Below the pieces are notes generated by a model, which saw only the letters and a list, made by a program, of their open reading frames with translations, made no database searches and was not told the DNA's origin. A stretch of 64,000 nucleotides of DNA, from contig NC_090325.1 in assembly GCF_035084215.1 (NCBI RefSeq), positions 112,902,001 to 112,966,000 of the forward strand, given 5' to 3'. Both the position numbers and the translations under genes were made by a program. The DNA comes from Heptranchias perlo. Lineage: Eukaryota. Position 1 is the first letter of the stretch, and each line of letters starts with the position of its first letter. Positions 1 to 64,000 of the stretch are shown here, in pieces.

Positions 1-2750
1 GTGTTAAATAAGGTTGGTGAGCTGCAGGTGCAAATAGCCACATGGGAATATGATGCTCAAAAAAGGGCAGGATTGGATACTAAATATTCCTGGATACAAG
101 GTGTTCAGGAAAGATAGGGAAGTAAAAAAGGAGGGGGGGGGTGTTGGCAGTATTGATTAAGGAGAATATTGCAGTGCTGGAGAGAGAGGAGTCCTTGAGG
201 GCTCAAGGACAGAATCTATTTGGTTAGAGTTAAGAAACAATAGAGGTGCCATTACACTACAGGGTATATTCTATAGGCCACCAACTAGTGGGAAGGATAT
301 AGAGGAGCAAATTTGCGGGGCAATTACAGAGAAGTGCAAAAACTGTAGAGTATTGATAATGGGGGACTTCAACTATCCTAATATAGACTGGGATAGTAGT
401 AGTGTAAAGGGCAAAGAAGGGGAGGAATTTCTGAAGTGTGTTCAGGAGAACTTTCTTGATCAGTATGTTTCCGGCCCAAAGAGGAAGGAGGCATTGCTGG
501 ATCTGGTTCTGGAGCAAGTTTCCATGGGGGAGCATTTAGGGAACAGTGATCATAGTATCATAAGGTTTAGATTAGTTATGGAAAAGGACAAGGAGCAATC
601 TAGAGTAAAAATACTTAATTGGAGGAGGGCAAATTTCAGTGGGTTGAGAACAGATTTGGCCCAGCTAAATTGGAATCAAAGATAGGTAGGCAAAACTCTA
701 ATCAAACAATGGGCAGCCTTTCAAGAGGCGATAGTTCGGGTACAGTTTAGGTACATTCCCACCCAATGGAAAAGGTAGGGCAACCAAAGCCAGAGCTCCC
801 TGAATGATGATAGAGATAGAGAGTAAGATGAAGCAGAAAAGAGGGCATATGACAGATGTCAGTTTGATAATACAAGTGAGAACCAGGCTGAATATAGAAA
901 GTACAGAGGAGAAGTGAAAAAGGAAATAAGAGGGGCAAAGAGAGAGTATGAGAATAGATTGGCGGCAAACATAAAAGGGAATCCAAAAGTCTTCTACAAG
1001 CATATAAATAATAAACGGGTAGTAAGAGGAGGGGTGGGGCCGATTAGGGACCAAAATGGAGGCAGAGGGCATGGTTGAGGTACTAAATGAGTACTTTGCA
1101 TCTGTCTTTACCAAAGAAGAAGAAGAGGAGGTAGTTGAGATACTGAATGGCCTAAAAGTTGATAAAGGGGAGGTACTAGAAAGGCTGGCTGTAGTTAAAG
1201 TAGATAAGTCACCCAGTCCGGATGGGATACATCCTAGGTTGCTGAGAGAAGTAAGGGTGGAAATTGCAGAGGTGCTGGCCATAATCTTCCAATCCTCCGT
1301 AGACATGGGGGTGGTGCCAAAGGACTGGAGAATTGCAAAGGTTACACCTTTGTTCAAAAAAGGGTGTAAGGTTAAACCTGGCAACTATAGGCAAGTCAGT
1401 GGTGGGGAAGCTTTTAGAAATGATAATCCAGGACAAAATTAATAGTCACTTGGACAAGTGTGGATTAAAAAGGAAAGCCAACATGGATTTGTTAAAGGCA
1501 AATTGTGTTTAACTAACATGATTGAGTTTTTTGATGAGGTAACAGGGAAGGTTGATGAGGGTAATGCGATTAATGTGTATATGGACTTTCAAAAGGCGTT
1601 TGATAAAGTGCCACATAGTAGACTTGTCAGCAAAATTGAAGCCCATGGAATAATAGGGGCAGTGGCAGCATGGATACAGGAAAGTGACAGGAAACAGAGA
1701 GTAATCGTGAACGGTTGTTTTTCAGACTGGAGGAAAGCATATAGTGGTGTTCCCCAGGGGTCGATACTAGGACCACTGCTTTTTTTTATATAAATTAATG
1801 ACTTGGGTGTACAGGGCACAATTTCAAAATTTGCAAATGACACAAAAATTGGAAGAATGGTAAATAATGAGGAGGATAGTAATAGACTTCAAGAGACTAT
1901 AGACAGGCTGGTGGAATGGGCGGGCACATGGCAGATGCAATTTAACGCAGAGAAGTGTGAAGTGATACATTTTGGCAGGAAGAATGAGGAGAGGCAATAT
2001 AAACTAAATGGTACAATTCTAAAGGGGCTGTAGGAACAGAGAGACCTGGGGGTATATCTGCACAAATCTTTGAAGGTGGCAGGACAGGTTGAGAAAGCGG
2101 TTAAAAAAACATACAGGATCCTAGGCTTTATAAATAGAGGCATAGAGTACAAAAGCAAGGAAGTTATGTTGAACCTTTATAAAACACTGGTTCGTCCACA
2201 ACTGGAATATTATGTCCAATTCTGGGCACCACACTTTAGGAAGGATGTGAAGGCCTTGGAGAGGGTGCGGCAAAGATTTACTGGAATGGTTCCAGGGATG
2301 AGGGACTTCAGTTACGTGGATAGACTGGAGAAGCTGGGTTGTTCTCCTTAGAGTGGAGAAAGTTGAGAGGCGATTTGAAAGAAGTGTTCAAAATCATGAA
2401 GGGTTTAGATCAAGTAAATAAAGAGAAACTGTTCTCTTTGGCGGAAGGGTCAAGAACCAGAGGACACAGATTTAAGGTGATTGGCAAAAGAACCAAAGGC
2501 GACGTGAGGAAAAACTTTTTTTACACAGCAAGTAGTTATAATCTGGAATGTGCTGCCTAAAAGGGTGGTGGAAGCAGATTCAACCATGGCTTTCAAAAAG
2601 GAATTGGATAAATACTTGAAGGGAAAAAGTCTGCAGGGCTACGGAGAAAGAGTGGGGGAATGGAACTAACTGGATTGCTCTTACAAAGAGCCAAGATGGG
2701 CTCGATGGGCCGAATGGCTGCCTTCTGTGCTGTAACCATTCTGTGATTTT
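1..2750 (+). mobile_element. CR1-type LINE, decayed ORF2 (APE endonuclease + reverse transcriptase) with 3' UTR; probably extends upstream of the window
   Basis: ORF fragments carry IMGDFNYPNIDW, SDH, KSPSPDGIHPR, QHGF, YMDFQKAFDKVPH, GVPQGSILGP and KFANDTK motifs, with many stops and frameshifts; CR1-like 3' end near 2740. Confidence 0.95.
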
Positions 2751-4359
2751 ACGCACAGCAAAAGATCAAAAGCATGCTGATACGGAACCTCTTCAACTGC
2801 TACAGGTTGACCTTCTCCTCAACAGTTATCAATATAGTAAATTCCAAAATAATCTGAAGTGTTTCAGGTTGTGTAATGATATAATTCTCTACTGAAGCTG
2901 CACATGTATTTAGAAACAGAAATTGCTTCTCTGCAAGACTTTCCTGCAACTTGATGTAGTGATTTGAACTGTCTATTGATGACTTTTCCCAGATGGTACA
3001 TTGCTAATCTTTGTTGAGCTCATCTTGCAGAGTCGGGTTCTCTAACCAGTGGTTCACTGTGACCATTTCAGGTCACATTTCTTCACCCTCACTAACTGTT
3101 CACGGACTGTTGCAGTAGGCTGTGGAGGGGATCACTGTGACTCATCTATCCTTTGACTTAGTGGGGGGGGGGGGGGAAGTCCAGGGTAAACAATCTAGTA
3201 AGTGACAAAGAGGACAAAAAAGGAAGTAAGAAATAAACAAAAATAATTTTATTTATAATTTATTTCTGCTAGCATCCCTTTTCAGAAAAACAAAATTGAA
3301 CCAGTTACATACTTTGTCTGCAGTGTGTAAAAACTGTTGTTAGCTTGAATTATGCTGCCATCTGTTCTTTTGTTTATATTGCCTGTAAAACAAAATGTCA
3401 AATCTACTGAGTATTAGGTGTACAATAGGATGATTCCAAATGAACATAATGCAGCATTTTTACAATGCATACATTGCAGGGATGTGATCTTCTTGCCATG
3501 AAACCTAGGGCCAAAGCCTACACTACAAAACACCACCAAGGTTGAAAAGCGTAGATGAGAACATTAGATAAGAAGCAAGAGTTAGTTGACGTTAAACTTA
3601 GATTTTAAGATTGTTGGAGGGAAAGACGGCCACAGTTTTGATGTTAGAAGATGGCGCAATGGTTTCAACATAGTGGGGATCCAGGGAGGGAAGCTTTTGA
3701 CTGATGTTTATTTAATTCTTTTTGCTTCAGTTTAGGGTTACTTTTAGGGTTGTGAATTAGTTTTAAAGTAATGACATCCACTTACTTCTGTATGGAAATC
3801 TACAAAATGTGGGGAATGTATATGTCTGCATGTATATGAGTATAAGTGAGATTAATCCGTATGTGGGTGTGTTCTGCACACATTAGTGCTTATTATCAAA
3901 ACCCCAAAATGACCGCAAATCCCCACATTTATAAGATAACATAATTTTCCTACACGCTAAAGGATTTTGCTGTATTTTCACTTTGTTTATTGGAGCTCTT
4001 AAGCTTTACTTAGTATGATTAGGGTTGGAGTCAGATGGTCTTAACTATGATTACTTTGGAGTAGGGGAAAATTGGGTGGCACAAAAGTTTAAAACAATGT
4101 ATTTTCATCTCTAGCACCTGGGTTTGAAAGCAGTCAAATGAGATGATTTCTCTCCTCTCTTTTCCAGCAGTAATGTCCTAAGTGAAATGAGGTTGCATAA
4201 TTCTCAATACAGTTCTTGGTGAACACGAGCCTAAAGCACAGAATTGTTCATACTTTGTCCAAATACCAAGTTATCCATTTCATTAATAGAGGTTATAAGG
4301 ATTGCTGGTGTGGAAAATATAACATTTCACACTTGTGTAGTAGGGATACTGTTTCTAGG

Positions 4360-4765
4360 TTGGTTTAAGGCACGTGGCCAAGATTGTGGCTTCAAACCCA
4401 CGCCAGGACCTGAGCACCTAATCTAGGCTGATACATCATTGCAGTTCTGAGGGACTGCTGCATTGTCAGAGGTGCCGTCTTTCAGATGAGACATTAAACC
4501 AAGGCCTTGTTTACTTATTCAGGTGGACATAAAAGATCCCAGTGCATTTTTTTGAAGAACAGCGGGAAATTCATCCCTCAATCAACACCACCAAAACATA
4601 TTAATTGGTCATTCATCTCATTGCGGTTTGTGGGCAAATTGACTGCCACATTTGCCTAAATAACAACAGTGACTCCCTTCAAAAGCAAGTAATTGGCTGT
4701 GAAGCGCTTTTGGACATCCAGAGTTCATGAAAGACGATATATAAATGCAAGTTGTTTCTTTTTTT
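4360..4765 (+). mobile_element. tRNA-derived SINE (DeuSINE/SacSINE-like) with L2-type tail
   Basis: B-box-like ggcttcaaaccc, core ctgagggactgctgcattgtcagaggtgccgtcttt and tail atataaatgcaagtt; homologous to the inverted copy at 14560-14965. Confidence 0.75.
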
Positions 4766-6496
4766 AATGTAGAGGTAGCTTGCCTCTGTATTTGACTTCT
4801 ACATGCAACATTTGCCTTGGAAATACTGGATACTAACACTGCATGCAAAACATGGGCAAATGTTCCATTCCACAGCAGTTATACCCTTCACCTTAATGAG
4901 CACAACATTTCTGAAAAACTGACAGAAACAATGTATTTGGAGTAACATTTTGCCAACTCAGTGATGTGACTGAACTTTATAAATGTTCAATTTCTGAAGC
5001 TGATGGTAATAGTGTGTAGCCAGGAAAAGGATTATTAACAGAAATTTATGGTATATAAGTTATTGGTGAGTTTAGCAGGGAACAAACATCGTGAAGAATA
5101 ATAATGAGCAATGTATGAAAACAGGGCAAGAATTCGTAATGCACTCGACTGGACTTCTAACTCCTCTAGTGGCAGCATCTGGTATAACATTTTAAAAACT
5201 CTTCCTTTATTCAGTTGAACACATAGCTAGTTTATATACAAATGTAATTCTTTAGGTTAGGGCTTGTAATGTTTGCACCTCAATCCATGTGGTTATGCTC
5301 TGTCAAATTGAATCTAATAGTCTGTCTATTTGGATTTTTTTTTCTTAAAGCAATTTTTCTTTGACAAGTTACCCTTATATTTATCTAATGATAGTTGCAT
5401 CCAGTTTGGAAACCCTTAAATTATGAAAGTAAGATGAAATGACACACCTTATATAATTGTTACCAAAATTATATTTTAAGAAATTTAACATCTGACAGAT
5501 TAGGATTAACATGCGCTGCTGTCATTAAACTAAATTAGACAACAAATTGACTGGGCTCTGAAAAGAGGAAAAAATAAGTGGAATGTTATTAATAAATCAA
5601 GACCATATATTGAAATGTGATTGCCTTTCCTGATTCAAAATTATTTTAAACGAGTGACTGGAAAGCAGTTGTACACAATTGAATTCTACAAGGTAGATCT
5701 TTGTCTTTGCCTGGGCAGCAATCCATGGAATGAAAGCTGGGCAGGTCCTAAAAGGATAGGAAACCCACTCCGCGAGATTACAGCCCAGATGAAAGCAATG
5801 TTCTACCAGAGACCTATGACCTTTGAGATGCAGCTCTCCTAGATTTTGTTTGTGGTGTGCCCTACCGTTCTTTTTTGGGTTCACTGGGAGCACCAATAGT
5901 ATAGGGGAGGGGCTGCATTTTGTGCTATCTCTGGCGGCAGCTCTCAAAACCCACAAAAAAAATCGGGTTCTTAGGCACAGGGTTCACCTCCTTTCAATCA
6001 GCATGTACCATTACTGTCAGAAGTACCAAAGTAAAAAGGGATAGATCACAGACCCCGCCACACAACGATGAATCTGGGCTCTATTCTTTTTATAACTCCA
6101 AACTGCATCATCAAAATGTCCTGGTAATTATGAAGGCAAATTCTAGGAACATGTACATTTTATTAGAAAGGCTGTGGTAACACTCAACACTACAGAGTGA
6201 GCATGCAGCAAGTTTGAGCGGCCATGTTGAGCAGAGACTCCAGTGTTTGTCAGCACAGTAAAGGGGGGAAAGAAAGAATTGTGGCTGGGCGGCCTGGTGC
6301 CTCCTGACAACCAGTTACAAGATTGGCAGTATTGTGGGTGATGGCCCGGGATCTGCCCCCTCGACTGCAAAGGTGTTGGGACAACCAGAGCCAGAGGGGA
6401 ATAAAAATGAGATAAGTTACAGAGAAAAGGGGCAAACATACCCAGAAAATAACCCCAGTGCTTAAAAAAAAATGTTTTAGGAAGGTGACAGATTTA

Positions 6497-6600
6497 GGAC
6501 ATAGGAACATAGGAACAGGAGTAGGCCATTCAGCCCCTCGATCCTGCTCCGCCATTTGATAAGATCATGGCTGATCTGTGATCTAACTCCATATACCCGC
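6497..6600 (-). mobile_element. CR1 3' tail fragment (severely 5'-truncated)
   Basis: (ataggaac)n tail and 3' UTR nearly identical to the start of the 33915 copy. Confidence 0.85.
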
Positions 6601-7655
6601 CTCTGAAGCTAAAGGAACTGGTCTTGTAAAAATATCCCAACTCAGTGATCCATGGGCCCAAGTTACTTATTTTTAAAGCAGATACTTCTTCTACTCAGCA
6701 AGTGACAAGCACGGGTACATGTCACATTTCCTCAGCCAAACACTGGATAATAAAGGTACGACAACAGTACAATAGGACCGATGGTGTACGCATGCAATTC
6801 TGTCTATTGCTACAATCCATATTATAAATGGCCAGACATTTGGGAAACCAACATCCTCCTAGACCCATGAAAATGTGGGTCTATGAATATACTGTCAGGT
6901 CCATTATATAAATTAGGTTGGTGCTACAAAGGGTAGGCAATCCGCTTCGCCAGAATAACCCTCTGTATAATTACTGGTTACCTTTTGGGCTTCGTCAAGC
7001 ATAAATGACATGTTCTAAACCTACTGCTATTTTCTAGTTTGTGAAGGAAAAAGTCAATAAGCGTCACAATCAAAAGTCTTGTGTCTAGCATGTTTCTACA
7101 GAATCATATTTTTAAAAGGTGTCACACCTGGAAGTATGGTCTCAGGGTGCCACTTCTCCAAAAGAAAATCACATGTCCCTCGGGTAGAAAATCATGAGTG
7201 GCTCAAATAACCACTTTTCTGATAAATTGCCAGTTAAATATCTGATTGACTATTTTGTGAAAGAGTCAAAGAAGCAAAAAGTATGAACGAGGAATGAGTA
7301 GCCAGCAGAAAATTGAAGAATCACATCCCTCAGTTTTTTTGCGAAGTTACCGTTCATGAACCAGCAAGCACCATAAAACCAAACAATCAAATTACTCAAC
7401 TACCTTCTTCACATTGTTTTCAAACATCATTTTCCTTCTTCACCCGGGGATGCGTTTGCAATTAAAATAGCACTTATACCATAACAAATAGGAAAAAAAT
7501 TGCACAATTGTATTCTGAAAACAATCACTAAAAGTTGATTATTAAATGTTTCAAAATTCGTGCAAGTTTCCTTTCTGTCTGGGGTCCAGGGATTAAGTTG
7601 GAAATGTCACCTGGGCCTTGAGTGCCCAGATTTACAGCAGTTTTGTGTTTCTTTA

Positions 7656-7712
7656 TTGTGTGTGTGTGAATGTGTACGTGCAAGACAGACAGACAGAGAG
7701 AGAGAGAGAGTG
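7656..7712. repeat. (TG)n/(GACA)n/(GA)n compound microsatellite
   Basis: Visible directly in the sequence. Confidence 0.85.
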
Positions 7713-8135
7713 AGAAATACATCTCAGGAGTTGCAGTTTTCACCCTGTACCCAGAGTGTACTGTAACAATCAGGCAGATAATTTACAAATAACAACTGGA
7801 AGGCATGGCAGGCAGAGAACAATAACACAAGGAAAAGGATTTCATTTTTTTCCAGCATTTTATGCAGTTTCCGTTACTGGGTTAAAAATTCTAAGCTAAC
7901 TTTTTTTATATCGCTGAGGGGGAAATTGATTTTTGCGCTGGGGCCAGAAAGGACAGTCCATGAAGCACTTCGATGCTGACCTCAAGTTTTGTGGCTGAAT
8001 CATGGAGAATGACGACCAGTTCAGATGCTGGGTCATTGGAGATTTGAGAGTGAGAAAAACTTACTTGGACAGTGCTACATCAGGGGCACTTTCAAGAAAT
8101 ACAAATCCACTGTGGAAAGTAAAGGGGAGAAAATA

Positions 8136-8701
8136 GGACCAATTTTAACTAAGCCTGCCCATCGCAAACGGGGCAGTAGCAGAGTTAAAATAGCTGTGGT
8201 GAAGTTACCGCTCTGTTCTCACACAACCACCAAATTTACTGGGGCCTTCCGCTGGGTTGCACAGACACCCACCTGGATCATGACATACATAGGACCCCGA
8301 TGCAATTTAGAGGGACAACTGGGTGGAGCATGTGCTGTGCACACTCTGTTCACCGGGCGGTGAAGAGGAAAACGCCCCAAAAACATAAGTAGATCATTTT
8401 TTGTGGGGCGAGGAGGAGCAGGCATGCGTCTCCGGACTCCACAAGAATAATGTTGGCTGCTGGAGCTCCGGGTACCACCACTTTGATTGGCCCCATCCCC
8501 CAGACCTACCTGCCTACAGATCAGGTCAGCCTCTGGGCCATCCAATATTGCGCTGGCCCGGAGACGGCAAGCTGCAGCGGGATACCTGTTCGGGGCGTGC
8601 TGCATGGTCCTCAAAATGGACCAGACCTCTCACCGGCAGGAACTGGGGCGGGCGTTCTACCCGCTGCCTGCCCGTTCCATGCTTGGATTTAAAATCTACG
8701 C
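8136..8701. mobile_element. Non-autonomous DNA transposon (Harbinger-like MITE)
   Basis: Ends ggaccaattttaac...ttaaaatctacgc; interior homologous to the reverse complement of 10954-11508 (gacatacataggacccc...gggacaactgggtggagcatg). Confidence 0.6.
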
Positions 8702-10953
8702 TGATGTATCTTTTATCATCATGTGCAGTGGAGCTTTCACTTAATGCTACAAAGGTTCTTTTTAACACGGTTAAATGGATTAGAAAGAAACTTGGGCATG
8801 AAGGGACAAAATGGACTACTGGCTCTGAAAACCCCTGGCCGTTCCAGTGGACATCCATTGTAAGTCTCAGCCTTGCATCAACGTTTCTGGGGTGACATTA
8901 GGTGGGACATCAGTGTGAAGGGGGGATATGGGACTTCTTATACCAAGAGTTCCCGCTCCTAAGCTCCAGACATACCTGACCAAATGGGAGGGAAGTGGGG
9001 CCCACTTGGGAATCCAGCCTGGAGTTTGTGGCCTGGACCTCTGAAGACGACAGTAAAGAATTTTTACCTGCAGAGCAGGGTGGGGGTGGAGGGGGAAGTG
9101 GATTGAAGTGAGACTCTTTGTAAGGGGGCCGCAGGGGCACGCAGGCACCCTCCTCCCGGACCATCCAGCTGCCACTGTTTTTTCCTATAATCTCCGTTGG
9201 AAGGGCATTACAGATGCACGCCCACACCGCCAAACGCCTGCTTCTCCTAGCTCCCTGACCATGCAAACTTTGGCATGGTCAGCGGTGGTGACCGCAAGCA
9301 GGTGCATCCCAGCACTTATACCAGGAAGTGGCACCCCACAGATTTTAAGGGCCATTATCTGTTCTTGATTTTTGAAGAATAAATCAAATAGGCAGAATGA
9401 CCTGGTAACTTGCCATTTGGGCATCCACTGCTGCACTGCGTTTATTAGCAGTGGCATCTATTTATACAGGAAGCTAAATTATCCTTGGATTTTCATCGGG
9501 TTCAGCCAATGTACTGTGCCGCAGCTAAACTAAATATTAAAATAATAAATTGTTTCACTGGCACAAACTCAAGACAAACAATGGTGGGTGGGTGGCAATA
9601 GAAACAAAAACATGTCAATAATCCAGTTAGATTTCTAGGATTGCTCAGCCCAATTCTTATCCTCCTAGTTAATGAAGAATTAGGAACACAGCATTGTGGC
9701 ATGAATTGTATCCAACCCAAAAGAGAGCTGGAAAAGAGTTATCTGGGAAAATGTATGCAAGCAGTGCCATAGGCCATCTTTGACAGTGTTACAGGTGGTG
9801 GAGAGGAAGGATGTTTGAAACCAACTGGTTCAGCCCTAAGGACAAGAGGAAATGGAATTATGCTGGTAGCTATGAGAAAGGGGAAGTTCAGGGCAACAGG
9901 AGGTAAAAAGAACATTGGAACAACTGGTTTTAGTTATTTAACCTGTTCATTGCAGGTGCCAACTCAATATTGAAATCTGATATTATGTCCACATTTGTAC
10001 ACACAGACGCAAGTATGCACATACGCACATGCACACGCACGCACGCACCAAACTAGGAAACTGGCAAAAGCTGACTGACAGCTTCAAAGTAAAGACTCTT
10101 GCATCAGAACAATCGGATTCCTTTGTGACATAGTTCAGGGGGTGTAGGTTGCTAGTAGTGGGCCAGTCCTGCATATTATTTATTTAAACATTAGAATAGT
10201 AGAGTGTTTAGACTAATTGCCATGGGGTCATGCCATGTGCAGTGGAGCCTTCACTTTAATGCTACAGAAATCCTTTTTAACACAATTAAATGGATTAAAA
10301 AGAAACTTGGCTGTGATGGAACAAAAAGCTCACAGACCAAAAACAGCCCTAAATATAGGCCTGGTGACCTGAAGGTGAAGCATCAGACCAAATGCTGCAG
10401 TAGTGGGTTTAAAATTTACTGAGGGACAATGTGTGTGCTGAAGGCAGGAGCTTCATTTTAGAGGGCGATCTGGGGGCATCCTCAGAAAAGTTTGGTTTTT
10501 GCCACTTCATTTGATGCATTTGCTGACATTATAAATTGAGCATGTTGTGATTCTGCCTTTCAAGCCAAAAATAATTTCTCCTGGAAGGGTTACAAGTTTT
10601 TTAAATATAAAGATGAAGATAAATGTACAGACTTTAATGCAACTTTACTGAGTCCAATAAATCTGGCCTCAGATAGACCATGTTACTTTGTGAACATAAA
10701 TCGTTTATTACACACTCCAAGCAGCCGTGTATTCTACATGCACAAAACAAAACTAGACCGCTATTCCATCTACCCCTATCCCTGACCCCATAACATCCCA
10801 GAGGCAGGAGTGGTATTGCATGAATTAAGGGCATGCTGATTTAACTATTTTAAATAAACAACTTGAAATGGCCGGAAGCTAAATATGCCAGGTACCAGCC
10901 TTGTGCCCATGGGCAGGGATTCCCAACATGGGAATACCCATAGCTCACACATG

Positions 10954-11508
10954 GGGGTAGAGTTTAAATATCGTGTGGCTGACCAGCGGAGCATGAGGGC
11001 CGAGCTCCCGATCCCACAGGCCTCGTTACCGTGCTACCGGCGAGCTGCAATGCCAAACAGGCACCTCACTGCAGCTCATCAGCTCCGGGCCAGCGCAATA
11101 TCGAGCGGCCGATTCGGCCGGAAGGAATGTAGTTCTGGCGGAAAGGGAGGGCTGACAATCGTGGTGGGGGTGACTGGGCGGCATTGCTGCACATTATTCT
11201 TGTGGAGCCTGTAGAATCACTCCTGCTCCTTTTGGCCCCACAAAAATAATTCTAAACTTACCTCTTCTGCTGTACTGCTTATTATAACTGGGTGGAGCAT
11301 GCACGGTGCACACTCCCCCCAGTTGTCCCTTGAAATTGCAATCTGGGTCCAATGTATGTTATTGGACACCGATTTGCATATTAAAAGAGGCTACTGCCTG
11401 AAACAGGCAGACGCCACCACCATCCAGTGCAAAGCCCTGAGAATGACTTTGGCCAGAGCGCCAGTGTAAACAAGGTGGTAAGCCATTACCCAAGTTAAAA
11501 TCTACCCC
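10954..11508. mobile_element. Harbinger-like MITE
   Basis: Terminal inverted repeats GGGGTAGAGTTTAA / TTAAAATCTACCCC. Confidence 0.7.
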
Positions 11509-11568
11509 GCGGTATCATGTTTCTGGATTTCTGATTGTGCTTCCATGGGGGAACGTCGGTATAATATA

Positions 11569-11710
11569 CAGTGAAACCTGTACAAACGGACACTCCCAAA
11601 ACATGGACACCTGCAAAAAACAGACAATTATTGACAGTCCCAAATAACTTGTATTGTAACAGATCCAAGCTGCACCTTGAAACCACGGACACCCGCTAAT
11701 TACAAACTAC
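11569..11710 (+). mobile_element. Possible pogo/Tigger-like DNA transposon end
   Basis: TA followed by CAGTGAAACCT with repeated ggacac subterminal motifs; partner end not found. Confidence 0.35.
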
Positions 11711-14559
11711 AGAGAGCCTTCATTGCAACAAGTCTGTTTGCAACTTAAAACTTGGGACCTGCAGGTCAGCGCTAGGCAGCAGCGGGTGAAACGGCTTTTG
11801 TAGAATGGGGAGCTGTTTACCCAGCATCCACAGCGGCAGAGAACCCGTGCTATCTCTGGGATTGAATGCTTGCATAGCTGTATCCCAGGGATAGAGTGGT
11901 TTCTCTGCCGCTAGGGATGCTGGGTAAAGAACTCCCCATTCAACAAAAGCTGGGAACTGCATCGGGCAACACCACATCTCACTCCACCAGTACATCAGGC
12001 TCACGAGCTGCTAACAGTCCCCTACCCACCATCCAGCACTTCAAACATTAGCAGCTGCAACACACGGAGGAAGGGGGTCCTAGACAGGGGTCTGCAGGAC
12101 ATTAATTCCCCCAAATTTGGCTGGGATCGCCCAGGCACTCCGACCCTACAGTTATAGGGCCAGAGTGCCTGGTTGTTAATACCTAAGCTGAAGGTGACTG
12201 GATTCATCTGAGTTCAGCAGGGGTAGTTGTTAGAGTCATCTGTTGAGGTTCTACATCCTGAAGTCAGAATTAACAAAAAAGATTGAAAAACCCACATTCA
12301 GAGTCAGTAAGGATGCAAAATCAGTCAAGTCTTTTAAAAACAGAAAGTTGCACGAGCAGTCAGGTCCAGCAAAGGCTGTGAGAAGGAAATAGATAGTAAT
12401 TGTTTTCTTCAAGTTGAGCAAGACGAGCCATCAATATGGGAAAGTATAGCTTGTTCCTTATTTTGTATTATTATACAAGTTATATTGATTGAACTAAGTG
12501 AATCTGATTATTCTGTTGCTCTGTATGTTAATGTGCTGTGAAATAAAGCAGCTTAAAAATTCACACCTGGCCTTGTCTCACTGAGTGTTTGCTTAGCTCA
12601 TCTTCGGAGAGATTGGAGAAGCACACGTGCAAAAAACATGAGTATCGAGTTCAGATCACCCCTTGGTTTTGCTATTGTATAGTTATATATTGGGCAGCAT
12701 GGGCACACCCCTAATGTAAGACACTCGGACCATTTATAGGAGTGACTGGCACTACTGCATCTGAGAACATCTAAGGAAAGACCTTGTAACGCATGGGCTA
12801 AAACGCTGACTGTCAGCTTAAAAAGTTAACGGTTGGCACACACACATGAACACATACACAGCCCTACATCCTGCTGGTATGCTTCCTCCTCCACCTGAAG
12901 CAGGAGGTGGGGAATGGACTGAGCTGCGCCCACATTGCTCCAGGTGCCTATCTGGCCATTCTGTGCTCCGTTGGCATTTCTGCCGTACCGGGATGGACTG
13001 TGTTGCACAGATCATCCCAGATGCCAGCAAAATTGATGCCATTTTATGCTGCATTGGCAAGAAGTGCACTTGGGAAGCATGAGACTGGCTGAGTTGCACA
13101 CATCACCCAGGTACCATCAACACTATTCCAGGACCAACAAATGGGTAGTGTGACCTGACAGGCTTGCTATGTTGTCACTTTCATCCTCCCTCCTTGCACC
13201 CATCCAAAATGTCACCTCCCAAGATGGAACAGTGTCCTCCTTCAAAAACCGTACTAACTTAACAAAGAATGAGCAAAACACATGTAATAAAAGGCAATTG
13301 GGTTTCCAACCCAGGCCATCTGGCTTTGGGTCTCATGTTTGACTGCAGAAACGCAGTCACATTAAAACTGTGATATTCTTTTGTTACCAGACAACTATTT
13401 TTTACAAAGCTGCCATATTAATCACTTTTGCGGTCTAATATATATTTTCTGAATTTACTTCCAGAAGAATGGATACTATAGCTTTTCATGAACAATATTA
13501 AACTGAATTTAAATCCTCCCGATTGACAGCAGCCGCTCGGTTCTCCAACTTCCGTAACGCTCTGTCAAAGCGTCTGCTTTACAACTTTTGCTGAAAAAGA
13601 TTCCAAAGATCTAATAGAAATATCGTTTGACAATTTATTCTAAAAAAAGTGCGAGTCGGCTTAGCTGTAACGGCCAACTACCGTTGAGGCCAACATTAGT
13701 ATCTAAAGCAACAATGAATGGGGTGTAATAGAAAATTCAGATGGATTTATGCAGTGTCGAAAAGACATGTGCCTTACCTGTAACATAACAGCACATTCTT
13801 TGTATGGGGAAATGTTTAGCTGTCAGTTTTAGCAGGTAAATCCTGAGATTAACGAAGGTAATAACATTCTTTTACAAGCCAGCAGTCATGTAGCACCTGC
13901 ACCCTGTAATTACCTTATTGGAATAGCATGTTTTCACGATTCTATCAGATGACGGCATTTAAACTTGAAAGTACCAAGGAGATCTTCGCATTTTGAAACG
14001 TTTAATGGTGGGAGGTTTTGTTCTTGCTGGAATGTGAGCAGCTACTGGAGAAAAGAACGATGTCCAGGATCGTTTCAACAACAAGAACCATACCACTTGC
14101 TCTTTCCACCTTTGGACACTATGAAATGCCCTATGTTATCTAAATCAATTTGCAAGCAAGGAAACCTGATGTGATAATCCATTATTATCGCATTGGAAAG
14201 AAATTAAGTGTAAACCAAAAACATTTCTGGCGCATCTTGCACTGTCAAAATGTCAGGATGGTGTTACGCTATCAGATGCTTAGGGTGAATGTCTTCATTA
14301 TCGCTGTCGACTCTGTGACAATATATCTCCAGCAGTGCTCTGGTACTGCAGATAATGGTGTTAAAGTTACCATTGCTACAGAATGTGGCCTGGGATGTTC
14401 CAGGTCTTGCACATTCTCCCGAGATGACCGCCAGGATGAAGTAAGGCTTTTAAACCCGTATTGATGTTTGCCAATTTTTTTTTTGTTTAGTTGAAGCCAT
14501 GAACAAAGTTTTAAATGAAAGGCTAAATGTAAAACAGTGTGTAGGAGACAAAATCAAAG

Positions 14560-14965
14560 AACAAACTTTCATTTATACAGTGCTTTTCACATTCAGAGGA
14601 TGTCCAACACACTACACAGCCAATGAATTACTTTTGAAGTGTTGTCACTATTGCAATGTAAGGAAATGCAGCAGTCAATTTGCACACAGCAAAGTCCCAC
14701 AAACGGCAAATGAGGTAAATGACCAGTTAATTTGTTTTGGTGATGTTGTTTGAGACGTAACTGTTGGCCAGGACACTAGGACAATTCCCCTGAAATTCTT
14801 CAAATAGTACCATAGAACCTTTTATGTCCACCTCAGCAAGCTAAAGGGATTTGGGTTTAACATCTCTTCAAAAGACAGCACCTCTGACAATGAAGCACTC
14901 TCTCAGTACTGTACTGAAGTGCCAGCTCAGATTATGTGACGATGTCCTGGAGTGTGGCTTGAAAA
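14560..14965 (-). mobile_element. DeuSINE/SacSINE-like SINE
   Basis: Reverse complement homologous to 4360-4765 (aaagacagcacctctgacaatgaagcactc, actttcatttatacag tail). Confidence 0.75.
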
Positions 14966-14968
14966 TGA

Positions 14969-15430
14969 GGGCCAGGATTTTCCTTCCAGTGGCGGTGCTC
15001 TGGTGGGTTGAGACTTCTGCCCAACTCTTTGACACCACTGCAACTCCAATCCAGTTTCCGTGGTTTGGGGTCATTACAGCTGCAGTGTGGGCTTCTGGTG
15101 TTACTCCCGCGGTCAAGAAAGAACCCGCCAGTGCCTGGCCACAAATTCCTGATGGTGCTATAGCAGGGGACCAAGGCCAATGCAGGTATATTGTCGGAGG
15201 TCAGACTGAAGAGAGAGGAGACCTTCACTGGGTAACCTTGGGGCCGTTACTACTACTTCCGGCCACCTTCCACATGGCAGTCCAGGGAATCAGGCAGACA
15301 AGGAGGAAATCCGTCAGTATCCCAGGGGCCACTTCACCCCCACCATTTGCAGGCAGCGGGTGGAGAAGGAGCAGCCAGTGGGTATCCCAGTGGGATGGGG
15401 CGGGGGGGGGGGGGTGGAATTCCAGCTCGG
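14969..15430. mobile_element. GC-rich MITE-like element
   Basis: Ends ggccaggattttcc / ggaattccagctc resemble the Harbinger-like TIRs seen elsewhere in the window. Confidence 0.4.
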
Positions 15431-16153
15431 GCAGTGAGACTGAATTCTTCCTCACTATGTTAGATAGCGCAAGTTGCCTTCTGTACTGTCTAAAATGCAT
15501 GAGTTAATTAATTAACTAAGATTTTATGTTTTTAATTGAATGTTAAAATCCGTGGTAGATACATGAGTACCCTCACCATGTAGCTCAAGAGGATATTCTG
15601 CCCAGGGAACATTTTGATAGTGTAATCTGCAGTAGTCAATGGTAAACAGACCATTCTCACTGTTCGATTTCAAACATATCTTTTTTGGGGGGGAATCAAA
15701 ACAGTTGTTTAATTTTGTATAGTTAGAGTTGTTTGGCTGCCATTTATAATGTGCATCACCTCTAATTTTTTTTTAACCAGAGGGTTTTAAAAAAAGATTT
15801 CTTCATTTTTGGTTTTCTTGTTTTATCCCATTCATGCTATGCCTCATTCCCTTCCTACTGACCATTAGAAAGGGAGTGCAAGTGCATCTGTGGTTCAGTC
15901 TCCCTGCTCTCCCACTGACACTGGAAAATTCAACATGTGTAGAATCACAAGTGGAAATCTACATCAAACCACATCACGGTACAGAATTTAACACAACACC
16001 TGGGCCATGCAACAAAGAACTTTTATATGTGTAGAAAAGGTTGTGAAGTAAATAAAGCAGGTATTATTTTTTGCTTTAATTTTTCTTTTAAATTTATGAT
16101 TCACGCCATCTTCTGGGCAGGTGCTATTATTGCACTTCCTGCTAGGTACAGTA

Positions 16154-16350
16154 CACGTACAGTTCGATGATTCAAACAGTGCACGTACAGTTCGATGATT
16201 CAAACAGTGCACGTACAGTTCGATGATTCAAACAGTGCACGTACAGTTCGATGATTCAAACAGTGCACGTACAGTTCGATGATTCAAACAGTGCACGTAC
16301 AGTTCGATGATTCAAACAGTGCACGTACAGTTCGATGATTCAAACAGTGC
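16154..16350. repeat. 28-bp minisatellite, 7 identical copies (cacgtacagttcgatgattcaaacagtg)
   Basis: Perfect head-to-tail repeats with no spacers. Confidence 0.97.
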
Positions 16351-16742
16351 AATAGTCAAGTGTCAACTAGTGCGCATGCTTTAACGATTAAAAACTTGAA
16401 TGTGCCCTCCATCATTACAGCTTTCCTTTAACGAGAATAATGCAAGGTTGCCATCCCTCATTACTTTTTACAGAAGTAACACCTGTAGAACAACCAGTTA
16501 ACTTTTATTGCCCTTACAACATGCAATTTTGACTTTTACAAAAAAACACATCTTAAAAATTGATGAGGCAATGGAGATTTTACAAAATGCTTCAGAGATC
16601 AATTATATAATAGTGGAACATACTTGTATAGAGTAAGATAAGGTCAGCGGACCAGGGTCAACAGACCCAGATTACACGGCTGCTCCTCACTGTACCCAGG
16701 GATATCCGAGCTCTATGCGTGGTTTTTCTCACCAGCTTTCAT

Positions 16743-18775
16743 GGGCTCGAATTTAGCAGGCCTGCGGGTTCCCAGCGGGTGGTCCTCCGGGAGCGTCGAA
16801 AACGCGGACGGCGAAATTAGTGGGTTGCCCACGCGATCGTAGCAGGCAACCCACTAATAGGAATCAATTACCTGCTCCTCCGGGGTCCACGGCGCTGGCC
16901 TGCGCGTCGGGTGGGCTGCGCATGCGCAGTACGATCTGTCAGCTGGAGGCTCTCTAGTTAAAGGGGCAGTCCTCCACTGACAGATGCTGCAACCAATGGG
17001 ACAAATTGCAGCATGGAGCAGCCCAGTTTAATGATGCCTCACCCCAGGTATCATCAGATGGGGTGAGGAGGAGGGGGAGGACACAGATCTTCCCCCCGGC
17101 GGGCGGGAGGAAGCGGCCTGCCTCTGCCACCAAGAAGGCCTGGCTCGAGGTGGCAGAGGGGGTCACCTGCACCACCAACATATGGCCCACCTGCATACAG
17201 TGCAGGAGGCGCTGCAATGACCTAAGTAGGTCAGCCGCAGTGAGAACACGTAGTCTTTCCCCTGCACTCCGTCTGCCACAACACTGCCCCCACCCCAAAT
17301 TTCCTTCGGCACCGCCAACACTATTCTGTCACATCACCCTTCATACCCACTCACACCCCATCCTCATCTTACCTCCACCTACTCACCTCGCCAGTACTCA
17401 TCCTGCCACTAACACGCGACCCAATCCTCATACAATCTCATGGCTCCATCCCATACTCACCCTCTCGTGCATCTCCCTCATGGCCAGCCTCACTCAACCT
17501 GCCACTACCTGTGCTGCAGCCACAGGGCATGCATCACATATGCGCAGTAGGCAGCGTAAGGCAAACGTCTCGTCAGCATGAAGGGGGTGCACAAGGGTGT
17601 CTGAGGGTTTGTCATGGGTGTTACCCATATTGAATTTCAGAGCAACAAACAGCACACATTATATTGACACCACCACTGCCATGTCTCCGCGAATCCTGTC
17701 CGTTGTGTCCAATAATGCCCGCTCCTGGGTATCACTATGAGGACCCACCACCGATGCCACCCATCGTGTTACTGCAGAGTAGGTGCAGGTGTATTTGCAG
17801 GGCTCGTCCGCGCAGACGACTGAGAGACATCGGCGGTGTAGCCGGCTGCACCCTGGAAGGATGCGGAGGAGAAGGTGTGGAGGGCAGTGGTGACTTTGCC
17901 AGCGACAGGTAAGCAGTTGGTGCTGGGGCCAGCCAGGAGCAGCTCGGCATGAAAGAGGCTGCAGATCTCCACGACTACATGTCGAGCGAATCTGCGCCTC
18001 CCTGTGCACTGCTGCTCGGAGAGGTCCGGGGAGCTGCGCCTCGGTCTGTGGACCCTGTGGCGAGGGTAGTGCCCTCTGCGACGCGTCTCTCTCTGCGGTA
18101 GCCCTCCCTCCTGCTGTGCAGGTGGGCGTGCAACAACACCGTGTTGGTGGGATCCACGTCCCTGCGGCGGACGGCGTGGACTGCGAGGCTGCTGGTGCTG
18201 GTCATGCTCTTCGTCCTCCGAGGGTCTCCACACACCACCCAACTGGCAGGTGTTGGTCTGAGGGGTTGTGCAGGGTAGGTGTGTGGTTCCTCGGACTGGG
18301 GCTGCGGTTTCGTGTCGGTCTGTCCTCTGGCTTGGCGGGGGGTGGTGGAGGGCAGGGGTTGCCCTATGTGACGCGGTGGCCTCCTGCGTGGGTGAGGGCT
18401 CTCCCCCGTGGAGCGCACCTTGGCACCTGCCACAGGCTGCTGGCTGCAACACGCCTGGTTGGAGGGAGACTGTTTCCCCCAGTGTGGGAAACTCACTGCC
18501 TTGAACCTAAAATCCCACACTTCCTCTTTTGACAGCTGATTCAGCTCATTAAATGACCACAACGAGCAAAGTAAGTACTCTCAAGTGGAACCCCGCTGGC
18601 TTTAATTGCCTGCGGGATTCCCACCAGCGGGGCTTGCGCGCGCAGCCCCGCACGTCAGCGCGGTACCCGGAAGTGGCCGGGATTTCGTCGCGATCCGGTC
18701 ACGTGACCGGAGATCGGGATTTTCAGGGCCACCCCGCTGGGAACCCGCCGGAAACACACTCCTAAAATCGAGCCC
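16743..18775 (+). mobile_element. Internally deleted PIF/Harbinger transposon (non-autonomous derivative A)
   Basis: TIRs GGGCTCGAATTTAG / CTAAAATCGAGCCC flanked by a 3-bp TSD (CAT); Myb/SANT exon on +, transposase N-terminal remnant on -. Confidence 0.92.
17006..17581 (+). CDS. Transposon-derived Myb/SANT-like (trihelix) mini-ORF, 191 aa in the ORF track; expression unknown
   Basis: SATKKAWLEVAEGV...WPTCIQCRRRCNDLSRS matches the Myb exon of the full element; the C-terminus PATTCAAATGHASHMRSRQRKANV matches that element's C-terminus; first ATG in frame is near 17013. Confidence 0.5.
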   Translation: MQHGAAQFNDASPQVSSDGVRRRGRTQIFPPAGGRKRPASATKKAWLEVAEGVTCTTNIWPTCIQCRRRCNDLSRSAAVRTRSLSPALRLPQHCPHPKFPSAPPTLFCHITLHTHSHPILILPPPTHLASTHPATNTRPNPHTISWLHPILTLSCISLMASLTQPATTCAAATGHASHMRSRQRKANVSSA

Positions 18776-19059
18776 CATAAGTGGGCTAAAATTTACTACT
18801 AGTGAAGGCCAACAGGGCACATTATCTGCTCACATTAAAAATTAAGGTAAAATCTTCAGGTGCTTTATTGGAAACTTGCCTGGCTTTCCACTGGACTGCA
18901 GTTAAACTACCTCTTTGCCACAGTATGGTCAGTGTGCTGACCTTGCTCCTGAGTTAAATTTCTGGTTTTGTATTGATGCACACTTGGTACTCCTTCACAT
19001 ACTGTAAAACTGATAATATATCTGGACCTTTAATCTGCTGATTGTCACATTAATATATG

Positions 19060-19800
19060 CAGTAGCAGGGTTTTTAACCCCTGGGCGGAAAGCATAGGAG
19101 AGGCACCACCTGGGAGTTGCCATGGGAGGGCCAGTCATTTTTAAACCACCGAGCCTCATTAACATTTCACCAGCCAGTTGCCTGCAGGTATAAAGAGGCA
19201 GATAGCTGGCTGCCACAACGCGAAAATCGTGCAGCCAGCCCTCGGGTAAGATGCAGGGTTTTAGTAAATTTGTACGGTAAGTTTTGTACTTAGCTTTTGG
19301 GGCCTCCGCTTCTTCTTTGGCAGTTTTTATTGGTCAGATCATCCACGGTGGATGCCCTGGTCAGTACGCAGTTAAATTGCCTGAGAACCTATTTCGTCAT
19401 CGAGCCTCATTTGAATGAAAACATTAAGCTGCGGGCGAAAGAAAACGGGCATCCCGATGCAGCTCGCCAGTTGGGATTTGATGAATTCCAGCCAGCTCTG
19501 ACACCTAGCTGGCCCACAGGTTGATTTTGTGGTGTTGAGGAGACGAAGCCAAGGGGAGCAAGCTCGGGCCAGCAACGGCTCACTACTCCTTTAAGGACCG
19601 CTGCAAGCTCCGCCCATTTGTACAGAAAATTTGCGTCGGGGGTCCTACTAGAGTAGGACTCCAATTTGCATAATATTGCAGCTTTCCACCTGTTTCAGGC
19701 TGTCCATACATAGGCCCGCCTGAATACGGCATCAGACGGGCCTTGGGTGTCAATGGAGCGGTCATGATGCCCCCCTCCCCAAGATTTTCAATTCCCCCTC
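19060..19800. mobile_element. GC-rich MITE-like repeat
   Basis: Motifs shared with other MITEs here (ttttaacccc, ttttggggcctcc, aatttgcataat); ends not resolved. Confidence 0.4.
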
Positions 19801-20359
19801 CCTCCCATTTTTATGCTGCAAAATGGATGGCCCTGAGTTGAATTGTTCCCCCATTAAGTTCAGGCTGTGTGGGACACAACTTTTGTGCAATTGGGAGAGG
19901 CCAGAAAATAGGTCCTGTTTAGTACAAATAATATGGGAGGTAATTGTTAGAAAATAGGAACAGGATGACTGCCTCATGGATTAGAGATCACATCTGCACT
20001 AAGACACAGGACAAAAATGCTTACTGAAAGTTTTTGTTTCCTCCCTCAACATTGTGCCACCTGCTCCTGACATTCTCCTTCTGCTCTGTATTGTTGTTTT
20101 GTCCAGGACAGCTGTCAATGTTGCCCTGTAATCAGCCAAAGGAAGTGTGGTTCAAGAGGGCAAATCAAATGATTTCCGTTTCTTTTCCCTTCCCAACTAA
20201 GCAGAACAATTTTGAATGACAAGTAGAACTAGGAGTTCAAAAATCAGAACATGCAACTTGCAAGTTAAGTGTTCAAGATATCGACTGGGAGCTACCCCTA
20301 GAACACCTGCTTATTCCATCTCACTCTACCTCCAGCCTGTCTAAGGCTAAAGGTTCAGC

Positions 20360-21040
20360 CGACAGGATTTTTCACCTGAATTGCACCAGTTTTCCAGGCG
20401 GGTGGGTGGAAAATTGGTGGGAAGCTGTACATCCGGGCTCCTGCCCATTTCTGTGCCTGCACCAATCTTCCATCAGATGCCAGAAGGACCCAACTACGTA
20501 AGAGCAGGTGTGTTCAAATCAGGTGGTAAGGACACAGTGACATCATGTGTTACATTTCCCGTCATTACCACTTTAACAACACTGGCGGTAGTTATGCCAG
20601 CATTTTACTGGCATCTAGTGTTGCTAGGGCTGGCGGAGAGAGATTATAATTAAAATGGAGTGTTTCTAGAGCCAGCAGATGCGATTTTTCAAGTTCAAAT
20701 GGGCCATCCCAGCAAATATAATGAATTTGTGATGGGATCGGAGTACTATATCCCACCATCAGGTTTTGCCAGGAAATGAAGAGACCACACACTTCTGTCT
20801 GTCTGGGTAGTGACCGGCCCTTTTTTGTAGCTATCGATGCCAGAGTTCTGCAGCAGCAGCGATTTTTTTCATCCCCTCCCAGCCTGGTGGTGGACTCCCC
20901 AGTAGGAATCTGCCAAAATAATTTGCATAGGGCTGACCTCAGGAGTTCTCCAGGGTCGGCAGAGGAACAAGTGGTTGGGCACAAATAACGTCCCATCAGC
21001 CCAATGCCCCCAGATCTTGCCCGAAGGAAAATTCCAGCTA
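20360..21040. mobile_element. MITE-like element
   Basis: Ends caggattttt / gaaaattccagc; GC-rich and non-coding. Confidence 0.35.
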
Positions 21041-21459
21041 AGTAAGTCTTCTCCATCCTCATATACTGTTCTAGTTACTATTGCATTATTAGGAATTACT
21101 TTACCACTATTGCCTTACAAAATGCTTCATCAACTATTATTTACAAGTGTGCAGAGGCTGCCAAAGGCAAAGCCTTGCTTTTCTTGGTAAAAACTGTGTT
21201 TATACCCAAGCAATATAGACAGCAAGTTTAGTTCACATCAAGGATGACGAGAGCACTTTAGACTGTAATCGCTCAGGGTTTATATTTCCAGATGACCATC
21301 TCCTTGATTTTATTCATACAAATTTCCCAGCCCAGTTGGTGCTTTTTTTTGCTCTGCAGAAAATGATAACCTGTTTCTGCCAGCTTGATGCCAATCTCCC
21401 AGTTCACAACCAAGTTCAGTATAAGAATAGAACAGGAAAAAGAAAAATGGAAGACAAGA

Positions 21460-21845
21460 GTACTTGTCTGGAAAACTAGCAACTTGCAGTGAGATAAAAA
21501 GGGACTTTGCCCAGATTAAATGGAGGGAAAAAATTGGCAAGTAGAACTGTAGATCAGCAAAGGGAAATACTTAAACAGGAGGTGAAAAGAATACAACTAA
21601 GAGCATTCCAGTAAGCTAGAAAAGGAAGTGCATTGAAGGCTGGGGCTCCAGAGATGAATAAAGAGATTAATTCAAGTCTGAAACAAAAAAAAGGATTTAG
21701 CACTTACAGGGCAAACAGTAAAAAAGAAAGCCAGAACAAAGGAAAGAATATGGGAAAACTATAGAAAGGACAATTAGAAAGACTAGGAGGGAGTGTGAGA
21801 GAAAACTATCAAAAAAAACATGATGAGCAATAAAAAGGCTTTCCC
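21460..21845 (+). mobile_element. Old CR1 ORF2 fragment
   Basis: Purine-rich, resembles the CR1 linker region (gggactttgcccagattaaatgg, gctccagagatgaataaagag). Confidence 0.55.
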
Positions 21846-23559
21846 TTTTTTCTACTACTGTAAAGTCATATTATTTCCCTAGGATGTGGTGACCCACCTA
21901 GTGACTTTAATAGAATAAAGTTAGGCATAAATTCACACATACATTTTATGAAACCATTGTACTATTAAGGGTACATTCACATAGATATTTATTGTACATT
22001 TAGGGTGTGTAGTCACACACATTTTACGAGTATACAACCATACATAGTTTATGGAGTAACTGCACACCCTGACTGCATGGTGAGTGTTGGGGTCACCTAT
22101 TCTTGAGTTACCTCATCTCTTTTCAACCCAGTGATGTACTGCACCATGGACCTTTCATCTAGGCTTCTGAATAATAATTAAAATAAGTTCCTTACTAAAT
22201 ACATGCAGATTTTCAATTTTGTAACATCAAGGCAGCGTTCCTGAATATTATGGAATAGAACTGGAAGAAATAAATGACAGCATTACAGAACATTTCTTAA
22301 GAAAATGACACACTGTACTCATTATAGATTTATTTGTTGCACAATTTTGATTTTGATTTGAAAATGCGACCACGGGCCTCAAGATTCCAGCAGTGGCTCT
22401 ATGGTTACAATATGTTATAATATACACAGGAGGATTGCACACCAGCACAATTTTTCAGTAAAACACTTCCTTCCTGTCAGCTAACACCATTATAATATTC
22501 TCAACAAAACTGAATGGGCAGAATGGTGACTGTAAGGGGAAATTTACAGAGATGGAAGATATTAACTCCAATGGCAAATCTTAAAGAGTGAAGGTCCCTT
22601 GCACAGGTCATCAAGAAACAAAAATGGCTGTGGGTGTAATCAGATTCTCAGGATTCGAGGTAATGCTTGAAAATTTAGCTTCATGGCCCCCCTCAAGTAA
22701 GTTTCATACATTGTGCTCGTAACACAATCCCAGCCATTTCACAAAAATGTGAAAATTGGAGGAAAGCACACAACTATAATTTCTATAAATAATAATGCGA
22801 TTGGAGCAATCATTTGTTAAAGTGTATTGTACAAGTGGATTTTGTTTTAATTTTTGATGACCAAAATAAAACTTAAAAAATTAAATTCTAGTCTTGTCAT
22901 TTCTTTGAGTTTATTTTGTCAATTTATGTAACCAAACGTGTGTTAAACCCTTATCTGTATATGTATTTGATTTCAGAGCCTGAGTAGCAGGTCTCCTGAT
23001 TGGATCTCAGGTCCCATAAACCTGTGTTGGAGATTGATAGTGTGATATGATAACAGGGACTGAATGTTCTGGCATACTTTTTTGACCCCCCTCTGAGACT
23101 TGGGTCTTCCATTTAGCCCTGACTGATGGAATAAAGTCTTTTCTTTCTGATGGCTCCAAGACTCAAACATGAAATGGGTTTGTGCCAATCTCAAACCAGG
23201 ACCTGGGAGATGTAACTCCACAACACAAAATTCCCTGTTATTTGGCAGTAGTTGGTAGTCTCAAACTCAGGTATCATTCTTGCTATGTTCGGGTTAAGGG
23301 ATATTTTGGAGTCAAATTATCTTACCTCTAACGATACAGGATTTAACCTTGATATTGATATCAGCTGGACAGATGGTGTGGTTAGAGTTACAGAATTCTC
23401 CACACCCCAAAAAATGGAACGTTAATAAATAATATTAGAATCAATAGTATGAGAAAAAGCCATTAGTCAAATCAACCTTGTTCCAATTTGTCCTTTAGAC
23501 AACCCTGCTCACAAATTACAATATAAATTGGATGTATTGCTACCTCAACTTCTTTGTAC

Positions 23560-23810
23560 TGGAAGCAATGTCTGTTACTCCTCAAAGAATTGTATGAGTT
23601 CTGTCAAGCACGGTCATCCCTTTTGAAATCCATGCTGGCTACTTCTAACTATTTTATCTTTATCTGGACATGTGGTAATTTCATCCTGAATTAAAGATTC
23701 CAAAATTTTCCCTACCACAAATGTTAAGCAAAACTGGCCTGTAATTACCTGGATTAGCTCTGTCTCCCTTTTTAAAAATGGGTACTACATTGGCCACTCT
23801 CCAATCCATG
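23560..23810 (-). mobile_element. CR1 ORF2 fragment
   Basis: DWRVANVVPIFKKGDRANPGNYRPV motif in ORF 23681-23920. Confidence 0.85.
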
Positions 23811-24076
23811 AACAAAACTAAATTGTAATTCTTCAGGCCTTTCTGATGAGACACTTCTGTATTAGTGGTCCTAAATCTGAGGAAATTCAGTATCCATGGG
23901 CACATTGCACCCAAGACCAAAGTGCTTTCTGTGCTCTTACCTGTATGGATAGAGTGTCATAAAAATATATTCACTGACAGAAAACAGTAGTACAGGATTG
24001 CTTTCTTTCTTATTGTCTGTTAAGTATGTACATCTAGTGAGCAACAACTAAATTAAGCTTTGTCTTGTTGTTCTAG

Positions 24077-24121
24077 GCCCTCCAGGAAAGCGAGGTAGAA
24101 GGGGCAGGAATGGAGTACCCG
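24077..24121 (+). CDS. 45-nt collagen exon (start of first Gly-X-Y domain) of a transmembrane MACIT collagen, COL23A1/COL25A1-like
   Basis: Pyrimidine tract + ttctag acceptor and G|gtaagt donor; phase 1-1; encodes (G)PPGKRGRRGRNGVP(G); resembles COL25A1 GPPGKRGKRGRRGESGPP and COL23A1 GPPGRRGKPGRRGDPGPP as recalled. Confidence 0.9.
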
Positions 24122-24524
24122 GTAAGTATCAGCACTGGCTTCAAAATGTTGCATTTTTTCCACATCAGTATTTAGTCATTAAAGTACAAAGGTAGTCATA
24201 GCGTGATGTTTCACATTAAGTCGATTATTCCTAGCCAGGCTTCTACTTTATTAATCGTAAATACTGGGTTTATTCTGTAGTGATGTAATAGCAGCAACCC
24301 AGCATGACTTAGTGTACTGGAATTGTGTTTGTACTGCACCAATCTGGAATTGTTAATGCATCGAGTAAAACAGCTGCAATCCTTGGCATTAAACCTTTGC
24401 TTTTTCTGTTTAATATGCTACACGTTTAAGGCAGATTAAGCTAATGAGGGGAAAAAATCTTTAACAAAACCCAGCTGAGAATTTCTTATCATTTTTAAAG
24501 TAAAAAATGAAGAGTTTCAAAATG

Positions 24525-24721
24525 NNNNNNNNNNNNNNNNNNNNNNNNNNNNNNNNNNNNNNNNNNNNNNNNNNNNNNNNNNNNNNNNNNNNNNNNNNNN
24601 NNNNNNNNNNNNNNNNNNNNNNNNNNNNNNNNNNNNNNNNNNNNNNNNNNNNNNNNNNNNNNNNNNNNNNNNNNNNNNNNNNNNNNNNNNNNNNNNNNNN
24701 NNNNNNNNNNNNNNNNNNNNN
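24525..24721. other. Assembly gap (N run)
   Basis: Run of n characters. Confidence 1.
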
Positions 24722-24876
24722 AGCCAGGTGTGAAAAGATTAGATGGTAAATATTAGCAAAAATGCATCTATCATGTAAGGTGATTATGTCTTTCCTCAGC
24801 TCTTGGACAGGCTGTTACATTGAGCATTATGCCATTGAGGGAAATTATTATTTAACTGTGCACCGTTTAACTAACT

Positions 24877-26280
24877 GGGGGGAGTTTTAACCCCCCTGCC
24901 ACAATGGGTGGGAGAGAGTTGGGGGGCAGGGGGGGGGGTTCAAAATTAGAAATCGCCTAATGCCACCCAAACCCGCCGCGTTCACTCTAGAGAGGTGGGA
25001 CACTTCATTATAATATTTAAATCAGGCTCCCATAGTGCAGTTGGGAGCCTGATTTAAATTTAACGGTTGCCGGCCGGGTTTCCCAGGGCTCAGGAAACCC
25101 GGCAGCGAAATGGAGACGGGACCAGTCGGATCAGACAGCTAAGTGCTTTTTATAGCACTGCTTGTGAGCCAGGAGGAGCAGGAGTGTTCCACTCAGCCAC
25201 TCAAGCAAATCTTCTGCCACGATCAGCCGACTCCCTCCTCCAAAATCACGATCCCAAGCCTTACACGCCTCGATCTTTGCTGACCCCCCCATACGCCCCG
25301 CGATCTTTGCTGACCCCCCCATACGCCCCGCGATCTTTGCTGACCCCCCATTACGCCCCACGATCTTTGCCGACCCCCCCATACGCCCCTTCATCTTTGC
25401 CGACCCCCCCATTACGCCCCATCATCTTTGCCGACCCCCCCATTACGCCCCATGATCTTTGCTGACCCCCCATTACGCCCCATGATCTTTGCCGACCCCC
25501 CCATTACGCCCCATGATCTTTGCCGACCCCCCCATTACGCCCCATGATCTTTGCCGACCCCCCCATTACGCCCCATCATCTTTGCCGACCCCCCCATTAC
25601 GCCCCATGATCTTTGCTGACCCCCCATTACGCCCCATGATCTTTGCCGACCCCCCCATTACGCCCCATCATCTTTGCCGACCCCCCCATTACGCCCCATC
25701 ATCTTTGCCGACCCCCCCATTACGCCCCATCATCTTTGCCGACCCCCCCATACGCCCCGCGATCTTTGCCGACCCCCCATTACGCCCCGTGATCTTTGCC
25801 GAGCCCCCTTTATGTCCTGTGATCATTGCCGACCCCCCCATTACGCCCCATCATCTTTGCCGACCCCCCCATACGCCCCGCGATCTTTACCAACCCCCCT
25901 TTGTGCCCCGCAATCTTTGCCGACCCCCCTTTTTCCCCAATGATCTTTGCCGACCCCCCCATACGCCCCGCGATCTTTGCCGACCCCCCTTTATGCCCCG
26001 CGATCTTTGCCGACCTCCGTTTATGCCCCGCGATCTTTGCTGACCCCCCCCATGTCCAGCGACCTTTGCCGATTGCTCCTGCAGCCTTCTACCTCAGGCT
26101 TTCCTGCCTTTCAGCCGGCCAGCCTGTCAATCTGCTGCCGGGCAGAAAACAGAATAAAAAATGATAATGTGCACCTGCCGTTAAATTCGGCAGGTCCTCC
26201 GCTTTCCCGGGTTTTCCAGGTTTCCGCCCCGCAAACACACTCCCCTGCTTCCTTCCTGCCTCCCTGTAAATATCGGGACC
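24877..26280. mobile_element. Harbinger-like MITE carrying an internal minisatellite
   Basis: Ends ggggggagttttaac / gtaaatatcgggacc; the right end resembles the Harbinger terminus ctaatatcggggcc at 32224; flanks act/att. Confidence 0.6.
25265..26070. repeat. ~29-31-bp C-rich minisatellite (gatctttgccgacccccccattacgccccat)
   Basis: About 26 imperfect tandem units with variable C-run length. Confidence 0.95.
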
Positions 26281-27184
26281 ATTCTGTTTTCTACAGTCTG
26301 ATCCATACCAGAATAATCATACAATTGTCATATATTTTCTGAAACAAGCATGCAAATATAAGTTACCCAATGAATTTTTGAAAATCAGACCCAGTTACTA
26401 ATATTGGCTTGAAGATTTTGACTGAATTTCTTTTTCATGAAGTAACTCACTGAAAATTGTTTCTCATTAGGTTGCTTTCCAACTTTGTAAATCACTTTAA
26501 CCCCCAACACTCAGGAGTCAAGATTTCTAATGTGCCAACTCTTTCTAATGTGGCAGTTTTGGTAAAATGCTATTTCGGAGGTCACTTGTTTTTTTTAAGT
26601 GAAATATTTCTTCCTTATTAAACAAAATAATCAGGGCTTAGACGATGATTTTTTGCAAATTGGAAGACTGACACAATGGGGCTGATTTTCGGATGGCGGA
26701 GCAGGTGCGTTGGAGGCGGGGGGCTCCTAAAATCATGCAAATCCGGAGTGGGTTCGGAGCCCAGCTCCAACATTCAGATGCACGTGCACCTCCCGAATGC
26801 AGGAGTCCCATTGGCAATTAAAGCCGGCGGGATTATAATTTACAAACTTTTTCAGATAGTTAACGTACATGAGATACCTGATTGAGTGGACATTTTGGCA
26901 GGGATGCAATTTTGAAGGATCCTCAGCGTGTTTCCCGTGCTGTGGGAAACACTCCCTGTTGTAACAAACCTGTTTCAGCCAGGAGCCAGTGGGAGATGCA
27001 AAGGATTATTTGACAGGTGGGGAGAAAACCTCATTTATTGCAGCAGGGCACTCTGTCACTTCAGACAACGTTTTGGCTGCAAGACCTTTGTTTTTTCACT
27101 AAAAATTCTTACTTTCCACCCAAAACTCTGCTGTGCAAACATATTTACCTACTTTGCGGACCCCCTCAAACTCACACCGTCAGG

Positions 27185-28370
27185 ATGGGGGGGCGCCATG
27201 GCTGCATTCATCACTTCATCCAAGGACGAGCAATATCACCAGCCTCGCTAGGCACACTGTCCACCTCCGCCACGTGGAGCTCCACAACACAGTGCAGCGC
27301 CACAGGCACCTGCACAAGAGCACGGAGGGCAACAACAGAGAGAGCGATGTCGTAGGAGGCACTACCCTCACAACAGGGTCTACAGACCGAGGCTCAGCTT
27401 CCTGGACCTATCTGAGGAGCAGTGCATACGGAGGCTCAGAGTCAGTCGCCAGGTAGTCGCAGACATCTGCTGCTTCCTTCATGCCGAGCTGCTCCTGGCT
27501 GGGCCGAGAAGCATCTTCTTACCTGTCGCTGTCAAAGTCACCACTGCCCTCAACTTCTTCACCTCCGGATCATTCCAGGGTGCCACCAGGGACATCGGCG
27601 GGGCCTCTCTGCACACAAATGCATGAGGCAGGTCACCAACGGCTTGTTTCACATGGTCTTGCACTACGTCAACTTCCCCATGCACGATCTCAGTCAGACG
27701 GAGAGGGCAGTGAGATTCCACGCTGTGGCTGGCTTCCCACGGGTGCAGGGTGTAATCGGTTGCACCCATATAGCAATACGAGCACCTCCAGCTAGGACTG
27801 TTCATCAACAGGAAGGGCTATCACTCCATCAATACTCAGCTCATCTGTGACCACCGCAAGAGATTCCTTCACGTGTGCGCCAGATACCCTGGCAGCTGCC
27901 ATGATTCCTTCATCCTCCGGGAATCCAACATCCCGCCCCTCTTCCACACGCTGAACACCCGTAAGGGCTGGCTCCGCAGGGACAAGGGATACCCCCTGCA
28001 CATGTGGCTCATGACACCTCTGAGGAACCCCAGCACCGAGCAACAGCGTCGATATAACAACAGCCACATCGCTACCAGGTTTACTATTGAGCATGCTATA
28101 GGGCTGCTCAAGATGTGCTTCAGGTGCCTTGATTGTTCTGGGGGAGCGCTTCAATATGCACCAGACAGAGTAGGACGCATTATAGTCGTGTGTTGTGCCC
28201 TGCACAACATGGCACAACAGAGGGGGTGCCGCTTCAGGGGGCCCCATCCACATCTGCCACCCACATTGAGGAGGAGAAGGATGAGGAGGGGTTGGCGGAG
28301 GAGGAGGAAGAGTAACCCATGGGCAGAACAACAGCTCACCTGGCTGCTCGTGAGGCCAGGTAGTCACTGA
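27185..28370 (+). pseudogene. Harbinger (HARBI1-like, DDE_Tnp_4-type) transposase, frameshifted
   Basis: GFPRVQGVIGCTHIAIRAP, ARYPGSCHDSFIL, DKGYPL, YNNSHIATRFTIEHAIGLLK, IIVVCCALHN; the first catalytic Asp appears as Gly; stops and frameshifts present. Confidence 0.93.
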
Positions 28371-28711
28371 TATGTGAACGGTTCTCCGCACATCAGACAG
28401 TGTAAAGAGTCCAGTCCTCACCGCCTGGACAAAGCAGGGCCCACACCAGCGCCCCCCCACTCCCGCCTCCCTGCACGAAACAGTCCTGCAACTACACATC
28501 CACCCACTGTAGAGTGACCCACTGGGTGGCATCAAGTGTGGGTGTTCATGGTGAACCTCATGAAAGGGACTTATTACACAAGCCAGTCAAGAATGGCCAA
28601 GAGGTGGCAGTAGTGGTGACAATAATAATATTTAATGTGCGTTTAACAAAAATCAAATATAAATAAAAAACATGACAAACCATCAAACACCCTTGTGCAT
28701 CCCCTTTGTGC

Positions 28712-31700
28712 TTACAAAACCTTCGCCGTTTGCTTCCGACTACTTCTGCGTGGTGCATCCCCTGTGGCTGCAGCAGAGGTAGTGGCAGGATGCTCTTGTT
28801 CATGCCCTGACTGATTAGATGCTTTGGGCCTACGCCCTCTGGGTTTTGGTGCCCGTGAGGGCCCCTCCAAAGACTGCTCCACCTGCACCTGTGCAGGGGC
28901 AGACTCGACCACCCGGAGAGGAGGCAGCATTGCGGGTACTGGTTGAGAGGGGGGCAACGGGTGAAACGTGGGAGCGCTTTGAGTGGCGTCCCCACTTCTA
29001 TGTCCCCTTTCGCCATCTCCCTCCACTGGGCCAGGCCCACACCACTCCTACCACCCTGCTGGACGACAGTTTGGAGGACATGTGTGAAGCCTTGTAAGGC
29101 CAGTGCCAGAGTATCTGCCTGCCTGTTAAGGCGGCAGAATGTTATTCACCCTGAGTCCGAACGGCCATTGCCAGGACCTGAATGGACTCATTTGTGAGCC
29201 GTGCTTGAAGCTCCATGGAGGCTAGCCTTCCCTCCATCGCAGACATTCCCGCACTTACCTGCGACGCCATCTCAGAGATGCCCTCACGTCCCTGTGACAG
29301 TATCTCAGAGATGCCATCCCTTACCTGTGCCACCATTCCACTAATGCAGGATTTGGACTCCTCCATCTTCTGCGGGATTGTGGAGAGTGCGCATGGCACC
29401 TGTTCCAGCACCTTGCAGATGTGCTCATAGAGTCATAGAGTCATAGAGTTATACAGCACGGATAGAGGCCCTTCGGCCCATCGTGTCCGCGCCGGCCATC
29501 AGCCCTGTCTACTCTAATCCCATATTCCAGCATTTGGTCCGTAGCCTTGTATGCTATGGCATTTCAAGTGCTCATCCAAATGCTTCTTGAATGTTGTGAG
29601 GGTTCCTGCCTCCACAACCCTTTCAGGCAGTGAGTTCCAGACTCCAACCACCCTCTGGGTGAAAAAGTTCTTTCTCAAATCCCCTCTAAACCTCCCGCTT
29701 TTTACCTTGAATCTATGTCCCCTTGTTATAGAACCCTCAACGAAGGGAAAAAGCTCCTTAGTATCCATCCTATCTGTGCCCCTCATAATTTTGTACACCT
29801 CAATCATGTCCCCCCTCAGCCTCCTCTGCTCCAAGGAAAACAAACCCAATCTTCCCAGTCTCTCTTCATAGCTGAAGCGCTCCAGCCCTGGTAACATCCT
29901 GGTGAATCTCCTCTGCACCCTCTCCAAAGCGATCACATCCTTCCTGTAGTGTGGCGACCAGAACTGCACACAGTACTCCAGCTGTGGCCTAACCAGTGTT
30001 TTATACAGCTCCATCATAACCTCCTTGCTCTTATATTCTATGCCTCGGCTAATAAAGGCAAGTATCCCATATGCCTTCTTTACCACCTTATCTACCTGTT
30101 CCGCCGCCTTCAGGGATCTGTGAACTTGCACACCAAGATCCCTCTGACCCTCTGTCTTGCCTAGGGTCCTCCCATTCATTGTGTATTCCCTTGCCTTGTT
30201 AGTCCCTCCAAAGTGCATCACCTCGCACTTCTCCGGGTTAAATTCCATTTGCCACTGTTCCGCCCATCTGACCAACCCATCTATATCGTCCTGCAGACTG
30301 AGGCTATCCTCCTCGCTATTTACCACCCTACCAATTTTTGTATCATCAGCGAACTTACTGATCATACCTTTTACATTCATATCCAAGTCATTAATGTAGA
30401 CCACAAACAGCAAGGGACCCAGCACCGATCCCTGTGGTACCCCACTGGCCACAGGCTTCCAGTCACAAAAACAACCTTCGACCATCACCCTCTGCCTTCT
30501 GCCACTAAGCCAGTTTTGTATCCAAAGTGCCAAGGCACCGTGGATTCCATGGGCTCGTACCTTCTTGACCAGTCTCCTGTGCGGGACTTTATCGAAGGCC
30601 TTACTGAAATCCATGTATATCACATCCACTGCGTTACCCTCATCCACATGCCTAGTCACCCCCTCAAAAAATTCAATCAAATTAGTCAGACATGATCTTC
30701 CCTTGACAAAGCCATGTTGACTATTCCTGACTAATCCTTGCTTCTCCAAGTGGAGACTAATTTTGTCCTTTCAGAATTTTTTCCCTCAATCATTCTCCTT
30801 TTCATGGATAGCCACCAGGATTCAGCAATTGTGTCCAGCTGAGCAGAGCCTGGAGAAGAGTGCTCCCACCGACACGAATTCTCCACAGCTGCCCATGCCA
30901 CCAGTGTCTGCTTGTGCTCACATGGGTGTGGTGACTCACCATGTGCAACCCAACTAACTGCGGACGGGGACCCACCGGGGTGTATATACCTGCGCTGGTG
31001 GATGGTTTGCTCAGATGTGACGGTGCCTCCTCAGAGGCCGGCAGGTCCTCTAAGGAATCGCCCTCCATCATCACAGCGGTCGCTGAAGGCCCTTTAAGAG
31101 AACAGAAGGCAATATTAAGCATGACCACAGATGTTGAGGTGCTGAAGATAGCAAGGCATGTTAACATCAATTCATACTATGTGTGCTGAATGGTAAAGTT
31201 CTGTCACCAGATGTTTGCTGGGTGCCAGTCTCGGCATCCCCGATGGACAGGCGCTCGATGGTGCGGCTCAGCTCTAGCACCTCCTGCTCCGCATCCATGA
31301 GGACGACCTGACGTTGCGGCCCCCCAGCCGGTCCTCACCCTCTCCTGTGCATTCTGGGCTCTCTTCTCCTATAAAGGGAGAAAGTAGAGACGCGTGAGTG
31401 AGTGATGGTGATGTGGCCAACCACTGAATGCATTGGTTTGGGTGAGGCTGACCATGAAAGAGGTGCATCAGAGGGTGAGTATGAGGCAGAGCCATGACAT
31501 TGTATGAGGATTGGGTTGAGTGGTAGTGGTGGGATGAGTACTGGGGAGGTGAGGAAGTGGTGAGGAAGTCCAGGTATGTTGAGGATGAGCTTTGAGTGAG
31601 TGTGAGGAGTGATGTGATAGAAAGTGTTGGCAGTGCAGAATGAGTTGTGGGGTGGGGGTGATGATGTGGAAGACAGAGTGTGGGAGAATGAGTAAGTGTA

Positions 31701-31946
31701 CTCACTTTTGGCTGACCTAGTTAGGACATTGAAGCGCTTCCTGCACTGTATCCAGGTGAGGGAGATGTTGCTGCTGTTGGTGACCTCCTCTGCCACCTCG
31801 AGCCAGGCCTTCTTGGTGGCAGAGACAGGCCACGTCCTCCCGTCCGCTGGGTAGAAAATATCCCTCCTCCTCCTCACCCCATCCAGTAGCACCTGGAGTG
31901 AGGCATTGCTAAATCTAGGAGCAGCCTTTTCCCTGGGCTGCTGCAT
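28712..31946 (-). pseudogene. Harbinger Myb/SANT-like DNA-binding gene, about 3 exons (31946-31706, 31368-~31207, 31091-28712); last exon split by a CR1
   Basis: MQQPREKAAPRFSNASLQVLLDGVRRRRDIF...KKAWLEVAEEV...WIQCRKRFNVLTRSAK; gtgagt donor and ttatag/ttaaag acceptors; exon 2 starts EKRAQNAQERVRT. Confidence 0.85.
29428..30784 (-). mobile_element. Young 5'-truncated CR1 LINE nested in the Harbinger; uninterrupted 411-aa RT/C-terminal ORF (29514-30749)
   Basis: QHGF, YMDFSKAFDKVPH, GVPQGSVLGP, KFADDTK; (ctctatga)n tail at 29428; no stops in the ORF. Confidence 0.97.
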
Positions 31947-31991
31947 TGTTCTATTTGGTTCTTTGCTCCAGAAACAGCCATTGGAGGACTG

Positions 31992-32004
31992 CCCCTTTAA
32001 ATAG
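31992..32004 (-). promoter_or_regulatory. TATA-like element upstream of the Harbinger Myb gene
   Basis: ctatttaaagggg about 50 nt upstream of the ATG; conserved at 56269 and as ctagttaaagggg near 16954. Confidence 0.45.
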
Positions 32005-32532
32005 GGCAGCTGACAGCCTGTGATGCGGGTGCGCAGTCCGCCCGCCGCGCAGGTTTCTGACGGGAAACCCGGAAGCCACGCTAAGTGGCTCCAATTTACC
32101 CAGGATCGCATGTGGAACGGACAGATTTTATTGGGCGGGTTACCCACATGCCCAATCGCCCCCACCTCCCCCGCCCCCCCCCCCACTGCCGCTGCCATCC
32201 CGCCTTCCCGCTAATATCGGGGCCGATATGATGCAGCTAGGCAGTGAAATCTCGTTTATCCAAACCAAATTCTTTTGGAAATCCTGATTATCCCAACTAG
32301 CCCAAAGTCTTGTTCTAGTTAGTCTCCTCTCACTTTGCTCTATGGAGCCATAGTTCCTTTGTTCATTAATCCTAGCAAAAAAAGTAAGCAAGAGTAAAAG
32401 GTGGTGGAATATCAAGAGAAAGCACCAACCTATGACTCGTTTGTATTTGGGATTGCTCTAAACATTCCCACCCAAAATATATGGAGTAAAGACAGCTAGC
32501 GGAATTGAAAAAAGAGACCAATTTAACTAATT

Positions 32533-33352
32533 TGGACAACATCCAGGCTTGGGCTGATAAGTGGCAAGTAACATTCGCGCCAGACAAGTGCCAGGCAATG
32601 ACCATCTCCAACAAGAGAGAGTCTAACCACCTCCCCTTGACATTCAACGGCATTACCATCGTCGAATCCCCCACCATCAACACCCTGGGGGTCGCCATTG
32701 ACCAGAAACTTAACTGGACCAGCCATATAAATACTGTGGTTACAAGAGCAGGTCAGAGGCTGGGTATTCTGCGGCGAGTGACTCACCTCCTGACTCCCCA
32801 AAGCCTTTCCACCATCTACAAGGCACAAGTCAGGAGTGTGATGGAATACTCTCCACTTGCCTGGATGAGTGCAGCTCCACCAACACTCAAGAAGCTCGAC
32901 ACCATCCAGAACAAAGCAGCCTGCTTGATTGGCACCCCACCCACCACCCTAAACATTCACTCCCTTCACCACCGGCGCACTGTGGCTGCAGTGTGTACCA
33001 TCCACAGGATGCACTGCAGCAACTCACCAAAGCTTCTTCGACAGCACCTCCCAAACCCGCGACCTCTAGCACCTAGAAGGACAAGAGCAGCAGGCGCATG
33101 GGAACAATACCACCTGCACTCCAAGTCACACACCAACCCGACTTGGAAATATATCGCCATTCCTTCATCGTCGCTGGGTCAAAATCCTGGAACTCCCTAC
33201 CTAACAGCACTGTGGGAGAACCTTCACCACACGGACTGCAGCGGTTCAAGAAGGTGGCTCACCACCACCTTCTCAAGGGCAATTAGGTATGGGCAATAAA
33301 TGCTGGCCTCGCCAGCGATGCCCACATCCCGTGAACGAATAATTAAAAAAAA
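32533..33352 (+). mobile_element. 3' part of a second LINE family (CR1/L2/Crack-like clade) with A-rich tail
   Basis: LDNIQAWADKWQVTFAPDKC...YKAQVRSVMEY RT C-terminus; ends gggcaataaatgctggcc...gaataattaaaaaa. Confidence 0.9.
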
Positions 33353-33914
33353 TTTAGGAGAAAGAAGAGATAATAGCTCAGGGGTGCAGAGGGCATTGGA
33401 GATGCACAAATCAAAGCAGGTGCCAGCCCCAGGCAGCACTTGCAAGGCCTCACTGTTGTTCTGTTGATATTTTCTACAAGTGTGTAGCTCACAGCTGGAT
33501 TATCAAACTTCTTGACATTTACAGTGCGTAAGGGCTCGCCAGCTGCTTGATAAGCATCAACAGATCATTATTATAGGTGACTTCTGATTGACTGTTAGTT
33601 TTTCATTGCTGCCAGCAATATCACATTCTCACAAATCACACATCTGAAAGTTGCACATTTCCACAATTTTATTACCAGTTGATTGACATTGGTGCAAAGC
33701 GGGCTTTCCTGGCAATTTTTTCAGAACCAAGAGTACCAGCTCCTGTATTTTAAATGTTGAATATTTATGTTAAAAAAAATAAACGAAGATCCTTATTTAC
33801 CTTATCCACTGAAACACCCAGCTCTACTTCTCCTCTATCCCCTCCATTCCACAACCACCTTTGTTTTATCAGACTGCTTATCTGACATCAAGATATAAAT
33901 AAGACAGAACTTTA

Positions 33915-34170
33915 GGAACATAGGAACATAGGAACAGGAGTAGGCCATTCAGCCCCTCGTGCCTGCTCCGCCATTTGATAAGATCATGGCTGATCTGTGA
34001 TCTAACTCCATATACCTGCCTTTGGCCCATATCCCTTAATACCTTTGGTTGCCAAAAAGCTATCTATCTCAGATTTAAATTTAGCAATTGAGCTAGTATC
34101 AATTGCCGTTTGCGGAAGAGAGCTCCAAACTTCTACAACCCTTTGTGTGTAGAAATGTTTTCTAATCTAC
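33915..34170 (-). mobile_element. CR1 3' fragment
   Basis: (ataggaac)n tail plus 3' UTR and end of ORF2. Confidence 0.88.
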
Positions 34171-34189
34171 TCCATTTGATCATTGGAAA

Positions 34190-34580
34190 ACATTGACTCA
34201 TTCCGCTCCTGCCAAAAACCCCACCCCCTTGAACCCACCTCCTTCTCCCTCCCTGATTGATGACTCATATTGAACCAGTAACCCAGAAGCTGAGCTTCAA
34301 GCCGTATCTCGTATCCATCATCAAACAGCACCCCTCAAACTCTTAGCCACGCTTTTGTTACCTCAAGACTCAACTTCTGGAATGGATTCCAGAAATCCAA
34401 CTTGTCCAAAGTTACACTGCCCTAATCCTGTCCTGCTCAAATCCTGCTCACCCATTGCTCCTCTCCTGATCGTCCTCCACTGGCTACCCAAAGTACTGAA
34501 TTGAAAATATTTCTCCTCATTTACAAGTAGTTCCACAGCGTCATCCCAGCTTATCTTTGCACCTTTCTCCAGGCCTACAT
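34190..34580 (+). mobile_element. Old L2-like fragment
   Basis: ccacgcttttgttacctcaagactcaacttc and ctccactggctaccc resemble the L2 ORF2 3' region. Confidence 0.5.
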
Positions 34581-34634
34581 CTCATCCCATGCCATATAGT
34601 CCACCAACTCCATCCTGTACATTCACCGGAGCAT

Positions 34635-35488
34635 AAAATTACAAAGATACAGTGATAGATTAAGTGAGTGGGCAAAACGGTGGCAGATAGGATTTCAACA
34701 CAGGTAAGTGTGAGGTCATCCATTTTGGACCAAAAAAGGATAGATCCGAGTATTTTTTAAATGGTGAAAAGCTAGGAACAGTGGAGGTCCAATGAGATTT
34801 AGGGGTCCATGTACACAGATCACTAAAATGTAGTCAGGTACAAAAAAAAATCAAAAAGGCTAATGGAATGTTGGCCTTTATAACTAGAGGGCTAGAAGTG
34901 CTGAGGGGAAAAAGTTTTGCTGCAGCTATACAAAGCCCTGGTTAGACCACATCTGGAGAGCAGTTCTGGGCACCGCACCTTAGAAAGGATATTATGGCCT
35001 TGGAAGGAGTGCAGCGCAGATTCACCAGAATGTTACCAGTGCTGCAAGAGTTAGATTATGAAGAGAGATTACATTAACTAGGCTTGTATTCCCTGGAATA
35101 CAGATGGTTACGAGGTGAACTGATTGAAGTTTTAAATATTTTGAAAGGAATTGATAGGGTAGATAGAGAGATACTTTTTCCGCTGGTGGGGGAGTCTAGG
35201 ATAAGGGGACATAATCTTAAAATCAGAGCCAGGCCATTCAGGAGAGAAGTTGGGAAACACTTCTTCTCACAAAAGGTGGTAGAAATGTGGAACTCTCTCT
35301 CACAAAAAGCAGTAGATGCTAGCTCAATGAATAATTTTAAATCTGAGATTGATAGATTTTCGCGAGCCAAGGGTATTAAGGGATATGGAGCCAAGGCGGG
35401 TGGATGGAGTTAGGATACAGATTAGCCATCATCTCATTGAGTGGCAAAACAGGCTCGAGGGGCTGAATGGCCTACTCCTGTTCCTATA
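34635..35488 (+). mobile_element. CR1 3' fragment
   Basis: RLRGELIEV...RIRGHNLKIR...WNSL motifs; 3' UTR gaatggcctactcctgttcctat. Confidence 0.9.
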
Positions 35489-36639
35489 TCTCATTGCCAA
35501 CTTCTGTGCATATTTGCTGTAAATTGGGCAAGTCATACCTTTTCCATAAAAGGCAGCCAAAAGGCAGCCAACGAAGAGCCATGCAAGTTATGCGTATAGT
35601 ACAGCAGTGCAACGCCTCAGCTCTCAAAGGAGCTATTGGGTCTGCCCTGCTAGGTAATCTGTCCTTGAGGGATTTTGAGAACTTTACTAGTCTCATAATG
35701 AAACCTTTGCCTGCTCTCAGCAGGAGTGGGTTCAGTCGGCTTCTCAGGTAGTGCACAGGACGGAATTTCCTGGAGAATATTCTTGATGTGGAACACTGGA
35801 ATTTCCCAACCCCCTTCCCACAGGACAAGGTCCCAACAGAAAATTGTGAGCCAGCAAATCAGGCATGTACCCAAATTCCTGATGCGCACTCCTGATTCAT
35901 GAAGCTCTGCTAAAATTTAAAATCGACCCCCATAATCTTAAAAAGGACAATAAATTATGAACATGTTCAATAGAAATAATATGCAGTTCTTGGTTCTTGC
36001 ACGTAGGCTAGCTCCTGCTCAGCTTGTACTTTGAATAGCTCAAACTTATTACTTGGTCTCAAGTATAAAAATACTGATGGGACAAAAGTGCTGACTATTT
36101 CAGGCCCATGTTTCTACACTGATGCATAAAGAAAGTAAAGCCATGTCTTCAGCAGATACAATTACTGAACCATAAATACTGGAAACCTCACCCTCTCCAT
36201 AACTAGTCAGTTATTACTCTCCTGTAGTTTCAGTAAACTAATAACGCAGGTCACTTACTTCATAATTAAATTCAGGTCTCTTTGCTTTCCATCCTTTAAA
36301 GTCAGCTGCACTTTATAACATCATGGAACGTGTGAGGAAGGATAATTAATTTTTACCAGAACAAAGCAGGTAAAAAGCCCAAAGCAAACTTTTCACATTA
36401 AGAAGAAAAACAAAATTCCTATTATTCTTAGTCAACAATTTATTTTATTTGAAGAATTTTTACATGAAAAAATACATGCATGTCACAACCACAACTGGGG
36501 AGCATTTAACAGCACTTCACTTGATATTTATTGCTAAGACAGTTTAAATATTAATAAGTATTTTCTAGATGTATCACTAGCTATGATAATGCTAACATGC
36601 TTTCCAATTGTTGTAGTGCTTTCAAAATTGTACAGGATT

Positions 36640-36950
36640 CTAAAGTCACTGTGGCAGAGGTAACAGATAAGTTAAAGGGACTTAAGACTAACAAAGCCCC
36701 TGGACCTGGTGGTGTATATTCTACGATGCTAACGCATACTTGGGAGCAAATGAAGGAATCATTTGCCACTGATAAGGTTCTGCAGGACTGGAAACATGCA
36801 AATGTAGTACCTAGTATTTAAAAAGGGCAACAATTCTGACACAGGCATCTGTGGCTCATTCACCTGATATTGATAACAGGTGAAATAATGGAATCTATTC
36901 TAAGGCCAAAGGAATATCTTATGCCAATCACTTAATAAGAAATAACATGA
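36640..36950 (+). mobile_element. Old CR1-like fragment
   Basis: LKTNKAPGPGG...DWKHANVVP. Confidence 0.7.
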
Positions 36951-37249
36951 AGGAGAAGGGGAAGACACTGACCAAAAAAAAAATTGCTTTGCTCCTTTGA
37001 GGTTGTTACAGATAAAACAGATACATCTTTATGATATAGTCCTCTGTGTCCTGCGACTGTACATTTGAAGACAGGCATGGCTGAGATTCAACAACATATC
37101 ACACGCATGCCTGAGTTTACAATTTTTTACTCAGGTTTGATGACGAATCCTTGTTAATGTTGATTGATATAGAATCTGTGGAGATGATAGTTCTCCCCCT
37201 TGTGGCTGCTTGTCAGAATGCAGATGGCACCAGCTGGGGCAATTCAAAG

Positions 37250-38240
37250 GTCTGAGTCTATAAATTTGACAGTACAGCGCCTGTTTTTCGGGCGCCAAAT
37301 GGCCTTTTAAAGCCCCCTGATGGGCAGGATCGTGCACGCATTTCTGGCTGGAGGTGCACCGTGCGCCATACGGGGAAAGTGAAACAAAGTGCTGTGCAGT
37401 GACCATGCCTGAAACAGGTGTTAGGCCCTTTGCATATACAAATAAGAGGCCTAACGCCTGTTTGAGGCCCCCACTGCAAGACTGGTTTGCCCTGAAGCAG
37501 CTGGCATCAGCGTTGGCTGCACTCAGTAATATCAGACCCTGGGACCGCCTGCTACCCTGTGCCTACGGCTTATGGAGACGAGGACTCCGATCATCGGAGT
37601 TCCTGTGCCCCAGGCTCACTTAGGAACACCTGTTGAAATATATACTGATACATCTGGTGGGACCAAAAATCAGTCGGATTGCATACCTCAGTGTAAGTGC
37701 TGAGATGTACCCACCCCCGACCTCTGCCACTGACCCCACCAAAGTTTAAAGAGTAGGGGGAGGTCACCTGATTTACATTGCTGAGGCAACATTTCTCACC
37801 CCTCCCCTCTCTCACCTCCCTTTGAAATGACCAGAGAGTCTGACTAAGAGTGCCTGGGCTGGAGGAGGGATGTTGGGTTTCCCCACCAAAAGAAAAACTT
37901 AGGTGCCCCCTGTGGACCCAGAATTAAAATCTTTTAAATAAAACTTTCCTTCTTTGATTTTGTGGGGTCCAGGCCACAGTCCTGGTCTCTACCCCCGGGG
38001 GAGGGGGGATGTCACTACTACCACTTGGTCAGTACCAGCACTGACCATATACTGGGTCTCTCCATCATTTGCCATCGCAATGTCCAGCCCCATTCCCTTT
38101 ACCATGTTGGTTTTGTGAGTAGGGGGTGGAGCCTCTGCCCCAACAGGAAATTTCACTACTAGGTCAGGACTCAGGGTAAACAGATCCCGGCTTAGTTTCC
38201 AGTCGTTCGAATGGGCCCCCGCCAAAATTACGGCAGGAGT
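37250..38240. mobile_element. GC-rich MITE-like repeat region
   Basis: CpG-rich, with tttgcatat and tttgtggggtccagg motifs shared with other MITEs here; boundaries uncertain. Confidence 0.35.
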
Positions 38241-38288
38241 CGGCCGGTATAGTCTCAGAAGTTTGGCCTCACTATCTTTGGGATACAA

Positions 38289-38360
38289 AATGTGTTAACA
38301 GTGAGGTGTATATAACAGAAAACGTGTTTTCTGTGATATACACCTCACTGTTAACACATT
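38289..38360. repeat. 72-bp near-perfect palindrome (35-bp arms, one mismatch, 2-nt spacer)
   Basis: aatgtgttaacagtgaggtgtatataacagaaaac-gt-gttttctgtgatatacacctcactgttaacacatt. Confidence 0.95.
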
Positions 38361-39997
38361 AGGTTTCTCCATCTCTGAGGACACCATGGACAATTTACAG
38401 GGTAAGAGCACTAGAATTTGTAGTTATAAGAAAGGCCTTTGCGTCCCTTTTTGATATTTTTCAACCCCACCTGTACATTTTCTCAATAATCAACAGTACA
38501 CTATAGGCGTTACAGTAAGAGACTACTGTGCTATAATATAATAGATGCTTTTAGAAAAATCAATATCTTAGTGGTAAATAAGAAAATAATAGTGAAAGGT
38601 GAACTTAGACTTTAATTAGGAAATCTCAGTCTGTGGTAAGAAAGTGACCAGTGAAGGGATTAGGAAGATTTCTGTTTCTTCTACATTAAAGGCACTATAT
38701 AAATGCAAGTTGTTGTTGTTTTGTTGGGAGCCTTAGTAGTGACTCCCACTAGCCTGACCCCATCGCCACTATCAGGCTGCAGTTAAGTCAGAATTAGATG
38801 TAGAGCTCAAGGTTGGTGACCTGCACCAGAAAAAGATGTCTTGACAATATCAAAAGCACATTCAGGATGCCGGCAGAAATGTTTCAATACCATTTGCATT
38901 TCACTCTGCAGAAGTTGAAGTAAACCATAAAACATAATGAAAAACTGTAGGCTTCTCTCCGTCAGTCAATAAGCTTGAAATATTAGTTCCCATTTGTGGG
39001 GCTTTGATAGTGTTCAGAAGCAACAACAGCTAAAGTGGCTTGAAAATGAAAGTAATTGAAAAAATGTGCAAATATCACCTCAAAAAGTGTAAGATTTAAT
39101 AAGGAATGTTTTTATAAGCTGAAGTTGAAATGCTTGCCACATAGTAGTGATGAAAGGAAGGTTCCGGAGGGTCAGGTGACTGCTGTGCTTTCCCCATTGG
39201 CAATAGGAGGTAAGGGGATATATATGTAAACTTTTTTTTGTCCCGTGCCAAGGTTAAATGCCAAGGTTAAAAATAAATCTGTAATTTTTCATTCAAGATT
39301 AAATCAAGCACACTGTCTTGCGCGTTAACTTGGAAGTAAAATGGATGGATCTGTGATTATCAAAGTTGAAAGGAAACAGGTTAAATTATTTTTGGCTCGG
39401 CACCAGTTTGCATGTGTGTGGTAGGAAAACAAACTATTCATACAAGATGTCTCGTACTTACGATTGAGTATCTGCACCAGAATCTGTGATTAGTACCCTG
39501 AAATTTTCTATTAAAATCTTTGCTTGTATTATAAAATTGGACTTGTCCAAAATGTTTCCAGGTTTCCTCAGACTCACCCTATTTTAAGTTAAGGAATAAG
39601 ATCAGCTGCCTCTGGCATTTCTGTAGATGCAGGTTTGATTGTGCACTTGGTACACCTCAAGTTAAGCATAAGCCCTTTATTTTACTGAGACAACAAATAC
39701 AAAATACTGAAAAAACACTTTGGGCCATATTTTCCTGATTTTTGCTAAAAAGAAATAGGAATCAGGTAAAAGGTTGATTGCAAACCTTATTAAAGTCTTT
39801 AACATTGAACAAACTCATGCATCATTCTGTAGCTGCACAGTCAAATCAAAAAGTGAGTATTTTACTCCAGGTCAGTTAAGTGAACAGTAGATAGAAGTTA
39901 TTGCCCAAGAACATAGCTGTAGTTGTTTTCTTTTATGCACAATGGAAGAAGGATTACAAGAAAAATATTAAAAAGTTAATTTTATAAAGTTTTTCAA

Positions 39998-40620
39998 AAA
40001 CAACAACTTACATTTATACGGAAAATGTCCCAAGGCACTTTACAGAGAAATAACAAGAGGAGTGGACACCAAATCATGGGAGTGGGTTAGGAGCATAGAA
40101 GGCTAGGTCAAAAAGATGGGTTTTGAAAAGGTTTTTTAAATGAGGACAAGGAAGTAGCAAGGTGGAGGGGTTCAGGCAGGGATTTCAGACACTAGGACTG
40201 ATGTCACTGCCATCAATGGTGGGGTGAAGGAAAGAGAAAATGTACAGAAGGTCAAAGTTGAAGGACAGAAGGGCGTCGGAGAATGGCGGAGTTTATTGAG
40301 GTAGGGGGATCAAGGGAGGAATTTGAAGACAATGCCTAGGTTTTTTAAATTGAATGTATGGGGGATGGGGTGGTGCAGCCAGCGTAGGTCAGCAAGGATT
40401 GAGGTGATAGGCGAGCAGAACTTAATGTCGGACAGGATCTGAGCAGCTGCATTGTTTAAGGAGGATGGACAATGGAGCCCAGCTAAGAAACTATTGGAGT
40501 AATTGAGCTGAAGGTGTCCAAAGAATGGATATGGGTTTTATTGGTGGAGGATAAAAACAGGCAATATTGCTCATGGTCACAGAGAGACTATGGGGTTGAA
40601 ACTCAGCTCTGGGTTGAACA
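39998..40620 (-). mobile_element. Old L2-like LINE 3' fragment
   Basis: caacaacttacatttatac...tcccaaggcactttaca tail followed by a purine-rich body. Confidence 0.5.
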
Positions 40621-41261
40621 CAACTGCAGTGGATATAGAAGGTGTGCAACCAGTATCTGTGACTAATCCTGATGTACCTGCATCAGTGCACTGACCTCTG
40701 GGCATCTATGAGGTCTCAGTATCTTTCCATTAACACTGCCTCTAACTGTCCTCTAAATGAGTTGATGCCTCCATCCCTGAATCTTGGCGTTTGGACCCTA
40801 AATCCTCCCTAACAGTAGTAAGAGCATTCATGAGAGATAGAAGCATCTGTGGCCTGAATAACTGCCACTGCAGATACCCCTGGTGTTATCATGTCAGTGG
40901 CTGACTGCAGTGTAAGCAACTTTTTTTTCCAACCTAACCATCTCACCTTCCAACATGTATGTGTGGAGGCAAGAGATTCTTCAATACATCCCTGATGCGA
41001 TACCATCCTCTGTTGAAAGCAGGCAGAGTGAAATCTGTGTTCAACTCAGGAAAGGCCATCAACATGCTGGGATTCCACCCTGCACTACTTGACCCTTGTG
41101 CCTCACCTTGTTTTTTTGCCTCACCATTGTTATCTAACAATATGCTTATCTCCACCGGGGCCTAATCCAATTGGGGGCGGTGAGAGTTTCTGCTCAAGTG
41201 AGTGGTGCTCTTCAAGCATGTCTTGTCTACCACTCCATGCTCTCTAAAGAGAACAAATGGA

Positions 41262-41370
41262 ATATCCCATTTAACTTCAATGGAAACGAAAATCAGGAGA
41301 GGTGTTTAATGGGTGGCCGAGCCAATATCGCCCATTTTACACTATTGTCTAAAGACAAAATGACCTCCAT
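41262..41370. mobile_element. Foldback MITE remnant related to the element hosting the 48-bp satellite
   Basis: ccatttaacttcaatggaaacgaaaatcaggagaggtgtttaatgggtggccgagcc parallels 63580-63635. Confidence 0.6.
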
Positions 41371-43255
41371 TAAGTGCCATGTCAGCTGTTTGAGAAGTGT
41401 TAAAGGATCATTATTACAGGTGTATTGCGATTGGCTGCTTTTTTTGTTACTGCTAATGAAACTGCATTCTCGGGAATCTCACATTTCGAAACCGCACATT
41501 CCCGTAATTTCATTAACGAGTCATAAATCATGAAGAGAAACAGGTATTTCTCCTTTTATTTTCAAATAGAGTAAAATATGGTTCTTGAATTACTTCAATA
41601 CCATTGAGAGCAGTTGTGCCAATCCTGAGAGAATCGCTTCAGAAATTTGAAGTTCAGTACTTGCCTGAAGCATTGAATGTTATTCGCAGCTTTTAAAACA
41701 AGCATTTTTTTTCTCTCGTACAACAGCTGGAAAAATGATTGTTTGTGAAATTCAAATGTTGGACTCGCTACAGACAAATGACAAATGTAGGAAAGAACAG
41801 ACATTTCTTCATCATATTATTCTTTAAATCAGCTGAAATAACATCATTAGATTCAGTCATTCTGGGGCACCATTCACTTCTAGTTCTTAGAGTTTTTTTT
41901 TAAAAGAAACCACCTGATGGTTAACTCTCTGCTACCTGGCAGCTTTTTTTCCAGGATTCCTTGGCTTTTATAACATGAAGAGAGCTGCCCATGACTGCCG
42001 GCACAAATAAATACAAGTCCATACCTGGGATCTTTGCAAACCTCATTCCATTCCAGTTATAGTTGCACTGCAGGTGGTGTTAAATTGATTAGTGTGCCTC
42101 TCTGAGGTAATCACATACACTTGGTTAACCCAGTTCGGGTAGTGTCACATCCAAATTACACCTCACAGGTTGAATCAATGCAAAATTAAAGTCGCTTTGC
42201 ATGGACATGAAATGTACAGTCTGATATTGCAGTGGTGATAAATATGAGGCTTTAAAGGAGCTATGTTTGTTTTAAATAGCATAGCTGGCGAGAAAAATTC
42301 TAATATTGAGATTCCACCACTGATAACTTACCAACTAATTAAGTCATAAAAATCAAACAGTGTTGCGTTCCTGCTACCACATCACAGCTTGCATTGTGAA
42401 TATGAACAGATTGAGCAGACGCCAGTGACATATCTCCTCTGACTTGTAGCCTGCCTGCATTTACTGGGTAATACGATGGCACAGTGACAGGTCTGATCAT
42501 TTCATATTGCTGTTGCCGCTCCAGCTGATTGAAATGGAGGTATGTTAGGGATATAGCAGATGAATTATTAAAAAGAATAAGGTCATTTTCTGAGAACGCG
42601 CCAGTGGTGCAAAATCTCACCTGATACCAGCGTAATATCAGAAAATCACAGGTGCACCCACTGATGATTTGACAATTGTGGGAAACGCTTCCATATGAGA
42701 TGAAGGCGGATTGGATGATGTTTCCCGCTGCCGGCGCATACTTGGAAAATTATCCCACTTTTTTTGAAAAAGTTAATATTTCTTAAAAGACTCTCCAGTG
42801 TATTGAAGACGAGTAATATAAAAAGTATTAATTTATATGATATTCCTTTCTCCACTACTTTAGCAGAAGCATTAACCTATTTGAAATAATTGGTCAACAC
42901 CTGCATTATAATAATGGACAGAGGAATGTAATATGAATACATCAAGTATTTGCTCACTAATATTGGCAATAATAATATCTAGGCTATAGCCACATCTAAA
43001 TAAGAGAAAAGGTATGTAAAATGTTAAATAAATCTTACGGAGTGATTCATTCGAATCTGGATCTGCTGGGCTCTGTTGTAGAAATCAGAATTCAAATTGA
43101 GCTGGCAGTAAGAAGCAGCACCATATGCTTTTGCGATTAACAAAACAGGGAAGTTTCCAGTTTTTCTATTTACTCTGAACCTTCTACCCTTGAAACGGTC
43201 TTTAAATTGTTGGTGGTCTCATGACTGAGCATGTTTTTTGTCTTTCTCTTTACAG

Positions 43256-43263
43256 GACCTCCC
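43256..43263 (+). CDS. 8-nt micro-exon (GACCTCCC; completes Gly, then Pro-Pro) of the same MACIT collagen
   Basis: Long pyrimidine tract tttttgtctttctctttacag and gtaagt donor; phase 1-0 fits the 45-nt exon and preserves the Gly-X-Y register; an 8-bp exon is known in mouse Col13a1. Confidence 0.82.
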
Positions 43264-43624
43264 GTAAGTACGCTTGATATCTGAATGCTCGATGAAAGTC
43301 ATCAAGATAAGAATTCTTTTTTTATTGTTTTAACGAGAGGCAGATTGTACAGGAACTCATTAAACACATGGATAAACCTACTTGATTGAGTGCAATAGGA
43401 GATGTAAATGCTGCTGTCATAGTTCTTGCACTTAAAAAATTATTTTTAATTTACTGGAACATCGATATACTGTGAGGTATCTCGAATATAAAATCATTCC
43501 TATATCAGTTATCATTGTCAGTTGTAACTGACTGCTGTGAAAAAGTTTAGCAAAATAATAGTTCCAGTGATATTTCTTGTTACTATTCTGTTAATTTAAT
43601 CACTAAATATCAAAATACAGTAAT

Positions 43625-43755
43625 GATGTGGAGATGCCGGTGATGGACTGGGGTGGACAAATGCAAAGAATCTTACAACACCAGGTTATAGTCCAACAGT
43701 TTTATTTTAAAATAAAACTGTTGGACTATAACCTGGTGTTGTAAGATTCCTTAAA
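43625..43755. mobile_element. Short Penelope-like retroelement end forming an 82-bp perfect palindrome, with a 13-bp TSD
   Basis: aaaatacagtaat at 43612-43624 and 43756-43768; arms 43668-43708 and 43709-43749; Penelope assignment is from recall of similar termini. Confidence 0.7.
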
Positions 43756-45315
43756 AAAATACAGTAATACTTTAGACAACCAGCCTTACCTTTTCTGGAA
43801 GTTTCTGGAATTCCCATATTTGTAATGCTAATACATAAATGTTTTGGCTGCTTTGGATGGAAAATGCCTCAGCCTACAGGTGAGAGAATGGTATCTTGGT
43901 AAAAGAGTTATAGGAATAATAGTCCTGTTGTGATTTATACATTTGAAATGATTTATTATTTGCCAATACTAGTTAAATTTGTAACTGCCTTTTTGATGGG
44001 GCCCATCACCAGCTACAGTGACCATGTGCAGCATCAAATACCAGCTTCTCTGTGTAGTAATATTGAGGTGCGAAAGTGGATCTTATGGGTGGGAGGTTTC
44101 CATTACTCACTGTTACAAAATCACAAATGTCTGTATGAAAAGCACGTTTATGATTTTGTAATAAATAGCAACAAGTAGAAAACGCTTTCCCCCAACCCCC
44201 TCTGTTGTTATTCACAGACTGTGAAAGTGTGGTGTCACTAATTCAAAAATAAGCATGCTTCCTGCCTGAAAAGTCACCACAGCCACTTCAAAACCAATGG
44301 AACCAACAGCTGTTCCTCTTCAATCCTCTTCAAATGCACGTAGCGTGATAAATAAGGTTGGTGAGCTGCAGGCTCAAGTCACCATCTGGGATTATGATAT
44401 AGTGGCAATAATAAGAGACCTAGCTCAAGGAAGGGGAGGATTGGGAACTTAATATTCCTGGTTACAAGGTATTCAGGAAAGATAGGGAAAGAAAGAAAGG
44501 AGGAAGATGGCAGTATTGATCAAAGAATCAATTATAGCACTGCAAAGGGATGATGTAGTTGAGGGGTCAAAGACAGAATCTATTTGGATAGAATTAAGGA
44601 ACAATTGAGGAGCTTTAACACTACTGGGTGTATGCTATAGGCCACCAAATAGTGGGAAGGAGATAGAGGAGCAAATCTGCAGGCAAATTACCAACAAATG
44701 CAAGGACCATAGAGTAGTGATAATGGGAGACCTCAATTATCCCAATATAGACTGGGACAGTAACAGTGTAAAGAGCAAAGTCGGGGAGGAATTCCTGTAA
44801 TGTGTTCAAGAGAACTTTCTGGAACAGTCTGTTTCCAGCCCAACGAGGACGGAAACAGTGCTGGATCTAGTTCTGGGGAATGAAGTCGGGCAAGTGGAGC
44901 ATGTTTCAGTGGGGGAGCATTTGGGGAACAGCGATCATAATATTTATCAGATTTAGAACAGTTATGGAAAAAGACAAGAAACAATCAAGCCCAAAAAAAA
45001 TACTTAACTGGAGGAGGGCTAATTTCAGTGAGTTAAAAAGGGATCTTGCCCAGGTGGATTGGAATCAAAAATTGGTAGTCAAAACTGTAGTTGAACAATG
45101 GGATGCCTTCAAGGAGGAGATGGTTCGTGTACAGAGTAGACACATTCCCATGAGGGGGAAAGGAAGGGCATCCAAAGCTAGAGCTCCCTGGATGACTAAA
45201 GATATAGAGATTAAAATGAAACAGAAAAAGGAGGCTTGTGACAAATGTAAGGTTCATAATACAGTAGAGAACCAAACTGAATACAGAAAGTAGAGAGGAG
45301 ATCTAAAAAGGGAAT

Positions 45316-45382
45316 ATTTTTTTTATTCGTTCATGGGATGTGGGCGTCGCTGGCAAGGCCAGCATTTATTGCCCATCCCTAA
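45316..45382 (-). mobile_element. ~65-bp 3' tail of the second LINE family inserted in a CR1
   Basis: tttttattcgttcatgggatgtgggcgtcgctggc matches 48795 onward; aata is duplicated at the junctions. Confidence 0.85.
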
Positions 45383-46412
45383 TAAGAGGAGCAAAGAGAG
45401 AGTATGAGAATAGATTAGCAGCTAACATAAAATGGAACCCAAAAGTCTTTTATAAACATATAAAAAGTAAAAGGGCAGGCAAAGGAAGGGTGGGGCTGAT
45501 TAGAGACAAAAAAGGAGATCTTCTTGTTGGAGCAGAGGGCATGGCTGAGGTATGAAATGAATACTTTGCATCGGTCTTCATTAGAGGAGAGGATGCTGCC
45601 ATTGTAGCAGTGAAGGACGAGGTAGTAGTGATATTGGATAGGATAAAAATAGATAAAGAGGAGGTACTCAAAAGTTTGGCAGTGATCAAAGTGGAAAAGT
45701 CACCCGGTCCAGATGGGATGCATTCTAGGTTACTGAGGGAAGTAAGGATAGAAATTGTGGAGGCTCCGGCCACAATCTTCCAATCTTCCTTAGATATGGG
45801 GATGGTGCCAGAGGACTGGAGGATTGCAAATGTTACATCACTGTTCAAAAAAGGTGAGAGGAATAAACCTGGCAATTATAGGCCAGTCAGCCTAACGTCA
45901 GTGGTAGAGAAACCTTTAGAGACAATAATCCGGGACAAAATTAATTGACACTTGGAAAAGTATGGGCTAATAAATAAAAGTCAGCACAGATTTGTTAAAG
46001 AAAAATCATGTTTGACTAACTTGATTGAGTTATTTGCTGAAGTAACGGAGACGGTTGATGAGGGTATTGCGGTTGATGTTGTGTATATGGACTTTCAAAA
46101 GGCATTTGATAAAGTACCACATAATTGACTTGTAAGCAATGGCATTAAAGGGACAGTGGCAGCGTGGATACAAAATTGGGACAGAAAGCAGAGGATAGCA
46201 GTGAATGGTTGTTTTTCAGACTCAAGGGGGTAAGGATATAGTGGTGTGCACCAGGGGTCGGTATTAGGACCACTGTTCTTTTTGATATATATTAATGACC
46301 TGGACTTGGGTATACATGGTATAATTTCAAAGTTTGCAGATGACACGAAACTCAGAAATCTAGTAAACAATGTGGAGGACGTAGACAGACTGGTGAAATG
46401 GGCATACATATG

Positions 46413-47266
46413 GAAACATAGAAACATAGAAAATAGGAGCATTCAGCCCTTCGAGCCTGCTCCGCCATTCAATATGATCATGGCTGATCCTCTATCTCAA
46501 TACCATATTCCCGCTCTCTCCCCATACTCTTTGATGCCTTTTGTGTCTAGAAATCTATCTAGCTCCTTCTTAAATATATTCAGTGACTTGGCCTCCATAG
46601 CCTTCTGTGGTAGAGAATTCCACAGGTTCACCACCCTCTGAGTGAAGAAATTTCTCTTCATCTCAGTCCTAAATGTCCTACCCCATATCCTGAGACTGTG
46701 ACCCCTCGTTCTGGACCCCCCAGCCAGGGGAAACATCTTCCCTGCATCCAGTCTCTCTATCCCTGTCAGAATTTTATATGTTTCAATGAGATCCCCTCTC
46801 ATTCTTCTAAACTTGAGTGAATACAGGCCGAGTCGACCCAATCTCTCCTCATACGACAGTCCTGCCATCCCAGGAATCAGTCTGGTGAACCTTTGCTGCT
46901 CTCCCTCTATGGCAAGTATATCCTTTCTTAGGTAAGGAGACCAAAACTGCACACAATACTCCAGGGCCCTGTATAACTGCAGTAAGACATCCTTGCTCCT
47001 ATACTCAAATCCTCTTGCAATGAAGGCCAACATACCATTTGCCTTCCTGACTGCTTGCTGCACCTGCATGTTTGCTTTCAGTGACTGGTGTACAAGGACA
47101 CACAGGTCCCTTTGTACATCAACATTCCCCAATATATCACCATTTAAATAATACTCTGCCTTTCTGTTTTTCCTTCCGAAGTGGATAACTTCACATTTAT
47201 TCACGTTATACTGCATCTGCCATGAATTTTTCCATTCACTCAACTTGTCTAAATCACCATGAAACA
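46413..47266 (-). mobile_element. 5'-truncated CR1 nested antisense inside another CR1; 256-aa open ORF
   Basis: (catagaaa)n tail; ORF 46497-47267 DLDKLSEW...EYCVQFWSP...GYGERAGIW; host CR1 resumes at catggcagatg. Confidence 0.93.
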
Positions 47267-48792
47267 TGGCAGATGAAATTTAACACAGGGAAGTGTGAAG
47301 TGATACATTTTGGTAGGAAGAATGAGGAGAGGCAATATAAACTAAATGGTACCATTTTAAAGGGATTGCAGGAACAGTGAGACCTGGGGGTGTATGTACA
47401 CAAATCTTTGAAGGTGGCAGGACAAGTTGAGAAGGCTTTTACAAAAGCATTTGGCATCCTGTGTTTTATTATTGAAGGCATAGAGTACTAAAGCAAGGAA
47501 TATATGCAAAACCTTTATAAAACACTCGTTATGGCTAAGCTGGAGTATTGTGTTAAATTCTGGGCACCACACTTTAGGAAGGATGTCAAGGCCGTAGAGA
47601 GGGTGCAGAATAGATTTATTAGAATGGTGCCAGGGATGAGGGACTTCAGTTATGTGGAGAGACTGGAGAAGCTGGGGTTGTTCTCTGTAGAGCAGAGAAG
47701 CTTAAGGGGAGATTTGATAGAGGTGTTCAAAATCATGAAGCGTTTGGATAGAGTAAATAAGGAGAAACTGTTTCCACTGGCAGACGGATCAGTAACCAGA
47801 GGACACAGATTTAAGATGATTGGCAAAAGAGCCAGAGGCGACATGAGGAAACATTTTTTTACGCAGTAAGTTGTAATGGTCTGGAATGCACTGCCTGAAA
47901 GGGTGGTGGAAGTAGATTCAATAATAACTTTCAAAGGGAATTGGATAAATACTCGAAGGGAGAATTTTAACAGGGCTATGGGGAAAGGGCAGGGGAATGG
48001 GACTAATTGGATAGCTCTTTCAAAGAGCCGGCACAGGCCGAATGGCCTCCTTCTGTGCTGGATCACACTATGATACTGCTATTATGATACTATGATTGAG
48101 TATATAGTCACACTGAGGTATTATGCACTGATTCAAATGAACAATGCATTCCAGAAATTCTAAGCATCTGGGATCTCAGCTCGTAAGGGAATTTCCATCA
48201 AAAGTGAATCAAGTGTTTGAAGTTGCCTAGGTCTGTTGGTGGAAAACCCCTTAAAGACCTACCTGTTTAGATGTAGTAGACTGCATTGATCCTATGTGTC
48301 AGCAATGGAGTGTTTTGATAGCTTTGTGTTACCTTATATTGCTTGGAGCTCAAGTCATTTCCCAATCCATTCATAAAACCATCATAATTGCATGTTTCTA
48401 AACAAGAAATTACTATTAAGTGGCTGTTCAGTTAAGTGAGGTAGTGTTACTGTTTAGAACACCTTACTCTCGGTCTTCCAATTCACCCTGTTGACAGTTC
48501 CATGACTTAATCTTACCTGACCATTTGTAACATAGAATATTTTGTGTTAGATTGAGAAGGGCGATGGCCAAAAATAATAACACAGCCAAACCACACTACA
48601 GAAGATCAGAAGTTGGGGCTATGTGAAGAATACATGGGAGATTAAATTAGAAGTTTAACTATATAAGAAAATAGGAAAATGGATACTTTCGAAGCTGCCT
48701 TCAAGGATGTGGAAAGGAAATATATCCTTGTCAGAAAACTGGGCAAAGCGGCAAGACCAATGGGTTGAATAATAATGGGCTGAGCAATATTA

Positions 48793-49265
48793 GTTTTTTT
48801 TTTATTCGTTCATGGGATGTGGGCGTCGCTGGCGATGCCGGCATTTATTGCCCATCCCTAATTGCCCTTGAGAAGGTGGTGGTGAGCCGCCTTCTTGAAC
48901 CGCTGCAGTCCGTGTGGTGACGGTTCTCCCACAGTGCTGTTAGGAAGGGAGTTCCAGGATTTTGACCCAGCGACGATGAAGGAACGGCGATATATTTCCA
49001 AGTCTGGATGGTGTGTGACTTGGAGGGGAACGTGCAGGTGGTGCTGTTCCCATGTGCCTGCTGTTCTTGTCCTTCTAGGTGGTAGAGGTCACGGGTTTGG
49101 GAGGTGCTGTCGAAGAAGCCTTGGCGAGTTGCTGCAGTGCATCCTGTGGATGGTACACACTGCAGCCACTGTGCGCTGGTGGTGAAGGGAGTGAATGTTT
49201 AGGGTGGTGGATGGGGTGCCAATCAAGCGGGCTGCTTTGTCCTGGATGGTGTCGAGCTTCTTGGG
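48793..49265 (-). mobile_element. 3' fragment of the second LINE family
   Basis: Reverse complement matches 32885-33345 (KKLDTIQDKAARLIGTP). Confidence 0.9.
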
Positions 49266-49621
49266 CGATATTAATAAGAAATACATTAGTGTTCAGATGA
49301 AATTCCGTTGACTGTTATTTAACAAAAGTGTTAACCCATTCAGCTTACTTTCCTTGTTAAGATAGCAGACAGAGAAATTTCTTACCTGTTCACTCACACC
49401 ATCCGGCACAATTTCAACCTTCACAGCTATAGTGGTTGAAAAGGGAAGTCAAAAATCATCTGAAGCCTAAGAAGAATTATTAAAAGATATACCTTGAATT
49501 AAAAGTCATGAAGGCTGTCAGTAATGCAAGTCAGTTGAGGATTACACAAAGAAATAGCAAAAGAGGAAGTAGGCCAATAACAAATAGATCATAGGCGGTG
49601 ACGAGGGTTAGCCAAAGATAT

Positions 49622-49997
49622 TGGCCTGAAATTGTGTGGAGGCTCTCACAGTCTTCTGTGCAACTTTGGCAGATCATCCCAAACTCCGATGCACTCAAAA
49701 AAAGCTGTTTGCGCTGCTTTTCTGAGGGTTCTGCCACTCTCCTTCCCAAAGTTATGGCAGGAAACTGGGAAAGGCCCTGCACAATTTCCAGGCCATTGTA
49801 TACCTATTCAATTCATAGAATAGAGCATTAAAGACCAGTAGAATTTCTGCGGGAATTCCCCGATTTCCCACTGTAACTTTGGCTGGAGATTGGGGGAAAC
49901 CCCAGAAAAATGGCATAAATAGCTGTTTACACCATTTCACCGAGTTTCCGCTGACATTATGGCAGGCGATCGGAAGAATCCCTGCAAAAATTCCAGG
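49622..49997. mobile_element. MITE-like element
   Basis: Ends ggcctgaaatt / aaattccagg. Confidence 0.4.
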
Positions 49998-50084
49998 TAT
50001 TGATTTAAGAATAGGCCTGGCACAGCCCCTAAGGAAATAAAAAAGCTCTGTTTCATATTTCAAAAGTTCCATAAATATAGGGGC

Positions 50085-50970
50085 TACAGCTAAAGGGTAT
50101 CAAATTCCAATATTCAAAAAAGGAGCAAGACATGAATCGGGGGGTCAGTTAGTCCAAAATTGGTGGTGAAGATCGAACGAACAAATAAACTTGCATTTAT
50201 ACAGCGCATTTCACAAACTCCAGATGTCCCAAATGCTTTACAGCCAGAGATGCTATAAGTTATCATCTAAAGAACATAATGATCATACGTTTTTGAAGCA
50301 GTAGCAGTGGAAAAGGTAAGTTTATAGTGCATATAGCACTCTTGGATTTTTGAAAGCCATTTAAAAAAAAATTTGCTTAACTGTACGACATTAATTTTAA
50401 TTGAGTTGGCTAAATTGAAACTTTACCTGACAATATGAGACAGAAGGTAATGAACAGTGTTCTGTCTCACTAGTGGAGTTTTACTGGGTCTATTTTAATT
50501 GCCCTGCTGTATTTGTAAAACATATCAAAGACAGGACTTCCAATAACATGAAATTTGCTGATGATGCCAATCTGTGTGGCAAGGTAACTAAAGTAGGGGA
50601 GATAGACAGCAGTCAGAGGGATCTGGATGAAGTAAATGGATGAGTTAAGGGTTGGCTGAAGGATTTAATATGGATACATTTAAAGCAATATCCAGTGTGC
50701 ATACTTCCAGTAAAGGTGGATAAGATGAAGGATTTGTGCATGATTATTGACATTTGATTGAAAATATCCAGTCAGTGTGAGCCCATTATCAACAAGGATG
50801 CACCTTAATAACACTTAATGATGTCAAAACATTATCTAACCCAGCTTAACTCATTGATGTGACTAATTTTAAAATAGTGTATGCAGTTTGGGGCATCCTA
50901 CCTTCAAAAGGACATTGCTGCTTTGGCAAGAACTCAGAGAAGAGTAATAAGGATTATTCTGGAATTTAAA
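50085..50970 (+). mobile_element. Very old CR1-like fragments with an inserted SINE tail (50185-50250)
   Basis: aaatttgctgatgatgccaa (KFADDA) and tgtatgcagtttgggg; aacttgcatttatacagcgc SINE tail on the minus strand. Confidence 0.55.
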
Positions 50971-52679
50971 ACTGTCTTTATATAGGTCAAAATTTCCCAA
51001 GAGCCCACGCCACCAGCAGTGCTTCACACACAACAGGTGATTTATCAGATCACTGGTGCACTGCATGAAATCAATGGACAAAAAAAACCATGGGCCGTGT
51101 ATCAGTGGGGGGAGTCTCAGAAAATTTCACCCATAGAGACAGAGAACCAAAGTGGTTTTCATTGGTGAATTAAAGGTTGAAGGGGTGATATAGGCCTTTA
51201 AATTACTGAAAGACACATTTAAATACATTAGAATGATGCTTCAAATAAGTGGTTTATTAAATAATATGGTTGAAAATAATTTACTTTTAATATATTTGGC
51301 TCTGCAGTATTCAGTAGTAACATTGGACAGCAGTAATTAGGTCCTGCACTAGTTTTTTTCTCTCTTTTGAGAGCAAATCCCACTTTTCCAGAGAAAAGGT
51401 GAAAAATCATTTTAGAGCACATTGCTGTTTGCTGATGTCGTGTTAAGTAGCCTGGATTTGAGATAATATGGTTTTAAGAAAACAAGAGACTGGAAATGAC
51501 TGTTTTGTTATATTTTGTCCACTATTTTAACTTGGGTGTTAACCTGTTATTTTAAATGAGTTAATGCCTCTAAGATTAGTGGACAGAAGAATGTCTAAGA
51601 ATGTGTTAAGTCTTTGCTTGCTAACACCGCAAACAGTAATTCTAAGTTAATGTGCGTTATGTTCATAGTTTTTGACACCAATGGTGCCGTCTATGCAGAA
51701 ACATAATCGTAATCTGCTTTCCTATCGTACATCAACTTCAACCACAGGGTGAATTCAAGCATATTTTCAACAATTGAAACTTACTGTAATAAATTGAGCC
51801 TTGGTATGAACAGCATGTGTCAGAGGAAGGACCATGGATGTGTGCAGCCAGCAGGCAGATACATTTGCAAGCCAAATAAAATAATACATCTTTTACTGAC
51901 TTCACAGAGAAGAACACCAATGACCCTCGGCTGCCCTCTTCCATGATCCTGGCACCGCAATTTCAGAACCTTTATATTTTTTTTATTTTAGGATTACAAG
52001 TTTTAAATAACCCAGGACTTTTATTCATCCACTGCAGAGAAGAAATGTCATTTGCTGAAAATGGATTGTTTTAGAGAGCTATACTTATATCTAAGTATAG
52101 CTCTCTGCTGCTTTCATCCTGAAAGCACAAGAGAGAAAAGATGAAACCAGGATTTGCTTCTCTGTCCAAGAAAAATAGTACAAAATGACTTATTAAAGAT
52201 AGTTGTAGGAGATTATAATTTCACACATTATATATTTAGGTGGATTAGATGGATTATATTGTATGTCATACTTGAGGAGAAAAATAGCTGGACTCATTTC
52301 TTTCTTATGTGTCGATGTATGGACAGATCCTAAGTACTTGCAGATGGATATGTTCAGATCATTTGCATCACCTCTGACAAGCAAATGGTTGAATTTGACA
52401 TCCATAACTCGTGTGTTCAGCAGAAGAAATGTACTGCTCAAAGCAAAAGGAAAACTTTCCCTTTGATGCACTTCCATTTTTAGAAAGTATCACCTAGCAG
52501 CCCAAAGCTCTTTTATTTCTCTGATTTTCTCCCCTTTGCCTTTCCCTCATGCTAGAGTACTGTTCTATTGATAGTGGGAATACTCCAGTTCTTCACCCAA
52601 ATGTCCATTCTTCATTTGTGAGCCTAAAATGTGTTGACATCACAACAAAGTCCTAATCCTTTGATTGGTGGGATGTGAT

Positions 52680-53660
52680 AAATGATATTCCCCAGGGTTC
52701 TGTACTGGGGCCTCAGCTTTTCACCATATATATTTGTGACTTGGATAAAGGAATAGAGAGTTGTATATACAAGTTTGCAGATGACACTAAGTTAGGAGGC
52801 ACAGTAAGTTGTGTAGATGGGAGCAGGAAGTGACAAAGGGACATAGACAGACTAAGTGAATGGGCAAAACTATGGCAGATGGAGTTCATTATGGGGAAGT
52901 GTGAGGTCATCCACTTTCGCTCCAAGACAAATCAGAATTTTTTCTTAATGATGAGAGACTAGGAACTGTGGAGGAAGGAGATTTAGGTGTCCATATCCAC
53001 AAATCACTAAAAGATAGTGCACAGGTACAAAAAGCAATCAAAAATGCTAATGGCCTTTATCTCAAGGGGGCTGAAATACAAAAGTGAAGAAGTGATACTT
53101 CAATTATACATCTGGAGTACTGCGTTCAGTTTTGGGCATCAAACCATAGGAAAGATATATTGGCTTTGGAGGGGGTGCAGCACAGATTCACCAAAATGAT
53201 ACCGGGGCTTAAAGGATTAAATTATGAGGACAGGTTGCATAAACTTGACTTGTATTCCCTTGACTTTAAAAAATTGATGGGTGATCTTATCGATAAGGGA
53301 TATTATTAAAATAATAAAGGGATTCAAGACGGTAGATACAGAGAAACTATTTCCTCTGGTGGGAGAATCCAGAACAAGAGAACATAATCTTAAAGTTAGA
53401 GCTAGGCCACTTAGGAGTGATATCAGGAAGCACTTTTTCACTTAAAGGGTAGCGGAAATCTGGAACTCTCCCCCAAAAGGCTGTGGATCTGGGTCAATTG
53501 AAATATTCAAGACTGAGATTGATAGATTTTTGTTGGGTAAGGGTATTAAGGAATATGGAGCAAAGCGGGGACATGCAATTGAAGTACAGATCAGTCATGA
53601 TCTAATTAAATGGCAGAACAGAGTCAAGGGACTGAATGGTCTACTCCTGTTCCTTTGTTT
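52680..53660 (+). mobile_element. CR1 3' fragment (RT and 3' UTR), decayed
   Basis: ccccagggttctgtactggggcc (PQGSVLGP), aagtttgcagatgacactaag (KFADDTK) and a CR1-type 3' UTR. Confidence 0.92.
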
Positions 53661-53726
53661 CCATGGGCCTAAAACTATTTGGTCAGTCTAGCTCAGGGAG
53701 ATATTAACTTGGCTGGCCAGGACATA

Positions 53727-54481
53727 GGCCCAGAATTTGTTCTAAAAATAACGCGATCCTAACAGCGCTTACTGTTATTTTAGTGCAAATGGTAGAGGAA
53801 CTCCTGGCGACCGCACATGCGTTGTTAAACGCGGAAATCGGGAAGTTTCTCTACCAGATGCCCTGCTCGTCCAGAAGCTTTGCGGGAAGGAGATCTCGCC
53901 GGTTGACTCACCGGTCAAATGGCTGCAACTGTTCGAATTTGCTGCACTGCCCAGCTGAAAACAAATTATTTTTGCCAGAAAAAGGTACGTCCAATTTTTT
54001 TAGTCTAACCAAAATTTTAACAGCGTGGTAAGTCTTAATGACTGCCAAACAATGTCTCTGGCACTGAATTTCCTTCACATTTTAATTGTTGTTGGACATT
54101 TTAAAAAAAATTAAAATGTTTATTTTTTTTACTTTTTCTTTCTGTGTCATTTACCTCTGTCTTTTAATTCAGTATTTCTTGCCCTCTACTTTATTTCGCT
54201 CTTGTGACGATTTTACATTGAATTTATTATTCTAACTGACACTTTCTGGTTCTGTGTCTGCGCTGCTCATTAAGGATTCTTCAATCTGTTTGGTTAAGGG
54301 GATACACAGTTCCTTGCCCTGTTCGCACAGCTCACAGATGCTCAGGAGAGGCCGCTGCACTTTTCTCAGGTCCCCATTACAGCAAGTTGCTGCCCAAAAG
54401 CCCCTGGATAGTTTGTGGGTAAGTTCAAATCTAACGAGCGGTGGGCGCCATTTGTTCGCTGCTCAGCGCAAAATCCGGGCC
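53727..54481. mobile_element. Harbinger-like MITE
   Basis: TIRs ggcccagaattt / aaaatccgggcc. Confidence 0.65.
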
Positions 54482-55329
54482 AATGCCTTTGTTTATTTTA
54501 CTTTATCCTGAATTTTCTTCAAGTGAAGAAAGATTCAATTATATAATTCCTGACCTATATTGTTCCTGCATTCTGCTAGCACAAAACCAGTTTGACTATA
54601 CTGTTGGTCATACATCTATATCTTCAGGTTCAATGTCATTTTGGTCTATGTTACTTTATCACTCATGAAATTCACAAACTTCGCTCTCTAATGATTCGAA
54701 AACATTGAAACCAAACAAATGGCAGCAAGCATTAGTAAGCAACTCAAATTGGCCTCAGTGATAAATCTAACCTCTACTCTGGCATGCACTATTAAAAAAA
54801 CGAAAAACAAAAGACCGCCAAAGAGTGCAGCATTTTGCATTCCATCTCACTTTTTGCAGTATGTTATCCTCTATGTAATTCTGCTTTACATATTCAACAC
54901 TGGAAATCTATAGATGAGAATTTGTTCAGATATTATTTGATTGAAAACATCTAACAATCATTCAGGATGGGTAGAGAATAGTATTGGCTTTCCAATCTAC
55001 AGGTACTTGTCAATTTCAGGCCCATATCACATCCGTATATATTTGTATAGAAAGCAAGTGGGATCAGCAGCAATTTAAAGTACTCCTATTAAATGTAAAT
55101 ATCTTTTCAAAGAAAAACAAACAGGATGAAATAATTAGAGAAAGTCAAACACAGGAAGTCTGCTTTTATAGTACTTTATTCAGGAGTTCAATGAAGAGCA
55201 ACAAGAGGCCCCGAAGAGAGATGATACAACTTTCGAAGCTAATAAATGTGCTTTGATCAGCTTTTCTCCTTCTTAGTAAAATGCAGATGGAAGATAGCAA
55301 CTACCAGAAACTCAGCAAAGGAAGCCTAA

Positions 55330-55575
55330 GGTATCCTTGTGGAGCCAGGAGGAGCATTCCTGCTACCCCTGGCCCACAAGGAACCTTTAAAAAGTTTTTA
55401 AAAACACTTACCTGGGCCTTCCATGGCCAGGATGCTGCCTGCCACAGCTTTCGATGTCATCGGGATTTGACTTTGCCACTTAAATTAGGCCCCTGCTCCC
55501 CTCGGGCGGGTGGCCTTCCGGAACGCTGGCCGCACCACTACTGCCGGCCGGCTGGGGGTGTTAAAGTATTCCCCA
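55330..55575. mobile_element. MITE fragment
   Basis: Shared hairpin cttgtggagccaggaggagca...cctggcccacaag; end gggtgttaaagtattcccc. Confidence 0.5.
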
Positions 55576-56070
55576 TGGTGTTATTATTTTTAAAAGTGAT
55601 GCATGTATCTGAGAGCAGCCTGAAATGAATTTTAATCTGTATAGATTGCTTCGGGTTTTTCATTCTGTCATCAAAGGGAGGTGATGGTAATGCTTGTACT
55701 CCCAGCCTACCACCGTTTGGACTTACACAACCCTTATTTAGTTATTAGGAGCAACTTCTGAGCACCACACAGGTGTTCTGGGTGTGATGGAATTACTGTC
55801 TACTTCCATTCCATTCTTGCACTTATGATGAGCACAAACAACTGAAGAACAAAACAGTTATGCTCCTATGGAAAATACATGTCAGAATGCTGCCAAACAA
55901 GGGTGCCATGCCTTACAGGTGATGGCACATCCCCTTTAAAATCCAAACCAATTCGTGTCAATCACTCTCCCAAATAGAGCCTCCTAATAATTATTGAATA
56001 GAAATAATGAGGAGGTAAATGAGTTGATATATAATGTAAGATTGAAGATAGTGACATACACTGAGACATA

Positions 56071-58064
56071 GGGCCCAATATTAGGAGGGAGGCGGGTTGG
56101 CAGCGGGGGGTCGACTGAGTGCGTGGGTAACGCGCCCAGTGAATTCGGGGTGCTCCGCATGCGATCGCAGCCTTGAAGGCACTGACTGTGGCTTCCAGGT
56201 TTCACGCTGGAAAGCTGTGCAGCGGGCGGACTGCGCACCCGCATCATAGGCTGTCAGCTGGAGGAGCCCTATTTAAAGGGGCAGTCCTCCACTGACTGAT
56301 GCTGCAGAAAATAGGCAAAATTACAGGAGGAAGGCTGCTCCCAGGTTTAATGATGCCTCACACCAGGTCCTACTGGATGGGGTGAGGAGGAGGGTGAGGA
56401 CAGGGATCTTCTCCCCGGCAGACGGGAGGAAGCGGCCTGCCTCTGCCACCACGAAGGCCTGGCTCGAGGTGGCAAAGGAGGTCACCTGCATCACCAACAT
56501 ATCACGCACCTGCATACAGTGCAGGAGGCGCTTCAGTGACCTCAGTAGGTCATCCGAAGTGAGTACACTTACTCATTCCCCTACACTCCGTCTGCCACAT
56601 CACCGCCCCCACCCCACATCTCCTTCTGCACTGCCAACACTACTCCATCACATCACCCCTCACACCCACTCAAAGCTCATCCTCATCTTACCTGCACTTA
56701 CTCACCTCGCCAGTACTCATCCCGCCACTACCACTCAACCCAATCCTCATACAATCTCATGGCTCTATCTCATACTCACCCTCTGATGCATCTCTTTCAC
56801 AGTCAGCCTCACTCAACCTGCCACTACCTGTGCTGCAGCCACAGGGCATGCATCACATATGTGCAGTAGGAAGCGTAAGGCAAACGTGTTGTGAGCATGA
56901 AGGGAATGCACAAGGGTGTTTGAGGGTTTGTCATGGTTTTTACTTATATTTGATTTCACATTACATATTATATTGTCACCACTACTGCCACGTCTTTGTG
57001 AATCTTGTCTGGTTTGTGCAATAATGCCCTTTCCTGAGGATCACAATGAAGACCCACAACTGATGCCACCCATTGTGTCACTGGAGAGTGGGTGTAGGTG
57101 TATTTGCAGGGCTCTTTTGTGCAGACGACTGAGAGACGCTGGCGATGTCCCCGGTGGCACCCTGGAAGGATGCAGAGGAGAAGTTGTTGAGGGCAGTGGT
57201 GACTTTGACAGCGACAGGTAAGAAGATGATGCTTGGGCCAGCCGGGAGCAGCTCGGCATGAAGGAGGCTGCAGATGTCCACGACTACATGTCGAGTGACT
57301 CTGAGCCTCCGTGTGCACTGCTGCTCAGAGAGGTCCAGGAAGCTGAGCCTCGGTCTGTAGACCCTGTGGTGAGGGTAGTGCCCTCTGCGATGCATCTCTC
57401 TCTGCCGTTGCCCTCCCTCCTGCTGTGCAGGTGGATGTGTCACAGCACTGTGTTGTGGAGCTCCCCGTGTCAGAGGTGGACGGTGTGGCCGGCGAGGCTG
57501 GTGATGATGTTCGCCCTCCGAGGAGGTCATGACAGTAGCTACGGTGGCCCCCATCCATAAGATGTACATTTGAGAGGGTCCGCAAGGTAGGTACATGTGT
57601 CTGCACACCGGGGTAAGTGTGCAAGTTGGTGAATTTGATTGTTAGGAGGAGGGTGGTGGAGGCCAAACTTTGTCCAAAGTGACAGAGTGGCCACCTGCAA
57701 TGAGTGAGGGTCTCCCTCCCCCCACCCCCCGCCACCTGTCAAATGGACCTTTGCAGCTGCCACAGGCTGACAGCTGCAACACGTCCATTTCAACTGGGAG
57801 AGTTTCCCCCTCCTAAAATATCCTACAAATCAGGTCTGCCAACGACCTGAACTATCAAATTAATTGGTTAAAGTGGGATCCCGCCGGCTTTAATTGCTGG
57901 CGGGAGTCCCACATGCGGGGGCTGCGCGCGCATCTAAGCGCGTCACTGGGGAACCCGGAAGTGGGCGGGTTGGAGCCGGGCTCCGGACCCGCCCCGGGAA
58001 CCCCCGATTTTCGGAGGCCCCCCTGCCACGAACCCAACCGCTCGGACGTCCAAAAATCGAGTGC
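56071..58064 (+). mobile_element. Internally deleted PIF/Harbinger transposon (non-autonomous derivative B)
   Basis: Ends gggcccaatatt / aaaatcgagtgc with ATA on both flanks; Myb exon 1 (ORF 56382-56786) on +, transposase N-terminus on -; collinear with 16743-18775. Confidence 0.92.
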
Positions 58065-58477
58065 ATAATCATCATCTCACACCCAAAATAAGATTTCAGC
58101 TGTGAAAAGTTTGTAGAATATTGATTATGAAATCTAATTTAAATATTACTGATTTAAGAACAGAGGGCTCTTGGCCATGGGGACTTGTGTTATAAGGAAA
58201 CCCCTCTATTCCTTTTTTAGAAGTGTGTAGGTTGTGTTGACCAGTACATGCTGAGTCTGTGTCACCTGTTGGCCGACAGTGCTTAAGCCAGTGCAAGATA
58301 AGTATTCCCTATGGAATTTCAGCCCTTGTATTAAAAACTGATCCGCAGCACAGGGCATGTAATTACCAGCACTAAAATAAATAAAACGGGACCAATGGCT
58401 TCTATGTCTTGTTACACTTGTGATTTGTAGCATGGGATTGTCATGTAAAACACATTTTAACTTTTTCCACTAGGCAG

Positions 58478-61400
58478 TTATCGGATTGTCCCACCATTAC
58501 ACACCCCGCCCGATTATCCTTTTCATTATCGGATCGTCCCACCATTACACACCCCGCCCGATTATCCTTTTCATTATCGGATCGTCCCACCATTACACAC
58601 CCCGCCCGATTATCCTTTCCATTATCGGATCGTCCCACCATTACAAACCCTGCTCGATTATCCTTTCCATTATCAGATCGTCCCACCCTTACAAACCCTG
58701 CTCGATTATCCTTTCCATTATCGGATCGTCCCACCATTACAAACCCTGCTCGATTATCCTTTCCATTATCAGATCGTCCCACCCTTACAAACCCCGCCCG
58801 ATTATCCTTTCCATTATCGGATCGTCCCACCATTACACACCCCGCTCGATTATCCTTTCCATTATCGGATCGTCCCACCATTACAAACCCTGCTCAATTG
58901 TTCTTTCCATTATCGGATCGTCCCACCATTACACACCCCTCTCGGTTATCCTTTCCATTATTGGGTCATCCCACCATTACACACCCTGCTCGATTATCCT
59001 TTTCATTATCGATCATCCCACCATTACACACCCCGCTCGATTATCCTTTCCATTATTGGGTCATCCCACCATTACACACCCTGCTCGATTATCCTTTTCA
59101 TTATCGATCATCCCACCATTACACACCCCGCTTGATTATCCTTTCCATTATTGGGTCATCCAACCATTACACACCCCGCTCGATTATCCTTTCCATTATC
59201 GGATCGTCCCACCATTACACACCCCGCTTGATTATCCTTTCCATTATCGATCGTCCCACCGTTATACAACCCGCTCGATTATCCTTTCCATTATTGGGTC
59301 ATCCAACCATTACACACCCCGCTCGATTATCCTTTCCATTATTGGGTCATCCCACCATTACACACCCCGCTCGATTATCCTTTTCATTATCGATCATCCC
59401 ACCATTACACACCCCGCTCGATTATCCTTTCCATTATCGGATCGTCCCACCATTACACACCCCGCTTGATTATCCTTTCCATTATTGAGTCATCCCACCA
59501 TTACACACCCCGCTCGATTATCCTTTCCATTATCGGATCGTCCCACCATTACACACCCCGCTCGATTATCCTTTCCATTTTCAGATTGTCCCACAGTTGC
59601 ACACCCCGCTCGATTATCCTTTCCATTATCGGATCGTCCCACCATTACACACCCCGCTCGATTATCCTTTCCATTATCGGATCGTCCCACCATTACAAAC
59701 CCTGCTCGATTATCCTTTCCATTATCGGATCGTCCCACCATTACAAACCCTGCTCGATTATCCTTTCCATTATTGGGTCATCCCATCATTACACACCCCA
59801 CTCGATTATCCTTTCCATTATCGGATCGTCCCACCATTACACACCCCGCTCGATTATCCTTTCCATTATCGGATCGTCCTGCCATTACACACCCCGCTCG
59901 ATTATCCTTTCCATTATCGGATCGTCCCACCATTACAAACCCCGCTCGATTATCCTTTCCAGTATCGGATCGTCCCACTGTTACACAACCGGCTCGATTA
60001 TCCTTTCCATTATCGGATCGTCCCACCATTACACACCCCGCTCGATTATCCTTTCCAGTATCGGATCGTCCCACTGTTACACAACCGGCTCGATTATCCT
60101 TTCCATTATCGATCGTCCCACCATTACACACCCCGCTCGATTATCCTTTCCATTTTCAGATCATCCCACCGTTACACAACCCGCTCGATTATCCTTTCCA
60201 TTTTCGATCGTCCCACCATTACACACCCCGCTTGATTATCCTTTCCATTATCGATCGTCCCACCGTTATACAACCCGCTCGATTATCCTTTCCATTATTG
60301 AGTCATCCCACCATTACACACCCCGCTCGATTATCCTTTCCATTATTGAGTCATCCCACCATTACACACCCCGCTCGATTATCCTTTCCATTATTGGGTC
60401 ATCCCACCATTACACACCCCGCTCGATTATCCTTTTCATTATCGATCATCCCACCATTACACACCCCGCTCGATTATCCTTTCCATTATCGGATCGTCCC
60501 ACCATTACACACCCCGCTTGATTATCCTTTCCATTATTGAGTCATCCCACCATTACACACCCCGCTCGATTATCCTTTCCATTATCGGATCGTCCCACCA
60601 TTACACACCCCGCTCGATTATCCTTTCCATTTTCAGATTGTCCCACAGTTGCACACCCCGCTCGATTATCCTTTCCATTATCGGATCGTCCCACCATTAC
60701 ACACCCCGCTCGATTATCCTTTCCATTATCGGATCGTCCCACCATTACAAACCCTGCTCGATTATCCTTTCCATTATCGGATCGTCCCACCATTACAAAC
60801 CCTGCTCGATTATCCTTTCCATTATTGGGTCATCCCATCATTACACACCCCACTCGATTATCCTTTCCATTATCGGATCGTCCCACCATTACACACCCCG
60901 CTCGATTATCCTTTCCATTATCGGATCGTCCTGCCATTACACACCCCGCTCGATTATCCTTTCCATTATCGGATCGTCCCACCATTACAAACCCCGCTCG
61001 ATTATCCTTTCCAGTATCGGATCGTCCCACTGTTACACAACCGGCTCGATTATCCTTTCCATTATCGGATCGTCCCACCATTACACACCCCGCTCGATTA
61101 TCCTTTCCAGTATCGGATCGTCCCACTGTTACACAACCGGCTCGATTATCCTTTCCATTATCGATCGTCCCACCATTACACACCCCGCTCGATTATCCTT
61201 TCCATTTTCAGATCATCCCACCGTTACACAACCCGCTCGATTATCCTTTCCATTTTCGATCGTCCCACCATTACACACCCCGCTCGATTATCCTTTCCAT
61301 TATCGATCGTCCCACCGTTATACAACCCGCTCGATTATCCTTTCCATTATTGAGTCATCCCACCATTACACACCCCGCTCGATTATCCTTTCCATTATTG

Positions 61401-63584
61401 AGTCATCCCACCATTACACACCCCGCTCGATTATCCTTTCCATTATCGGATCGTCCCACCATTACACACCCCGCTCGATTATCCTTTCCATTATTGGGTC
61501 ATCCCACCATTACACACCCCGCTCGATTATCCTTTTCATTATCGATCATCCCACCATTACACACCCCGCTCGATTATCCTTTCCATTATCAGATCGTCCC
61601 ACCATTACACACCCCGCTCGATTATCCTTTCCAGTATCGGATCGTCCCACTGTTACACAACCGGCTCGATTATCCTTTCCATTTTCGATCGTCCCACCAT
61701 TACACACCCCGCTCGATTATCCTTTCCATTATCGATCGTCCCACCGTTATACAACCCGCTCGATTATCCTTTCCATTATTGAGTCATCCCACCATTACAC
61801 ACCCCGCTCGATTATCCTTTCCATTATTGAGTCATCCCACCATTACACACCCCGCTCGATTATCCTTTCCATTATCGGATCGTCCCACCATTACACACCC
61901 CGCTCGATTATCCTTTCCATTATTGGGTCATCCCACCATTACACACCCCGCTCGATTATCCTTTTCATTATCGATCATCCCACCATTACACACCCCGCTC
62001 GATTATCCTTTCCATTATCGGATCGTCCCACCATTACACACCCCGCTTGATTATCCTTTCCATTATTGAGTCATCCCACCATTACACACCCCGCTCGATT
62101 ATCCTTTCCATTATCGGATCGTCCAACCATTACACACCCCGCTCGATTATCCTTTCCATTTTCAGATCGTCCCACCATTACACACCCCGCTCGATTATCC
62201 TTTCCATTTTCAGATCGTCCCACCGTTACACAACCCGCTCGATTATCCTTTCCATTATCGGATCGTCCCACCATTACACACCCCGCTCGATTATCCTTTC
62301 CATTATCGGATCGTCCCACCATTACAAACCCTGCTCGATTATCCTTTCCATTATCGGATCGTCCCACCATTACAAACCCTGCTCGATTATCCTTTCCATT
62401 ATTGGGTCATCCCATCATTACACACCCCACTCGATTATCCTTTCCATTATCGGATCGTCCCACCATTACACACCCCGCTCGATTATCCTTTCCATTTTCA
62501 GATCATCCCACCGTTACACAACCCGCTCGATTATCCTTTCCATTTTCGATCGTCCCACCATTACACACCCCGCTCGATTATCCTTTCCATTATCGGATCG
62601 TCCTACCATTACACACCCCGCTCGATTATCCTTTCCATTATCGGATCGTCCCACCATTACAAACCCCGCTCGATTATCCTTTCCAGTATCGGATCGTCCC
62701 ACTGTTACTCAACCGGCTCGATTATCCTTTCCATTATCGGATCGTCCCACCATTACACACCCCGCTCGATTATCCTTTCCAGTATCGGATCGTCCCACTG
62801 TTACACAACCGGCTCGATTATCCTTTCCATTATCGATCGTCCTACCATTACACACCCCGCTCGATTATCCTTTCCATTTTCGATCGTCCCACCGTTACAC
62901 ACCCCGCTCGATTATCCTTTCCATTATCGGATTGTCCCACAGTTGCACACCTTGCTCGATTATCCTTTCCATTTTCGATCGCCCCACCATTACACACCCT
63001 GCTCGATTATCCTTTCCATTTTCGATCGTCCCACCATTACACACCCGCTCGATTATCCTTTCCATTATTGGATCATCCCACCATTACACACCCGCTCGAT
63101 TATCCTTTCCATTATCGGATCGTCCCATCGTTACACACCCGCTCGATTATCCTTTCCATTATCGGATCGTCCCATCGTTACACACCCGCTCGATTATCCT
63201 TTCCATTATCGATCGTCCCACCGTTACACACCCCGCTCGATTATCCTTTCCATTATCGGATCGTCCCACCATTTCACAACCCACTCAATTATCCTTTCCA
63301 TTATTGGGTCATCCCACCATTACACACCCGCTCGATTATCCTTTCCATTATCGATCGTCCCACCGTTACACACCCCGCTCGATTATCCTTTCCATTATCG
63401 ATCGTCCCACCGTTACACACCCCGCTCGATTATCCTTTCCATTATCGATCGTCCCACCGTTACACACCCCGCTCGATTATCCTTTCCATTATCGATCGTC
63501 CCATCGTTACACTCCCAGCTTGATTATCCTTTCCATTATCGATCGTCCCACCATTACACACCCCGCTCGATTATCCTTTCCATT
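58478..63584. repeat. 48-bp tandem array, ~5.1 kb (roughly 107 units), with higher-order duplications
   Basis: Unit ttatcggatcgtcccaccattacacaccccgctcgattatcctttcca with 47-bp variants; identical ORF starts recur at 59466, 60518 and 62047. Confidence 0.98.
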
Positions 63585-63754
63585 GACTTCAGTGGAACTG
63601 TAAATTGGTGAGGTGTAAAACGGAGAGTCGATCCGCTGCCGCCCAGTAGTAAAAGTCAAAATTACCCCCACTGTTACTGATCTTTCTTTGGGTGTTTCTT
63701 CTAATCCAGAAAAACTGCCAAAGATGAAATTTTAAAATCTGCAAACCTAAATTA

Positions 63755-63932
63755 AGGACAGAAGATGCTGGGAATAACCAGCAGGTGTGTCACAATCTGA
63801 AAAGACACGGGTTAATGTCTTCGTCAGACAGTCAAATTGAAAGGTCTACAACTGAAACATTGACCAGTTGTTGTTCCCCTTTCAGTGGTTGGCAGACCTG
63901 CTGTTTATTTCCAGCATTTTCTATTTTTATTT
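63755..63932. mobile_element. Degenerate inverted-repeat element (Penelope-like termini)
   Basis: cagaagatgctgggaataaccagcaggt ... acctgctgtttatttccagcattttct form an imperfect inverted repeat. Confidence 0.55.
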
Positions 63933-64000
63933 AAGAGGAAACTTTTATTCTGTTCAACACTTGTAGCAAAATCTTTGATGCAAGTAAAAAGCACAAATTA

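Follow-up and report, generated by a model that had tools for sequence, protein, structure and literature searches.

What does one full-length Harbinger-type element, lying near two shorter copies with matching internal deletions, tell us about how a non-autonomous transposon stays mobile? The window analysed here, a stretch of 64,000 nucleotides from Heptranchias perlo (contig NC_090325.1), contains a two-gene element (F) and two derivative copies (A and B; Table 1), which an initial annotation took for an amplified lineage that had lost catalysis and kept the Myb DNA-binding exon, the transposase N-terminus and both upstream regions. We find that the amplified non-autonomous lineage holds up, and that a protein function for the kept fragments, F as the partner, and ends that are simply parental do not.

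Table 1. Features of the three elements in the window (the inverted repeat of A was read from the A sequence, its 10-bp insertion from the stage alignment).
Feature	Position	Strand	Remarks
F, two-gene element	26678-32224	-	full-length but dead; old P subfamily, source of derivative core; TSD AAT/GAT
F transposase gene (DDE_Tnp_4)	27198-28370	+	PF13359 E=1e-31; four indels vs family consensus
F Myb/SANT exon 1	31707-31946	-	PF13873 E=1.3e-6
LINE reverse-transcriptase fragment in last Myb exon of F	29426-30782	-	RVT_1 E=3e-27; absent from other full-length P copies
Derivative copy A	16743-18775	+	young stage D9 of 2.05-kb double-deletion element; TSD CAT/CAT; TIR 13/14
A left TIR and subterminal tip	16743-16812	+	common to young autonomous subfamily Q; 70/70 to L145, 47/69 to B
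A inverted repeat	16816-16858	.	14-bp perfect arms, 15-bp loop; derivative-specific; 10-bp insertion from stage D4 on
A Myb/SANT exon 1 remnant	17013-17239	+	non-coding; subfamily frameshift near codon 11, plus copy-specific 18-bp deletion there
A junction 1	17495-17499	+	Myb intron 1 fused to last ~25 Myb codons
A junction 2	17809-17815	+	mutated remnant of TGTGCAG microhomology; gcgcag at 17810
A switch point	18100-18118	.	old-derivative to young-autonomous sequence, within retained transposase N-terminus
A right arm	18118-18775	-	transposase 5' part, upstream region, TIR; acquired from Q lineage
Derivative copy B	56071-58064	+	oldest stage D1; TSD ATA/ATA; TIR 8/14; Myb start codon deleted
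B junction 1	56814-56818	+	
B junction 2	57118-57124	+	TGTGCAG; gtgcag at 57119
B right arm	57420-58064	-	matches early autonomous stage R1, not P subfamily that gave core

Shared deletions and a dead full-length element

A and B lack the same two segments of F, with alignment blocks and breakpoints alike (F 31438 to 28792/28789 and 28471 to 27609), and junction 1 reads cagcctcactcaacctgccactacc in both. The microhomology reported at junction 2 was recovered in each copy, and in the parental consensus it spans 7 nt (TGTGCAG), with CAA at deletion 1. Together the two deletions, each flanked by microhomology, took out most of the Myb gene and, from about codon 142 on, the transposase. Deletion 1 amounts to ~1.3 kb once the LINE is discounted; deletion 2 does take the catalytic core, as first described, but the loss is larger, running from about transposase codon 142 to ~100 bp past the stop.

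A genome-wide search with junction 1 gave 13,567 exact matches (0 for a reversed-pattern control), and junction 2 was also present in 57/60 sampled junction 1 copies. Three of 60 top-match loci had no left TIR and were set aside, and a matching 3-bp TSD was found in 48 of the 57 copies extracted; A and B, too, each carry their own. Dispersed, with TIRs and distinct TSDs and no catalytic domain, these copies form a non-autonomous TIR element, and the junction counts, the TSDs and the core clade described below bear out an amplified lineage whose junction-bearing core has one origin. A direct parent, undeleted and with derivative-type flank, gave 0 exact matches to our search pattern, and the pattern for a parent whose sequence past junction 2 is B-type had a single match, a P-type element with a nested derivative.

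F diverges by 6.4% from the P consensus. Its proposed role as a working two-gene partner is contradicted by the LINE insertion and by frameshifts in the transposase and the Myb exons, the latter having several indels relative to the family consensus. Being dead, and with an arm only 291/480 identical to that of A, F was rejected as the mobilising partner.

Old core and newer ends

A and B stand at the young and the old end, respectively, of a single derivative lineage; their identity is only 77-79%, they fall in different subfamilies, and both have lost additional sequence at the Myb start. The 30 copies closest to A lie a mean of 1.4% from their own consensus, with matching TSDs in 28/30. In the core, the derivative is nearest to P at all 11 stages, the identity of its Myb exon and intron to P falling from 94% to 84%, and the derivatives form one clade (SH-aLRT 100). 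In the right arm their monophyly is rejected (lnL -390, p-AU 8.6e-10; 18 selected derivative copies and 10 autonomous rows). L207, whose right end had been misplaced, was left out of the trees. The autonomous lineage meanwhile kept changing under purifying selection (dN/dS 0.18-0.51), reaching 25% divergence from P to Q, which includes the Myb DNA-binding exon and the subterminal sequences.

The right arm and the tips of the derivative are mosaic. One arm replacement of ~650 bp falls between D6 and D7, where 122 substitutions in 370 bp arise in the single step from D6 to D7a, 100 of them common to autonomous stage R7; because the autonomous series changes gradually across stages and the derivative in one step, this transfer can be polarised from autonomous to derivative. 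An earlier arm replacement, before D1, is probable; the right arm of B is 559/622 identical to L149, 551/629 to L150 and 434/594 to F. This capture could have occurred in an autonomous recombinant, of which L178 is an example, since the direct parent gave no exact match. The terminal ~270 bp on the right and ~60-70 bp on the left were updated stepwise, the best terminal matches being D1-R1 92%, D2-R2 89%, D3-R3 92% and D4-R4 90%, and in later stages D7a-R8 93%, D9-Q2 99% and D10-Q1 100% (D6, D7a and D8 each rest on a single copy and D5 on two, and the autonomous stages were grouped by eye from identities that include the arm); the direction of transfer of these short updates cannot be polarised. 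The tracking is imperfect, with D5 and D6 reaching only 85-89% identity to the autonomous stage most like them and D2-D6 retaining the old R1-type inner arm across several partner stages.

Diagnostic-site painting of A found sites upstream of the switch point to be nearly all derivative-type and those downstream nearly all Q-type. Across 18260-18775, the interval of the F comparison above, A is 498/516 identical to L145, a young Q copy with an open transposase frame, and 325/470 to B. Chimeric copies are also present in the genome: in L242 and L282, at different loci, the left half is derivative and the right half autonomous, with a 9-nt microhomology where they meet, the junction of this type having 119 exact matches, and L235 combines an A-type left tip with a B-type arm and has no TSD. 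Recombination is well supported as the probable source of the derivative's ends; the upstream regions, read earlier as simply kept from the parent, were instead replaced by sequence of later autonomous subfamilies.

Why the ends change

Taken together, we consider it likely that A and B belong to one non-autonomous Harbinger-type lineage with a P-derived non-coding core, whose ends match successive autonomous subfamilies probably through repeated recombination that copied the ends of the current partner, updated copies being preferentially moved. The exchange could proceed by template switching while the gap left by excision is repaired, or through nested insertion with the homologous arms annealing afterwards, and the retained transposase N-terminus would matter for the homology it offers and not for what it encodes. 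Copies with updated ends would be better suited to the Myb/transposase pair of their time, each new burst being founded by such recombinants, and we infer that updated ends may be needed for mobility. ORF1/Myb of Harbinger3_DR is described as binding the element ends (PMC2836001, from the excerpt available), and the mobility of mPing as altered by terminal and sub-TIR base changes (PMC9921582, likewise). More tentatively, and at somewhat less than even odds in our estimate, the two lines may be engaged in a lock-and-key chase, in which the Myb DNA-binding domain of the autonomous line would keep changing along with its subterminal sites, and the non-coding parasite would survive each change by capturing new ends through repair recombination.

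Partner matching could also come about by neutral concerted evolution, that is, two-way gene conversion of ends from sheer copy number and with no mobility advantage. Templates are plentiful (more than 13,000 derivatives, at least 3,474 undeleted copies), no sampled stage exceeds 88% identity to the left tips of D4-D7b, yet these poorly matched stages amplified nonetheless, and distant partners cross-mobilise in the Harbinger superfamily (PMC4423477, in part). We nevertheless regard this account as unlikely: similar homology is offered by ~500 bp in the Myb exon and intron, and by another 240 bp next to junction 2, and neither was replaced in any of the 11 stages, whereas the ends were updated repeatedly. 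The end bias of replacement could still be mechanistic, not selective.

It is very improbable that the derivative ever served, or still serves, as a Myb-encoding helper or KP-like repressor, with exon 1 continuing in frame across the intron and junction 1 to the native basic C-terminus. The D1 and D2 consensuses do contain an open 193-aa frame (Myb domain, intron, ...RKRKANVS) in which the P intron stop is lost, dN/dS of the Myb exon between P and D1 is 0.43 (CI 0.19-1.42), and MADF-only elements are known in C. inopinata (PMC13668399, in part). However, a Myb/MADF-only helper or KP-like repressor is expected to have an open, conserved DNA-binding ORF, and here the frame is open in D1-D2 only and is encoded by neither A nor B; a frameshift cuts the Myb frame to 23 aa in every stage consensus from D3 onward, and amplification continued regardless (2,846 exact matches to late-stage junction 2). 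Moreover, dN/dS in the derivative lineage is 1.08 for Myb exon 1 (D1 to D9) and 1.39 for the transposase stretch, with wide intervals (0.5-7). With these near-neutral ratios and the broken Myb frame, the suggestion that the Myb exon and the transposase N-terminus were kept for protein function is not supported, and for stages D3-D10 both it and the helper or repressor reading are refuted.

We give next to no credence to the simple form, in which A and B are one deletion derivative of F's family and differ only in age: they share junctions, and B and the core are P-like, but A is younger and yet further from F, with ends 97-100% identical to another autonomous subfamily, and its Q-type ends and the arm tree refute this form. 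That the two deletions arose anew in every autonomous subfamily, each time at the same microhomologies, A being a fresh Q derivative, is the least credible reading of all and is refuted by the core clade and segment identities, for although microhomologies flank both deletions and P copies L096, L097 and L110 have internal Myb deletions of their own, these use other breakpoints, the core is monophyletic, and the Myb exon and intron of A are 428/495 identical to B against 291/475 to L145.

Place among known elements

The family has the features of the PHIS superfamily (Harbinger-like): a DDE transposase ORF and a separate Myb/SANT ORF in the autonomous parent (open frames in the P and Q2 consensuses, PF13359 and PF13873 matches in F), and short TIRs starting GG(G/C), here GGGCYCGA.., with the 3-bp TSDs counted above. 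Among 86 derivative TSDs the first base is A in 46, T in 24 and C in 14, the middle base A/T in 79 and the last T in 47, within palindromic flanks like CAGACAC-NWN-GTGTCTG. These differ from the TWA of the PIF/Harbinger group sensu Han et al. (PMC4482050, partial text here and below). Of the NuwaI group, given as having a CWG TSD, TIRs starting GGG and two ORFs (PMC4482050), the GGG start and the two ORFs are present and CWG sites are in the minority (C is the first base of 14/86 derivative and 11/31 autonomous TSDs). The NuwaII group is given by a C-TNA-G target, defined by empty sites, and by the Nuwa transposase clade (PMC4482050); the derivative TSDs are flanked by C in 66/86 and by G in 50/86. 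At ~2,050 bp, and with stages that differ by up to ~20%, the derivative is not a Tourist-like MITE. MITEs measure a few hundred bp and are homogeneous.

Non-autonomous DNA transposons are usually seen as dead ends that have one burst and stop when the master diverges; a single derivative core here outlasts ~25% divergence of its partner lineage, with recombinational end replacement on record. To date or classify such families by a single consensus is to lump together segments whose ages differ widely. Matched pairs of Myb proteins and ends, in a natural series, lend themselves to mapping Harbinger end recognition, and if the lock-and-key reading is true, the genome's roughly ten matched fossil stages and young open-frame copies would make the co-evolution replayable in cells.

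The zebrafish pair Harbinger3_DR/Harbinger3N_DR is alike in its DDE transposase and Myb-like protein, its non-autonomous partner moved in trans and its 3-bp TSD; the derivative here differs in its 2.05 kb, over 13,000 copies, about 11 stages and recombinant ends, nothing similar being mentioned for that pair in the excerpted text (PMC2836001). Harbinger-1M_cIno elements of C. inopinata likewise kept the Myb/MADF part and lost the DDE domain, but retain a recognisable MADF coding region, whereas the Myb exon here is neutral and frameshifted; recombin-, chimer- and mosaic do not occur in the available portion of that paper (PMC13668399). In mPing/Ping/Pong, Anopheles P-MITEs (PMC1562414) and Daphnia mPok (PMC3849761), ends are similarly common to the non-autonomous element and its master, and for P-MITEs an origin via gap repair with ectopic templates was proposed, one having TIRs from two masters (PMC1562414). 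Each MITE family is, however, tied to its own master, and a single core passing through serial masters is not described in the accessible parts of these two papers (PMC1562414, PMC3849761), nor is serial end capture in those of PMC4168063 or PMC4067079. For the elephant shark no Harbinger is reported, and 'non-autonomous' is absent, in the text available (PMC9179366).

Our literature search found analogues of end swapping for LTR retrotransposons and pararetroviruses and none for cut-and-paste transposons. Du et al. in 2010 reportedly described a soybean partnership of autonomous and non-autonomous retrotransposons through LTR swapping, in which, to go by the title, the non-autonomous element likewise stays coupled to its partner through terminal exchange. 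LTR retrotransposons recombine between co-packaged RNAs in reverse transcription, whereas a cut-and-paste element never passes through this step and must rely on recombination during DNA repair. Non-autonomous pararetroviruses of grasses are also alike, in that the partnership is kept up by region-specific recombination, through which non-coding regulatory sequence is homogenised, and differ in being reverse-transcribing viruses, not DNA transposons (PMC5491270, in part).

Two derivative copies, an interrupted full-length element and the P subfamily

Self-alignment and three-way alignment bore out the coordinates that the initial annotation gave for the non-autonomous Harbinger-type copies A and B and the two-gene element F (Myb plus DDE transposase), all within a 3.25 Gb assembly, and A and B align with only 77% identity. 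F had also been read as a full two-gene element, but it is not intact: it carries a LINE reverse-transcriptase fragment, four indels in the transposase and several more in the Myb gene, and lies 6.4% from the consensus of P, the old autonomous subfamily to which it belongs. The LINE segment is missing from the full-length members among 20 fetched relatives; the fragment is 98-99% identical to insertions elsewhere (L107, L104), one of them within another Harbinger copy, which argues that this LINE family is young.

Features in the window and one chimeric locus elsewhere in the genome
Feature	Position	TSD	Description
Copy A	16743-18775	CAT	same blocks as F, same two breakpoints (three-way alignment)
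Copy B	56071-58064	ATA	same blocks as F, same two breakpoints (three-way alignment)
Element F	26678-32224		reference for A/B block matches
LINE fragment	29426-30782		1.36 kb, inside F; missing from full-length relatives
28-bp minisatellite	16148-16351		7.3 copies, 99% matches; few hundred bases from Harbinger end
30-bp minisatellite	25272-26050		25.6 copies; few hundred bases from Harbinger end
48-bp tandem repeat	58478-63584		107 copies (5.1 kb); begins ~400 bp past copy B
L242	G000:C1:3175019-3178385	TTT (clean)	derivative-autonomous chimera

The P consensus (4,206 bp), built from 13 of the 20 relatives together with F minus its LINE, has an open transposase and a Myb gene in three exons. 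Relative to P, the derivative has lost ~1.3 kb at a CAA microhomology, joining Myb intron 1 to the last ~25 Myb codons (junction 1), and ~860 bp at TGTGCAG, a loss that runs from codon 142 of the transposase to past the stop (junction 2). The two deletions are separable, because 3 of 60 sampled copies combine junction 1 with another second deletion. In this ~1.75-kb sister derivative (L214, L215, L217) the second deletion is longer and stops at another TGTGCAG; close to that junction, and along part of its arm, the sequence is P-like. Independent internal Myb deletions with other breakpoints, the transposase region being kept, were also seen (L096, L097, L110, L116, L120), as was a 33-bp minisatellite expanded within the last Myb exon of several autonomous copies (L094, L098, L253, L256).

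Exact matching gave, as lower bounds, 13,567 genome-wide hits (6,768 + 6,799) to a 25-nt junction 1 pattern (reversed control 0), 3,474 to a similar pattern that detects elements without the junction 2 deletion, and 2,846 to late-stage junction 2. In the first 60 junction-1 matches on contig 1, junction 2 was present in 57, both TIRs in 50 and a matching TSD in 38, the last perhaps slightly high as TIR candidates were picked favouring a TSD match. Among top BLAST matches, TSDs matched in 28/30 A-like and 20/27 B-like copies, which diverge from their own consensus by 1.4% and 3.7-4.3%, respectively. The derivative extends beyond this species label: contigs from other organisms bridge junction 1 (X9, X11) and junction 2 (X9, X10, X11 and, marginally, X12). 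The feature is real, and as first described it is a deletion derivative of the ordinary sort, albeit very abundant. A long palindromic target preference, roughly CAGACAC-NWN-GTGTCTG, is common to the flanks of derivative (86) and autonomous (31) copies, and some derivative copies lie in tandem or nested (L008, L045, L141/L152), with one inserted within an autonomous copy.

A core of single origin with serially replaced ends

Compared over successive 100-bp windows, the A consensus tracks B across ~130-1400, mostly at 88-96% with a single window at 78%, and tracks Q, the young autonomous type, at both ends. Copy A matches the Q copy L145 at 70/70 of its first 70 bp and at 498/516 positions across 18260-18775, while its Myb exon and intron match L145 at 291/475 and B at 428/495; between 18100 and 18118 the diagnostic sites change over from derivative-type to Q-type. 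In trees of 61 rows (L207 left out), the core places derivatives in one ladder-like clade adjoining P-type copies, and the right arm places young derivatives within the autonomous lineage. Analysis of 18 selected derivatives plus 10 autonomous rows supported derivative monophyly at 100 for the core and rejected it for the arm (p-AU 8.6e-10). The derivative core has a single origin, and the derivative's ends have been serially replaced by partner-type sequence.

Eleven derivative stages were taken from the core tree (numbered D1 upward from old to young; B is D1, A is D9) and set against eleven autonomous ones, sorted by eye, which run from P through R stages to Q1 and Q2. P remains the closest match at every stage for the Myb exon with its intron and for the 240 bp adjoining junction 2. 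The inner right arm is R1/R2-like up to D6, after which 122 sites change in a single step, 100 of them common to R7. Over the terminal 270 bp nearly every step takes the best match to a later autonomous stage, with best identities at successive stages of 92, 89, 92, 90, 89, 85, 93, 92, 94, 99 and 100%. At the left end, the first 70 bp match R3 at 100% in D3 and Q at 89-97% in D8-D10, but only reach 82-88% in D4-D7. The gradual change of the autonomous series gives the large arm replacement a direction, from autonomous to derivative; the short terminal updates carry no such polarity.

An evolving partner, passenger genes and traces of exchange

Of 34,316 candidates, 150 scored in a search with DDE_Tnp_4, and many of these have an open frame close to 500 aa; 40 of the scored loci were fetched, of which 36 yielded a TIR pair. 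To fill in the middle stages we added another 40 undeleted copies, taking the first 20 matches to each of two older variants of the pattern (L242, one such match, was skipped as already in the set). Full-length copies form a ladder from P-like to the two young groups Q1 and Q2, ~1% from their own consensus and 25% from P, and L178 is an autonomous-autonomous recombinant; the autonomous partner continued evolving after P. The window segment 18632-18730 and the right ends of Q and D7-D10 are CpG-rich and promoter-like, with the palindrome CCGGTCACGTGACCGG in young stages, CCGGAAGT retained at most stages and TGCGCATGCGCA upstream of the Myb exon, which may resemble E-box, ETS and NRF1 sites. GC content rises from 0.57 to 0.61 in both lineages alike.

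The coding pieces kept in the derivative are passengers that decay neutrally. D1 and D2 have an open 193-aa frame across exon 1, intron and junction 1, shortened to 23 aa by a 1-bp deletion in all stage consensuses from D3 onward. From D1 to D9, Myb exon 1 has a dN/dS of 1.08 (bootstrap interval 0.5-3.7) and the transposase stretch one of 1.39 (0.5-7.1); for P versus Q2 it is 0.28, 0.23 and 0.51 for Myb exons 1 to 3 and 0.18 for the transposase core, all intervals lying below 1.

Two separate loci, L242 and L282 (94% identical), pair a D4/D5-type left half containing both junctions with an autonomous right half of stage R5, in which the transposase gene lies. The halves meet at a 9-nt microhomology, a junction with 119 exact matches, and this type is a third family, its Myb dead and its transposase regained, with no fully open transposase frame in the two copies examined. 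Another copy, L235, in which an A-type left tip goes with a B-type arm and a TSD is absent, looks as ectopic exchange between two copies would leave it. We suggest that ends are exchanged during double-strand-break repair, which may run by template switching following excision, as proposed for P-MITE origin (PMC1562414), or by nested insertion and then annealing; L152 is a nest of the derivative within another copy. Matching ends would improve mobilisation, since the Myb protein binds element ends (PMC2836001) and sub-TIR bases alter mPing mobility (PMC9921582). However, stages with poorly matched left tips also amplified, which speaks against a need for matching ends.

Relation to known systems

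In its way of working the derivative resembles a Harbinger3N- or mPing-type passenger. Its target departs from the strict TWA of the PIF/Harbinger group, and the flanking C and G suggest a resemblance to the Nuwa groups (PMC4482050). What sets the derivative apart from an ordinary deletion derivative is its mosaic history, which yields a directly testable prediction. In a literature search that fell mostly outside subscription papers, we found no report of serial end capture for any cut-and-paste transposon and no description of this derivative family. Soybean LTR retrotransposons reportedly track their partners through recombination. The same is described for grass pararetroviruses (PMC5491270).
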